Made by a program: the position numbers and the translations under genes. Below the pieces are notes generated by a model. That model worked only from the letters and a program-made list of their open reading frames with translations, made no database searches and had not been told where the DNA came from. DNA of 64,000 nucleotides from Azolla caroliniana (Eukaryota; Plantae; Polypodiophyta): NCBI GenBank assembly GCA_043228905.1, contig JBHGNT010000021.1, positions 4,588,001 to 4,652,000 on the forward strand, in the 5' to 3' direction. Of the stretch, positions 1 to 64,000 are shown one piece after another. How positions within the stretch are numbered: position 1 is the first letter of the stretch; the number at the start of each line of letters is the position of its first letter.

Positions 1-599
1 TGTTGACTAGGATTACCACCAAGATATGTAAAGATATGTATTCTCTTGGACCACAAGAATTTGTTACTGCAAGAATTTGGTTATAGGAGTGGAAATTATT
101 ATGTACAAATTGTATATGGATTTTGGCATTGTTAATTTTAATACCAATGGAGTATAGTTTTTGTGGAAAATGATAATTGAAACCAAACTAAACCATTTAA
201 CTATATTCAAACTTATATAAATTGTTAAACCATGACTTAACATGCCGGTTCAATTTTGAGCCAAAACCAGGCTCATGGCTAATCACACTCTCTTTTTTTC
301 CTTTTTCTCTTTTTTTTTGGTAAAATCACACAATTATATTAATTGCCTAATCACACTTTCTCTCATCACTCACACATACACACAACATAACACATATATG
401 TAATCACTTTTGTTGCAAAAAAGTTTATTATCTAGGTCTTCACACAATGGTGGTAAAACTCATTAGGAGTTGTCAATGTTTGAGAATATGCATATATTTT
501 GTATGTGCATGCATGCATTTTCAATGGTAATCATAATAAGTGTTGGCCCCACCTCTTGCACTAGTCATTACCATTTCACTATCAAGAGATCAACGTAAT

Positions 600-971
600 C
601 ATAGTTGTTAAAAAACGCATATTCTATGTTTAGAGTACATTTAGAATACTCTGAAGTATTCTACACGTATTTTACATTTTAGAACTATCGTTTTTTAAAA
701 TTTGACGTATTCTACATATTTAACAAGTATTTATCATTTCAAAAAAGTTTACTTTTTTTAAATTTTTTTAATTGTTTTTTGAAAAAAGAACTTTAAATTT
801 TAAGAAGTATTTAACGTATTTTACAAGTATGCTACACGTACTCTAAGTACTTAACATATTTTATCTATAAAAAACGTATTCTAAGTATTTTTTTTTAAAA
901 GTTAGAATACTTGTAGAATACTTAGCATACCTATTGTACCCGTATTTTATGCTAAGTAGTCTACAACAATG
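600..971. mobile_element. hAT-type MITE (non-autonomous DNA transposon)
   Basis: Imperfect terminal inverted repeats CATAGTTGTTA / CTACAACAATG; 8-bp flanking duplication AACGTAAT (592-599) / AATGTAAT (972-979) with one CpG-type mismatch; AT-rich interior with many GTATTCT/AGAATAC motifs. An 8-bp TSD is characteristic of hAT elements. Confidence 0.7.
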
Positions 972-3900
972 AATGTAATGCACAATGACCACGTGTCCTT
1001 CAAGGGAATCTCTTTTGGTATGATTTGCCACCCTTTAAGTAAACAAGGAAACCATTGTCTACTAACAAACTAAGCGGAAGAAGACATTATGAGAAGAAAG
1101 AATAAATGTCATGGCTAAATAATGTGAGTAAATCATAAAGTTCTTTGTATAGAAAGAAAATTGCAAGAAGTGACCACATTAGGTCAAAAATTAGAAGTTG
1201 CAATTGGGTAGGTAGTGTGTGTAAATCATAATTTTCTTCAGATACAAAGGATATTACAAGAAGCTACAAATTTGTAAGTCTAAATAAATGAGGGTGATTG
1301 TTTAACCCCCTTTCAAAAGTCTATTCTTCAATTTGTGTCTACATGTTCTTAGACTTGGGGTTCCCCTTGTCTTCTAACATCTTGTGAGTGATGATTCTCG
1401 TTGCGAGAAAACTTAATCAATTTGAAAGTGAAAGAAGACTTGCATTGTTAAAAAGGAGAAACTTCTAGGCATAGTTTCACGAGTGAGGCAATTCAAGTAT
1501 AGGCACTATAATTGACGTCTTAGTCATCTTCTTTGTTTGATTTTTGCTTTCTTTGAAGTCATATTATGTATCTTATTCATACAAACTACATCGATTGCTT
1601 ATGGTATTTGGCATTTCTCAAATATCAAAATATCTTACTAATTTGTTTTGTATGTAAGGAAGGTGTTGAGGAAATTCCATCCTACGCTTGATTGAAAATT
1701 TTGAACTAAATAATGGACGATACCCCTAGTTGAACACCTTTTATTTGCAAAAACAATTATTGCAAATAACTGTGAGAATCAATGGAAATTTTATTTACGA
1801 TCACTTTAGGTTGATGGTGTGTCCCTTTGCGAACTTGGAAAATAATTGAAATAGCACAAGGTTTTAGCATTTCAAATATTATAGTTCCACAAGAAATCAA
1901 CATACAACTTGAAGTGTTGTGGGGTTGTAATTCTTGAAGAAATTGTAAAACAGACTAAAATCCTAGGACAATGTCATGCCTTTGTATCGACATGCACTTG
2001 ATGATACACCTACACTTTACTTATGCACTTTATGCATCTATGTCATGTTTGTTTGTAGCAATCATCAATTAGCATCAATCATGAACAAATGTGGAAGTTC
2101 ATAACAGCATTGTTGATCTGGAGGAATATCACATATATTAGTTTTGAGATGGTCATGAACACAATAGACTTAATAACTTAGCTAAGATACATTGGGAGAG
2201 GACAGATCCTTTTTCAGCATTACCTTTTTAAAGTGATGATATTATTATGGGTGTTTGAATTATTGAACATGTGTCAACATCAATATGTAAAGACATTTAG
2301 CAGGATAAATTTTAGTATTTATAATTAAAATGTAAAATGACATTGTCAAACTCATGGCTTAGACTTGAACATATGACTTCAAAGTGAACAACTAAAGCTT
2401 CATTCAATGTGACTTAATTACAACCTTGAAATGTATATTTTATAGTAAAAGAACCTCACAAATCTCTACATAATAAATTATGATGAAGTCTAATGCTCTT
2501 ATGCAATGTAGAAAATGCAATGATTTCATGTTGTTATTTAATAGGCAATGTCTTTATTAATCTAAGTATAAGATAAAGTTAATTTAAATATTTGCTTAGA
2601 TCAAACCTTTGTTTAAAAGTTCAAGACCTACTAAATTGATAGTGGAGGCAAGAACCTTTAGTAATATTATGTTGAATTTATCGTAATTTATGTGTAGGCA
2701 CATTGCATGAATAGTTTTCAAGATTACAAGGTGGTCACTTCAGCCAATTCTTGTTTTCTTTCAAATTGCAACATCATGGACTCACTTGTCCTTGAGCTCT
2801 CAACTCAACTCATGACAATGCCTAGTTTGAACTCTTGTTTAATGAACCTATTGTGGTTATAGCTATCCTCGTTTATATAAATGAGAGAATCATATGTTAA
2901 GTGTCACAAGCTTGTTTTCTTGTCCCACAAACAAGATCGTAAAATAATGTGATCCTCTATCGATCATGCAAAAAGTATTTGCAAATATCACCCTCTGCAA
3001 TTGTAACTAAATACAAAGAAACTCATTCATGCATTTTGCAATGTTCCATCTGGTTCTCATGCTAAAAAACAATTCAATAGGAAAGAATACATTATAAATT
3101 TTCCCTTCATATGTCAGTGCTATCTACATTGTAAGAGCTTCATAAGGAGTGTTTGATTTGAATTCTCTATCTTACTGATGCGACTTTCTATAGTGTGGGA
3201 TGTGATATAGTTACCCTTTTCTCCGGTAAATGTGGCCTTTTTAAATTGTGAACTGTTTTCGAACTTTGTTTGACACAATTAATGGGGTGTATCAAAATCG
3301 CTAGAGCTTCATACAGTGTGTATAACTTGATGCAACTTTTTGTGACATGGGATGTGATGTAGTTCCTCCCTACTTCTCCTTTATGTTCCTCAAGGAGACC
3401 AGTTCCTTTTTCTAAGGGACACGTATCAAAGCTGCAAAGCATCAACCTTGCGACTTAGTTTCGCACATAATAAAGAAGGCGGGAAGGGGACAATAAGGTC
3501 AACATGGGAGCATGACCCGAACTATGCAATCAGTGAGATGACGGAATGTAGAAACTGAAGAGATAGGGAAAGATGGAAGAAGAAGGTACACATGTGGGGT
3601 ACATAGTACATGGAGAGAGAGAGAGAGAGGTGGGGGAGGGAATGACAAGTGGTAAGGAAAATGAATATTTTGTAACAAAATATCAACAAGGTAATTATAG
3701 TAGATATGGGAATTGAGAGTGCGGATCTTAGAAGGAGTTGGAAGCATGAAGAGGTGTACACGGACACACTTGTTAATTAATCATATAAGTAATGAGTTCA
3801 TCACGGGTGGGCTCCAATTTTGTTTTGTATTGTATATGTATGTACATATGTGCACACGCACACGCACACATCTGCACTACAAACCAAAATGCAAAACAAC

Positions 3901-4153
3901 GGATCATCATATCTACCTATTTACATATATTTATAGCTTGCTTTACATGCTAGTGAATAGTAACTAGTCTACCTATAAACCATTGATTTTCTCAAAATTG
4001 TTTACGCATTTTGTGATTTCGGTAAAATATTTATGCATTCCATGAGCTTGTCGAAGACCTTTGCGATTCCCCAAAATTGTCAATGTGCTTATGCACTTTT
4101 TGACATTGGTAGTTAACCCAAACTTAGATGGTTCTTAACTTTGGCCAAGATGC

Positions 4154-4186
<33 letters not shown>

Positions 4187-5165
4187 CATGTCATATTGAT
4201 ATGTATGCGTACTTCAAGAGTAGTTTATCCTACTTTTTGAAAGGATGTGTGGAGTTGGAGATGCTAGTTGAAACTAATATCTCCTCAATGTGATTATTAG
4301 GCACATGCCATTCAAAGCTAATTCAAACGAGGAGAATATAATCAATCTAAGTCAAATCATACATGTGGTGTTAATGTTGCATTTTTTTATATGCTATGAA
4401 GAAATGCATTGCAAACATCCTCACATACATTCAAGTGTCTTCCAAATATGTTATGGCAAGAGCACTAGTTTATGGCTCCTAAACACTTGGTCCTCTAGCA
4501 AATATTTACAATCGTTAAGATTTATGTCGACTTTTGTCTCCAATAGTTTTTTATCCCATGCATGTAAGCATTTCCTCATGAAACTTTCATAGGTTTTACA
4601 ACATGTGAAGTGGTAGTAAAAATATGAGAAAAGTATGGTCAAACATGTCAAAATCAAACGTATATGATCATAAATAGGTTGTAAAACATACGAAAAAAGT
4701 GAGAACAATGCAATAATGAGTCAATTTCCAAGTAAAAGATGGTAGGGTGGAAATTGGAATAATTAAGGTCGTGTCCATTCTGACATAAATGCACACACAT
4801 TAAATTGTTCCCATTCGCATTGTCACTCTTTGGTGGTTGAGACACGACATACATTCTAACATAAGGATTATGGTTTAGGATGAAGTTACTCTCTTGAACA
4901 ATTTATGTTGTTGGGGTCAATAACAATAGCATAGTATCCAAACTATAGCGAATTATCCAAGCATACTTTATCATGTATTATGTAAACAAATTTGTAACTT
5001 TGTAAGTTTCCCTAAAAGCTTGAATCTTATGTTGCTTATTTCAGAATATTTTGAAATAAACCACCCTACCTCTCAGTTATGCATCTTATGAAGAAAATTA
5101 GAGGAATGTTGGTTAATATTTCCCAAGAATGTTTGTTTATACTTGTAAAAAACTTGACCATATTA

Positions 5166-5588
5166 GTTATAAAAGCACAAGAGATTTTTTTCTCCACCAT
5201 CAGCAATATCCACTCACCCCCTATTAGTGCCAAATCTCAAGTTGTGTTGGACTTGGTCAGGCCAATAACTCTTTGGATTATATGGAAACAAAGGTGTAGA
5301 CGGGTTTTTTCCAACCAAAGCGCGCAACCAATAATGTTAATGCAAGAGATATGGAGTGAAGTTGTAGCCACTCTAAAGAGCCAATATGATGGCCTCAAGG
5401 GCGACTCTGATAGAGTTGAAAGACAACGACTAGCCTTTATCCAACAATGGTCGTCCTCTCCTTTTCTTGAGGCAGTGGGCATCCACATAAGATGGACCTA
5501 TTGTGTCCCTATATGGATTTGTATATAATAATCTCATCTGTAAAATCTTTATAACTAATGGAAGAAGTTTTTTTTTTGGGAAAGAAAA
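5166..5588 (+). mobile_element. 5'-truncated LINE (ORF2 C-terminus, 3' UTR, poly-A)
   Basis: Encodes LWIIWKQRCRRVF, typical of the Trp-rich C-terminal region of plant L1-type ORF2; ends in an A-tract; flanked by the direct repeat AAAAAACTTGACCATATTA at 5147-5165 and 5589-5607 (TSD). Confidence 0.8.
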
Positions 5589-6963
5589 AAAAAACTTGAC
5601 CATATTATGACCCACCATGATGCCCTATTTACTTATTCATGTTCATAAACTATGTTCTTTGCCAATGTGAAACAACTCTAAAACCAATGGTAAAAACATG
5701 GCAAGTGTCTTCCTCGGGAATAATGCAAACTCGAATGTGTATGTATAGAGTTAATGGTGGGTCATTAAAAACTAGAGTGTACTGTATTTTTATTGGCAAA
5801 AATAATGAAAAAAACGACATTTTATGAAATCCATGTCAAATTTGAAAACTTATCAAAATTTATGGGTTTCCTTTATTTTACTCTACTCATAAACTCACAC
5901 TGCACATACATACATACATACATACATATATATTATGTATCATTGAATAGTGAACAATGGATGTTGATTGTTCATTGTTGTAGAAGCACTTTTTTAAGAC
6001 GAATCAATCTTCAAAAAAACTCAAATCTTTGAGAAACTTGGCACCAAACGTCTCTTGAAAATGTTGGAAATACCAAGGGCCATTCTTTCAAGCACATGTC
6101 CATGTCCGAGGAAGATAAAATGAGTTTAGGTTCCAAGCGTTTCTATTGGTTGAGAAAAATGTTTTTCAATGGGTCACATTTGTGCATCTAATAAGAAGAC
6201 CCTAAAACTGTGGGTGATCCCATGGGTGGTATGGAATATCATTACATTTTTGTACAACTACAACTAGAGTCTAACCTCAATTTCTTGAAGAAAACACATT
6301 AAGAAACAAGTGATAAACAAATCTTATTCTAGAATGTGCCATGTTGACACCATAGAATGTGGGTCCAAAAGCATAGCTTGAAAAGATATCATAAAGATTC
6401 TTCGGTTCTTTTAGAATGGCATCGACATATTTGTGCGCCTCAAGAGGAATGGGGCCCAGAACTTTGATGGAGGGATGCGGGTGGATTATTGACTGTAGGG
6501 GAGGTCAATTATGCAGGTATATATCTATAATCTAATGTCTATTCACTTCCTTTATACTCATATCAACATAGATAGTGTGTAGATCCGCATTCTAGTTATT
6601 TCATGGACGGAGACTAACGACCGTATGCTCCAAAAGCAAACTTGGGGTGCACAAAAAACAAGCCTAAAAAGTGTGTCATAATTAACTAAAAGGACTAAAG
6701 GAGGAAAAGGTCATGTACATCTTTTGCACACCACACGTGAATACCAATATCAATGAAACCGACATCTTTCCTTTTTGTAGGTATTTTTTTTACAAATTAT
6801 GATGGAGGAGGGGCATTGGGGGGGAAGGAGGAGGACATACATATACCTTTATAGAAATGTTATGCTAAAATTACATTAAGAAATAAGGTTATTGTATACC
6901 GAATAAGATAGGGGCAGGGTGGAATTTCCTTTTTCCCTTTGCAATACAAAAATTTGGTTTACA

Positions 6964-11215
<4,252 letters not shown>

Positions 11216-14200
11216 GATCTCTAGTTATAAGGATCTAGTCCCTTGATCTTCCCCCCTCTCTCTTTGCATTTCTATTAAGTAGTGCACTAATTATGTGGCA
11301 TATACACTTGTACATATACATACTAGATACCCAACATATATCTATGCATGCATATACATACATACCTATAGATATATATATATATATTAAGTTCACCCAT
11401 TGCTATAAATATTATATATCATAAGGTTGATATTTATGTTATATGAGAAAATTGAAGCCATGGCCCATGACAAGAATGCCACCCAATTATATGTGTATAT
11501 GCCACGATTTTTATAGCTATGTATATGAATACACACACACACACACACCCCTCTCCTTCCCTATTGTCGACCACATTGCAGCACTCTTTAGAGATATTAA
11601 CACACTTCTCATTCTTTTCTCTCTCGTTCGCTCCCTCACTCTTGTAGCTTTGATGTCTTCGTCTTCTTTTTTTACCTTTCTTGCTCTCGTGGGGTGATGC
11701 TTATTTATACTAATTATTTTGTACCCTCATCAAGCTTTCTATATTATTTTATATGCCCCTCGTGCTCATGTGGACAGGGAAGTCAGAGTCACTTTTTATT
11801 TATTTTGTTTTCTTTTGGGGGGGAGGGGGGGTCTTTAGAATGATTTTCTCTCTCTCTCTCTCTCTCTCTCTCCAAGTCCCATCAACAATTCGACTCTCAT
11901 GCACATATACATTGGGATGGTGAGGAACCACCCATTAGAATTTTTGGTGAGGATTTCAAGTTCTCATGTTTTTCGTTTGAGTTTTAGTAGTTACTATTGA
12001 AATGTGCTACTACTAGTTCATCTGAATTTATAAACTATCTTCTATGTGCCTATGTTGATATTCAATACTCAATATTGTATCGTGCTTCGTCTTATCAATT
12101 CTACAAAAAAACTTTTGGTTTTTGTTGCTCTGGAAACTAGAAAAGTTCCTTTGCAACCTGTATTCCCAGATTGCTCCCCATGTGACTCATTGATCCTTGG
12201 GATGAATGTCTCTCCCAACTCTTAGAATGTGACGCACTCGTTGCAACTCTAGCGACTTAGAAAAACAAAAATTCAGGGACAAATAAATTATTCCTTACCC
12301 ACTTGTGTTGATTATGTAAAGAAGGATCTTGAGATTTAAAGAATCATGCATGCCTCCTTTATGCAAGATCCAACCAAATGACAACAACACGAATACAAGT
12401 TTCTCACCTTTCACTATTAATTTCTAATCTCAACCGGCCTTATGGTCTATTTTTATAACATGCCTTATGGTCTATTTTCGTAAGTTTCTCATGACCATTC
12501 ATAACTTATCCTTTCATTTATTTGTGAAGGCTTTACTTCTAACAAAAGTTTATATTTTGTGAACAATGAACACTCTCATCGCCTATTAGAAGGTTTAAGC
12601 CATAGTTAATTACCAAAAATTCATATCTAGTGTTCACGTTTATGAGGTGTTTTTTTACAACTTATTAGATTGGTTCATGGAATGGAAGATCTCATATTAG
12701 ATTGTGTGGAGTTGACCTCATCTTGATGGCCAAGGAATATGTTTATGCAATCATTATATAGCTTCACATAATCAATGTTGTTATCATGTCTAACTCATTA
12801 TATTTAATAAAGATAAAGTCGTGAGAGTTCATCAATGAAAAACCATGGACATGCATGCGTGCACATTTCAAATATCCAATTTAGGATTGTATCAACTCTA
12901 TCTTACAATCAAGTAGCATCTATGCACTTTTGGTTGATGATGCCTAGTCCTAGGGAATCATTACCTCCACTTGATTTTCTTGGGACATTGCTCCCGTGTC
13001 CAAAACTAAGATGAAGAATAAAGTGAAACCTAGATTAGCCCCTATTGATTCTTTCATTTGTGAATTTAGACATGAGGTTCGAAGTATTAATATTATAGAG
13101 TTTGGCTTTCTATCTTGTTGGATGTATCAACCCGCAAAGTATTTCACTCCTGTTCTCAAGTGTCAAGCGATTATTAATATATCATTTTAACGCTCTTCCA
13201 TGTTGTATTTATTGGTCCATAAAGTAAATACTCTAATAAGAGGTTTAGTAGATAATCATTGTGGACTTTTGGTTTTCACTATTGTCATATAAATTTAACA
13301 TGACGCTATTAGTGCAATTACAAAGAATTCTATGTGAGTTAGACGTAGATATTTTGATCCCTTTAGTGTTTGATGACCTTACATTTCTACATTGATTGTA
13401 TGTAAATTGCATCTTGATTTGGCTTTGAGAAATTCAGTATTTTTAATTATAAAACTCATTGCACTTACACAATGACCTTTGATTGGTTAGGAAAGAATAT
13501 ATCATTGGTGTCTTTACACATTGTTATAAACTAGTATTGTTCTATTAAGAGATTTCGGAATTTGTGCTATAAGTTGTGTGACTAATTAGGAGCTTCAATA
13601 TAAAAGGATACATCAAATGGCACTTCATCACCGCAAGAGATGCATGACATCATGTTAATTATGCTTTTTACTGTGAATGAAGAATATACTTGAGGTTGCT
13701 AATGGGAGCAACATGGTCAAAGATTATGGGACTTTATAATCCACATGCAAGAAATATGGGAAGACCACTTAAGGTCTATATATGAATGACATTTTTTTGG
13801 GCACGATATTTATAAAAATATTACATGCCCACAAGTTCCATTGGTTCTTTTTTTGTCAATAATAGGCCTAGTATGAGATGTGTAACACAACTTCTAATAC
13901 AACTTTTACTCCATATCATTGCAATCTTATCTTCTTACACTTTTTTGTTCTAAACGCGACTGAGACTCAATATGGCAAACGATACATATATGTGGTTTTT
14001 TGTCTTTTAACCATAGTTTTAAGTGATCACATGATTTGCATTCTCATATGTTCTCAACCTATGAAGCAGTTAATTTTACTTGTTTGAAAAAGTAAGTTTA
14101 TTCAAGATATCAAGGTTCAAGGTTCTTGGTTACAATTTGTTCGGAATTCTTTGGCATTATGTGAATTCCTCGTCTCTTTCTTTCGGGTCAAAAGCAATAT

Positions 14201-15632
14201 AATTTGTGCGCTAACATCCACCATAATTCTTATTCGTATAATACATTCACAAACTAAAGCAATGCATAGTTAGAAACTTAGAGAGAAAAAGTGTGAACGT
14301 GTTAAAGTGAAAAAACTATAAATATAATACGCCTTGCTTTAAAGTTATTTATGTGCTTTCTTTTCAAAATAAAGCCTCTGTACTTTAAAAACGTAAGCAA
14401 TTTCCTTTTGTTATGTAACTATGTAGGTGGCACATGCTTCTTTATCATTTCAAATCCCTTGAGGTAAGCTTTTCGGATGATGATTTCTATTATAACACAA
14501 TTGGTGTGATTGAAAGTTTGCAACTTCATTCTTCTTTCATACTCCTCTTGACATAACAATGGGAAGAAGCATACATAAAACACATTATAAAATACTTTTA
14601 TCGAAGATGAATCTCAAAGTGGACATACCAAAACACAATTAGATGGTTTTAGATGGAACAATTGATGCATCAAAACATATTTTTTGTTAAGTAACGATGG
14701 TTCTATAATGGAAACATTACTTACATAAATGAAGTAACTTGAAGAAGAAAAGATTTCATAGCCTTAACACAAGTATAATTACAAAGACAATTTTAACCAA
14801 ATATCATACAAAGATTACCCCATGTTTAAAAAGTTTCTTTGCTTCATTTTTTGGTTAGAAAGTATTACTTTTCTTATGAGGGAAACTTTTAGAGTAAGGT
14901 TATGTTGTCCTTTATTTATTCTATCTAAGTTTTTATCTCTCTCCAAACACCATTGATCAATATCTTGAGCAGTTATATACTATGGGTATATGCGTTAATA
15001 CTCTTATTATGTTTTTCATCAACCAAGAACTCGATCATCTTCATATCCTATTCTAGTTGTAGTCAAAGCTTGATCATTGGTTGTATCTTGTCATCTACTG
15101 AGACCTTAGTAGTGTACACGTAAATTCCAAACTCACAAGAATTTCCTTAGAATGGGATGCTTGTTAGCCAATAGAATAGTGTCCGTATCTACAAAAGTGG
15201 ATAATAATGTAAATAGAGCAATATAACCTAGTGTCCATTGATTGGAAATGACTCTTGAAAAGTATATTTAAATAGTGGAATCCTAACCACATATCTTCAC
15301 ATTGAAGTACACACCCCCACTAACCAATGTGCCATATTTGGTTGTTTACTTTGTCGCCTAGTTCTCCAACTTTGTAGATGTATGACTAGATAACATTCTC
15401 AATAATTCCCCACATTTCCAATATTTACTAAAGAACCATTCCCCCACTTCAAGTTGTAAAATGTGCTTCAATATTCTGTAGGTTCCCTTGCTCTCGCCGT
15501 CCACATTGATGCATTTGATTTCAATGCGCATTTAGGCTCCACATTTGTGTTTCAATATGATTGCACCTTGATGAATTATATATTAATGTGTTGGGCCTCT
15601 TTACATCATTTCACATTTGGACTCTCTGTCTA

Positions 15633-15768
<136 letters not shown>

Positions 15769-15969
15769 GCATACAATTTGTGTTAATATACTTAAAGGTT
15801 ATTTAGGGAAAATGTTATTTGCATTGGCGTAACACTTTCATGCTTGACCAACCAAATTCGAACCATGATTGGACTTATCTTTGTTCCTTAGCACAATGCA
15901 TTTTTTTATCTCTTTGCGATAAGTAAAGTGTGACCATTATAATAGGTTTTAAAAATGCACAATCAAATC

Positions 15970-16346
15970 AATACACTACAAATCTTGTCACAATGGAGAC
16001 ATAAGCTCAAGAACTTCTATGCAGACCAATGTGAGAAAGTTGATTGTGGCTGGTCTGTAGTGTGCCTAATTATGAGATTGGAAATTGCCATTGGGGGATG
16101 ATGATGGTAAAACTCTTCAATATCTCCGTAAGTTCCTTAAGATGATAGATACAAATTTGTTCTTACTTCAAATACACTACAAATCTTGTCACAATGGAGA
16201 GACATAAACGCAAGAACTTCAATGTGAGAAAGTTGATTGTGGGTGATCTATAGCGTGCCTAATTATGAGATTAGAACTTGCTCTTGGGGGATGATGATGG
16301 TAAAACTCTTCAATATCTCCTGAATTTCCTTAAGATGATAGATACA
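15970..16346. repeat. Tandem duplication, two diverged ~180-bp copies (period ~200 bp)
   Basis: AATACACTACAAATCTTGTCACAATGGAGA...CTTAAGATGATAGATACA occurs at 15970-16153 and 16171-16346. Confidence 0.9.
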
Positions 16347-16989
16347 CATTAGATAATCTACATGTAATTGTTTATGTTTTTGTAGAAAAAAATATACGCT
16401 ACATTTTCTAACCATTTACTATTATTTTGATTGCATGGGAATCAAAATTTAATTGATAAAAAGTGTATGGTATGTGGACATTTTTATTAATAAGAGTGTA
16501 TCCAACATGTTATGTCATTGATATTGTTTCTTTCACTACTACTGTAAATTGTGTCAAATTTGTGATGTCAATGGCTCTTTCAGTGTGTATGAAGAAGACT
16601 AGTTCATAATTAAGTGTCTACATGTGTTGTTGTCAACAATCATAATGGATGTACAACATAATGGAATTTTGATCTTATCTCTATGGTCAGTAGCACTTCT
16701 ATGCACTCTAAATTCTAATCATATAGACAATGGATGATAACCTAAATATGAAGAATAAGAAACATTAAAGGTTTAGATGTTGACAAAATCTATGCATACT
16801 AAACTTTGCACAATGTTGAGATTCATATATTTTTAGAGGAAAAATGTAAATTTTGGAATATTTGTCTATAGGGAAGATGATAAGGATTCATGTGGAAGAT
16901 AATATGGTTATGGTTATGTAGTGCTACAACCTACAATGAGATCAACATACACTTTGGGTACATATACATTAATACGATAGTGTTTGATA

Positions 16990-17666
16990 GTGGCAACATG
17001 CGGCATGAATGGGGGTTCGTAGAGGGGCTGAAGTTAACAGGGGAAGGTTGGGTTGAACAGTTAAACCCCCACGATCATGGATTTATAGTGCAGGGTGGCA
17101 AGGTGTTTCAACATGATGGAGTTTGACCTGGCACTAACTCAAAAGTTTTTGAAGAGATATGGATGATGGTGGCTTGTTTATTGGTCTGGCACATTTGGAC
17201 GAGGCATTGTAAGTTTGTTTTTCAATAGCAAAAGATCCCTAGCGGTGAGGTGTTGTTAAATATCTGGTTCGAGCTGGTATCTTGGATCTAGGGACGACAC
17301 AACTCGATTAAGGGGGAATCTGATGTAGATGAAAGAGCTCGGTCAAAATTCCTACTGAAATGGGGTAGTTCTCCTATGGTGGGCAGATCATTATCAGGGC
17401 CTAAATGGAACTACCAAGCACCTTGATGGCTCTTTCTGCCAATGGCTTCCATCAAGGACCAGGTGTTGTAAATATGTATAGATATGGTACAAATTACTAG
17501 GTTATAAGAGTTGTTGGGATACTTTTGTTGAAAATGAGGTGGGGACTATGACCACTTTGGTGAGAAGGCCAGAGTGAGGGTTAATGATTTTTTGGTGGTC
17601 TATGATGTAATTTTTTTGCTAACTAATGTGAAGTAGTGTTTTTTTGGAATAAAAAAAATAAAAAAA
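16990..17666 (+). mobile_element. Degenerate 5'-truncated LINE 3' end, related to the copy at 5166
   Basis: Encodes WHIWTRHCKFVF and WGSSP..WNY; 3' end TAACTAATG..GAAG.AG..T-tract-GG-A-tract parallels the 5.5-kb copy. Left boundary approximate. Confidence 0.65.
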
Positions 17667-18180
17667 TGCTAGTGTTTAATGGCAAGTTGATGTTTTATTA
17701 TGGCAAGTGCCAATAATAATTTCCCATATATATGTTGGTACCAATGTTCTTTAACATTAACATGTAAATCAATAACTTGTTAATCCTAGTGTCGCATTGC
17801 ATATGTGAAAAATAAAATCTCAACTCGCGTGTGATGTCGAGTGGGATGGACAAGCCCCCCTCGATCAATTCTGCTGAGGATTACGAGGTGAGATAAAAAG
17901 TCTTTTACTTAACTTTCCTGAGCCCACATCTTTGAATGAGGCTATTTCCCAAGCCGTGCGCTGCGATAACTGTGTCTTTGAGTTCCGACAAGAGGAACGT
18001 CCTCATTGGATCCATCCACCTTGGCCAGCCGCTACACGAAGTCACCTACCATGGTTGACGACCCCGCCTCCCATGTCCTCCTCCACTTCATCTTCAACTC
18101 TCGCCAATGGAGATCGATCGAATTCGCTACTAACCATTGACTAATGTGCAACGACAACATCGACAGGCCAACAATTTATG

Positions 18181-18672
18181 TGTCATAGACAGGATAATGC
18201 CACATGGAATGGTGGGGGTTGAACCCATGACATTCTGGTCTTATTGGGCAACCTTACCAATTGAGCTACATCCATCTATGCATTATTGTATTGTGTAAAA
18301 CTCAACTTATTTCATTATAGATTGATCACTAGAACTTTCAAGAACCTTCTAGAGAATGCATCTTCATGTACTCTCTAGAAGTTTCCATGAACTCTCTAGA
18401 AGTATTCCAGCTTTCATGCATACCACCACATTCTTGTATAAATACTGGGGTGCACCTTGATTACAATCAAGGTGAACAACACCAGTTACGAAAGCATATA
18501 CTGTTCTTGTTTATTTGTCTATCCTCTCTCTTGGTTGTTCTCTTGTCTATGGTCTCTCTCTCCCGCTATCTCTTAATATTGTGCATCGTCTACTTGTCCT
18601 TGACAATCTTGTGATCTTGCTTATGCTCTCGCTCTCTCTTAGTACTTAGCCTCATTCCACCCATTCGTGACA
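18181..18672 (+). repeat. T1 5' LTR
   Basis: Near-identical to 22884-23372; TATAAATA at 18437. Confidence 0.93.
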
Positions 18673-18674
18673 GT

Positions 18675-18685
18675 TTGTTCACCTT
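18675..18685 (+). other. Self-priming primer-binding site of T1
   Basis: TTGTTCACCTT is the exact reverse complement of AAGGTGAACAA (18469-18479), 32 nt downstream of the LTR TATA box; no TGG tRNA-type PBS is present. Confidence 0.85.
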
Positions 18686-18912
18686 CCCATTTTCTAAGCC
18701 TCAACATGTCGGATCTTATCGAGAGAATAAATCACCTCATGGAAGCCATGCATCAACTTCAACTTGAGAATGACAACCTTAGGGAATCGTTACAGAAGCT
18801 TCAAGTTGGAACACTGATGGAACTCGACGAAAAAAAAAACTCTCCTCCTACATCAACAAATGTTCTACCTATAGAGCTTGGTTCCCCGTCTATGCTTTCT
18901 CTGACTCCTTCA

Positions 18913-19531
18913 TATGAAAGTGTTTTTAGAATTCAAGGTATTGAAGTCTACAGGACTATAAGGTATGGTGCGTTCACATCTGCAGGGTAAGAACACGAAC
19001 CAAGGTCTTGAGGATAAGTCAAACTAAAAGCAAGACACGTGGAGAAAAGTAAAAGAAGAAAAAAGTGGGGTACCAAAACACAGTCTGAAATGAACGATCA
19101 TAACTCATTCGTTTGGATGCCAAATATTATGTTCAAATATGGGTTAGAAAGCTTATGAAGAGAGCTATCCGTAGATTTTTAAAACTCTTAATTTGGAGCT
19201 TGGATAAGGGAGATATGACGATTAGAAGATCATTGTGTCATAGCTAAGAATAGGAGATGGAAAACTTCTAAAAAAAGCGTAAAAAAGAAAGCAAGGGAAA
19301 GTTATCTAGTTGAGAAGACTTTTATATAAAAGAAGAAGAGTAAGGTAGTGAGGGAAGAGTCTCTTTCTTGTGGTGATTTCTTTCCAATTCATGTAGTGTT
19401 GTTTGAATTCTTATCAATAGATATTTGTAGTTGTATCTTCTTTCTCTCTTCCTTTTTTCATGATCAATAGATCTTTGTAGTTTTAGATTTATATATCTTC
19501 TTTATCTTTTCTTTCTATCATCACTCTATCA
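18913..19531. mobile_element. Probable solo LTR inserted in T1 gag
   Basis: 619-bp non-coding insert ending ...CTATCA, flanked by CTTCA / CTTCC; removing it restores the gag frame TPS-HPTTSLEPN; contains a TATA-like TATATAAAAG followed by a pyrimidine-rich tract. Confidence 0.6.
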
Positions 19532-22500
19532 CTTCCCATCCCACTACAAGTTTGGAGCCCAATATTAGTTTACCTCACAAGTTCGATGGCACGAGGAAGC
19601 ACTTCCGAGGGTTCATAAATCAGATCAAGCTTATTATCCAACTACAACCTCAACGGTATGCGGATGATTTTCGTCAAGTTGATCTCATTGGGGCCCTTCT
19701 ATCCGGAGCTGCACAAGCCTGGTTTGCACCGTTGGTCAAAACTTCATCACCACTTCTACAAAATTTCCCGCCTTTTGGGCAGAGTTTGAGGCAACATTTG
19801 GGGATACGGACCAACGCCGAACTGCCATCACCAAACTCTATTCATTACATCAAGGTATGCGTCTGGTATCCGTTTATGCCTCTGAATTTAGACAATTAGC
19901 ATGTGATGTTCAGTGGGATGGACAAGCTCTCTGCGACCATTTTCGTCAAGGCCTTCGAAGTGAGATTAAAAATTTATTACTCAACTTTCCAGAGCCTACG
20001 TCATTGTCGCAAGCCATCACGCAAGCAGTTAGTTGTGACAATCGGTTGTTTGAGCTTCGTCAAGAGGAACGAGCAACTTCAAGGTGGAAACCCTCTTCGA
20101 GATATTCTCCATCGTCATCATACGATGACCCCGTATCGATGGAAATTGATCGAAATCGCGACCCACCACTCACCGACGGCCCCAACAACGGGAAAACGAC
20201 GGTGTCCAACTACAGTAGGAGCCATGTGGTTGGACAGTCCGCATTCGTGTCGCTCCCATAGTTCGGCTACATCGACGGAAGATTTCTCCTTTCCGGTAAA
20301 CATCCATTTCAAGTCGATTTCAATTAGACCTACGGGGAGCATAAAATTTGGTACGGATCAAACCTGGAGACAAATGGAAAACCGCCTTTAGAACGCGCTA
20401 CGGACATTTCGAGTATAAGGTAATGCCTTTCGGCCTCACTAATGCTCCTGCAGTATTTCAACATATGATGAATGACATATTCCGAGAATATCTAGATCAC
20501 TTTGTTGTGATCTATCTAGATGATATCTTGGTCTTCTCTTTGAACATCAAGGAGCATACTCGACATGTCAGGTTAGTCCTCGCCAAACTTCGCGGGCACG
20601 AACTTTATGCTAAAAGTGAAAAATGTGAATTTGATCGTACTTCTGTAGAGTTTCTTGGGTATGTCATTTCAACATAGGGAATCATAATGGACACACGAAA
20701 AGTCAAGACTATCCAAGAGTGGGCTGTCCCAACTCGGGTATGAGATGTGCAATCATTCCTTGGTTTTGCCATTTTTTATCGTCGCTTTATCAAAGGATTC
20801 TCAGTAATCGCACAACCTCTCATTTCTCTTACCCCGCAAGGATGCTACTTTTGAATGGACAACAGCTGCCCAAAAGGCGTATGACTTGCTGAAACAAGCC
20901 TTTACTATGGCACCAATCCTTTTACATCCTGACCCAACTAAGCCTTTCCAAGTCAAAACGGATGCTTCCGATTTCGCCATTGGGGCGATCCTCTCCTTGC
21001 TAGATGAGGTTGGTGTGCTTCACCTGGTGGCTTACTACTCCCGCAAATTTACGGCCCCAGAAATCAACTAACCCATATACAACAAGGAGCTTCTCGCTAT
21101 TATTGTTGCTTTTGAAGAATGGAGACCCTATTTAGCCGGGGCGCAACACCGTATCCAAGTGATTACTGATCACAAAAACCTAATATACTTTTCTACCACA
21201 CGAACCTTAAATCGTAGATAGGCGCGATGGTCGACCTTCTTGGCAGACTATGATTTTGAGATAATCTTTCGACCCAGCGCTGAACACACGACGACCAATG
21301 TCTTATCCCGTCGCTCTGAGTTCGAGCTCACTCCGAAGGATGAAGCCTATGTTTAGTACTAGAGTTTGTTAAAGCCTAACCAATTCTACAACTTTGCGAC
21401 TTGCTTGCTCCAGGATGACTCTTTGCTCAAGCAAATAACAGAAGCCACTACGACTGACAAGTTCGCCATAGAGGTCAAGGCAAGTATCACAAACCCCTCC
21501 CATGAACCCAAAAGACCTGATTTTGCTCGTTTTACAATTCAAGATAATCTTTTCTATGTCCCAGAAGGTCCTTGTCGGACAAGTGTGCTTCACGAGGGTC
21601 ACGATGATCCACTTGTTGGTCATTTTGGCGTTGCGAAAACCTTGGAGTTGATATCTCGGGGATACTGGTGGCCACAACCATGGAAATTGATCAAAGAGTT
21701 CGTTAAGTCATGCGATGTTTGTGTTCACTCTAAAGCATCTCATCATCGACCATATGGTCTCCTTCGCCCTCTCCCAATCCCCAAACGGCCTTGGGCCTCT
21801 CTTTCCATGGATTTCATCATTGACCTTCCCTTTGTTGGAGGTTATGACTCGGTATTCGTCATGGTCGATCGTTTCACCAAGATGGCTCATTTTGCTCCAT
21901 GTGCCAAAACCATTACCAGAGAGAAGACAACCGATTTGTTTTTCAAAAATGTGGTTTGACTACATGGACTCCTGAACAATATTCTTCTTATCAAGGACCA
22001 CAATTTGTTTCCAATTTCTAGCGGCGCCTTCTGCAAACCTTTGGTTATACTGTGAATCTATCTTCCGCTTATCATCCGCAAACTGATGGAAAAACGGAGC
22101 GGGTTAACCGAATCTTGGAACATTACTTGCAGTGTTCTCTTAGTTACTAACAAGACAACTAGGTTGACCTTCTCCCACTTGCCAAGTTTCCCTACAACAA
22201 CTCTCTGCATGCATCTATGGGAGTTACTCCATTTTTCACCAACTACAATCTCCACCCCCGCTTCAACATTTTGCTTCCCTCTGACTCTGTCAATCCTTCT
22301 GCGGAGGATTGGGCACGTCTCTTGGAGGACATACATCATGATCTTTCCTTGGAGCTCACCCTCGCTGGCGAACGCTACAATGAGCAAGCTGAACGTCATC
22401 GCTTAGATGCTCCCCAGTTTGAGGTAGGAGACTTTGTTTGGCTTCTCCGTCGCAATATTGCCACCACTCGTCCTTGTCCGAAACTTGATTACAAGAAGTT

Positions 22501-22883
22501 AGCCCCTTTCCGAATCGTTGAGAAAATTGCTTCCATGGTTGTCCCTTAGAGCTACCATCGCACTTTTGTATTCATAATGTATTCCATGTCTCCCTTCTAG
22601 AACCTCACCATATATCTGAAAACCCCGGTCAACACCCATCTCCTCCACCACCAATCCAACTCTCAATTGGAGAAGAATATAAGGTCGACCAAATTCTTGA
22701 CTCTCGTCTCTTCCGTCGCCAGCTTCAATACCTTGTCCTCTGGAAAGGGTACCCGATCTCCGAAGCAACATGGGAGCCGGCACATCATCTCAGGCATGCC
22801 CCGGACATAGTTCAAGAATTTCATGAACGTTATCCACAAAAACTGACCGCGGGTCCAAGGAAGTAGCCTTAGAGGGAGGATAA

Positions 22884-23372
22884 TGTCATAAATAGGATGC
22901 CACATGGAATGGTGGGGGTTGAACCCATGGCCTTCTGGTCTTATTGGTCAACCTTACCAATTGAGCTACATCTATCTATGTATTATTGTATTGTGTAAAA
23001 CTCAACTTATTTCATTATAGATTGATCACTAGAACTTTCAAGAACCTTCTAGAGAATGCATCTTCATGCACTCTCTAGAAGTTTCCATGCACTCTCTAGA
23101 AGTATTCTAGCTTTCATGCATACCTCCACATTCTTGTATAAATACTGGGGTGCACCTTGATTACAATCAAGGTGAACAACACCAGTTACGAAAGCATATA
23201 CTGTTCTTGTTTATTTGTCTATCCTCTCTCTTGCTTTTTCTCTTGTCTATGGTCTCTCTCTCCCACTATCTCTTAATATTGTGCCTCGTCTACTTGTCCT
23301 TGACAATCTTGTGATCTTGCTTATGCTCTCGCTCTCTCTTAGTACTTAGCCTCATTCCACCTGTTCGTGACA
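22884..23372 (+). repeat. T1 3' LTR
   Basis: Direct repeat of 18181-18672, preceded by PPT and followed by TSD TTATG. Confidence 0.93.
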
Positions 23373-26300
23373 TTATGTCTCTATTGTGGCGGCCCTGACC
23401 ATTTGATCCACTCTTGCCCAAAAAAGGGACCCCGTCAAACACCACATCGTGTGGATGGGGATGACATTTTCTGCCAACAGGAAAACTCCAATGTCCAATT
23501 GCAGTAGGGGCTGTGCATCTGGACCACAAGAGTCGACAATTATGTCATGGGCCCAATCAACCGACTTCCTCGACAACAAGCTTCACGCTTCCGATCACTC
23601 TTCAATTTGGCTCTACCACTCTGAAGGGAAAAGCTTTGTTGGATTCTGGGGCTACGTTGTGCTTTATTGACATCATGTTTGCATGGAAACACAACATTCC
23701 AAGAAACAAAATAACCGTCCCAATTCTAGTTGAAGTGTTCGACGGTCAAACGCTCTCTTCTGGTGCCATCACATATACAACAATTCCTTTGGGTCTCCAC
23801 ATAGGAGCCCACCAAGAAGAAATTACTTTTAACCTCATCACATCACCTTGACATCCTATCATCTTGGGGTTATCATGGCTTGAGAATCACAATCCAGGCG
23901 ATCTCGCTCCATCAACTTCACCTTGAATTTTCACTCACAAGGGATTACATCCACCCTTCTTCGAGCCAATGCTCCACCATTTGTTTGGCTGCCTACTATG
24001 GTGAGGACTGTCTCAATGGTTGCTCCCACTCATGTTTTAGGGACAACTCCCATTTATGCTCTAGTGAGAACCACATCAATGGTTGCTCCGATTCCATTTT
24101 CTGCTCCAGTGAGGACCACGTCAACGGTCTCTCCCACTCATGTTTATGCTCCGGTGAGGACCGGGTTATCGGTCATTCCCATTTCCTCTTCAATGAGAAC
24201 CATGTCAACGATTGCTCTAATAGAAACAACATCGATAGTTAGTTCCGTGTCGGCCTCAGAAACAGTTCCAACTCTTGCTCGGGTAAGCGATATAGTGATG
24301 ATTGCATCCATTTCTAATTCTAAGGACATGGCGGTCATGTCCACTCTAGATACTACTCTATGTACGAGCTCTTTTCCATCAAAATACAATGATTTCTCTG
24401 ATGTATTTGAGAAGAAAAATGCTGATCACCTACCTGAACACGCACATACGATTGTCCAATTGACTTGAAAGATGGTGCTTGTCCTCCATTTCGCCCTATT
24501 TATGGGTTATCTGAACCTGAACTCAAGACCCTCAAAATATACATTGAAGAGAATCTCACAAAGGGATTCATTCGCCACTCAAAATCTCCAGCTGGCTCTC
24601 CTATTCTATTTGTCAAAAAGAAAAATGGAACGTTACGCCTATGTATCGACTATCGTGGGCTCAATTGAGTCACAGTTCGAAACCGCTATCCAGTACCTCT
24701 AATTCTCAAACTCCTCGACCGACTTCGGGCTGGGTGTATATTCTCCAAAATCGATCTCAGAGGCGCCTACAACTTGGTGCATATCAAGCTTGGAGATGAA
24801 TGGAAAACGACATTTCGAACCAGGTATGGGCATTTTGAATACATGGTAATGCCATTTGGTCTCACAAATGCTGCTGCTATTTTCCAGCATATGATGAATG
24901 ACATCTTCCAAGAATATCTAGAACAATTTGTGGTCATCTATCTCGACGACATACTTATCTTCTCACAGGACTACGTAGAGCACACCAAGCATGTTCGACT
25001 TATCTTGTCCAAACTTCGGGAACATGGACTTTATGAGAAACCCGAGGTGTGAGTTTGATCAAACCTCAATTGAATTCCTCGGGTATGTCATTTCATTTGA
25101 TGGTCTCACTACAGACGAGAAGAAAGTCCAAACGGTTCAAGAGTGGGAAGTCCCCACCAGGGTCAAGGATGTGCAATCATTTTTGGGTTTTGCCAACTTC
25201 TATCATCGATTCATTCAAGGATTCTCTACATTGACGCAACCACTTATAGCACTCACTCGGAAGGATTCCCTTTTTGCTGGACTCCTACAACCCAACTAGC
25301 ATTTGAGACACTAAAGAAAACTTTTACCTCGGCTCCAGTACTTCTACACCCAGATCTGACCAAACCATTTACGATTGAAACTGATGCTTCTGACTTCGCC
25401 ATCGGTGCCATTCTCTCTCAATCAGATAACAATGGGATTCTTCATCCTGTTGCCTTTTATTCTCGGTAGTTCACACCTCCCGAGATCAACTACCCAGTTT
25501 ATGACAAAGAACTCTCTGCCATTATTGCAGCCTTTGAAGAATGGCGTCCTTACTTAGCAGGCACCCGACAATGTGTCCAGGTGGTGACTGATCACAGGAA
25601 CCTCGTCTACTTCACATGTTACGAAAATGAGAAGCAAGAGTGGCTGAGATGCAGCGGAAGGACTGTGTGTGTGTATGCACGTAAGGCAAAATAGAGAGAG
25701 AGAGAGAGAGAGAGCTTAAGAGAGATAAAAGATTGTATACTACATTAACCAAAATACTTCCAACAGTAACTAAGTTACAAGGGGTTGGTTTAAATACCGA
25801 CTAAACTAGGGCAAGTGCCCTTTCTACTATTTACAAAACTAGCCTGGTATGACCATGAGCTAGTGTGAAACCTATTACTATGGGAAGTTGAGTTTAATTC
25901 TCAACATGCCCCTTCGAACACAACTTCCATCTGTCGAAAAGTTGTTTTGGTTCGGTCTTCGGAATCCGGCTTCCGACATTCGTAATCCTCGAACTGGATT
26001 GTTCGGCTTTTCGGCTTCGTGCTCGGTTCGATTAACTATGTGTTGCGTACTCACGTTGTTGTGAAGAAAACCGTCCACAAGCGGAATCGGTGCACCGGAG
26101 CGTAGGAACTGGCTCTTCATACACGTGCGCCTTATGTTGTACATAGAAGATCCTCGGTAGGTAGGAAGTTAATAGGAAACGACTCCTTCCTTGCCTATAA
26201 AAGGAGGGAGACAAGGAGGGGAGAGGGATCGGGAAGTAAGGGAGGATGAAGTGCTGTCGGATTGTGGGCCGAAGGCTTCTCTCTCTTCCAAACTCCATAG

Positions 26301-26670
26301 CTTCTTTCTGTGCAGGTTTCGGGAGGCTCGCGCTGCTCTGAGGAATGCCCGAGTGCTTCCGGCAGCACCTCCAACCTACTTCTTCCTTTCTGTACGTTTA
26401 GAACAGGCATCGGCATCTGTTCGCCGGCCTGTTCGGTTGTAACCGACTTCGTGCTTGTTGTTTGTCTTGTTTATATATATTTCGACATACATTCGTGTCT
26501 CTCTGTGTCGCTGTCGCACTCGCGTCTCTGCGTCGAAGGGCCATGTCCCTGTGAATCTACGCTCGCACCTTGTGGGTCTCTTCCCCTCTCCTTTTCTCTC
26601 TTGCTCTTCGGTACAGGACCCCCGAGGTCCTGCCTCATTCCACGCATCCGCGAGGGATACCTCGACATCT

Positions 26671-26688
26671 TGGTGAACCCGACGTGAA
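26671..26688 (+). other. Primer-binding site complementary to tRNA-Trp
   Basis: TGGTGAACCCGACGTGAA equals the reverse complement of the plant cytosolic tRNA-Trp 3' end (...TTCACGTCGGGTTCACCA, recalled); identical in B (41984-42001), C (54178-54195) and D (59402-59419). Confidence 0.85.
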
Positions 26689-26710
26689 GGAGGCGGCAGA
26701 AGAGCAGAAG

Positions 26711-28837
26711 ATGAAGGGGTCGGATCTTGCAGAGGCCATGGCTTTGGCCGTGGATCGGATATTGAGTGCACGCAAGGGCACCGGCGCCCTCGACAGAGCC
26801 ATTGAGGCGGTCGTCGGTACGATCGGCCGGTTCAGCGGAAAGGATGCCACGAAGTATTTGGCGTCCTACGGGGCAGAAATGCTGATGCGGGACATTCCGG
26901 AAGAGAGGCGTCTTGCCGGGTTTCCTCGAGTGGCGATGCCGAGCATCCACGCGGAGGTGCTCGAGGTGCGGACGGAGAGCCGTACCTGGGAGGAGTTCGA
27001 AGGCCGACTCCTAGAAAAATACGGGCTGGACGACGCGCTCCGGCTTTCGAAACGGGACTTCATGGAATGGGTGGAGTTCCACGGCAAGGGAAGAAACGTG
27101 ACGGCACTCCTCCGGGAGTTCGAAGAACGCTTTGCGCGCCTTTCGGCGCTTGACCGAGCCGTTCTGGATACGAGCCGGGTCCTACTGTTCGTCAAGTCGG
27201 TGGACGAGCGGGACCGGGGCCAAGTCGGCTCCTTGCTGGAAACCGAGGACGGGCTGACAACCGACTGGGCTGCGGTTAAGAGAGTCTATGGCCGTTTCGA
27301 TAAACGGCGAGAATGGGCTGACAACGGGGCGGCCGGTGCGGGCTGTGTCACAGCAAGGAGGCTTGAACCGGCACCGCAAGTGCGAAGGGAAGAAACCTGG
27401 GAATGGCTCGAAACCGGTCCGGCTTCGACCGGCATGGTCAATGGCTCGTCCGGAGGAGCAGCGCTGGAGGAGTTGACGCGGGCGATAAAGGATCTCCAGA
27501 TCGCCCAGACTCGAAGGGAAGGCGGCGAACCGGCTTGTGACTGACGGCCGGCAGCAGGGAACAAGTGCATGTGGTGTGACGAGGTCGGCCACATCCGGAA
27601 GGACTGCGGCGATTTCGCAGAAGCGTTGAGGAACCGGGTGGTGTACCTGTGGGAAGGCCGGGTGCACGCCGGCGACACCAGGAGGGCCCTGAACCGAAAC
27701 GACGGGCGAGGAGGAATGAAGAGACTGATGGAAGAGGCAGCGGCCCGACACGTGGAGGCCATCCACTACTCGGCGTCGGCCGACATTCGGGTCGGGGGCA
27801 GCGAGGCCCGAAAGGAGGGCAAAGACGGATTCTGGTCGGCAATGCTGGAAGGTCTTGCCGGCGCACGGCTAAGGAAAGATGAAACGGACCACGCTGAGAG
27901 ACGGGTCCGGGAAATAACCGGGTGGAGCGATCCGGTCGAGGAGAAGACGGGCTTTGTAGAAGCCGCCTGCCGGAACTACGAGGCTCTGGTTGAAGACAAA
28001 CGGGTGGGGAAAGCCGGAGCGGCCGGGCCCTCACAAAGGTACGAGACCCGATTCGGGCAACGACGGAACGATGCCGGTGGGTCCAGCTCGCAAGATAACC
28101 CCAGGAAGGGTGGATACCGATTGGGGACGGAAATAGAAAGGACTACGGATCTACGAAAGGTCCTAGAAGAACGGATCCTCGACAGCAAAGTGGAGCTATC
28201 ATTGCGGGAGGTGCTAGGGATCGCCAAGAAGGAGTTCCACGACTCCATTGTAGACTTGGTGAAACGGAAGAGGCTGTCGACGGAGACGGAACCGGAAAGA
28301 CCGGTAGAGGTGCGAACGACGCACATTGACGACTCGGCGTTGGCAGATGAGTGGGTGGAGAGCCACTATTCGAGGCCACACTGGGCCCGAGCGACCACGG
28401 AGACCCCGGTAAAGATCGGAGATGTTCAGGAACCGGTGGTGGCATTGGCGGACCACGGTTCGGAAATAAACCTGATGTCCATGGACTTCTATAAGAAGGG
28501 GAAGTGGCCGATCAACACCAAGCATGGGTGGAAGATACGGGCGGCGACGCGCGCCACCGAGGAACTGCATGGGGCCTGCCCGAACGTGCGAGTCAAGATC
28601 GGCGACGTCGAGATTGACCAGCACTTCTTCGTACAGGAGACGTCCTCGCACCCGGTCATATTAGGTGAACCATACATCACGATGGCGTGGATGGAGACCA
28701 AGGTGCTAGACAACGGTTCGGCCTACGCGAGGGTCAAAAGCCAAGACGGGCGCCATTCGGTCCAATTTCTGACGGTGCGGCCGAACCACGAGAGAAACCG
28801 CGAATCCCTCGGTGGCGAGAACCGGGAGGATTTTTAG
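26711..28837 (+). pseudogene. Element A gag-protease ORF with one premature stop (27542-27544)
   Basis: ORFs 26570-27544 and 27569-28837 are in the same frame; CCHC knuckle CMWCDEVGHIRKDC; protease-like ALADHGSEINLM...VILGEPY; ends EDF-TAG. Confidence 0.88.
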
Positions 28838-31800
28838 AGAGGGCTGCCAAGGCGTGGGGCCGAGACAGCCTGGACACTCGGAAAAGACCCCACGACTGTA
28901 CGATAGGTGGGAAATTTTGCTTCTCCAACAACGGAGGGTGTATGGTAGTCGGCATCGTCGGCCGAGAAAGGACAAGGGCGGAAGTGCGACTTCGAGCGTG
29001 CGGAGTTCTCGGCCCGAACGAGGAAATCAGCGGAGCCGTGGAGGCGGTCTCCTTCGACGACACCTTGGGAATGCTGAGGAAGGTAGCCGGAGAAGACCTT
29101 AGCGAAGACCGGACGATACCGGTATGTTCCGAAGAGATGTACGAAATCATCGCGAACTTCAGTCGGGGGCTCGGGTCGGATCGGACGGCCCGAGTTAGCA
29201 CGAAGTACAAGACTGTGGACCGGAAGGTAAGGCAAGTCGCGGCACCCTTGCCGGAGGGCAGCGAGTCCCGAATCAGAGGGGTTGCGTCGGACCCCAGTTT
29301 ACGAGATCCGGCCTGCATAGGACACACCTTCACTGACGGGATGCTCCGGGAGCTCAAGATCGGTGGGGGCAGGTTCCTACTGCCGGCGGAGGAAGACCGG
29401 TTTCGGAGAATGCTCGGAAGGCACGGGAAAGCCTTCGCATTTTCACCAGAAGAGATAGGGTGCGTAGACCCGACGATTGTGGAGCTGATGGTGATATTCA
29501 CGGTACCACATGTGCCGTGGAATCTCAAGCCGATTCCAGTACCGAGAGCTCACATCCCGGAGTTGATGGAGTTATTGAGGCAAAAAGTCGATATGGGCAT
29601 TCTCGAACCGTCGAGTGCCCCATACTTGAACCGATGGTTTACCGTACCAAAGAAAAACGGGACATTGCGTTTCATTCAGGACCTGCAGCCGGTCAACAGA
29701 GTGACCATTCGGAACGCAGGAATCGGACCGACCATAGACGAGTTCGCAGAGGCCTTCGCCGGAAGGTCGATTTACTCGGTCGGTGATCTGTACTCGGGGC
29801 ACGACCAGTTCCAGCTAGCCGTGGAGAGCAGAGACATTACGACGATGCGAACTCCCCTCGACCTGGTGCGAATGTGTACCCTGCCATAAGGAGGGACCAA
29901 CTCGGTGGCCCACATGGTGAATGCAATGAACAAGGTACTGAGGGATTGCATCCTGGACATCACCATGCCGTTTCTAGAAGACATCCCGATCAAGGGGTGC
30001 CCGGTGGAAGAGAAGGACGAGACAGTCGGGCCGGACGGATGCCGGCGATTCGTGGCGACACACATTGACGACTGCGAGAAGGTGCTACAAAGGGTAGAGG
30101 ATGCGAGGCTCACCTTCTCCGGGGAGAAATCGGCCTTCGGGCAACCGGAAATCCTGGTGGTCGGACACCTATGTGGACCATATGGCCGGAAGCCGTGTCC
30201 GGCAAAGGTAGAAGCCATCTCCGCGATGAAGACCGACTGTAGCTCGGTTACAGAAGTTCAAAGGTTCCTGGGGGCATGCGTGTTCTACCACATATGGATC
30301 CCGCATTACGCCCACGTTGCGGAGCCGCTATACGGGTTGCTGAAGAAAGGGCGAAAATTCGAGTGGCGAGACGAGCACACGGAGTCGGTCCGGAAGCTGA
30401 AGGAAGCTCTTGCGGCAACACCGGTGCTCCGGAAGGCTGTCTACGAGAAGGGTACCCCGGTATACATAACGGTGGATACCAGTCCGACCGGGATCGGATG
30501 GGTCGTCAACCAAGAAGACGAGGACGACATTCGGTTCCCGATCCGATTCGGCGCGAAGGTCCTCAGCGAGTGACAACGAGGGTACGCCCAGGTTAAACGC
30601 GAACTCTGGGGTATCGTTTCGGCAGTAAAGGCCGACAAAGACTACCTGATCGGGAGAGAAGTGATTATCGAGACGGATTGCCTGCCAATTCTCGGCATGG
30701 TTTCCGGATGCGCGACACCGGACCTGGCGATGCTCAGGTGGATAGCGTACATCAAGTCCCTGGACCCGGAAATACGGCACATTTCCGGAAAGGACAACGC
30801 CATGGCCGACATGCTTTCGAGGGCGAGGTTTCATGACGAGGGCGGCATGGTTTCGGAGGACGAAGAAGTCGGCGTAGACTTCTTCGAGGCAGCGTACGTG
30901 ACAACCAATGGGACGAGCGCTCCGGCACTTAACGACTTCGACGAGAGCAAGTACGACGGCGAGTGGCTCTAGATCGGTGGATTTTTGAGGACGATGACGC
31001 CGGATGCGTCGTGGACGAAGGACGAGGCCAACCGGATCCGGAAGAAAGCTTACTGATTCTTTCTCCGGGACGGATACTTATGGAAGCACCCGAAGAAGAG
31101 GAACGACGTCCCGCTCCGGGTGGTGGCGACGAAGGAAGAACAGGAGGAGCTGCTGACGGCCTACCACGACAGCCCTTGGGCCGGACATCGTGGAACGTGG
31201 GCCACGTTCGAGAAGATAAAGGGGAAGTACTGGTGGCCGGGACTGTACCGGGACGTGCATTGGTTCGTGACAACTTGCGAGAGCTGTCAGATGCACTCCA
31301 TAGTCCGACATCGGGACGAGCTTCACCCTACGTACCCTCCGACCATCCACTTCAAATGGATGGTAGACCTGGTGACGATGCCGATGGGAGTAGGACAGAT
31401 GCGGTATCTAGTCCTGGCTCGGGAAGATCTGACGAACCAGGTGGAAGGCCGAGCCCTTCAGAACAAAACGACCACGGCCGTATGTCGGTTCCTAATTGAG
31501 GACGTGATATGCCGGTACGGGTGCGTCGGGAAGATCGTGGCTGATCGCGGGGAGTTGGACGCCGAAGAGGCCGAGGAGCTGTTCGACCGCCTAGGAGTCA
31601 AGCTCTCGCTTACCACTGCGTACAATCCGGAGGCGAATGGGAAGGTGGAGCACGGACACGGACCGATCGTCAAGGCGTTAGTTCGGGCATGTGGGGGGCA
31701 AGTCGGGAACTGGCCGCGACTGCTGCCTTACACGTTGTGGGCTGACCGAACTACGCACAGTTCGGTAACCGGATTCATGCCGGTAGAGCTGATGTTTGGG

Positions 31801-32301
31801 CAGAAGCCGATCATGCCGATGGAATGTACGATCTCCTCATGGGCAACCGTGGACTGGAGAGTCGAGATGAGCCGGGAGGAACTGTTGACGGCGTGCATAT
31901 GGCAGCTCGAGCGAAGACCGGAGGACGTAGAGCGCGCTACGGAAAAGCTTCGGGTGGCAAGGATGAGGAACAAAGCCCGGTTCGACCGAACGCACCGGCT
32001 CCGACCGAAGAAGATCGAGGAAGACGACTGGGTGCTAGTCTACGACAGCAGCCTCGACAACCAGCACCGAGCAACACGGAAGTTCGCAAGAAGGTGGTTC
32101 GGGCCTTACGTGGTACAAAGCGCCAACGACAACGGGACGTACCATCTGGCGGAGCTCGACGGCATGAGAATGGTGATACCGGTAGCTGGGAAACGGATCA
32201 AAGCATTCAAGAAGCGTCACGACGACGAGCCGGATCCGGATAACCTGGACCGGGACGACGAACGATCCGAAACCGAAGAAGAACCGACGGGCGGGGAATA
32301 A
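28834..32301 (+). pseudogene. Element A pol (RT, RNase H, integrase) in the -1 frame, with 4 premature stops
   Basis: One frame with stops at 29887, 30571, 30970 and 31054; RT GDLYSG..GGTNS..FLED (FLDD in B and D); RNase H VDTSP; integrase HHCC (H..GHRG..CESCQ), catalytic core and GPY motif. Confidence 0.9.
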
Positions 32302-33046
32302 AGGCTGGACCAGTTTTCTCCGTCCCAACTCAATTCGGCGCATACCGGTGGATGCGCGGTTAGGTGGGGGCGGATGTCGTGAAGAAAACCGTCCACAAGC
32401 GGAATCGGTGGATCGGAGCGTAGGAACGGGCTCTTCATACACGTGCGCCTTATGTTGTACATAGAAGATCCTCGGTAGGTAGGAAGTTAATAGGAAACGG
32501 CTCCTTCCTTGCCTATAAAAGGAGGGAGACAAGGAGGGGAGAGGGATCGGGAAGTAAGGGAGGATGAAGTGCTGTCGGATTGTGGGCCGAAGGCTTCTCT
32601 CTCTTCCAAACTCCATAGCTTCTTTCTGTGCAGGTTTCGGGAGGCTCGCGCTGCTCTGAGGAATGCCCGAGTGCTTCTGGCAGCACCTCCAACCTACTTC
32701 TTCCTTTCTGTACGTTTACGAACAGGCATCGGCATCTGTTCGCCGGCTTGCTCGGTTGTAACCGACTTCGTGCTTGTTGTTTGTCTTTTTTATATATATT
32801 TCGACATACATTCGTGTCTCTCTGTGTCGCTGTCGCACTCGCGTCTCTGTGTCGAAGGGCCATGTCCCTGTGAATCTACGCTCGCACCTTGTGGGTCTCT
32901 TCCCCTCTCCTTTTCTCTCTTGCTCTTCGGTACAGGACCCCCGAGGTCCCGCCTCATTCCACGCATCCGCGAGGGATACCTCAACAACGTATCATTGCAT
33001 GTTGCGTAATCGATCAATTGCGTATAGTGTGTGTGTCGCTCGCAGT

Positions 33047-34400
33047 ACTCCCCCTCAAGCTTGGCAATGTGGATGTTGTGAGATCAAGATCTAATGCGAA
33101 TTTCCTGAGCTTGTCGATTCCTAAGGCCTTCGTAAAAATATCAGCAACCTGGAGGTGCATACTGATATGTTGTAGATTGATTACGCCGCCCTATGCGCAC
33201 TCGCCGATGAAGTGGTAGTGCACTTCGATATGCTTAGTACGCGTGTGAAATACGGGGTTTCGCGCCAAGTAGATGCTGCTCATGTTGTCGCAGTATAGGC
33301 AAATAAGATCTTTGATGGGTACACCCAGATTCTTCAGAATACGCTTGAGCCATACGGCTTCGCATGCGGCGACTGCCACGCCCTTGTATTCGGCTTCCAT
33401 GCTCAACAGTGCGACTGTCGACTGCTTCTTAGTGCTCTAGGAGATCGCTCTGTTACCAAGGGAGAAGACGAATCCGGATGTGGAACGTCTATCCTCTTTG
33501 TATCCTACCCAGTCCGCGTCTATGTATCCTTCGAGTCGAATGGTCGTATTTGACTGATACATAATGCCGTAATCCATCATCGTACTGACATATCGGAGAA
33601 TCCTCTTAGTGCAATCGAGATGAAAGTTTCGTGGATTCTGCATGAATTTACTAAGTAGGCCGACCGAATAACTGAGGTCGGGTCGCGTAATGGTGAGATA
33701 GATTAAGTTGCCGATCAATTGACGATACTAAGTTGAATCACACTAGGTTGTGCCGGAATCGGCATCAATCTTGAGATTACGATCGAGAGGGGTAGACACA
33801 GGTTTGTAGTCGGTCATTCCGAACTTGTATAGAAGGTTGAGAATGTAGTGCCGTTGAGAAATCATTATTCCGACTAGTGTCCAAATTACTTCAATGCCAA
33901 GGAAGTAATGGAGCTCGTGCAGGTCTTTCATTTCGAATATACCGGAAAGAAGTGATTTGGCCTTGTTAATCTCGGTGAGATCCTTTCCTCCGAAGACCAA
34001 ATCATCCACGTAAAGGATAATGACAATCTAGCTATCCGACTGGTTTCGGATGTACCGAGAAGTATCGGATTTTGATTTTCGAAATCCGATCTGATGAAGA
34101 TACTGCGTGATCTTCGAGTGCCATGCACGTGGTCATTGTTTGAGGCCGTAGAGAGGCTACTTGAGTCGGCACACGACGTTCAGATGATTACGTGATTCAA
34201 AACCGGGTGGTTGGATCATGTACACCTCTTCCAATTCGCCTTGAAGAAAGGCGTTCTTGATGTCCATCTAGTGGAGGTGTCACCCTTTTGCTGCCGTGAT
34301 TGCAATTACAGTTCGCAAAGTTATCATCTTTGCCACCGGGGCAAAGGTCTCTTCGTAGTCTACGCCATGTGTTTGCGTGTATCCTTTCGTAATGAGCCAT
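33047..34400 (-). pseudogene. Copia F reverse transcriptase/RNase H remnant
   Basis: GYTQTHGVDYEETFAPVAKM, YVDDL, MKDLHELHYFLGIEV, YLTITRPDL, DRRSTSG, KHIEVHYHF; stops and frameshifts. Confidence 0.9.
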
Positions 34401-36336
34401 TGTCGTGAAAATACGACGAGGATATGTGAACTTGAGGCAGGACCCCGGGGCCTCTGACCAGAGGATATCTAATTCGTATGTTTATATTAAACAATTAATA
34501 AAAATAAGAAAGATTAACAAATTTCATTAACAAATAGAAAGAAAGATTACAATCAATCCCAAGATTGGGATTACAAAAGTTTAGTTTATGGAGATTACTA
34601 GAATAATAGATTAAAAGAAACTAAATATGGATTCAATAGAAAATTAGGGTTTTTTGGCTTTGATAAGAGATTATGGTTTATGAGTTCAATAGCTTCCGTA
34701 TGGAAAATTTTGGAATTATGAGAGATATAGCTTCCGTAGGGAAAATTAGAATTAGGTTATATGAGAGATATGGCTTCCATAAGATAAGGGAGCTAAGAAG
34801 GAAAAAAAAATAAAAATATGGAAAGAGAGTATGAGTGTCGGAAAAAAATGGAATTTTGTCTGGAGTTCTCCATTGATCATAGCCTTCAATGTTACTTGCA
34901 TGTCCACTTTTAGTCACATGGCCTCTACGTTTAGTTGCATCCATTTTTAGTTGCATGCAACCGTCCACATGACCTTTACTTTAGTTTTCTTTACTTTACT
35001 TTAATTAGCCACATGATCCTATCATCTATCCGTCTCAATCGCTGCCCATCCAATTCGTCTGGTTTGTGTCCAACCTCATCCGGTCGCTGGTTCCATTCGG
35101 TCACAAGTTCCCGGTTGCCGACTCCGCCCGGTTTCTAGCTCCATCCGATTGCCGATTTCGCTTGTTCCAATTTGCTTACCAGCCGGTTCTAGTTTGCTTC
35201 CCGACCGGTTCTGGTTTGCTTTCCGGCCGGTTCCAGTTTGCTTACCAACCGGTTCCGATTTGCTTTCCGGCCGGTTCCGGTTTGCTTACCGGCCGGTTCC
35301 GATTTGCTTTCTGGCCGGTTCCAGATTGCTTACTGACCGGTTCCGGATTGCTTTCCAGCCGGTTCCGGTTTGCTTTCCGACCGGTTCGGGTTTTGCTTAT
35401 CAGCCGGTTCCAGATTGCTTACCGACCGGTTCCGGTTTGGTTTTTTGGTAACTTGGCCACATTCATCCATCTAGACAAAGTGGCCAAAGTGCTCTTAGCA
35501 CAAATAAAAAATGAGGGATCTCAATGTGGTTATATAGCCAAAGTTTCCTATCTATGTGGGATAAATCATATTTCTATTTTCCCTATCTTCTCAAACTTTA
35601 TGTTCTCATAACTTCCATTTTGTATCTAGTGAAATGCGTTTTAAAGCTCTTGAGTACATCCATCTTTCTATTACAAGCTACTAATCTAATCAAAAATAAT
35701 TATTTCATTATGTTTTTACATAGTTTTCATATCGTGTGTGAAAAACCACACGATATTCACCCCCACCAAACCTGCACATCCACTGGTATGTGCCAATTTT
35801 GGTGAGGCTCCTCTTTTGATTACTTTACTTTTTCATCGATGTACCCGAACTGCCATTGCCATCCGATCCACCATATTCTTCGTTCAGTCTTTGCATTTCT
35901 ATGACCGATTGTCATGGCTCTCTTTGCTCCTCTAGAGCATAATGCTTTGCTCATTATGCATGTGCCACCTTCATCTCGGCCATCTCCTTGGTCATCTAAT
36001 TTTCTTTTATCATTCTTTCTTGTTCCATGCATGCCTTTCGAAGGCCTTATCGAAATACTATTCTTGAGTACTCATAGCAATTTGTTCTTTAGCGGCATGC
36101 TATCCTCTAGGTCCTTAAGTGACCACATTGCCTGCTTCCCACTTTGTCCACTTTTGTGGTATACTCTCGTCTTGGAGTTGACTGACTTCTACACTAGTAT
36201 TATCCTTGTTAGATTTTGTGATCACATCTTTCATATCCGCTTGGCCCACTTGGCCCATATCTTTGCTTGGTCTCTTTGTCGCACACATTAGCTTTTGTCT
36301 TCATGCTTTGCTTGACCTCTTTGTCGCACATATGGA
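34401..36336 (-). mobile_element. E: 3' portion of a Gypsy element related to A-D; long 3' LTR (34401-35755) plus 3' internal region
   Basis: Starts TGTCGTGAA exactly where the Copia RT breaks off; on the minus strand 35756-35810 reproduces the pre-LTR motif of A and C (GCACAT-N8-ATGTGC..GGTTTGGTGGGGGTGAA). Confidence 0.7.
35150..35440. repeat. ~22-bp minisatellite (CCGGTTCCRRTTTGCTTWCCRR-like), about 13 copies, inside the E LTR
   Basis: CCGGTTC recurs every ~22 nt with no unique spacers. Confidence 0.9.
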
Positions 36337-39300
36337 CCACTGGTACCGCTATTCGTGTCCCGTCGAGCTCCGCGAGATGGTAAGTGCCATTGTCGTTTGC
36401 ACTCGTTACGACGTAGGGCCCGAACAACCTCCTCGCAAACTTCCGTGTCGGCTTGTGTTGATTGTCGAGGTTGCTATCGTAAACCAGCACCCAGTTGCCT
36501 TCCTCGATCTTCTTCGGCTGTAGCCAGTGCGTTCGGTCGAACTAGCCCTTGTTCCTCGCCCTCGCCGCGTGCAGCTTCGCCTTAGCCCATTCCACGTCCT
36601 CCGGTCTTTTCTCGAGGTGTCGAATCTGCGCTGCCAACAGCTCCTCCCAGCTCATCTCGTCCTTCCACTCCACCATGGCCCAGGAAGAAATTGTCTGCTC
36701 CACCGACATGATCGGCTTCTGCCCGTACATCAGCTCCGCTGACATGAAACCGGTCACCGAACTGTGCGTAGTTCGGTCCGCCCATAGTGTGTAAGGTAGG
36801 AGCCGCAACCAAATCCCGACTTGTCCTTCACATGCGCGTACTAATGCCTTCACGATTGGCCCGTGCCCACACTCTACCTTCCCATTTGCCTCCGGATTAT
36901 ACGTCGTAGTAAGAGAGAGTTTAACCCCTAATCGGTGGAACAACTCTTTGACTTCCTTCGCATCCACCTCTCCTCAGTCAGCTACTATTTCCATATGCAC
37001 CCGTACCGACATACCACCTCTTCGATTAGGAACTGGCACACAACCGTGGTCGTCTTGTTCTGTAGTGCACAACCCTCCACCTGATTCGTCACGTCCTCTC
37101 GTGCAAGCACCAGGTACTGCATCTGCCCTACCCCCATCGGCATCGTCACTAAGTCTACCATCCACTTGAAATGAACCGTCGGCGGGTAGGCTCGTCTCGA
37201 TGTCGGATCGCGGAGTGCATCTGACAGCTCTCACACGTTACGAATCAGTGCATGTTCCGGTACAACCCCGACCACCAATACTTCTCCTTCAACTTCTCGA
37301 ACGTGCCCCATGTCCCGCGATGTCCGGCCTAGGGACTCTCGTGGTACACCGTTAGCAACATCTCTCACTCTCCCTTTCCTGCCACTACGCGGACTGGGAC
37401 GCCGCCTGGCCTCTTCGGGTGCCTCCATATGTTCCCGTCCCGCAGGAAGAATCGGTGCGCCTTCTTTCGTATCTGGTTAGCCTCTTCCCTCATCCATGCA
37501 GTGTCCAACGTCATCATTTTCAAGAACCTCCTGAGCTGGAGCCACTCCTCGTCGTACTCGCCCTTGTTGAAATCATTAAGTGCCGGAGTGCTCCCTGCCC
37601 TCGTCGTCACGTAAGTTGACTTGAAGAGGTCTACGCTGACTTCCTCGTCCTTTGATACCATGCCGTCCTCGTCGTCGAATCGTGCTCTCGAAAGCATGTC
37701 GTCCATGGCGTTGTCTTTCCCGAAAATGTGTCGTATTTTCGGATTCAGGGACTTGATGTACACTATCCTGTACACGATTCACGATCCACGATTCACCTGA
37801 GCATTTCCAGGTCCGGCATCGCGCATCCTGAAACCATACCGAAGATCGGTAGGCAGTCCGTCTCGATTATTACCTCCGTCCCGATCAAGTAGTCTTTATC
37901 GGCCTTGACTGCCAAAACGATACCCCAGAGTTTGCGTTTAACTTGGGCATATCCCCGCTGCCGCTCACTCAACACCTTCACTCCGAATCAGATGGGACGC
38001 CTTGCGCCACACTTGTCCTCTTGGTTGATCACCCAGCCTATCCTGGTCGGGCTCGGGTCTACCGTTACGTAGATTGGAACATCCTTGCCGTAAACCGCCT
38101 TCCGAAGTGCTGGCGCCGCGGTTAACGCCTCCTTCAATCTACGAACTGACTCTGCATGCTCCTTGCCCCACTCGAATTTATGCCCCTTCTTCAGCAACCC
38201 ATAGAGCAGCTCTGCGTGTAATGCGGAACCCATACGTGGTAGAACGTGCATGTGCCCAGGAACCTCCGCACTTCCGTAACCGACTTGCATTCTTCCTTCA
38301 TTACGGAGATGGCTTCTACCTTCGCCGGAGACAGTTTCCGGCCTTAAGGCCTGCACAAGTGTCCGACCACTAGGATCTCCGGCTGCCCGAAAGCCGACTT
38401 CTCTCCGGAGAAGGTGAGCAACACATCCTCTAGCCTTTGCAGCACCTTCTTGCAGTCGCCGATGTGGTCCACAATGAATCACAGGAAACCATCCAGCCCA
38501 AGCGATTCGTTTTTATCTTCCATCGGACACCCCTTTATCGGGATGTCATCCAAGAACGGCATGGTAATGTTCGGGATGCAGTCCCTCAGCACCTTGTTCA
38601 TCGCATTCACCATGTGCGCAACCGAGTTGGTCCCTCCTTGCGGTAGGGTACACATCTGCAGTAGGCCGAGAGGAGTCCGCATCATCGTGATATCCCTGCT
38701 CTCCACGACTAGTTGGAATTGATCGTACCCTGAGTACAGATCCTTGACTGAATAGATCGACCTTCCAGCGAAGGCCTCCGCAAACTCGTCAATGGTCGAA
38801 CCGATACCTACGTTCTGAATGTTCACCTTGTTGACCGGTTGTAGGTCCTGAATAAAGTGCAACGTGGTTTAGGTCCTAAATAAAGCGCAACGTTGGAATT
38901 GATCGTATCTCGAGTACAGATCCTTGACTGAATAGATCGACCTTCCAGCGAAGGCCTCCGCAAACTCGTCAATGGTCGAACTGATACCTACGTTCTGAAT
39001 GGTGACCTTGTTGACTAGCTGTAGGTCCTGAATAAAGAGCAATGTGCCGTTCTTCTTCGGCACGGTAACCACTGATTCGAATATGGGGCGCTCGATGGTT
39101 CCAGGATGCCCATCTCCACCTTCTGCTTCAGCAGCTCCATCAACTTCGGGATGTGAGCTCTGGGTACCGGAATCGGCTTGAGATTCCACGGCACATGCGG
39201 TACCGTGAAGATAACCATTGGCTCAATGATCGTCGGGTCTACGCACCTGATTTCCTCCGGTGAGAATGTGAAGGCCTTCCCGTACCTTCCGAGCATTGTC

Positions 39301-42300
39301 CAAAACCGTTCCTCCTCCGCCGGCAGTAGAAAGCCACCCCCACTGACCTTGAGCACCCGTAGCATTTTGTTGGTGAACCGGTGTCCTATGCCGGCCGGAT
39401 CCCGTAAACTTGGGTCCGACGCGACCTCTTTCATCCTTTCCTCATTTCCCTCCGGCAAGGGTGCTGCGTCTGGCCTCACCTTCTGGTCCATAGTCTTGTA
39501 CCTCGTATCCACATGGGCTGTCTGATCCAACTCGACCCTTTTCCCGAAGTCGGCAATGACTTCGTACATCTCTACCGAACTAAATGGAATCACTTGGTCT
39601 TCTCTAAGGCCCTCTTCGAACACCTTCCGTACTTCTCCCATGGTGTCGTCGAAAGAGACCGCCTCCACGACGCTGGTAATCTCTTCATTGGGGCCGAGGA
39701 CTCCGTACGCCTTGAGATGTTCCTCTGCCCACTTCCTTTCCCGGCCGCTAACGCCGGTTATTGCGCAACCTCCGTTATCGGAGACCCAAAACCTCCTACC
39801 TATAGTACAAAACTTCCTACCTATGGGGTTCCTCCGGGTCTCTGGACTATCGTGGCCCCACGCCTTCATAGCCCTCTCTAAAAATCCCCTCGGTCATCGC
39901 TGTCTAGAGTTTTGCAGTTATGCTCGTGGTTCGGTTGCACGGTCAGGAATTGGATGTAGTGTCGTCCATCTTGGCTCTTCACACATGCATATGCTGAACC
40001 ATTATCCATCACCTTGGTCTCCATGCATGTTGCCATAATGTATGGTTCGTCGAGTATCACCGGGTGCGAGGATGTCTCCTGCACGAAGAAGTGTTGGTCG
40101 ATCTCGACATCTCCAATCTTCACACGTACATTTGGGCACGCCCCGTGCAACTCTTCTGTAGCGCGTGTCGGCGTGCGTATCTTCCACCCGTGCTTGGTAT
40201 TGATTGGCCATTTCCCTTTCTTATAGAAGTCCATGGACATCAGGTTAATCTCGGAACCGTGGTTTATCAACGCCACCACCGACTCCTGGACGTCTCCAAC
40301 CCGAACGGAGGTCTCCGTAGTGGCTCTTGCCCAGTGCAACTTTGAGTAGTGGCTCTCAGCCAACTCTTCCTCTAGGGCCATGTCTTCCAGGTGCGTTGTC
40401 CGCACCTCCACGGGCTTCTTCGGTTCCGGCTCCGTCGAGAGCCGTTTCCACTTCACCAAGTCCAGGATGGAATCGTGGAACTCTTTCTTTGCAATTCCAA
40501 GCACCTCCCTCAGTGAAAACTCCACCTTGCTATCAAGGATTCATTGTTTGAGGACCTTTCACAGGTCCGTCGTCCTCTCTATCTCGGTGCCCAGACGGTA
40601 ACCAGCCTGCTTCATCCGATCTTGCGGGCCGGAACCACCAGAATCATTCTTCCCCGGTCCGCTTCGCGTCTCGTACCGTTTCGAAGGTCCGTCTCCCACG
40701 GCCTTCCCTGCTCTCTTATCCTCCACCAGAACCTCGTAGTTCTGGCACGTGGCTTCTACGAAACCGGTCTTCTCTTTTACCGGGTTGTCCCATCCGGTAA
40801 ACTCCCGGATCCGCTTCTCCACGTGGTCCGCTTCCTCCTTCCTTTGTCTTACTACGGAGAGGCCTCGTAGCACCAATGGCCAAAACCTAGAGTCCTTCAT
40901 CCCTTTGCTGCCGTCGTCACTCCCTACCTGGATTCCGGCCAATGCCGAGTAGTGAATGGCTTTAGCGTGTCGTGCCGCGGCTTCTTCCATCAACTGCTTC
41001 ATTCCGCCGCGCCCAATATTCAACTCCAGGGCTTTCCGGGTCTCGCTAGCGTGCACCCGCCCGTTCCACAGGTACACAACGTTAGTCCTGAGTGCTTCTG
41101 CGAAGTCCGCGCACTCCTTCCGGATGTGACCGACCGCATCACACCACATGCACCGCTGCCTTGCCGGAGGCCTCCGGTTGCGAGACGGTTTGCCGCTGTC
41201 TCTCCAGGCCTGCATGTTCTGGAGATCACGCACCATTTGCGTCAGCTCTTCCAGAGGCGCTCCTCCGGACGGGCCCTTGACCACGCCGGTCGAGGTTGAG
41301 CCCGTCTCAAGCCAATCCCGGGTTTCTTCCTTTCGTGTTGGCGAAGGTTCCTCGAACTTCCTTGCCGGAACGGGTCTCGCCGCCGTCGAACTTTAGTTGC
41401 CCCACTCACGCCGCTTGTCGAGTCGGCTGCAGACTCTTTTAACCATGGTCAAGTCGGCTGTCAGCCCATCATTTGTCTCCAGCAGGAGACCCACTTGATC
41501 CCAATCCCGCACGTCCATCGCTTTGACGAACAACAGGTTACGACTCGTGTCTAGCACGGTCATGTCTAGTGCCGAGAGCCGCGCGAAGCGTTCCTCAAAC
41601 TCCCGGAGGAGCGCCGACGCGTTCCTCCCCTTTCCGGGGGTCTCTAGCCCGTACTTCTTGAGGAGCCGATCTTTGAATTCTCCCAGGTCCGGTACCTAGC
41701 CTGTACCTCGAGCACCTCTACGTGGATGCACGGCGTTGCCACCCGAGGGAATCCGGCCAGTCGCCTATCCTCCGGGATGTCCCTCATCACCATCTCGACT
41801 TGGTAGGCCTCTAAATAGCTCGTGGCGTTCTTCCCACCGAACCGGCCATCGAACTGACAATCGCTTCGATGGCCTTGTTGAGGGCTCCTGTGCCCTCGCG
41901 AGCACTTACTATCCGATCAAAGGCTGCCACCATGGCTTCGGCAAGCTCTGATCCCCTCATCTTCGACTCCTCTGACGCCTTGTTTCACGTCGGGTTCACC
42001 AAAGATGTCGTGTAGTTACGCTCTCGTGTAGGAAACTAAGGGGGGACCGTGGGAGCCTTGGACCGAGGAATGCAAGAGATCAAGGGGAGAGAGAGCATGA
42101 GCGTCGAGCCGGCGAATGCCTGCTTTCGGCAAGTGGCGCTTACCAGCCGAACGAATTGCAACCACGTGTTCAGATCGAACAGAGATGCACACCCACCAGA
42201 CAGTGAAAGGGAAACACGTAGAAAAGCACAAAGAGACAACAAACAGGAGAGTCATTTACAACAATAAGGATTACAACGCTTTGCAAGATTACAACCGGCG

Positions 42301-42744
42301 AGCCGACAACAGACCCAACACAGACACTCGCACTCTCACGCACTCAGTGGAGCCCCTGTCGGAAGCACTCAGGCTTTCCTCAAAGCAGAGGCAACCAGCC
42401 AAGAACCTGTAGAGAACAACGATAGAGAAGGAGAAAGCTCAGTTCCTAGTCCGACAACACTCCGTCCTCGCCAAAACGAGATCCCTGTTTCAGCCTTCTC
42501 CCCTCTCTTTTATAGGCCGCCGGGGAGGGCCCTCACATCTTGAATACATCATCTTTATTCTTTGTCCCTTCGGACAAAGATACACATTGATTTCCCTAGC
42601 TAGTAAATGTGTACTACCTAGTATATTTACATCAGCCGACCTATTCCTAATTATGTACAACTTATCAATACTTATGCCCGCGCGTGAGGGCCAGTTCATG
42701 TGCCTTGTTCCTCGATTCCACCAATGCCGGTTTTCTCCACGACA
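36337..42744 (-). mobile_element. B: 3'-truncated Gypsy element of the tRNA-Trp lineage
   Basis: 5' LTR 42006-42744 (TGTCGTGGAGAAAACC...CGACA), PBS 41984-42001, gag ATG 41960, gag-PR stop at 39878, RT FLDD, integrase up to the GPY region; outer flank ACGT at 42745-42748. Confidence 0.9.
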
Positions 42745-44949
42745 ACGTGTGTTGGGTTTGGTTGAGTTTCGTGGGCTCCTTCAATGTAGCTCCAGTAACC
42801 TTGCCCGACAAGGTATTGATGCATCTTGTATTCCCAAGATGTGAAATTTGTTTCATTATGTCGATTTCTTCTCTGTTGATGAGCCGGTTTTGTTGATCGT
42901 CGGCGTGTACCACAACACAGTTGAATAGATTCAATTGAGCAACCACACACATTGATACCATGCTACAAAAATGAGGAGCAAGAGTGGCTGAGATGCAGCG
43001 GAAGGACTGTGTGTGTGTATGCATATAAGGCAAAATAGAGGGAGAGAGAGAGCTTAAGAGAGATAAAAGACTATATATTACATTAACCAAAATACTCCCA
43101 ACAGTAACTAAGCTATAAGGGGTTGGTTTAAATACCAACTAAACTAGGCCAAGTGCCCTTTCTATTATTTACAAAACTAGCCTGGTATGACCATAAGCTA
43201 GTGGAAACCTATTTCAATGGGAAGTTGAGTTCGACTCTCAACATCACCACTACTCGCATTTTGAACTGGAGGCAAGCGTGATGGTCGACCTTCTTGGCTG
43301 ACTACGACTTTGAAATTGTTTTTCATCCCGATGCCCAACATGGTAAAGCCGATGCCCTATCTCGGCATTTAGAATTCGAAATTCGACCAGGAGATGAGAC
43401 CTACAATCAACAATCACGTTGTCTACTATAGCCACATCAGATTCAACTCTTTGCAGCTTATATGGGTGCGGATGAATCATTACTCAATGTAATAGCCATA
43501 GATACTGCCATTGACAAATTTGCAAAAGAAATTAAGGAGAATCGAGTCAATAAATCAACCATAAAGGAGGTACGTAATAGTCAAGACCAATTTGTGTTTC
43601 GAGATGGTTTTCTTTTCCTGAACAACTTAATGTATGTCCTAGATGATCCTTGTCGTATCCGTATCATGAAGGAATGCCTAGCTAGACATTTTGGTGTTGC
43701 AAAAACTTTGGAGTTAATCTCTAGAAGTTATTGGTGGCCACAACCTTGGAAACTTGTTAAAAATTTGTGAAAACATGTGATACATGTGCCCACACCAAAG
43801 CAATACATCATCGTCCCTACGGTCTACTTCAACCTTTGCCAATTCCAAGTAGGCCATGGGCCTCCATCTCGACGGATTTGATCACCGACCTTCCCGACAT
43901 TGAGGGATTCAATTCAGTATTGGTGGTGGTGGATAGATTCACAAAGATGGCACATTTATTCCATGTTCTAAGGCAATTTCAGGGATGTAAACAACAGATC
44001 TCTATTGTTAACAAATATTGTGCGCCTTCATGGTTTACCGGATGACATTATCTCTGATCGTGGTCCCCAATTTTTGTCTAATTTCTGGAAGCACCTCTTC
44101 TAGACTCTTGGAACTTCCACAAAATTTTTGACAGCCTTCCATCCTGAGACAGACGGCCAATCGGAACGAGTCAATTAGATCCTAGAGCAATATCTCCGAT
44201 GTATGATAAGTTATCAACAAGATATTGGATCAAATTTCTTCCAATGGCTGAGTTCGCCTACAACAATACTCTCCACACATCAACTAGCGTAACACCCTTC
44301 TTCGCAAATTATGGGTTCCACCCACACTTTAGCATAGCTATCCCTGCTAGTTCTGTGAATCCATGTGCTGAAGAATGAGCTCGTCTGATGAAAGAAGTGC
44401 ATCATGAACTATCCCTAGAACTCTCCATTGCTCAGGAATGACACAAAGAGAAGGCTGATCAACATCGATGGGTTCTGCTTGGTTTTAAAGTCGGTGACAT
44501 GATCTAGCTATTACGTCGGCATATTCCGACAACTCGTCCATGCAACAAACTTGATTACAAAAATTTGGGTCCATTCTGCATCATTGATAATGTCAACCCT
44601 GTGGCTTTCCGTCTTGCTCTTCCATCACACTACCGAATTCACAATGTCTTCCATGCATCACTTCTTGAGCTCTATCATCCATCCTCAATTCTAGGAAGAA
44701 GCATCGAGCCACCTCCCCTTGTGGCTTTGGCGACCGGGGATGAGTATGAAGTTGAGACCATTCTGGACTCGCGGAAGAGCCGACGAAAGTTCCAGTATCT
44801 TGTATTATGGAAAGGATATCCCATCTCTAAGGCTACATGGGAGCCTGCTAGAAATTTACTAAATGCCCTGGAAATGGTTCATGATTTTCATTTCCGATAT
44901 CCTTACAAACCTTCACCTTCTTGAAGTCGGCACTTCAAGGGGAGGATAA

Positions 44950-45322
44950 TGTCATGAACATCAACTCGAATGTGAACCTTAGGCCCTTGTATATATATAT
45001 TTCTCCTAGACAAACTTTAGACTTCAAACCTTTGTATAAAGAGTGGTATGTAGGACTCAATATGTAAGACCCAGTATGTAAGACTCATTATGTAAGACTC
45101 ATTATGTAAGACTCAGTATGTAAGACTCAGTATGTAAGATTCAGTATGTAAGACTTGATATACAAGAGTATGCTTGATATTATAGTATGTAAGACTTGGC
45201 ATGAGCATGCTTATCATGCATCACTACATGTATAAAAAGGGTTGATCTCCCTTGTTAACATCAAGGAGATCAACACTAGTGATGGAATAGATATTTTTAT
45301 CTCCAATTGTTCATCCGTGACA
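44950..45322 (+). repeat. T2 3' LTR containing 8 tandem 14-bp units TATGTAAGACTCAG (45047-45158)
   Basis: Follows chromodomain and PPT; TGTCA...TGACA termini; TATAAAA at 45231. Confidence 0.85.
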
Positions 45323-46237
45323 ATTGCAGTCAACACAATTTCTCATGGAGTTAAACATGGATCAATTGAGGAAGAAAGTCGACTTCAAGGAAAAATGCTA
45401 TATTGTTGTTTTGTGAACTTCAATAAAGCCTTTGATATTGTACCAAGGAGCGAGCTTTGGAAAAGAAGTATAGAGATCGAAACACCATTAGAGTGCAGAG
45501 TAGTTGCAACACGATTGTATGAGTAAGTCCAGTGGCAATTGAAAATGGATAGTGGTTCCTTGAAGTACTTCTTGAGTAAGATGGGGTACCAACAAGGGTG
45601 TCCACTCTCTCCCACACTTTCTGGTCTGTGTTAGTAAACTTGAAGAAATAAATTGTAAGAAAGGTTGCAAAAAAAGGATTAGACAACCCAAAACTCATGC
45701 AAGAGTTCATTTTTATACTCTATATGTTGGTGATGTCTTATTTTCATGTACTTTGGATGATATGCAACATTTACTTGATGTATTGGAAACATTGTGTCAA
45801 ATCATCAAGCTAATTGTTAATGTGCTCAAAACAAAAAATGATGAAATAAAGGCAATACAACGAAGACACTACCCCACTTTTACATACAAGGGAGAATTGA
45901 TACAAGTGGTCCAAAGTTTCAAATATATTGTGATTAATGTCCCTATCGACAAATAGGTGGAATGTGTGCTACAAATCTAGAATCCAAGTAGGTTGGAATA
46001 GTTACTATATGTTTGAGAATCAATGCAACCAAAGTGATACTCAAGGATGGGAAGTGAGGTTGATGTTATTCAATAATATGGTGATCGAAGTGTTACTTTA
46101 TGGAGTAGAAGTCTGGGGTGGCATTATCTCATTTGATGCATGGAATGAAATAGAGAAAATGCAAAAATGGTTATTACATGGTTCTAACATTATACATTGT
46201 CATGGTATTAGCTCAACATCCAAAGAGTATACTAGTA
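45323..46237 (+). mobile_element. Degenerate LINE reverse-transcriptase fragment (RTE-like)
   Basis: LYCCFVNFNKAFDIVPRSELWK, GYQQGCPLSP, degenerate LYxDD, FKYI, VLLYGVEVWG; many stops. Confidence 0.75.
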
Positions 46238-48645
46238 TATCACTGAAGTCAAGACTATGACGAATTGCAGATTTCGAAAATGGGCTTGGAATATGACAAT
46301 ATTGGGATGATATGGCAAAACTCAAACCCATGACCTTATGTTACATAGGTTGAGCTCTTGACCATTAGACTATATGTTGTAATACAAAGGATATTATTTT
46401 CATTTAAGTTTACTACAGAAAATTGATGTATATTCTAGATTTCTCTAGAACATTCTAGAAACTTCAGGAGTACTCCTAAGAACACTATAAAAGGAGGCAC
46501 AAGGCATTATTTCGAACCAAATCGGTTCAACGCAAGTCTTAAGCATCCTAGCTACTATTGTATATTCTCTTAACATAATATATATCTTTTGTTATCATCA
46601 TTCTCTCTCTCTCTCCATCTCTCTCTCTCTCTCTCTCACTCACTCTTTCCTTGTCTCGAGAGTTCTACACCTCCCTTACTAGTACTAATCCTCATCTTTT
46701 AGTATTAAATCCTTCTCTGTCTTAGTATTGTTCTTGACGGTACTTGTCTGTCTTAGTACTGTTTCTGACAGTTTGAACCGATTTTGGTCTCCTTCTCTTC
46801 CTTTATCTGCTTACTTCTCCCTCCCTTCATACTAATCTCTTATTCCTCTTTTCTCTCATACTATGGACATTGTTAGTGCTCAAGAATATCAATCTGTTTT
46901 TTCGGAGTTGCAATGCTTGAAAGAGAAGTTTCTCGCATTGGAACAAGAAAATCAACGACTGTTGGGGGAGCTTCAACAAATCTCCTTAGAGAAGTAGCAG
47001 ACGCAACAACAACATGGGGAACTAACATTATGCGTGCAAAAACTCGAAGCAACCATAGTCGTGATGCAACAACAAGGGCCCAGTATGCAAGGGGTTCATA
47101 AAGAACCCAAGATCGGCCTGCCCATGAAATTCAATGGAACACGATTACAGTTTAGAGGTTTCCTTAATCAAGTATGATTAGTCATTCAAATGCATCCTTC
47201 CCGATATCCCATCGATGCATCACGGGTGGGTTTAGTAGGCACGTTGTTAAGTGGCTCAACTTTGGCATGGTTTGCTCTGTTGTTAGAAAAGGAATCTCCT
47301 TTACTAAACAATTTTGAAGAGTTTTTAAGTGAGTTTAAAGCCTGTTTTGGAGATACTGTCAACATAAGGACAACAATTAAAAAAATCCAATGATTATGTT
47401 AAGATGATCGTCTAGACTCCGCATACGCTGCAGATTTCCACCTACTTGCCTCCGATATCCCCTGGGATGACCAAGCATTTATGGAGCAATTTCGTTATGG
47501 TCTAGATAACAATGTTAAGGATTTACTCTTGACCTTCCCTAAAGAACCAAAGTCATTGACAGAAGCAATTAGTCGCGCGGTGAGATGCGACAACCGTCTT
47601 TTCGAACGACATTCGGAACATCAGTTCTAGATGCCAAGGGCAAGATCAGAGCCCACCTATGCCTCAGTGGTAGCAAAACCTTTTCCAAGGGAGTCATATA
47701 ATGCATCTCCAGTGAATACTCCAACTCTGATGGAAATTGACACTACACATCGTCGCGGACCATTATCGGAAGAAGAAAAGCATCGAGCCGAGAAAATCAA
47801 CTATGTCTTTATTGCGGTGGACTAGGGCATATTGCAGTGAACTGTCCCCATAGGCCAAGAAGACAGGTGAACCAAATAGTTGCTAGTTCTAATGGTACTA
47901 AACTCGAGTCTATTTCAGTAGGATATCTGATAGTCCTTTTAGTATTAATAGTCCAAATCTATCGAACAAATTTGATGTCCTTAGTCAATTAGAAGAAGAG
48001 TTAAACGACTAAGTCTAACCAAAATAGGAGTCGTTTGGTTGGACGGCCCTAGATCTGTGCAACCCATTGGTGGTTCCATTCCCTCTAAGCAAGTTAGCAA
48101 TGTGTTCTTAGCCCAAGTAACAGTTAGTACTAAAAGTACCTCTCTAGTACCTGTCTCAGCACTCCTAGATTCCGGAGCTAATTCTTGCTTCATGGATAGG
48201 AATTTTGCCGAAGCTCATCAAATATCCCTAAGAAAACTCCCATGTCCAGCCTCTGTAGTAGTCGTTGATGGTCATCCAATTGCTTCAGGAAATATCACAG
48301 AAGAGTCGGAGCCCGTTAATATTGTCCTAGATAATTCAACGTGTGTAGTATCCTTTAATATAATTAGTATCCCAAAACATCCCATTGTTTTGGGATTACC
48401 ATGGTTCGAATTACATAACCTAGACATAGATTGGAGAACAAGGGAAATCCCGTATCGACAAACCCTTTTGCTACATCGATTGCATGAGGAAGGACGCAAG
48501 GAAGAAATGTTTCTCTTCGCAGCATTAGTAAAACCCTCCACAACCACTAAAGAGGAGTCCACCATTCAACTTCCAGAGAAGTATCGTCATTATGCCGATG
48601 TGTTCGATAAAGTACAAGCTAATACGCTTCCTCACCATCGACCCA
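46238..48645 (+). mobile_element. T3: 5' part of a third Tcn1/Tf1-like Gypsy (LTR, gag, protease)
   Basis: LTR ends ...CTGACA at 46770 (left end approximate); self-complementary PBS 46773-46784; gag KIGLPMKFNG, AVRCDNRLFE, MEID, CCHC remnant; protease LLDSGANS...LGLPWF; breaks off at LPHHRP. Confidence 0.8.
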
Positions 48646-49035
48646 ATGAAAACCGGAAGAGAACCCAATGAAAACCAAAAGAGATCCGGAAATCGGATCA
48701 GATGGACCCGGTGAGAACCGGAAGAGAAGACATATTTGTAAATATGTTATGAGTAAGCCAATTGAGGCTATATTTGTAAATAGCCCTAAGTTCATATAAG
48801 TATAAATATGACTTAGGGCAATCACTTTGTAAGGTTGTTGTCATATTGTTGTATGTGTATAATTGTTGTATAGAGAGAGCGAGAGAGTAGATATAGAGCG
48901 ATACTCTGTTGTAACCACCGCTCGGCGAAGAAACAAAGCTCGAGGTCGTTGCCTCCGAGTCTCTGATTGTATCTTTCACATATAGTGAAGGTTTGGAGTC
49001 TGTGGGATCCCGTGGTTTTTCCCTATTAGGGTTTT
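48646..49035 (+). mobile_element. Truncated LTR fragment related to the Copia G LTR
   Basis: Shares GACCCGGTGAGAACCGGA, GGCTATATTTGTAAATAG, TATAAATATGACTTAGGGCA and CCGTGGTTTTTCC with 54774-55498. Confidence 0.75.
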
Positions 49036-49963
49036 TGTAAAAGAATACGTTGTGCGGAAGCGTGTGCGTAAACACAGAGTATACAGTTCGGAGGAGTAAG
49101 ACAGTTCGGTAAAACACAGAAAACGCAGAGATGGAGATGGAGAGGGAGAGGTAGACAAAGAAAACTCAGATTCAAAATAATGACACTCTGTTCTATGTGT
49201 GTACATACTTCATGCTCAGTAAGCACCTTATATACAAGCCCTGACAATCGGGTTGACACAAGTACTGACAGTACTTGAATGCTCATAAATGAACTCCCAA
49301 ACTTATTCCTTTACGAGGAATAACGCTCTAATGGCCTCTTCGGTTTTCACATCGATGCAGCCCTATTGTGTGTACTTTTTCACGCACCCAGTCTATGCAC
49401 TAGGTTACGCTGCGTACTTCGCACCGAATGTTGAGCTTGTCTCTCAACACTCCCCCTCAAGCTCAACTTGAGGTTCCACTTGCTCCGCCAGATCTACGCT
49501 CCGGTCCCTTCTGGCTTCACACCTCACTTGCACTCCTTGACCCGTTCGATTCCGCGCGCTTCGACTCTTCTGGTCAGCTTGTCAGCTTGTTTGGCCCTTC
49601 TCAGCTCCCTTGCTGTCGCAGTGTCGGTGCGTCCTTCACTGCCCTTTTCTCCGCATGGCCTTTAGCTGATTCGGCGTATCCGAATCGAACATTCTGATTG
49701 AATTGAACACTTCAGATTCAATTCCGCTCTAATCCGAATTGGTTGTCTCCAATTCGTCCTCAATCTTCAAGCCCCTGACAACATCCGACCATGTCTTAGT
49801 CTTGGCCTTATCTCCCCCTGTTTCGGCTGTCCTCGACTTCTTCTCATGCTTACAACCCTTCCTTCCGTCTTTGGCTTCTTCAGCCGGTTCGAAGTCAAGT
49901 TCTCCATCCGACTCCGCATCTCGGTCACTTCCACCGTGATGCTTACCTTCGCTCCTTTCACGT
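49036..49963 (-). mobile_element. H: 3' end of a Copia-like element (3' LTR 49036-49449, PPT 49450-49460, 3' internal region)
   Basis: Minus strand TTGAGGGGGAG|TGTTGAGA...TTTTACA; the same AGCTTGAGGGGGAGT motif ends the Copia F RNase H. No coding domain is visible, so the Copia call rests on the PPT and termini. Confidence 0.65.
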
Positions 49964-52900
49964 TGTCGAGGTTATCCTCGCGGATGCGTAGAAGTCGGGT
50001 AGGACCACGGGGATCTCGAACCAAGGAATCAGGAAAGCGAGGAGGGAGGAGTTTGGGGATCATGTAGGGCTTGAGAACACAAGAGAGCGGGTAAGTCAAG
50101 CGAACGAGAGAGAGTAAGAGAGTCACGCGTAGACACAGACACGGACAAAGTCACTGAGAACAAAGTATGTTAGGTAGAAAGAGTTCTATTAAAACACAGG
50201 TGCACGGTGCTATGAGCAGTTACAGCTAGATCAGAGCCGGTGATGGAGCGTGGAACTTTGGCAAATAGCCAGGTACAAAGAGACGTCGGTGCGCAGAAGG
50301 TCGATCCCTAGGTTGGGAGCACTCGGGTGTCTGACGTGAGCAGGGGAAGCGCCTTCTTCCTCGGTCAGTCCTCGGTCATTCTCTGTGTATCCTTTTTTCT
50401 AGATGGCATTCCGAAAACAGTCAAAGGTCGCCCCTTTTATAGCACAAGGAGCGACCGTTACAAGCATTAATGACCCATCACTTTTTTGTCGTAGATTCTC
50501 TCCTCGTAACTCTCCCTACTTATGCGATGTCTATATCTTCTTTAATGCTCTAACTACCTAGTACCCCTCCTTATACTTATGCCTAGTACTCATCCTATTT
50601 AATTTCCCTCGAGGTGTGCACTCGCGTATACCCATGTTCTCCTGCGCATTTCACCTTGTTTCCGCTTATGGCCCGGAATCTTCACGACATCCACGCCCAC
50701 TAAACCGCACATCGTCCTGTATGTGCCGGATTGCGAATTTGGTGAGGGATTCCGGGCCATCGGTTACTCGTCATCCTCTCCTGAACTGGCGCTTTTAGTT
50801 CCGGGGTTAGGTTCTGCTTTGTTCTGTCTCTTGAAGGCTTTTATCCGCTTTCCAGCCACCGGAGTTGCTACTCGTGTCCCGTCGAGCTTCGAGAGATGAT
50901 ACGTCGCGTTGTCGTTGACGCTAGTTACCATGTACGGTCCGAACCAACGCTTCGCAAACTTACGTGTAGACCTATGCTGGTTGTCGAGGCTACTGTTGTA
51001 GACTAACACCCAATCACCTTCCTCGATCTTCCTTGGCCGGAGTTGGTGTGTTCGGTCAAACCGGGTTTTGTTTCGGAACGTGCGCCTCTTTCACCCTTGC
51101 CGTGGCTCATTCCATGTCTTCCGGTCTTCGCTCAAGTTTCTGGATTCGTGCCGCTAGCAGCTCTTCTCTGCTCATTTCGTTAGACCAATCGATTGCCGTC
51201 CACGAGGCGATCGTTCTCTCAACGAGCATGATGGGTTTTTGTCCGTACATTAGTTCCGCCGGCATGTACCCTGTCACCGAACTGTGGGTGGTTCTGTCCG
51301 CCTATAACGTGTATGGGAGCATCCTCGGCCAGTTGCCGACTCGACCTCCGCACACGCGTACAATGGCTTTTACGATCGGACCGTGGCCCCGTTCAATCTT
51401 TCCGTTTGCCTCCGGGTTGTACGCCGTTGTGAGGGACAGTTTCATGCCTAACCGATCGAACAATTCCTCGGCCTCTTCCGCGTCTAGCTCTCCTCGGTCA
51501 GCCATGATTTTCCCCACGCACCCGTATCGGCATATAACATCCTCGATCAGAAACCTACATACTGACGTGGTGGTCTTGTTTGTTAGTGCTCGTCCCTCTA
51601 CATGGTTGGTTAGGTCCTCTCTAGCCAGCACTAGGTATCGCTTCTACCCTTCGCCCATCGACATCATCACTAAGTCCACCATCCACTTGAAGTGCACGGT
51701 CGAGGAATAAGTCGGGTGTAGTTCGTCGTGGTGCCGAACCACCGAGTGCATCTGGCAGCTTTCGCACGTAGACATGAAGTTGTGCTTGGCCACCAGTATT
51801 TTTCCTTTAACTTCTCGAATGTAGCCCACGTACCCTGGTGTCCAGACCAAGGGCTCTCATGGAACTCCGACATTAGCTTCCGTTGGTCATCCGCCTGCGT
51901 TATTACCTGGAGCGGTGCGTCGTTTCGCCTTTTTGGGACCCTCCAGATTTTCCCGTTCCGTAGGAAATATCGGTATGCCCTCTTCTGGAGCTGTCCGGCC
52001 TCCTCCTTAGTCATCATGGTGTCCATCGTCATTGTCTTTAGAAATCTCCCAATTAGGAGTCACTCCCCGTCGTAGCCGTCTTCGTCGAACTCATTCACGG
52101 GAGGGGCGCTTTGCTCTTTAATCCTTATCCTTACCGATTTGAAGAAGTCTGCGCTGACTTCTTCGTCCTCCGATACCATGCCGTCCTCGTCCTCGAATCT
52201 TGCTCTGGAAAGCATGTCGGCCATGGCGTTGTCTTTACCCGAGATGTGTCGTATCTCCGGGTTCATGGACTTGATGTATGCAATCCACATGAGCATGGCC
52301 AGGTCAGGAGTCGCGCATCCGGAGACCATACCGAGAATCAGCAACCAGTTCGTTTCTATAATTACTTTCGCCCCGATTAAGTAGTCTTTGTTGACCTTAA
52401 CCGCCGAAACGATACCCCACAGCTCGCGCTTGACTTGGGCATATCCTCGCTGTCGTTCACTTAGTACCTTCGCACTAAACTGGATAGGGAAGCGCGTGCC
52501 GTCTTCGTCCTCTTGATTCATGACCCATTCGATCCCGGTCGGGCTGGTGTCCACTGTGATGTAGACCGGAGTACTCAGTGCGTATTCCGCTTTGCGCAAA
52601 GCCGGCGCTGCAGTAAGCGCTTGCTTTAGCTTCCGAACTGCCTCCGTATGTTCCTTCGTCCATGCGAATCTTCTGCTCTTCTTCAGTAGGCCGTAGAGTG
52701 GTTCGACGACGTGTGCGTAATGAGGGATTCATATGTGGTAGAAGGCGCATGCTCCTAAGAATCGCCGGACCTCTATGACGGATCCACACTCCTCCTTCAT
52801 TGCCGAGATGGCCTCTACCTTGGTCGGTGATGGCTTCCGGCCGTACGACCCACATAGGTGGCCAATCACTAATATCTCTTGTTGCCCGAAGAACGACTTC

Positions 52901-54773
52901 TCTCCCGAGAAGGTAAGCCGCACGTCTTTGAGCCTCTGTAGTATCTTTTTGCAGTCGGCAATGTGGTTCGTGAAAAACCTTCGGCACCCGCCCGTGCCGA
53001 TCAACTCATCCTTGATGTCCTCTGGACATCCCTTGATAGCGATGTTGTCCAAGAAAGGCATGGTGATGTCCGGAATGCAGTCCCTCAGAACTCTGTTCAT
53101 AGCATTCACCATGTGTGCAACCGAGTTGGTTCCTCCTTGTGGTAAGGTGCACATCCGAACTAGACCGAGAGGGGTTCGCATTGTCGTGATGTCCCTGCTT
53201 TCTCGTCGTCCATGGCTATCTCATGGAGGAGTGCCGCCCTTACCTCAACCGGCTTCTCGGGCTCCGGTTCCGTTGCGAGACGCTTCCTCTTCACGAGGTC
53301 CACGATGCTATCGTGGAACTCCCTTCTTGCTATGCCGAGCACTTCCCTAAGCGTGAGTTCTATGTAACTGTCGAGAACTCGCTCCTCTAGAACCTTTTGT
53401 AGGTTCGTTGTTTTCTCTATCTCCGAGCTTAAGCGGAAGCTTGGAATCCCGACTATGTTCGTCGGGGGTGGGCCTAGCTCAAGCCACCTCCTCGTTTCTT
53501 CCATTTGGGTTGGCATTGGTTCGGCCCGGATTTTAACAGCCGGTCCGAACGACGAGGACCCCTTTTCTTTCCAGTCCCGGTGTTTCTCAATCCTACTGCA
53601 TACTTCCTTGATAGTCGCCTAGTCAGTCGTGACACCTTGGTTGGTTTCCAGAAGAAGACCCACGCTTTCCCGGACGCGTGAGTCGAACGAACTGACAAAA
53701 AATAGAACCTTGCTCGTTTCGAGCACGGTTCGGTCCAACCTAGAGAGTCGTGCGAACGGTGACTCGAACTCCTGGACGAGCGCAGAAGCGTTCCCAGTCC
53801 ATAAAATCCTTTCTCGATAACTGGAGCGAATCATCGTAGTTGTACCTCTCAAGAACTTCCTCTACGAACTCCGCCCAATCGTGACAGCCCGCTTGTATCT
53901 CGATCATCTCTGTATGGATGTGTGGGGTTACGTCCCGGGGAAACCTCGTTAGCCATCTATCTTTGGGTATGTTCCTCATTTGCATTTCAGATTCATAGGC
54001 CTCTAAGTAGCTCGTGGTGTCCTTTCCGCCGAACCGGCCTATCTTGCCGACTGTTGCCTCTATGGCCCGGTCGAGGGTACTCACGCCCTCGCAAGCACTA
54101 ACCAGGCGGTCTACTGCCACCGCCATCGCTTTTGCAAGTTCGCTTCCTCTCATCTCCAGATTCCTTTGCCGCCCTTCTTCACGTCGGGTTCACCAAATAT
54201 GTCGAGGTTATCCTCGCGGATGCGTAGAAGTCGGGCAAGAGCACAGGGGTCTCGAACCAAGGAATCAAGAAAGCGAGGAGGGAGGAGTTTGGGGATCGCG
54301 TAGGTCTTGAGAACACGGGAGAGTGGGTAAGTTGAGTGAACGAGAGAGAGTAAGAGAGTCACGCGTAGACACAGACACTGACAAAGTCACTGAGAACAAA
54401 GTATGTTAGGTAGAAAGAGTTCTATTAAACCACAGGTGCACATTGGTGTGAGCGGTTACAGCTGGATCAGAGCCGGTGATGGAGCGCGGAACTTTGGCAA
54501 ATAGCCAAGTACAAAGAGACGTCGGTGCGCAGAAGGTCAATCCCCAGGTCGGGAGCACTCGAGCGTCTGACGAGAGTAGGGGAAGCGCCTTCTTCCTCGG
54601 TTAGTCCTCAGTCGTTCTCTGTGTATCCTTTTTTCTAGATGGCATTCCGAAAACAGTCAAAGGTCGCCCCTTTTATATCACAAGGAGCGACCATTACAAG
54701 CATTCATGACCCATTACTTTTTCGTCCTAGATTCTCTCCTCGTAACTCTCCCTAATAATGCGATGTCTATATC
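49964..54773 (-). mobile_element. C: internally deleted Gypsy element of the tRNA-Trp lineage
   Basis: 3' LTR 49964-50689; 5' LTR 54200-54773 interrupted by Copia G; PBS 54178-54195; gag ATG 54153; gag fused to mid-RT at ~53200 (protease and frameshift region lost); outer flank ACGT at 49960-49963. Confidence 0.9.
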
Positions 54774-57700
54774 TGTTAGGAAATAGGTCTCTCCAGATGG
54801 GAAGTGAGAAGAACAGTGTTGATGAGCAAACTCGGCCGAGGCCGGTAGGCCGAATCGTGGCGAAATCATCAGTGGCCATATCATCAGCGGAGTACCCGGC
54901 AACGGAAGACCCGGTGAGAACAGGATGTGGAGGACCCGTCAACGAAAGACCCGGTGAGAACCGGATGACGAGTACTCGACAACGGAAGACCCGGTGAGAA
55001 TCGGATGATGAGTGCCCGGCAAGAACCGGATGGTGAAGGCCCGGTGAGAAGTGCTCACCGGATGAAGGGACATTTTTCTTAAATATGTTTCTGAGAGTCC
55101 ATCGGGGCTATATTTGTAAATAGTCGAAAAAGTCATATTAGTATAAATATGACTTAGGGCAAACTTAGTGTAGAGTTGTTGTCATTCTTGTTGGTGCAAG
55201 ATTTGAATGCAACCGTGTACAGAGAGAGAGTGAGAGACGAAGAGGACGTTGTCTCTGTTGTAACCGCCGCCTATGGCGAAGACAGTGAACAAGAGGTCGT
55301 TGCCTCTGTGTTCATCTATTGTATATTGTAACATAGTGATAGTTTGCAGTCTATGGACTGCCGTGGTTTTTCCTGTGTTTGGGTTTTCCACGTAAACATC
55401 CTGTGTACTGTGTCTTGCGTACATTACCTGTTTTCTGTGTTTGATCCTAGACTCGGTTGTGGCCGAGCGTTATCTTCGGGAGCGTGTAGTCCTTTTAAAG
55501 TGGTATCAGAGCAAAACGACATAGAGAAATGGACGACTCGCTGGGAGGCATGTTCAAGCTCACCGGCTCCAACTATTTGGTGTGGAAGTCGAAGATGAGG
55601 GACATGCTCGTGGTTAAAGATCTTTGGTTGCCGGTTTAGTTCGGGGACAAGAGACCAGACAAAATCGACGCCACGATATGGGAGGTGATGCACATGAAGA
55701 CAACGACGTACATACGGTGCTTCATTGACATGAGTCTATACAACAACTTCAATGAAGAGAGCAAGGCTCATGAGCTCTGGGAGAAGATTAGCATTATGTT
55801 TCAAAACAAAAATGCTGTTAATCAGGTTTCGGTATTTTCGAAGCTAGTAAGACTCCGGTACCAAGATGGCTCTAGCATGGCGGAGCACATGAATGTCTTC
55901 CAGGGGCTGATCCACCAGGCAACATCATTGGAAGTACCTCTCGCCGATGAGGTACTAGTGCTACTCCTGCTCGGTTACCTCTCGGATAGCTGGGAGATGT
56001 TGGTTGTCACTTTGGGCAACGCCGGGCCGGAAGGGAAATGGTTATCCCTAGCAAGAGTGAAGTCGAGCTTGCTAGATGAGGAGGCGCGTCGGAAAGATAA
56101 GGATACGAGCTCTGACTTCAAAGCACTCCTTACCGAATCGGAACGCGGAAGACAAAGGAACTGTAGTTCCCAGAACCGGGAGAAGTCGGGGACACGGTCA
56201 AAGTCAAGGGGGAGGCCTACCTGCTTCTATTGCGGCAAGCCGGGACACTTCCAGAAGATTTGTCAGCACTTCCGAAAAGACAAGGAAACCGACGGTACCG
56301 ATTCGAAGCGGACACCAGACCGGAACGGTAAAGATCGGAGGGGGCCCGACCGGAAGGGAACGACGGCAATCGCGGCAAGTGAAGAAGAGTTGATGCTCAT
56401 CACCGAGGAGAGTGAGCTAAACCTTGCCGACGACGAGATGACCTGGGTGGTCGACTTCGGAGCGTCGTTCCACCTTACCCTGGACCGGAAATGCTTCTCA
56501 TCCTACTCAGCCTATGATCACGGCTGTGTCCGGATGGGGAATGAAGGTACATGCCGAATTGTCGGCATAGGAGACGTGTGGTTGACAACGCCAACCGGAT
56601 GCAAGCTGCTGCTGAAGGATGTCCGACACGTTTCGGAGGTTCGGCTGAACCTGATATCAGTCGGTCGGCTAGATGATGAAGGCTACACGGGTAGCATCCG
56701 GAACGGTGTTATGAAGTTCAACAAAGGGAGCTTGATTGTGGCTCGGGCCCGGATGGTCAACACGCTGTACCTGATGAATGCCCGGATATGTTCGGAGGAA
56801 GTGAACGTGGCATTTGACACTGCAAGTGAGCTATGCCACAAAAGGCTGTATCACATGAGCGAGAAGGGGATGAAGAGGCTTGCAGATGACAACCTCATTC
56901 CAGTGAAGAAGTGCACTTGGAGAAGTGCACTGATTGTCTGGCCGGTAAACAAAACTGGACCTCCTTCCGATCGAGGCCACCGATGAGACGTAATGCACCA
57001 CTGGAGTTGGTGCATATTGATGTATGTCAAGTGGACACGAAGTCACATGCCGGATTGCAGTACTTCGTGACGTTCATAGATGACCACAACCGGAAGCTGT
57101 GGGTCACACCATTGAAGACGAAGGAGAAGGATCAGGTGGTATCCGTCTTCAAAAGAGCTCCACGCGAGAGAGAAAAGAGAAACCGGCCGGAAGCTGAAGG
57201 CGGTTCGAGCAGATAACGGAGGAGAATACCGGGGGCAGTTCGAGGAGTACTACCGCTCGAAGGGAATTTGGCTCGAATTTACCGTGCCGAAGACGCCGGA
57301 ACTAAACGGGCTGGCCAAGAGGATGAACCGGACCATAATGGAGAGGGTCCGGATTATGCTGGCGCTTGCAAAACTATCCAAGAAGTTTTGGGCTGAGGCA
57401 CTGTCGACGGCGACATATGTGATAAACAGATTACCATCAGTACCCTTGGACGGAGACACGCCACAGACAGTCTGGACCGGTAAGGAAGTATCCTACCGGC
57501 ATCTGAAGGTATTCGGGTGTCTTGCGTATGTGCATGTAGCTAAGGACTGGAGAGGAAAACTAGATCCGAAGACCCGGCCATGCATATTCCTCGGTTACGG
57601 CGACGATCAGTTCGGCTACCAAGTGTGGGACCTGGTCGACAAGAAGGTATTCCAGAGTCGAGATATTATCTTCATGGAGGCCAAGACACTCACCAACTGG

Positions 57701-58779
57701 GAGTCGGAGAAGAAGATAATGAACTCCGAGTCGATCGGTAAGGATCTATTCTACGATGAGCAGACCCAACCGGCAAGAGACCGGTTAGCACTCGAGGAAC
57801 TAGCCGGTTACGGTGAGGATACCGAACCGGCAGAAGAAGAAGTAGAGGAAGCTGAAACCTGAACCGACCAAGACTCCGAATCGGATTCGGATGAAGAGCA
57901 AATGGAGGAGCCGGTTATCGAAGCCCAAAGACGGAGATATCCTCTCAGAGACAGAAGGGTCCCCCGGAGATTTCCGGATGTAGAGCATGTGCTGCTAACC
58001 GATGAGGGGGAGCCAGAAAGCTTTGAAGAAGCGAAGGATGACACCCACAACCGCAAATGGTTAACTGCCATGCAGGATGAGATGGATTCCCTACATGAGA
58101 ACCATACGTACGAATTGGTGGAGTTGTCGAAAGGAAAGCGGGCACTCCGAAACAAGTGGGTGTACAAGTTGAAACCTGGAGATGCCGACAACCCCCTGAG
58201 ATACAAAGCCAGGATCGTGGTGAAGGGGTTCCAGCAGAAGAAGGGCGTGGACTTCGACGAGATATTTGCCCCGGTAGTAAAGATGACCTCCATCTGGACG
58301 GTGCTGAGTATAGTGGCAAGCATGGACCTCGAGGTAGAGCAGCTGGATGTGAAGACAACATTCCTTCATGGTGACCTCGAAGAGGAGATCTACATGTAGC
58401 AACCGGAAGGATTCGTGGAGATAGGGAAGGAGCACCTGGTTTCCCGGTTGAAGAAGAGCCTGTACGGACTGAAGCAGGCTCCCCAACAATGGTACCGGAA
58501 GTTTGACTCCTTCATGGCCGATCAAGGGTACCACAAGACGTAGGCCGATCACTGTGTGTTTGTGAAGAAGTTCGAAGGAGGCGACTTCCTGATACTCCTT
58601 CTGTACATGGACGACATGTTGATCGTCGGACGGAACCAAGATAGAATACGGATGCTGAAGAAGGCTCTCAACCGAACTTTCACAAAGAAAGACTTGGGTC
58701 CGGCAAGACAGATGCTGGGGATGCATATCATCCGGAACCGGCCAACGAAGCAACTGTGGCTGTCACAGGAGAAATACGT
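54774..58779 (+). mobile_element. G: Copia element (Tnt1/Tork-like), 5' LTR plus gag-PR-INT-RT, interrupted by D
   Basis: LTR 54774-~55498 with ~40-bp internal repeats; PBS TGGTATCAGAGC (tRNA-iMet) 55501-55512; CFYCGKPGHFQKIC, WVVDFGASFH, integrase LVHID..FIDDH..ELNG, RT WVYKLK..YKARIV..LLYMDDML. Confidence 0.92.
55529..58779 (+). pseudogene. Copia G gag-pol polyprotein remnant
   Basis: Begins MDDSLGGMFKLTGSNY; ORF pieces 55685-56986, 56911-57216, 57284-57862, 57902-58399 and 58556-58779 are separated by stops or frameshifts. Confidence 0.88.
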
Positions 58780-61700
58780 TGTCGTGAAGAAAACCGGCCA
58801 TAGGCGGAATCGGAGAGAAAGCGCATAAACCGGCCCTTACACGGATGAATGCGTGACTTGGTATTTTGTACACGAATCAGTGGGGATAAATACTAAGCTG
58901 CACGCATTTATTAGGGGGGGGATTGTGCGTATCCCTGTCAGAGGGACAGGGAATAAAGGGAATAGGACAAGAGAAAAGGGGTATCGCGCGCGAGGGAGGA
59001 GGAGGTGTTGTTGCAGATCTGGGTGCCAAGCCTCTCTCTTCTCCTCCGTCCGTCGTTCTCTGCGGGTGTCGGGAGTTCGCTACCTCTACTTCGGGGGCAG
59101 CCCATGTGCTTCCAGCAGAGTCTCTCCTTTTCCCCCTTTTGTTTCTTGGAGTTGTGTGAGTGTCGTCGGTGTGCGTGAGTAGGGTCCCTGTATCGGGTCC
59201 GTCACCGCCTTGTCGGTTGTAACCGTCGGAGTTTGTAATCTCTTGTCATTGTAATTAAGTGTTACGTTCTATATCTCTCCTTCTCGCTTCTACGTGTCTG
59301 TGAATCTCTTTCCCTGTCTCTCTCTCTATCTCGCTCCTCGGTCCAAGACCCCCGTGGTCCCGCCCCTTTCTACACGTACGCGCGTAACAACGCGACATAT
59401 TTGGTGAACCCGACGTGAAAGGGCGGCAAAGGAGTCGAAAGATGAGGGGATCAGAGCTAGTAGAGGCAATGGCGGTGGCCGTCGACCGGCTGGTGAGCGC
59501 TCGCGAGGGAACGGGTACCCTTGACAGAGCCATCGAATCGATCGTCGGCTCTATAGGCCGTTTCGGAGGGAAAGACGCCACAAGTTATTTGGAGGCTTAC
59601 AGGGCCGAAATGATCATGAGGTATATCCTGGTGGACAGACGGCTGTCCAAATTCCCTCAGGTGGTGACGCCGAGCATCCATGTGGAGGTGCTCGAGGTGC
59701 TGGCCAGATGCCAGACTTGGGAGGAGTTCGAGCTGCAGCTCCGCGAGAAGTATGGGTTTGACGACTCGCTCTGGCTGTCGAGGCGAGGGTGGAAAGCCCC
59801 GGAAAAGGGAGGAACACGTCGGTGCTCCTCCAGGAGTTCGAAAAACGGTTCGCGCGGCTGTCGACGCTGGACTGGACGGTGCTCAAAACAGGTCAAGTAC
59901 TGTTGTTTGTCAAGTCGGTGGATGCGCTCGACAGGGAAAAGGTGGGTCCCTATTGGAAACGGACGAAGGGCTCACGACGGACTGGGCTGTGGTAAAATGG
60001 GTCTGCAGCCGTTTCGACAAACGACGCGATTGGAGCGACGGAAGCACGTCGTGGTCGGGGCCGGTCCTGGGGAGGAGGCTCGAGGAGCCGGTTTAGGTGC
60101 CGGCTAGGAGGAAGGAAGAGACCTGAATCTGGCCGGAGTCGGGGTCGGCATCGAACGACGTGGTCAGAGGCCCATCCAGAGGAGCGGCTCTGGAGGAGCT
60201 AACACAGATGGTGCGCGACCTGCAGATCACACAGGCCTGAAGAGACGGCGGTGAACAACCTCGCGACTGGAGGCCGCCAGCTGGGCAGCGGTGCATGTGG
60301 TGTGACGCGATCAGTCACATTCGGAAGGATTGCGCGGATTTCGCTGATGCGCTCAGGACCAACGTGGTGTACCTCTGGAACGGGCGGGTGCATGCGAGCG
60401 AGACCTGGAGAGCCCTGGAACTGAATACGGGGCGCGGCGGAATGAAGAGGTTGATGGAAGAGGCCGCGACACGACACGTCGAAGCTGTTAACTACTCAGT
60501 GTCGGCGGGAATTCGGGTCGGGGGTGATGAGACCCGGAAGGCGAAGGACTCCGGATTTTGGCCGCTAGTGCTAGAAGGCGATCCGGTCGAAGAGAAAACG
60601 GTGTTCGTAGAAGCCGCTTGCCAGAACTACGAGGTTCTGGTGGAGGACAAACGGGCAGGAAAGGTCGGAGGGGTTGGTCCTTCGAGGTATGAGACCCGGT
60701 TCGGACCGAAATCGACCGGTGCCGACAACCCAGGTGTGCCGGATGGGAAGAAGTAGGAGGGGTTTCGGTTGAGCACCGAAATCGAGAGAGCAACGGACCT
60801 ACGGAAGGTCCTTGAAGAGCGAATCCTCGACAGTAAAGTGGAGCTGTCGTTGCAGGAGGTGCTGGGAATCGCCAAGAGGGAGTTCCTCGACTCTATCCTA
60901 GACTTGGTGAAGCGGAACAGGCTCTCGACGGAGCCGGAACCGGAGAAGCCGGTGGAAGTGCGGACCATGCACCTGGAAGACGGAGCCCTGGAAGATGAGC
61001 TGGCGGGAAGCCACTACACGAAGCCGCATTGGGCCTGGGCGACTATGGAAACCCCTGTACGGATCGACAACGTTCTGGAACCGATGGTGGCGTTGGTAGA
61101 CCATGGATCCGAAATCAACCTGATGTCCATGGATTTCTACAAGAAGGGTAAATGGCCGATCAACACCAAGCATGGCTGGAAGATACGAGCAGCGACGCGC
61201 ACCACAGAAGAATTACATGGGGCCTGTCCGAATGTACGGTTGAAAATCGGCGATGTCGAGATCGACCAACACTTCTTCGTGCAAGAGACATCCTCGCATC
61301 CGGTTATACTAGGAGAGCCATATATCACAGCGGCACAGATGGAGACCAAGGTGTTGGACAACGGTTCAGCCTATGCAAGAGTCAAGAGCCAAGGTGCTGG
61401 ACGGGCATCACTCGGTCCAGTTCCTAACGGTGCGACCAAACCACAAGCGTAACCGCGAGGCCCTCGGGAGCGAAACCCGAGGGGATTTTTAGAGAGGGCT
61501 ATCAAGGCGTGGGGCCGCGATAGTCCGGACACCCGGGAAGAACCCCACAAATGTATAGTACGGAAGAAGACCTGTACCATAGGTAGGAAATTTTGGTTCT
61601 CCAACAGCGGAGGTTGTACTATAACCGACGTCAGCGGCAGGGAGAGGAAGCGAGCGGAGGAGCGGCTCAGGGGATGCGGAGTCCTCTTCCCCGACGAGGA

Positions 61701-64000
61701 CATTAGCGGCGCCGTGGAGGCGGTCGCTTTTGATGACACCTTGGGCGAACTACGAAAGGTGATCGGTGAAGACCTTAGGGAAGACTGGACCGTTCCAATA
61801 GGGTCAATGGGCATGTACGAAGTCATCGCAGACATCGCAGACATCGGGGAAAGGATCGGGTCGGATCGGACGGCCCGCATGGATACGAAATACACGACTG
61901 TGGACCGGAAGGTGAGGCCAGTTGCGACACCCTTGCCGGAGGGCAGCGAGGAGCGGATAAAAGGGGTCGCGTCGGACCCAAGTTTACGAAATCCGGCTGG
62001 CATAGGGCACCGGTTCACCGACATAATGCTACGGGAGCTCAAGGTCGGTGGGGACGGTTTTCTACTACCGGCGGAGGAGGACCGGTTTCGGAGGATGCTC
62101 GGGAGGCACGGGAAGGCTTTCGCATTCTCACCGGAGGAGATCAGGTGCGTAGACCCGACAATTGTCGAACCGATGGTGATCTTCACGGCACGACATGTAC
62201 CGTGGAATCTCAAGCCGATTCCGGTACCGAGAGCTCACATCCCGAAGTTGATGGAGCTCCTGAAGCAAAAGGTGGAGATGGGCATCCTCGAACCATCGAG
62301 TGCCCCGTATTCGAATCGGTGGTTTAAGGTGCCGAAGAAGAACAGCACGTTGCACTTCATTCAGGACCTACAACCGGTCAACAAGGTGACCATCCGTAAT
62401 GCAGGGATCAGACCGACCATAGACGAGTTCGCGGAGGCCTTCGCTGGAAGGTTGATCTATTCTGTTGGTGATTTGTACTCGGGGTTCAATCAGTTCCAAC
62501 TAGCCATGGAAAGCAGAGACATTACGACGATGCGGACTCCTCTCGGCCTAATGCGGATGTGTACCTTGCCACAAGGAGGGACGAACTCAGTGGCTCACAT
62601 GGTGAATGCGATGAACAAAGTGCTCAGGGATTGTATCCCGGACATCACCATGCCATTCTTGGACGACATCCCGATCAGGGGATGCCCGGTGGAGAAAAGG
62701 GACGAGGCAATCGGGCCGGACGGATGTCGGAACTTCGTGGCGTCCCACATCGATGACTGCGAGAAGGTGATGCGGAGACTAGAACGCGCAAGGCTCACCT
62801 TCTCTGAGGAAAAGTCGGCCTTCGGACAGTCGGAGATCTTGGTGGTCGGACACCTGTGTGGGCGTTATGGTAAGAAACCGTCTTTGGCAAAGGTAGAGGC
62901 CATCTCCGCGATGAGGAACAATTGCGGGTCGGTCACGGAGGTCCGTAGATTCTTGGTGGCATGCGCGTTCTACCACATCTGGATCCCGCACTACGCACAT
63001 GTCGCGGAACCCCTCTACGGACTATTGAAAAAGGGGCATAGCTTTGAGTGGAGGACGGAGCACACGGAGTCGGTTCGGAGACTAAAGGAGGCGCTTACGA
63101 CAGCGCCGGGTCTCCGTAAAGCGGTTTACGGCAAGGATGTTCCCATCTGCGTAACGGTGGACACCAGACCGATCGGGATCGGGTGGGTAATCAGTCAGGA
63201 GGACAAGGGCGGCGTACGATTCCCGATCCGGTTCAGGGCAAAGTTATTGAGCGAGTGACAGCGAGGGTACACCCAAGTTAAGCGCGAACTTTGGGGTGTC
63301 GTTTCGGCAGTCAAGGCCGACAAGGATTATCTGATCGGGACAAAGGTGATCATCGAGACGGACTGCCTGCCGATACTCGGCATGGTTTCCGGATGCGCGA
63401 CGCCGGACCTAGCAATGCTCCAATGGATAGCGTACATTAAGTCCCTGAACCCGGAGATACGACACATCTCCGGAAAGGACAATGCCATGGCCGACATGCT
63501 TTCGAGGGCAAGGTTCAACGACGAAGACGGCATGGTTTCGGATGACGAAGAAGTCGGCGAGGACTTCTTCGGGTCAGCTAACGTAGCGACGGGGAAAGGG
63601 AACACTCCGGAGCTTAGCGAATTTGACGAAAGCAGATACGACGGGGAGTGGCTCCAAATCGGGAGGTTCCTACGGACGATGACGCCGGACGCAGCATGGG
63701 CGAGAGAGGAGGCGAGCCGGATACAGACGAAGGCGTACCGATTCTTCCTGCGGGACGGGTGCATATGGAGGCACCCAAAGAAGAGAAGTGGCATTCCACT
63801 CCGAGTAGTGGCAAAGAAAGAAGAACAGGGGAAACTACTGGCTGCATTTCACGTGAGCCCCTGGGCCGGACACAACGGAATGTGGGCCACTTTTGGGAAG
63901 CTGAAGGAGAAGTACTGGTGGCCGGGGCTGTACCAGGATGTGCATCGGTTCGTAACGACTTGCAAAAGCTGTCAGATGCACTCCATAGTCCGACACCGGG
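58780..64000 (+). mobile_element. D: Gypsy element of the tRNA-Trp lineage, runs off the window end
   Basis: 5' LTR 58780-59397 (TGTCGTGAAGAAAACC...CGACA) preceded by ACGT; PBS 59402-59419; gag ATG 59442; protease ALVDHGSEIN; slippery site 61483-61489; RT/RNase H ORF 61714-63258 with FLDD; integrase HHCC at the end. Confidence 0.93.

Follow-up and report, generated by a model that had tools for sequence, protein, structure and literature searches.

How does a retrotransposon that primes its own reverse transcription keep its primer-binding site (PBS) from pairing with the second copy of its primer? Self-priming is known from Tf1, and predictions extend it to many elements of plants, fungi and fish. 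Primary Tf1 papers aside, the portions of the literature considered here (PMC2864245, PMC7175516, PMC3601003, PMC4600332, PMC5445492, PMC5341516 section 5, PMC5371799, bioRxiv 2022.12.06.519325 and PMC6317226) do not address this question, nor do they describe a U3 arm directed against a self-primer or junctions of the kind reported below. The question is raised by a stretch of 64,000 nucleotides (the window) from the genome of Azolla caroliniana (assembly GCA_043228905.1, contig JBHGNT010000021.1, positions 4,588,001 to 4,652,000), which measures 523 Mb and is rich in LTR elements. In three LTRs of the window, belonging to elements here called T1, T2 and T3, the initial annotation had seen a segment between the TATA box and the predicted start that is complementary to the predicted 5' end of the RNA. 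These strings were found at the expected positions (T1 18453-18474 and 23153-23174, T2 45241-45274, T3 46514-46528). The relevant features are the following:

18181..23372, + strand, T1, a decayed Ty3/gypsy chromovirus-type element with LTRs at 18181-18672 and 22884-23372
18437..18444, + strand, TATA box of the T1 5' LTR, read from the sequence
18450..18461, + strand, U3 arm of T1, the left strand of a 12-bp stem with one mismatch
18466..18477, + strand, right strand of the T1 stem, made of the final 3 nt of the predicted U3 and primer nt 1-9
18469..18479, + strand, predicted 11-nt self-primer of T1 at the start of R, a perfect complement of the PBS (putative transcription start)
18480..18492, + strand, conserved CRCCAG linker of T1 and a strand predicted to pair with the end of U5
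18675..18685, + strand, PBS of T1, 2 nt past the LTR end
23150..23179, + strand, second arm and primer copy in the T1 3' LTR, which would sit at the 3' end of the RNA
44950..45322, + strand, 3' LTR of T2, downstream of a PPT and a chromodomain-coding stretch
45241..45274, + strand, T2 arm (45241-45254) and primer copy (45263-45273) in a 13-bp stem with one bulge
46514..46530, + strand, short T3 arm GAACC (46514-46518) abutting a 12-nt primer (46519-46530)
46773..46784, + strand, PBS of T3, 2 nt past the LTR end at 46770

T1 is flanked at both ends by the 5-bp target-site duplication (TSD) TTATG and contains an integrase zinc-binding domain; in T3, gag and protease come after a 5' LTR. The U3 of T2 (45033-45322) contains a 14-nt tandem repeat, and in this copy the interval from the TATA box to the LTR end is 55 nt shorter than in its relatives. 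Elsewhere in the window lie two further LTR elements (26057-32986 on the + strand and 49964-54774 on the - strand) with a PBS that begins TGG and has a tRNA-type look, more related pieces (36339-42069 and 59299-64000), Copia domains (55640-56986), and a 22-nt tandem repeat of about 11 registers (35142-35472) that adjoins a gypsy-type piece.

The Pfam Chromo domain was found in the T2 stretch of the window and in two relatives, L122 and L125. Both relatives, which carry long open frames, have the Ty3/gypsy order PR-RT-RH-IN with the chromodomain at the integrase C-terminus and with overlapping gag and pol frames, and the best solved relative is Ty3. In T1-T3 and related families the PBS is complementary to the element's own LTR and is not of tRNA type. 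In the available portions of the REXdb survey, a chromodomain, PR-RT-RH-IN, overlapping gag and pol frames and a 5-bp TSD (which T1 has) are common features of the plant Tcn1 clade (PMC6317226, Additional file 5), and self-priming was predicted for 83% of 1500 of its elements (PMC6317226). Our elements match this clade as described in those portions; the RT tree given below is made up of unnamed elements. The survey scored only LTR-PBS complementarity, and neither a U3 arm nor fold-back products appear in the same portions (PMC6317226).

Wherever a family has a 5' LTR, 2 nt separate the LTR from the PBS, and the PBS matches a stretch of 11-12 nt that begins at a C|A step 32-33 nt past the TATA box. 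We inferred the transcription start from three features, namely the TATA spacing, that C|A step and the point where the PBS match ends; it lies 32, 32 and 33 nt past the start of TATA in T1, T2 and T3, each time at a C|A step, in agreement with the earlier prediction. The primer had also been described as ending in CAAC. The PBS-matching part stops at CAA, and the C that follows is unpaired. For T2 a PBS had been forecast from the LTR, and it was found, one letter off the forecast, in 7 of 30 T2 loci, where GA/TA + TTGATCTCC(TT) follows directly after the LTR. The T2 PBS thus reads GA-TTGATCTCCTT, exactly so in five loci and with one end mismatch in two; the other loci are 3' or solo LTRs or loci with an LTR end that was not located. 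The T2-type PBS is also present on 3 metagenome contigs.

RNA folding predicts primer:PBS pairing of 0.84-0.96 in 15 leaders, each taken alone. The structures predicted for T1 and T2 combine the primer:PBS duplex with an inner duplex of R and U5, which in T1 joins the strand at 18480..18492 to 18664-18671. A pattern of TATA box plus CAACRCCAGT had 5999 LTR matches in the genome versus 5 in the control. The linker CRCCAGT (18480-18486 in the window and about 6000 other LTRs) comes just after the primer and is nearly invariant in both clades defined below; it faces the 2-nt gap before the PBS and is a candidate recognition site for primer cleavage. Another pattern, ending CCAGV, returned mostly mutated copies and noise (130 matches versus 38 in the control) and served only for spotting further families.

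The T1 stem is present, but its extent had been understated: it pairs 18450-18461 with 18466-18477 apart from one G.A mismatch, and both strands of its three innermost pairs belong to U3. The fold surpasses shuffled sequences in T1 (z -4.57, 0 of 200 as good) and in T2 (z -3.37, 1 of 200), and the T3 fold taken alone does not (z -1.51, 20 of 200). The fetched DNA contains 1175 further TATA sites, of which 12 need at least 10 kcal/mol to open the equivalent position, and three of the eight strongest of these background sites are copies of T1/T2/T3 LTRs.

To place the arm on a tree, 37 distinct promoter strings were linked to reverse transcriptase (RT), with 77 related loci from metagenome contigs included. 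A search of viral contigs found no related loci; 120 motif matches there looked like chance and were left unused. The RT tree separates clade A (T1 and T2, with primers starting AAGG) from clade B, to which T3 and other elements belong. Freeing the primer costs 8.8-17.6 kcal/mol in the 16 clade-A strings, each of which beats all 150 of its U3 shuffles. In clade B, 5 of 21 strings reach p<0.05. Most of the 21 have a 5-10-bp arm immediately before the start, and 8 of 21, from at least two lineages, are essentially armless (at most 3.3 kcal/mol). The armless families retain the full primer/PBS anatomy, and these self-priming families rule out a universal arm. The arm had been described as conserved in chromovirus LTRs, which holds across the T1/T2 clade but not for the several self-priming families of this genome that have none. 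The position of the arm also differs, at about -19..-8 in clade A versus -9..-1 in clade B. Among more distant elements an arm is seen in L354 (p 0.09) and L355 (p 0.04), and L326 is without one. Two side cases concern the make-up of these LTRs. L142 and L419 have a chimeric LTR, in which one family's U3 arm is fused to another's primer at common letters and unrelated sequence follows the primer. Family F4 (L132, L139, L418), with LTRs 1.7-2.5 kb apart, a short internal region, its own primer and a partial arm, is probably non-autonomous.

Covariation was assessed in 13 sequences, namely 12 of the 16 clade-A strings (the near-duplicates L131, L136, L332 and L346 being dropped) plus L132. The 12-bp stem is paired in 93.6% of the 156 cells of this alignment, and in 25-49% when the partner strand is slid. 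Compensatory changes on both sides occur in 4 of the 12 stem pairs, and arm and primer pair in one register across the T1/T2 clade; since the shuffle control ignores relatedness, this covariation is supportive and is not a probability. Two of the four covarying pairs lie wholly in U3. The other two involve the primer, and in these the arm, primer and PBS change in concert (L336, L337, T2); for example, pair 18-37 is A-U, G-C or U-A and tracks the primer and PBS of these three. The earlier claim that the arm belongs to U3 is upheld, as far as U3 is predicted, and in the T1/T2 clade alignment the arm covaries with the primer. The arm is kept over deep RT branches while the 5-nt spacer and the loop diverge, and spacer variation among T1-type copies is partly at CpG sites. 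A matched double change of arm and primer was seen in none of 100 T1-type copies among the matches listed, which argues against constant automatic repair. In a single case, L030/L408, the same single change is found in arm and PBS with the primer unchanged; the 3' LTR of L030 was looked for and not found, and the shared change is unexplained.

The inverted repeat formed by the U3 arm is real and covaries, and we lean modestly towards the explanation that it locks the R copy of the self-primer wherever U3 lies upstream of this copy on a single plus strand. A copy locked in this way is likely not free to pair with the PBS. The 5' end of the RNA is without U3, so normal priming would be untouched. 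Displaced plus-strand strong-stop DNA ending in a primer copy has been reported to accumulate in Ty3, and the dead-end plus-strand strong-stop DNA of Ty1 and Ty3 is likewise a displaced single strand with such an end (PMC5371799 section 2.2, as far as that section goes). A tRNA-primed end has no partner in the LTR, whereas a self-primed end matches R, and hence there is a fold-back hazard. Plus-strand strong-stop DNA (U3-R-U5-PBS) would here end in a PBS copy able to fold back onto its own R, and extension of the folded end through U3 would give a dead insertion, either an inverted LTR dimer or an element with a scrambled 5' LTR. The local hairpin of the arm, presumed to form on single plus strands, would form first, outcompete the PBS and trim this loss about fourfold.

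In DNA folding models, predicted fold-back is at most 0.02 in eight arm-bearing cases (T1, T3, F1b, L332, L337, F3d, F10 and F11) and 0.92-0.98 in the same eight with U3 forced open. For the armless F6, F7, L287 and L288 the predicted value is 0.91-0.96. F3c runs against this pattern, with no predicted fold-back even when U3 is open.

Pairing of the PBS with the primer copy in R would be expected to yield an LTR end followed by 2 nt, the PBS and inverted U3. This pattern had 232 matches versus 32 in the control, which amounts to about 200 insertions, and by hand count 93 of 100 among the matches listed are PBS plus inverted U3 of the same element. Eighteen junction regions were fetched whole, and a matching 3' LTR lies within range in 7. 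Five of these 7 have an exact 5-bp TSD, U3 copies 95-100% alike, and a normal PPT and 3' LTR; their 5' end consists of U3, primer, a piece of inverted U5 (28-195 nt) and then internal sequence. The junctions are integrated products. Inverted LTR dimers with two U3 ends also occur, with an exact TSD in L434 and 4 of 5 TSD positions in L460, and their inverted U3 stops precisely at the first base of the LTR. Dimers account for 6 of 58 scored junction loci, and the majority are partial inverted U5 joined to internal sequence. Just 6 of the 58 repeat an earlier locus, so the majority arose independently. Another arrangement considered, in which R-U5 is cleanly inverted between primer and PBS, accounts for only 3 of the 58. 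In L443 the 3' LTR behind a normal PPT continues into PBS and inverted U3, a third type of fold-back product. In L490 (G000:C2:11022216) and L491 (G000:C1:15516328) the hairpin loop has the opposite orientation to that of the family, as arm-to-arm template switching would produce; judging by these two copies, pairing of the arms does take place at some stage.

With matched patterns over the whole genome, arm-bearing clade A has 21 junctions per 922 normal LTRs (2.3%, 5 of the 21 being duplicates on small contigs) and the armless set has 76 per 839 (9.1%), a ratio of 4.0; the armless patterns also catch a few copies of one short-arm family (2/76, and 1/100 among the matches listed) and leave out the armless family F16. 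A tenfold gap estimated among the matches listed became fourfold on these whole-genome counts. Within clade A, T1-type LTRs with a mismatched arm have about 10 junctions per 194 and those with perfect stems about 5 per 535 (estimated denominators), and the short-arm T3 group stands at about 1.5%, though it belongs to the RT clade of the armless families. By family, with denominators scaled by hand from the matches listed, the rates are 0, 0, 0, 0, 0.6, 1.1, 1.5, 5.2, 10.9 and 14.3% with an arm and 5.5, 6.9, 9.0, 15.6 and 35% without (one-sided p 0.011 for 10 versus 5 families, excluding partial-arm F4 at about 3%). The copy-level p of 2e-9 overstates the case. Several families do not fit: F10 has an arm of 8-9 bp and a predicted block, yet 4 junctions per about 28 LTRs; T2 has no predicted block (0.73), yet 0 per about 111; F9 is armless with low predicted fold-back (0.008), yet about 16%; and F1d has a near-perfect stem, yet 6 junctions (3 unique) per about 55. 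The gap runs in the predicted direction, between and within clades, and the link is correlative: because arm status follows lineage, differences in RT or Gag, age and solo-LTR rates could contribute.

Could the main job of the arm instead lie in the genomic RNA, where it would cover the 3' R copy, as was originally proposed? We consider this unlikely, and equally so the accompanying detail that an uncovered 3' copy would be paired, cleaved and lost as the acceptor of first-strand transfer. Two-strand RNA folding blocks uptake of the PBS in 5 of 6 arm-bearing elements: in T1, F1b, L337, T3 and F3d the 3' copy takes the PBS at no more than 0.002 with the arm and at 0.73-0.95 with U3 forced open. 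T2, however, is unblocked and remains at 0.72, and the model takes no account of the 5-kb separation or of the 5' leader's head start; primer:PBS pairing in that leader alone is 0.84-0.96. A plus-strand G-U at pair 24-31 in 4 of the 13 aligned sequences speaks for RNA, but G-T pairs are equally compatible with plus-strand DNA, and an inverted U3 ending exactly at the first LTR base in the dimers fits a DNA template. Folding thus allows masking at the RNA level, while the genomic traces point first to plus-strand strong-stop DNA, an intermediate that the original proposal had not taken up. The further suggestion that the arm disables priming in read-through RNA is predicted to hold in some families, but primer:PBS pairing is still 0.56 in T1 and 0.95 in T2.

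A neutral origin, in which the hairpin is made and kept in repair by template switching between short inverted repeats, with other differences among lineages behind the junction rates, appears improbable. It would accommodate the inverted loop in 2 of 100 clade-A LTRs among the matches listed (arm switching does occur), the change shared by arm and PBS in one copy (L030), and the survival of at least two lineages that lost the arm yet still transposed. It sits poorly with the lack of a matched arm and primer double change in the 100 T1-type copies among the matches listed, with an arm retained over deep RT branches despite its diverging spacer and loop, and with rate differences that go the predicted way between and within clades. 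We also hold it to be hardly probable that the repeat has its role outside reverse transcription, as a core-promoter element in DNA or as a signal for termination and polyadenylation. Its location between TATA and start would suit such a signal, as would the 8 of 21 T3-clade sequences without an arm and the short arm of that clade, whose 5 nt immediately precede the start and may belong to an initiator; but a protein-binding site would preserve its letters, whereas the arm varies with the primer, and the position of the arm is unlike between the clades.

On the best reading, the arm hides the copy of the primer that is present in plus-strand strong-stop DNA. It probably does so at the 3' end of the RNA as well, where masking may, on the folding models, be an additional effect of this hairpin. 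U3-containing RNA primers could also be the starting point of the junctions. The arm likely works as a guard against mis-copying, arm-bearing families having about fourfold fewer folded-back insertions. As a requirement for priming it fails, since armless L128 has LTRs that are 99.8% identical; this insertion is recent, and the arm is therefore dispensable for priming. It is an accessory device.

Similar designs are known. In the portions seen of bioRxiv 2022.12.06.519325 (section 28) and PMC7175516, Tf1, Tf2, Tj1 and Tosmo of the Tf1/sushi group likewise have a 5' primer of 11-12 nt that can pair with a PBS just past the LTR, and their three-duplex 'pretzel' likewise has a predicted inner duplex of R with the U5 end. 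The pretzel duplexes all use sequence 3' of the primer, whereas the arm described here lies upstream in U3 and opposes the pairing; those portions do not mention a U3 arm for these four elements. In Tosmo2 a divergent U3 segment halts 9 bp before the U3-R junction, which the authors interpret as a recombination breakpoint; a kept arm would look alike (bioRxiv 2022.12.06.519325 section 28, in part). The Conserved Hairpin Site of fungal GalEa Copia elements is, as far as the available text of PMC5445492 goes, likewise a short conserved hairpin tied to LTR-element priming, but it follows the 5' LTR in place of the PBS and, unlike the present arm, is not in U3.

The structural element is real, strong in the T1/T2 clade and optional elsewhere, on a known self-priming design. 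What is new is the link of the arm to fewer fold-back insertions, and this link is correlative. More tentatively, and with rather less assurance than we give the hairpin itself, we propose that self-priming may have a built-in cost in the fold-back of strong-stop DNA onto R, that anti-primer locks in U3 may have evolved repeatedly, and that lock strength may set the number of dead inverted insertions in each family. The analysis provides a candidate cis-element and defines failure products that are countable in any assembly. It also explains where some inverted-repeat insertions come from; there are about 200 here, and if transcribed they could form double-stranded RNA. If the reading of lock strength is true, genomes record the efficiency of a step of reverse transcription.

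What the first reader, a model, noticed from the sequence alone, without database searches (positions are those of the whole stretch)
26053..58779. A Gypsy lineage that integrates at the palindrome ACGT (4-bp TSD)
Seen: four independent insertions with different LTR sequences are each bounded by ACGT. A has ACGT on both sides (26053-26056, 32987-32990), B at 42745-42748, C at 49960-49963, D at 58776-58779. The visible neighbouring bases fit Y-ACGT-R. A given 4-mer is expected about once per 256 junctions at uniform composition, and CpG looks depleted in the host DNA here. Known: plant LTR elements usually make 5-bp TSDs with weak preference, while 4-bp sequence-biased TSDs occur in Drosophila errantiviruses (gypsy, ZAM, Idefix). 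Inference: the integrase of this lineage is sequence-selective for the G-box/ABRE core. Caveats: only A shows both flanks, and the divergent relative E abuts CCAT (probably CCGT originally).
Basis: partly seen in the sequence, partly recalled or inferred. Interest (0 to 1): 0.85.

Follow-up and report, generated by a model that had tools for sequence, protein, structure and literature searches.

The report
CG-targeting plant Gypsy retrotransposons (Phygy-like)
These jumping genes, likely from a moss-type plant, almost always sit in a four-letter site with CG in the middle (ACGT is the commonest version, about four in ten), a habit already reported for the moss Phygy family to which they likely belong.

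Summary
All four ACGT-bounded junction sets are in the sequence. Element A has a true 4-bp duplication: other copies of its host Copia carry one ACGT at the empty site. The rule is wider than ACGT, though. In 63 independent 5' junctions of the same LTR family from public contigs, 60 read NCGN, the other 3 fit decayed CpG, and 26 (41%) read ACGT. The outer bases vary independently (A>C>G>>T, mirrored), and the proposed Y-ACGT-R is not supported (16 of 26, p 0.24). A 4-bp NCGN target, a tRNA-Trp primer site and no extra domain are the published marks of the Phygy clade of Physcomitrella (PMC6317226). So the preference is in print, and the G-box/ABRE link is coincidental. A tree with Phygy references could not be run. 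What I did not find in print: the graded motif, the 95% CG strictness outside P. patens, kin in Riccia and Ceratopteris, and candidate integrase residues. Whether the integrase reads methylated CG is open.

The parts
26053..26056 (.). Left target-site duplication of A (ACGT)
   Evidence: empty site with one ACGT in runs X1 and X5
26057..32986 (+). Element A, full-length Gypsy, 6,930 bp; LTRs 26057-26667 and 32375-32986; gag-PR-RT-RH-INT broken into several frames
   Evidence: LTRs 97.9% alike (9 transitions, 3 transversions, 1 gap); Pfam DUF4100, RT_RNaseH_2, Integrase_H2C2, rve
26671..26687 (+). Primer-binding site of A, likely tRNA-Trp (isoacceptor recalled); same 17-mer in B, C and D
   Evidence: exact complement of the plant small RNA miR894 (PMC5846777 table 3)
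31057..32301 (+). Integrase frame of A (414 aa): HHCC, D104-D163-E198, SH3-like C-terminus, acidic tail, no chromodomain
32987..32990 (.). Right target-site duplication of A (ACGT)
34397..34400 (.). Flank of E (CCAT; likely CCGT before CpG decay), inside a Copia RT frame
34401..36339 (-). Element E, 3' part of a divergent relative: internal tail, polypurine tract, 1,355-bp AT-rich LTR (35755-34401) with a 22-bp tandem array
   Evidence: an E-like LTR in L022 is followed by a decayed copy of the same primer site
36340..42744 (-). Element B: 5' LTR 42744-42006, primer site from 42001, gag-pol cut off in the integrase C-terminus and joined to E; internal duplication 38712-38866/38892-39046
42745..42748 (.). 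5' flank of B (ACGT), inside the gag of the host Copia
49960..49963 (.). 3' flank of C (ACGT)
49964..54773 (-). Element C: 3' LTR 50689-49964, internally deleted gag-pol, primer site from 54195, 5' LTR remnant 54200-54773 interrupted by a Copia
58776..58779 (.). 5' flank of D (ACGT), inside a Copia RT frame
58780..64000 (+). Element D: 5' LTR 58780-59397, primer site from 59402, gag-pol running off the window

Best explanation
A to E are independent insertions of a non-chromovirus Gypsy lineage, likely Phygy, found almost always at a 4-bp site centred on CG, likely because the integrase itself selects that site. Shown: the 4-bp duplication (A), the central CG in 60 of 63 outside junctions, outer bases A>C>G>>T mirrored as T>G>C>>A, so ACGT is the commonest single site (41%). 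Inferred from foamy-virus integrase: a 4-bp stagger needs a sharp bend at a central pyrimidine-purine step, and T is avoided at the first position. Inferred: because TA, CA and TG are just as much YR steps and are nearly never used, CG must be read base by base, most likely by the conserved C-terminal loop (Gln336, His337, Lys342), with the unusual Glu166 of the core as a second candidate. Untested: whether methylation of that CG helps or hinders.
For:: 121 matches to a 19-base LTR-start pattern; 65 family 5' junctions (63 after removing 2 duplicates), 30 preceded by the polypurine tract, 26 not family. NCGN 60 of 63 against 3.4% background (P 5e-84); ACGT 26 of 60 NCGN against 6.3% (P 5e-16); 0 of the 26 non-family matches have ACGT and 6 have NCGN; 3' junctions, 22 after dropping 2 of 24 rows, give NCGN 19 and ACGT 11. 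CG is 14% of YR steps in the flanks but 60 of 63 sites (P 5e-47); empty site of A; two other LTR lineages in the window have 5-bp duplications without CG. Phygy 4 bp (100% of 186), NCGN, tRNA-Trp 81%, no extra domain; no chromodomain or archaeal RNase H in the window frames or in 5 of 5 close full-length homologues scanned; closest solved structures are Ty3 and foamy-virus integrase; central YR and T avoidance in retroviral 4-bp sites. Gln336 in 55 of 55, His337 48 of 56, Lys342 54 of 55, Glu166 52 of 57.
Against: No tree with reference Phygy sequences was possible, and A (6,930 bp) is shorter than the published Phygy range (7,656-9,968 bp). The outside junctions come nearly all from one series of metagenome assemblies whose host is not known to be the window's, and the pattern selects young A/B/D-like copies, not C or E. 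Of 9 outside contigs with both LTR flanks, only 2 had identical flanks and 1 more matched up to CpG decay; 6 differed. That is close to random pairing (0.22 expected identical), and in 2 checkable cases only one flank matched a Copia, so these look like chimeric assemblies or recombinants and give no duplication length. The 4-bp length rests on A alone. One 3' flank (L043, TCCA) does not fit. The residue candidates rest on conservation only: the model (pLDDT 72, pTM 0.61) does not place the domains as in an intasome (rmsd about 25 A full length).
Confidence: 0.82

Rival explanations
1. The integrase, or a partner, reads methylated CG, so the element is steered into DNA that is already silenced.
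For: The centre is CG and no other YR step. All five window insertions lie in other LTR elements; 23 of 62 outside flanks of 60 bases or more hit retroelement proteins. The integrase has no chromodomain to steer it.
Against: No methylation data were available. CpG observed/expected around the sites runs from 0.18 to 1.29, median 0.74, like the flank background. The genome's repeat share is unknown, so nesting may be chance. ZAM-group elements use CGCG in Drosophila (PMC5408687), an animal with next to no CpG methylation (recalled), so CG reading needs no methyl group.
Confidence: 0.12
2. The integrase recognises the ACGT palindrome as a unit (G-box/ABRE core), or is tethered by a bZIP/bHLH factor bound there.
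For: ACGT is 7-fold enriched among NCGN sites (26 against 3.8 expected); 4 of 5 window sites; C is the commonest base before the site (24 of 63).
Against: 37 of 63 sites are not ACGT. The outer positions are independent (26.0 expected, 26 seen). No pyrimidine bias before ACGT (16 of 26, p 0.24). A factor sitting on the site would be expected to block the cut (inference).
Confidence: 0.04
3. The pattern is an artefact: the four letters belong to the LTR end or arise from selection of copies.
For: 6 of 9 outside contigs with both flanks have unequal flanks; the search favours young copies.
Against: The four letters vary (14 different 4-mers), are absent at primer-site and polypurine junctions, were not part of the search pattern, and stand once in the empty site of A.
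Confidence: 0.02

Closest known systems
Phygy clade, non-chromovirus Ty3/gypsy of Physcomitrella patens (Neumann et al. 2019, PMC6317226; passages, section 9 and Additional file 5 read)
   Same: 4-bp duplication, NCGN target, tRNA-Trp primer site, no chromodomain or archaeal RNase H, coding region filling the interior, frequent nesting in other LTR elements (PMC6911290, passages).
   Different: A is 6.9 kb, under the 7.7-10.0 kb range. The paper gives only NCGN; here the outer bases are graded with ACGT at 41%. It called the clade species-specific; here kin are named from Riccia and Ceratopteris, and Phygy was also annotated in the liverwort Apopellia (PMC12885004, passages).
TatI subclade (PMC6317226, Additional file 5)
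   Same: 4-bp duplication and tRNA-Trp primer (75% of 4 elements).
   Different: TatI has an archaeal RNase H in all members; none is found here. No sequence preference is listed for it.
Selgy clade of Selaginella (PMC6317226, Additional file 5)
   Same: Short non-chromovirus with 4-bp duplication (96%).
   Different: tRNA-Ala primer (90%), about 5 kb, no target motif listed.
Drosophila errantiviruses gypsy, ZAM, Idefix (PMC5408687, passages)
   Same: Palindromic 4-letter targets (TATA, CGCG, ATAT) chosen by sequence.
   Different: Insect lineage, envelope-bearing or derived from such, with different LTR ends; central steps differ. A working analogy, not kinship.
Prototype foamy virus integrase (PMC4422553, passages and section 14)
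   Same: 4-bp stagger, central YR step, T avoided at the first position; best structural match of the model.
   Different: Its preference is weak and accepts any YR; here it is 95% CG. Small neutral residue at Ala188, against Glu at the aligned place here (one-residue gap nearby).

Membership tests
Phygy | Falls in the Phygy clade in RT, RH and INT trees | not testable with these tools
   The reference FASTA and the per-element table were too large to read. The tree (32 rows that I chose from about 240 homologues) puts A and C in a 23-row clade (100/96) with Riccia and Ceratopteris proteins, apart from the fungal Phenoliferia rows, but holds no named Phygy.
Phygy | 4-bp target-site duplication | tested here: met
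   Element A, both flanks and empty site. One element only; outside contigs with both flanks were not usable.
Phygy | NCGN target motif | tested here: met
   60 of 63 5' and 19 of 22 3' junctions; 4 of 5 in the window, the fifth CCAT.
Phygy | tRNA-Trp primer-binding site | tested here: inconclusive
   The same 17-mer follows the 5' LTR in A, B, C, D and complements a CCA-ended plant small RNA, miR894. That the tRNA is Trp is recalled; no tRNA gene in the window.
Phygy | No chromodomain, no archaeal RNase H, no extra ORF | tested here: met
   Pfam on window frames and on 5 close full-length homologues; A's integrase stop lies 73 bases before the 3' LTR.
Phygy | Size 7.7-10.0 kb (descriptive range in P. 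patens) | tested here: not met
   A is 6,930 bp. The paper calls size of little weight for classification, so I do not treat it as defining.
TatI | Archaeal RNase H domain | tested here: not met
   No RVT_3 hit.
Selgy | tRNA-Ala primer site | tested here: inconclusive
   The primer site is read as Trp from recall, not from a call; NCGN is not listed for Selgy.
Chromoviruses (Tcn1, Galadriel and others) | Chromodomain after the integrase | tested here: not met
   None in A or close homologues.

The most novel reading that the evidence does not exclude
An old lineage spanning liverworts, mosses and ferns carries the most sequence-strict plant LTR integrase, and it reads methylated CG directly through a lineage-specific C-terminal loop: a chromodomain-free way to land in silenced DNA, and a natural CpG- or methylation-guided integration enzyme.
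Probability: 0.12. Interest if true: 0.75.

Novelty: new member of a known kind. Interest (0 to 1): 0.3.

Why it matters
Most plant LTR elements take 5-bp sites with little sequence choice, and Phygy is the one published exception. This finding is very likely another member, so the headline is not new. It still adds a counted motif (95% CG centre, graded edges), shows that the rule holds in a high-copy family outside P. patens, and names residues to test. How an integrase picks CG over other flexible steps, and whether methylation matters, seems untested: searches turned up the NCGN statement only in PMC6317226 and no mechanism. Practical use: LTR finders set to 5-bp duplications will miss these elements.

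Tried and rejected
No own genome is held, so the genome-wide logo and the far ends of C and D could not be read. A primer-site scan of viral contigs gave 6 chance phage matches with no retroelement protein hit. Laying contigs on the whole 3' LTR did not list the junction loose ends. Outside contigs with both LTR flanks were rejected as duplication evidence. Y-ACGT-R and ACGT as a unit were rejected. A generic YR-bending explanation alone was rejected (CG 60 of 63 against 14% of YR steps). B and E as one element was rejected: their LTRs do not match and B's integrase breaks off at 36339; one deletion that also took the middle of the host Copia explains the join (inferred). A one-residue deletion at the Ala188-like place, suggested by the alignments to Ty3 and foamy virus, does not appear against nearer outgroups, where Glu stands against Ser or Pro. 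The Atlas search with a Riccia homologue gave only generic Gypsy integrase clusters. The structure model did not reproduce the intasome domain layout. No earlier findings were returned. PMC7466625, PMC9002660 and PMC8282616 (passages) held nothing on the target site.

Full report
Observation. All five coordinates read ACGT and touch an LTR end. A is a full-length Gypsy at 26057-32986 with LTRs 97.9% alike, a primer site at 26671 and RT-RH-INT order. B (42744-36340, minus) is cut off in its integrase and joined to the 3' part of E (36339-34401), whose LTR does not match B's. C (54773-49964, minus) has its 5' LTR interrupted by a Copia, and D starts at 58780 and leaves the window. A, B and E sit in one Copia (25617-43243): B in its gag, E in its RT, A in its 3' untranslated part. 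Contigs of 2 of 3 runs laid show the host Copia with A's left flank joined to a single ACGT, so A's duplication is 4 bp. Two other LTR lineages in the window have 5-bp duplications without CG.

Wider test. Matches were sorted by likeness of the following 101 bases to the window LTRs; the cut was set in a gap of the scores after I had seen the list, flanks included. That gave 65 family 5' junctions, 30 junctions preceded by the polypurine tract and 26 non-family matches, one of them (L088, flank CTGG) borderline and left out. After removing 2 duplicates, 60 of 63 flanks read NCGN and the other three (ATGG twice, CCAT) fit CpG decay. ACGT was 26, ACGG 9, GCGT 6, CCGT 5, ACGC 4, CCGG 3. First position A42 C12 G8 T1, last position A3 C6 G15 T39. 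Background in the same flanks is 3.4% NCGN and ACGT 6.3% of NCGN (P 5e-84 and 5e-16). The 3' junctions agree: of 24 rows without a primer site I dropped L080 (a primer site with a longer spacer) and L078 (duplicate), leaving NCGN 19 of 22 and ACGT 11 of 22, with CCAT, CTGC and TCCA as the rest. The outer bases are independent, there is no pyrimidine bias before ACGT, and 4 or more of 5 ACGT in a window has P 0.10 at the family rate. Against: 6 of 9 contigs with both flanks of one LTR have unequal flanks, about what random pairing gives, and look chimeric. The sample is nearly all from one series of assemblies of unknown host.

Identity. The integrase has unnamed environmental kin up to 89% identical and named kin in Riccia sorocarpa and R. 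fluitans (about 50-68%) and Ceratopteris richardii (51-54%); the next named relatives are fungal, about 34%. A tree of 32 chosen rows groups A and C with the liverwort and fern proteins (100/96). The element is held by DNA runs of three coded organisms and leaf metagenomes, with very high summed depth at the LTR. A non-seed plant host, likely a moss or liverwort, is inferred from these kin, the plant-type primer site and a Tcn1-like neighbour; it was not determined.

What is known. Neumann et al. [quoted passage not shown] TatI and Selgy also make 4-bp duplications but differ by an archaeal RNase H or a tRNA-Ala primer. The elements here match Phygy in duplication length, motif and domain content, are shorter, and could not be placed in a tree with Phygy references. 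Additional files 1 and 3 of that paper could not be read; they bear on membership and on whether ACGT is also the commonest Phygy site. Jedlicka et al. 2019 (PMC6911290, passages) saw GC-rich centres in 4-bp duplications and Phygy nested in Tcn1.

Mechanism. The closest solved structures are Ty3 and foamy-virus integrase. For retroviruses with 4-bp duplications a central YR step is unstacked and T is avoided at the joining base (PMC4422553). Both fit here and explain much of why ACGT leads. They do not explain CG alone: CG is 14% of YR steps in the flanks but 95% of sites. I infer base reading by the integrase. Candidates are the C-terminal loop after the WVLVY strand, where Gln336 (55 of 55), His337 and Lys342 are conserved and where I recall foamy-virus Arg329 to lie, and Glu166 (52 of 57), which aligns near Ala188, a place held by small neutral residues in retroviruses. 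Ala188 contacts bases outside the duplication, so the loop is the better candidate. This is conservation only; the model does not dock DNA. Reading of methylated CG is not excluded, but nothing here tests it, and local CpG content around sites is unremarkable.

Verdict. A real, strong target preference, but for NCGN with ACGT as the commonest form, and already in print for Phygy. New member of a known kind; interest 0.3. The open and testable point is how the integrase reads CG and whether methylation guides it.

Noticed in passing
window 26671-26687, 42001-41985, 54195-54179, 59402-59418: The primer-binding site is the exact complement of the plant small RNA miR894, first reported in moss and mapped to gypsy repeats (PMC5846777). 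It is likely a tRNA 3' fragment that could silence these elements.
   Followed up: partly
window 18181-23372: Tcn1-like Gypsy element, LTRs 95.6% alike, 5-bp duplication TTATG, no tRNA-type primer site after the 5' LTR.
   Followed up: partly
window 25617-43243 (minus): One Copia took three insertions of this lineage (A, B, E); its middle and the ends of B and E are missing, likely through one deletion with a join at 36339/36340.
   Followed up: partly
window 34401-35755 (minus); L022:1-1010: E's LTR is twice as long as A-D's, AT-rich, with a 22-bp tandem array (35142-35472); only the ends and the tract before it resemble the family. L022 holds an E-like 5' LTR with the primer site and a family insertion about 40 bases behind it.
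   Followed up: partly
window 38712-39046: Tandem duplication of about 155-180 bp inside the RT of B, copies 92.9% alike.
   Followed up: no
run X11 laid on window 32300-33100: A contig joins an LTR end to an LTR start through ACGC: a head-to-tail pair separated by one NCGN site.
   Followed up: no
P0227 (distant homologue): A relative just outside the clade carries a PHD finger at the end of its integrase, a possible chromatin-reading module in place of a chromodomain.
   Followed up: no
window 54774-58779: A Copia with a tRNA-Met primer site (55501) sits in C's 5' LTR and itself holds D in its RT: three levels of nesting.
   Followed up: partly
window 27545-28837, 60757-61452: The gag-protease region carries DUF4100, also seen in Riccia homologues; a possible marker of the lineage.
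   Followed up: no

Follow-up and report, generated by a model that had tools for sequence, protein, structure and literature searches.

The Phygy-like Ty3/gypsy LTR retrotransposons represented in the 64-kb stretch of Azolla caroliniana DNA analysed here (the window) very probably express pol by programmed −1 ribosomal frameshifting. The candidate signal is a G_GAU_UUU heptamer with a stop codon behind it, stimulated by a predicted H-type pseudoknot 6 nt downstream; for a nested clade with AG_GUU_UUU, a −2 shift appears likeliest. A functional −1 recoding element between gag-protease (gag-PR) and reverse transcriptase-RNase H-integrase (RT-RH-IN), as put forward in the preliminary description, is still the best reading of the sequence. 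Its structure has to be amended, since a predicted H-type pseudoknot takes the place of the proposed hairpin with an inner helix as stimulator.

Most ribosomes would terminate behind Asp-Phe, releasing Gag-PR. In a minority, the pseudoknot would hold the ribosome by its mRNA entry channel, and both tRNA-Asp and tRNA-Phe would move back one base; re-pairing would be perfect for the A-site tRNA, on UUU, and imperfect for the P-site tRNA. The product would be Gag-PR-RT-RH-IN. In that case protease would match capsid in abundance, with RT and integrase rationed. The two-frame layout, the heptamer, the fixed geometry, the covariation of stem 1 and the synonymous constraint were observed directly; the frameshifting itself we infer.

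Copies in the window

The sequence GGATTTTTAG is found in the window at 28828 and 61483 on the plus strand and at 39887 on the minus strand, with no fourth occurrence. As first described, G_GAU_UUU and a stop codon end gag-protease at these three sites (copies A, B and D), and pol lies in the −1 frame, which in copy A continues G-F-L-E-R-A into RT. For copy D, only the last protease codons are in frame with the site, the frame being broken upstream and the ORF ending at 61452. All three copies are decayed. Element A (Table 1) has stops in gag at 27542-27544 and in pol; its gag-protease frame stays open over the 430 codons that precede the TAG and encodes a zinc knuckle, DUF4100 and an aspartic-protease-like domain with a D-H-G core, for which the Pfam matches were weak and below the cut-off. 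The LTR pair of A is 97.9% identical over 612 nt. The complement of the primer-binding site was present in all five tested loci called tRNA-Trp(CCA) by ARAGORN.

Table 1 Features of element A and of the signals of copies A, B and D (window positions)
Feature	Position	Strand	Remark
Element A, Phygy-like Ty3/gypsy LTR retrotransposon	26057-32986	+	LTR pair, TSD, ORFs, domains
Target site duplication (TSD) of A	26053-26056 and 32987-32990		ACGT
5' LTR of A	26057-26667	+	
Primer-binding site	26671-26687	+	complementary to tRNA-Trp 3' end
Gag-protease ORF, 3' part	27545-28837	+	ORF and domains; ends Asp-Phe-stop
Pol (RT-RNase H-integrase)	28828-32301	+	entered in −1 frame; interrupted in A
Copy A signal	heptamer 28828-28834, stop 28835-28837	+	G_GAU_UUU
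Copy A 6-nt spacer	28835-28840	+	holds gag-protease stop
Copy A stem 1, 5' strand	28841-28848	+	
Copy A stem 2, 5' strand	28854-28859	+	inside stem-1 loop; predicted
Copy A stem 1, 3' strand	28864-28871	+	
Copy A stem 2, 3' strand	28888-28893	+	predicted
Polypurine tract of A	32361-32374	+	
3' LTR of A	32375-32986	+	
Copy B signal, 39823-39887	heptamer 39887-39881, stop 39880-39878	−	
Copy B stems	stem 1 39874-39867 / 39851-39844; stem 2 39861-39856 / 39828-39823	−	predicted
Copy D signal, 61483-61548	heptamer 61483-61489, stop 61490-61492	+	
Copy D stems	stem 1 61496-61503 / 61519-61526; stem 2 61509-61514 / 61543-61548	+	predicted

Two-frame layout across copies

The 17-mer of the site gave 1,703 exact matches in the genome compared to none for the reversed control. 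Copy number by itself is a product of amplification; it is the comparisons across families that carry the weight. In a genome sample of 70 copies taken by protease pattern alone, 65 were scorable for frame, and pol was −1 relative to the last protease codons in 60 of these and in another frame in five. The heptamer was missing from 11 of the 70 copies (region lost in 3, altered in 8). Copies without the heptamer or with another pol frame, not all of which are dated, look like cases of single-copy decay. Two loci first scored as +1 (L203, L236) are in the −1 frame at the site itself and carry an indel beyond it, and were likewise treated as decay. Among 80 metagenome loci, 58 of the 62 with a pol match showed pol in frame −1. 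The long conserved ORF lies in the −1 frame without an alternative start. Since pol falls outside the zero frame, readthrough of the stop codon was rejected.

For dating by LTR identity, 40 copies were fetched at 9.3 kb. The 11 copies with LTRs at least 99% identical all stop two codons into the site, and both frames are long in eight of them (694-789 and 1,156-1,194 codons). A single gag-pol frame was found in none of 60 long loci, copies with identical LTRs included; their longest ORF has 1,204 codons, while a fused gag-pol would need about 1,880. A single frame in the youngest copies had been named as grounds for refutation; the youngest dated copies keep two frames.

Slippery site and synonymous constraint

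An in-frame GG[AGT]TTT[TC] is present in 70 of 77 loci, and has the form GGATTTT in 63 of those. In the zero frame the heptamer is of the X_XXY_YYZ type with G_GA as a listed exception for XXX, a variant of X_XX known from other signals (PMC5009743). Both codons are nearly frozen: synonymous pair differences amount to 0 of 136 for GAT and 1 of 106 for TTT, compared to 42-49% for Asp and Phe elsewhere. Synonymous-site conservation, suggested earlier as a check, is borne out, as synonymous change halves over the signal (0.31 versus 0.60 ± 0.03; 0.307 for the first 24 pol codons against 594 other windows with a minimum of 0.52). Part of this dip could reflect another nucleotide-level function.

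Predicted pseudoknot

The stems first drawn 6 nt past the heptamer are present in copies A, B and D. Stem 1 stands overall as drawn, except for a C·A mismatch in A (28847/28865) and a G·G at the innermost pair in B. The range given for the element, up to 28871, takes in the heptamer and stem 1 but misses the 3' strand of stem 2 (Table 1).

Covariation, which the preliminary description had asked to be examined across copies, was found for stem 1 in 34 diverged junctions. Each of its eight pairs forms in 31-34 of them, and six of the eight show double changes. None of 500 shuffles matched the native pairing or covariation score and slid controls fell to 26-39% paired, in a test computed on 11 pairs that include the failing inner three. 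These inner pairs, the GGC/GCC helix of the preliminary description, form in 19, 26 and 14 of the 34 junctions and are not conserved. The core stem begins 6 nt from the heptamer in 32 rows and 5 nt in two; 3' structures of −1 signals are described as lying 5-9 nt downstream (PMC5009743).

The stem-1 loop is complementary to a strand about 16 nt downstream, forming the predicted stem 2. Native pairing of loop and 3' strand exceeded that of swapped partners (0 of 20,000 permutations, with relatedness still present). Stem 2 falls within registers 100-105 and shows compensatory changes in L180, L209, L227, L231 and L233. The best loop partner fell at registers 98-105 in 33 of 34 rows, and in 18 of 29 elements stem 2 scored higher than each of the 62 other windows downstream. 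Taken alone, stem 2 is modest: its pairing exceeds that of shuffled 3' segments (p<0.05) in only 12 of 34 rows, the register was picked among six, and the stem is largely a G-run paired to a C-run. These data together suggest an H-type pseudoknot as the predicted stimulator.

A −1 shift stimulated by the stem-1 hairpin alone, with or without the inner helix, is unlikely. The support for stem 1 is much stronger than that for stem 2, and the nested fold of copy D obtained with ViennaRNA, which returns nested structures only, is the hairpin with the inner helix (−23.3 kcal/mol). The nested minimum of copy A favours a fold with stem 2, so that competing folds exist. The version with the inner helix is opposed by the low number of junctions in which its pairs form. 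Against any hairpin-only stimulator, the loop and its downstream partner change in concert across divergent families, and the distance to the best partner is nearly fixed. No Rfam family matched above its gathering score; the single match (eiav_FSE, wrong strand, 13.3 versus 40 bits, E=1) was dismissed as chance.

Other routes to pol

Separate translation of pol, by reinitiation, internal initiation or a subgenomic RNA and with the structure serving that process or packaging, is very improbable. Pol is an ORF of its own with about 1,160 codons and methionines, and pseudoknots could have other roles. However, the first methionine lies anywhere from codon 3 to codon 111 in 22 elements, whereas an open, conserved frame extends from the heptamer onward, and the synonymous freeze of GAT TTT would be left unexplained.

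Still less probable is splicing as in Ogre, with the U-rich TTTTTAG as 3' splice site or an intron over the stop. TTTTTAG does resemble a plant splice acceptor, and Riccia gene models fuse gag-PR to pol. However, the joints vary between these models, and the heptamer is followed by TAG in 13, TAA in 8, TGA in 4 and a sense codon in 6 of 31 families, so the junction is not a conserved acceptor. PolyA reads of related copies, covering the junction about 5-12-fold, list no joint or indel, which argues weakly in the same direction. Splicing across this point had also been named as grounds for refutation; neither a conserved acceptor nor an RNA joint was seen. Ogre and Bianca ORFs are given as 172-274 bp apart on average, and Ogre splices (PMC6317226). 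The break is the same in Ogre, between a protease-containing ORF1 and an RT-containing ORF2, but here such a spacer is lacking, the frames overlap at the slippery site, and pol-frame residues are conserved from the site onward. A −1 signal would account for the introns that gene predictors place over the gag-PR/pol junction.

That many copies inherited a break due to decay or to an assembly error has practically no chance of being the explanation: the three window copies are decayed, but the same break occurs where the LTRs are 100% identical and both long frames are open, and it recurs among families whose protease identity goes as low as about 63% and across independent assemblies, so that young intact copies and metagenome loci refute it.

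The AG_GUU_UUU sister clade

The preliminary description missed a sister clade whose pol lies in the −2/+1 frame and which has 95 exact matches in the Azolla caroliniana genome. This young clade carries AG_GUU_UUU with the same predicted pseudoknot and is nested within the −1 family in a tree whose root rests on long-branch outgroups. The −1 frame has an immediate stop, whereas the −2 frame has a long ORF. The core stem is one base closer, the pseudoknot beginning 5 nt downstream, with 10-12 bp predicted for stem 1 and 8 bp for stem 2. Since an additional outer C-G pair is available in 10 of 32 −1 rows and brings their spacer to 5 nt or less, spacer length alone does not mark direction. The pol of the clade is intact and under purifying selection (338 synonymous versus 203 non-synonymous codon differences over 1,099 codons between L220 and L354), which argues against parasitism in trans. 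RNA reads on the clade were few (23, 11 and 4).

A −2 shift is probably the route to pol in this clade. It is rather unlikely that pol is reached by a +1 shift or by transcriptional slippage on the T-run, or never, with the elements mobilised in trans. A +1 and a −2 shift yield the identical frame, the spacer is no clean marker, and the six-T subtype (L220) permits UUU→UUU re-pairing in the +1 direction; moreover, the plant cases in a 2003 survey were solely +1, as cited in PMC5009743. In the commoner subtype (UUU GAC), however, a +1 shift would put tRNA-Phe on UUG, whereas a −2 shift re-pairs on UUU in both subtypes. The T-run is just 5-6 nt long, and mobilisation in trans is opposed by the intact, selected pol.

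On balance we lean towards an old liverwort, moss and fern LTR lineage with a pseudoknot-driven −1 shift after the protease, of which one recently active branch would have switched to an obligatory −2 shift driven by RNA structure. The site would have changed from G_GAU_UUU to AG_GUU_UUU and the same pseudoknot would now stand one base closer, with pol in the −2/+1 frame. If true, this would be a natural −1 to −2 switch that converged on the slip site of arteriviruses while dispensing with a protein trans-activator. The two groups would form a matched natural pair with the same predicted pseudoknot and different slip site, spacing and exit frame, which makes the direction of shifting (−1 versus −2), a long-standing question, testable with short reporters.

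Comparison with known frameshift signals

The avian sarcoma-leukosis viruses have a gag-pro/pol layout, with the −1 shift behind the protease. In HTLV-1, the pro-pol −1 signal is described as a pseudoknot after the protease (PMC7075266). The signal proposed here resembles both in heptamer, short spacer, predicted pseudoknot and rationing of RT and integrase, but belongs to a plant retrotransposon and involves a single shift, at a G_GAU_UUU site.

Umbravirus and dianthovirus stimulators are bulged stem-loops with long-range pairing, whereas a compact local pseudoknot is predicted here. Their heptamer is identical, with a stop codon close behind, and according to the 2016 review serves to express the viral RdRp (PMC5009743). 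Common ancestry is not implied.

The arterivirus nsp2TF −2/−1 site GG_GUU_UUU is described as having no 3' structure and as needing nsp1β and PCBP on a C-rich motif about 10 nt downstream (PMC4937337). The sister clade shares the RG_GUU_UUU site, the long −2 ORF and the immediate −1 stop. It differs in its predicted pseudoknot and in having no known protein helper, and a comparable C-rich motif was absent from it by eye. It would thus be arterivirus-like in its working at the slip site only, and is not a member of that group. On U6A reporters, −2 shifting was reported to work best with a spacer 1-2 nt shorter than for −1, pseudoknots included (Lin et al. 2012, PMC3458567). The core stem of the sister clade is likewise 1 nt closer, although the contrast in spacing is not clean here; compared to those engineered reporters, the clade would be a natural and essential case.

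For plant LTR elements with split gag and pol, the 2016 review, citing the 2003 survey, gives +1 arrangements only, and the natural −2 cases it names are few: phage Mu, arteriviruses and Trichomonas virus 1 (PMC5009743). A literature search found no description of the present retrotransposon signal. It is likely a −1 pseudoknot-dependent plant case, located after the protease and available in thousands of copies and dozens of natural variants.

Breadth and lineage

Homologs from Riccia, Physcomitrium and Adiantum, compared as proteins only, have their C-terminal end at the matching Asp-Phe. Among 87 scorable homologs, 61 end in DF/NF, and a further 20 carry DF/GF five residues short of the end, the dipeptide lying 22-42 residues past a fixed motif. 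Other proteins, P0326 for example, end in Val-Phe-x and may mark −2 sites of independent origin. A scan of prokaryote genomes yielded two loci: the distant contig L366 shares the heptamer, the spacer and the predicted pseudoknot and likewise has pol in −1, and L367 stops short of the junction. No relative was found in viral contigs scanned with the protease alignment and with RT, and a PDB sequence search with the protease profile gave no match.

Phygy is described as a Physcomitrium-specific, non-chromovirus Ty3/gypsy lineage of 7.7-10.0 kb (Neumann et al. 2019, PMC6317226). The present elements resemble it in the 4-bp NCGN target duplication (ACGT, as in A, ACGG, CCGG, ACGC, CCGT and GCGG among dated copies), the tRNA-Trp primer site and a coding region that fills the interior. 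The assignment as Phygy-like rests on the duplication, the primer site and protease similarity to Physcomitrium proteins (about 57-70% identity over the protease region). The host here is not Physcomitrium, and element lengths are mostly 6.6-8.0 kb: the −1 family (mostly 6.6-7.3 kb) falls below the Phygy range and the −2 clade (about 7.9-8.0 kb) inside it. The family is very abundant and occurs in seed-free plants. The 2019 survey left the ORF organisation of Phygy undetermined ('ND'; PMC6317226); the organisation here is gag-PR, a putative −1 or −2 shift, and RT-RH-IN.

Element A and the window copies

Three copies of GGATTTTTAG are present in the window (28828 (+), 61483 (+) and 39887 (−)). 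In copy A, the open frame upstream of the site spans 430 codons, with zinc knuckle, DUF4100 and protease-like domain; RT, RNase H and integrase are reached by continuing in the −1 frame. The Pfam family gag-asp_proteas was matched weakly (11 of 24 homologs at E ≤ 0.1, best E 0.0055). The protease-like domain carries D-H-G, which is near-invariant across 24 homologs; the usual motif of retroviral aspartic proteases is D-T/S-G. All three copies (A, B and D) are decayed, and in copy D the protease frame is interrupted before the site.

TSD and primer site of the element A family match those of Phygy, whose ORF organisation is given as 'ND' (accessible part of PMC6317226). Based on these two features, the family is designated Phygy-like. 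In a fourth, more divergent copy, the frameshift signal is missing along with the end of the protease and the beginning of pol. Interspersed with the Phygy-like copies are a Ty1/copia element in decay and pieces of further gypsy elements, the latter presumably Tcn1-like by their motifs.

Coordinates of the features (window positions unless a locus is named)
Feature	Position	Strand	Description
Element A	26057-32986	+	LTR element, 6,930 nt, LTRs 97.9%; TSD ACGT, tRNA-Trp primer site, polypurine tract
D-H-G motif	28402-28425		protease-like domain, alignment A1
Predicted stem 2, copy A	28854-28859 with 28888-28893	+	loop/3' strand pairing
Fourth copy	49964-54774	−	LTR-like pair 92.5%; flanks joined near 53202-53242
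Ty1/copia element	55640-58760	+	decayed
Other gypsy fragments	19683-25900; 42959-48700
Sister-clade signal, locus L354	L354:4198-4260 (G000:C16:14462691-14472591)		AG_GUU_UUU, 5-nt spacer, same predicted pseudoknot, pol −2/+1

Frame organisation in the host genome

The 17-mer at the junction has 1,703 exact matches in the 523 Mb host genome. In a sample chosen by protease pattern and not by site (first 70 of 2,394 pattern matches), GGATTTT was found at the expected distance in 59 copies, was altered in 8 and was lost with the region in 3. Relative to the last protease codons, pol lay in frame −1 in 60 of the 65 scorable copies, in +1 in three and in 0 in two. The first 40 copies were refetched at 9.3 kb. 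LTRs were at least 99% identical in 11 of them, eight of which feature 694–789 open codons upstream and 1,156–1,194 in the −1 frame. Seven copies passed over in this step for want of the heptamer have ORFs of at most 754 codons and direct repeats of at most 98.1%. A single gag-pol ORF was not found in 60 long loci.

The preliminary description had named a single frame in the youngest intact copies as evidence against its proposal. The two-frame layout withstands this, since in all 11 young copies the upstream frame ends after two codons of the site, and no ORF in the 60 long loci exceeds 1,204 codons. Four protease-motif matches 360–550 nt apart (G000:C1:18737873-18739562, host genome) represent the junction region amplified in a short tandem array.

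Conservation of the signal

At metagenome loci, pol was matched in 62 of 80, in the −1 frame in 58 and in +1 in four, two of which were rejected as decay. In-frame GG[AGT]TTT[TC] is present at 70 of the 77 loci for which the stop was located. In 31 representatives (<88% identity), the codon after the heptamer is TAG (13), TAA (8), TGA (4) or a sense codon (6); this variation rules out a conserved AG splice acceptor at the junction. Tails were scorable in 87 of 120 homologous proteins, including Riccia, Physcomitrium and Adiantum entries (protein level only): 61 end in DF/NF, in 20 DF/GF precedes the terminus by five residues, three end in VF+1 and three are different. Those homologs that carry a species name belong to a fern, liverworts and a moss, which suggests a seed-free plant as host. 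Some families (P0045, P0059, P0086, L233, L235 and L239) have the gag-protease stop within the predicted pseudoknot, five codons past the heptamer.

Across 19 codon-aligned −1 elements, synonymous change is near-frozen at the GAT and TTT codons of the heptamer. The first 24 pol codons have a synonymous divergence of 0.307, below each of the 594 overlapping windows taken elsewhere (0.60 ± 0.03).

Heptamer variants with pol in −1 are G_GUU_UUC (L237:1258), G_GGU_UUU (L235:1569) and G_GAU_UUC (L213:4793). The first would permit −2 re-pairing, yet keeps the −1 frame with a 6-nt spacer. Riccia gene models (P0139-P0211) join gag-protease to pol at varying points across the junction, probably through predicted introns. 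Two retrotransposon contigs of this plant family (L366, L367) within two bacterial genome assemblies are likely contamination.

Predicted RNA structure

In 34 junctions aligned without internal gaps, each of the eight stem-1 pairs forms in 31–34 rows, with double changes at six. The covarying stem proposed earlier is thereby confirmed, but not its inner GGC/GCC helix, the three pairs of which form in 19, 26 and 14 rows. Predicted stem 2 joins the stem-1 loop to a strand 12–17 nt beyond stem 1. Its mean duplex energy is −12.7 kcal/mol compared to −10.8 ± 0.4 with swapped partners (0/20,000), in permutation tests inflated by relatedness of the rows. The result repeats with the register free over 100–105 for native and swapped alike (0/20,000), and native pairing was again better in 22 hand-picked divergent rows. 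In 18 of 29 elements, the native position scores better than any of the 62 alternative windows downstream; row by row against shuffles, stem 2 is significant in only 12 of 34. The heptamer is likely followed by a pseudoknot of the H type (about 8 + 6 bp).

RNA reads

In three polyA runs, 313, 188 and 650 reads were placed on A, mostly 85–95% alike and hence from related copies. No joint or indel was listed at the copy A junction at about 5-12x cover, a slight indication against splicing or slippage there. Inside integrase, a few reads from three runs either lack about 105 nt (31266-31372) or break off from the element at 31409 with an identical loose end; both kinds probably derive from one expressed variant copy. 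Clusters matching the tRNA-Trp 3' pattern (host contigs C8:17.80-17.82 Mb, about 1.2 kb apart, and C16:4.99-5.11 Mb) are tandem tRNA gene arrays.

Mechanism and known systems

Layout, heptamer, geometry, covariation, constraint and recent activity were observed, and a programmed −1 frameshift at G_GAU_UUU very probably joins gag-protease to pol. Ribosomes would pause at the pseudoknot and undergo tandem −1 slippage on the heptamer, yielding Gag-PR in excess of Gag-PR-Pol.

Plant elements with split gag and pol are reported to have comprised just two kinds as of 2003, both of them +1 (PMC5009743, in part). No description of the present signal was found in the literature searched, with subscription journals thinly covered and Gao et al. 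2003 outside the scope, nor in the accessible parts of PMC7466625 and a Chlamydomonas preprint. The two ORFs may already be recorded in Repbase entries or paper supplements. We regard the signal as a variant of a known mechanism for which no earlier description was found.

Sister clade

In the sister-clade loci L209 and L220, gag-protease ends in Gln-Val-Phe-x-stop, and pol is open in the −2/+1 frame for 1,154 and 1,101 codons, respectively. Their junction pattern has 95 exact matches in the host genome. Of 150 copies recovered using only the protease protein as query, the 30 best have pol in −2/+1 in 27 cases, and −1, 0 and no match in one each. Both frames are complete in 7 of 20 refetched copies, several of which have LTRs 99–100% identical, and pol is under purifying selection.

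Three sister-clade rows form one branch (100/100) within a 99/99 clade of −1 families; further −1 elements branch outside it, with the root depending on long branches. The pol-frame start is homologous between both types, and both predicted pseudoknot stems are retained.

The clade carries AG_GUU_UUU, in the main subtype followed directly by a −1-frame stop, as at the arterivirus site GG_GUU_UUU (PMC4937337, in part). Re-pairing of tRNA-Phe on UUU would be possible at −2 in either subtype, but at +1 in one only. On balance, we lean towards −2 slippage, for which phage Mu, arteriviruses and Trichomonas virus 1 are named as cases (PMC5009743, in part). The core stem lies 5 nt away, compared to 6 nt in −1 elements, and a shorter spacer favoured −2 in reporters (PMC3458567, in part), the same direction. 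The slip-site change is probably the main determinant, because an outer pair giving a spacer of ≤5 nt is also possible in 10 of 32 −1 rows. The distant homolog P0326 (protein only) ends in Val-Phe-Tyr as in the −2 clade, and may be a relative or an independent switch.
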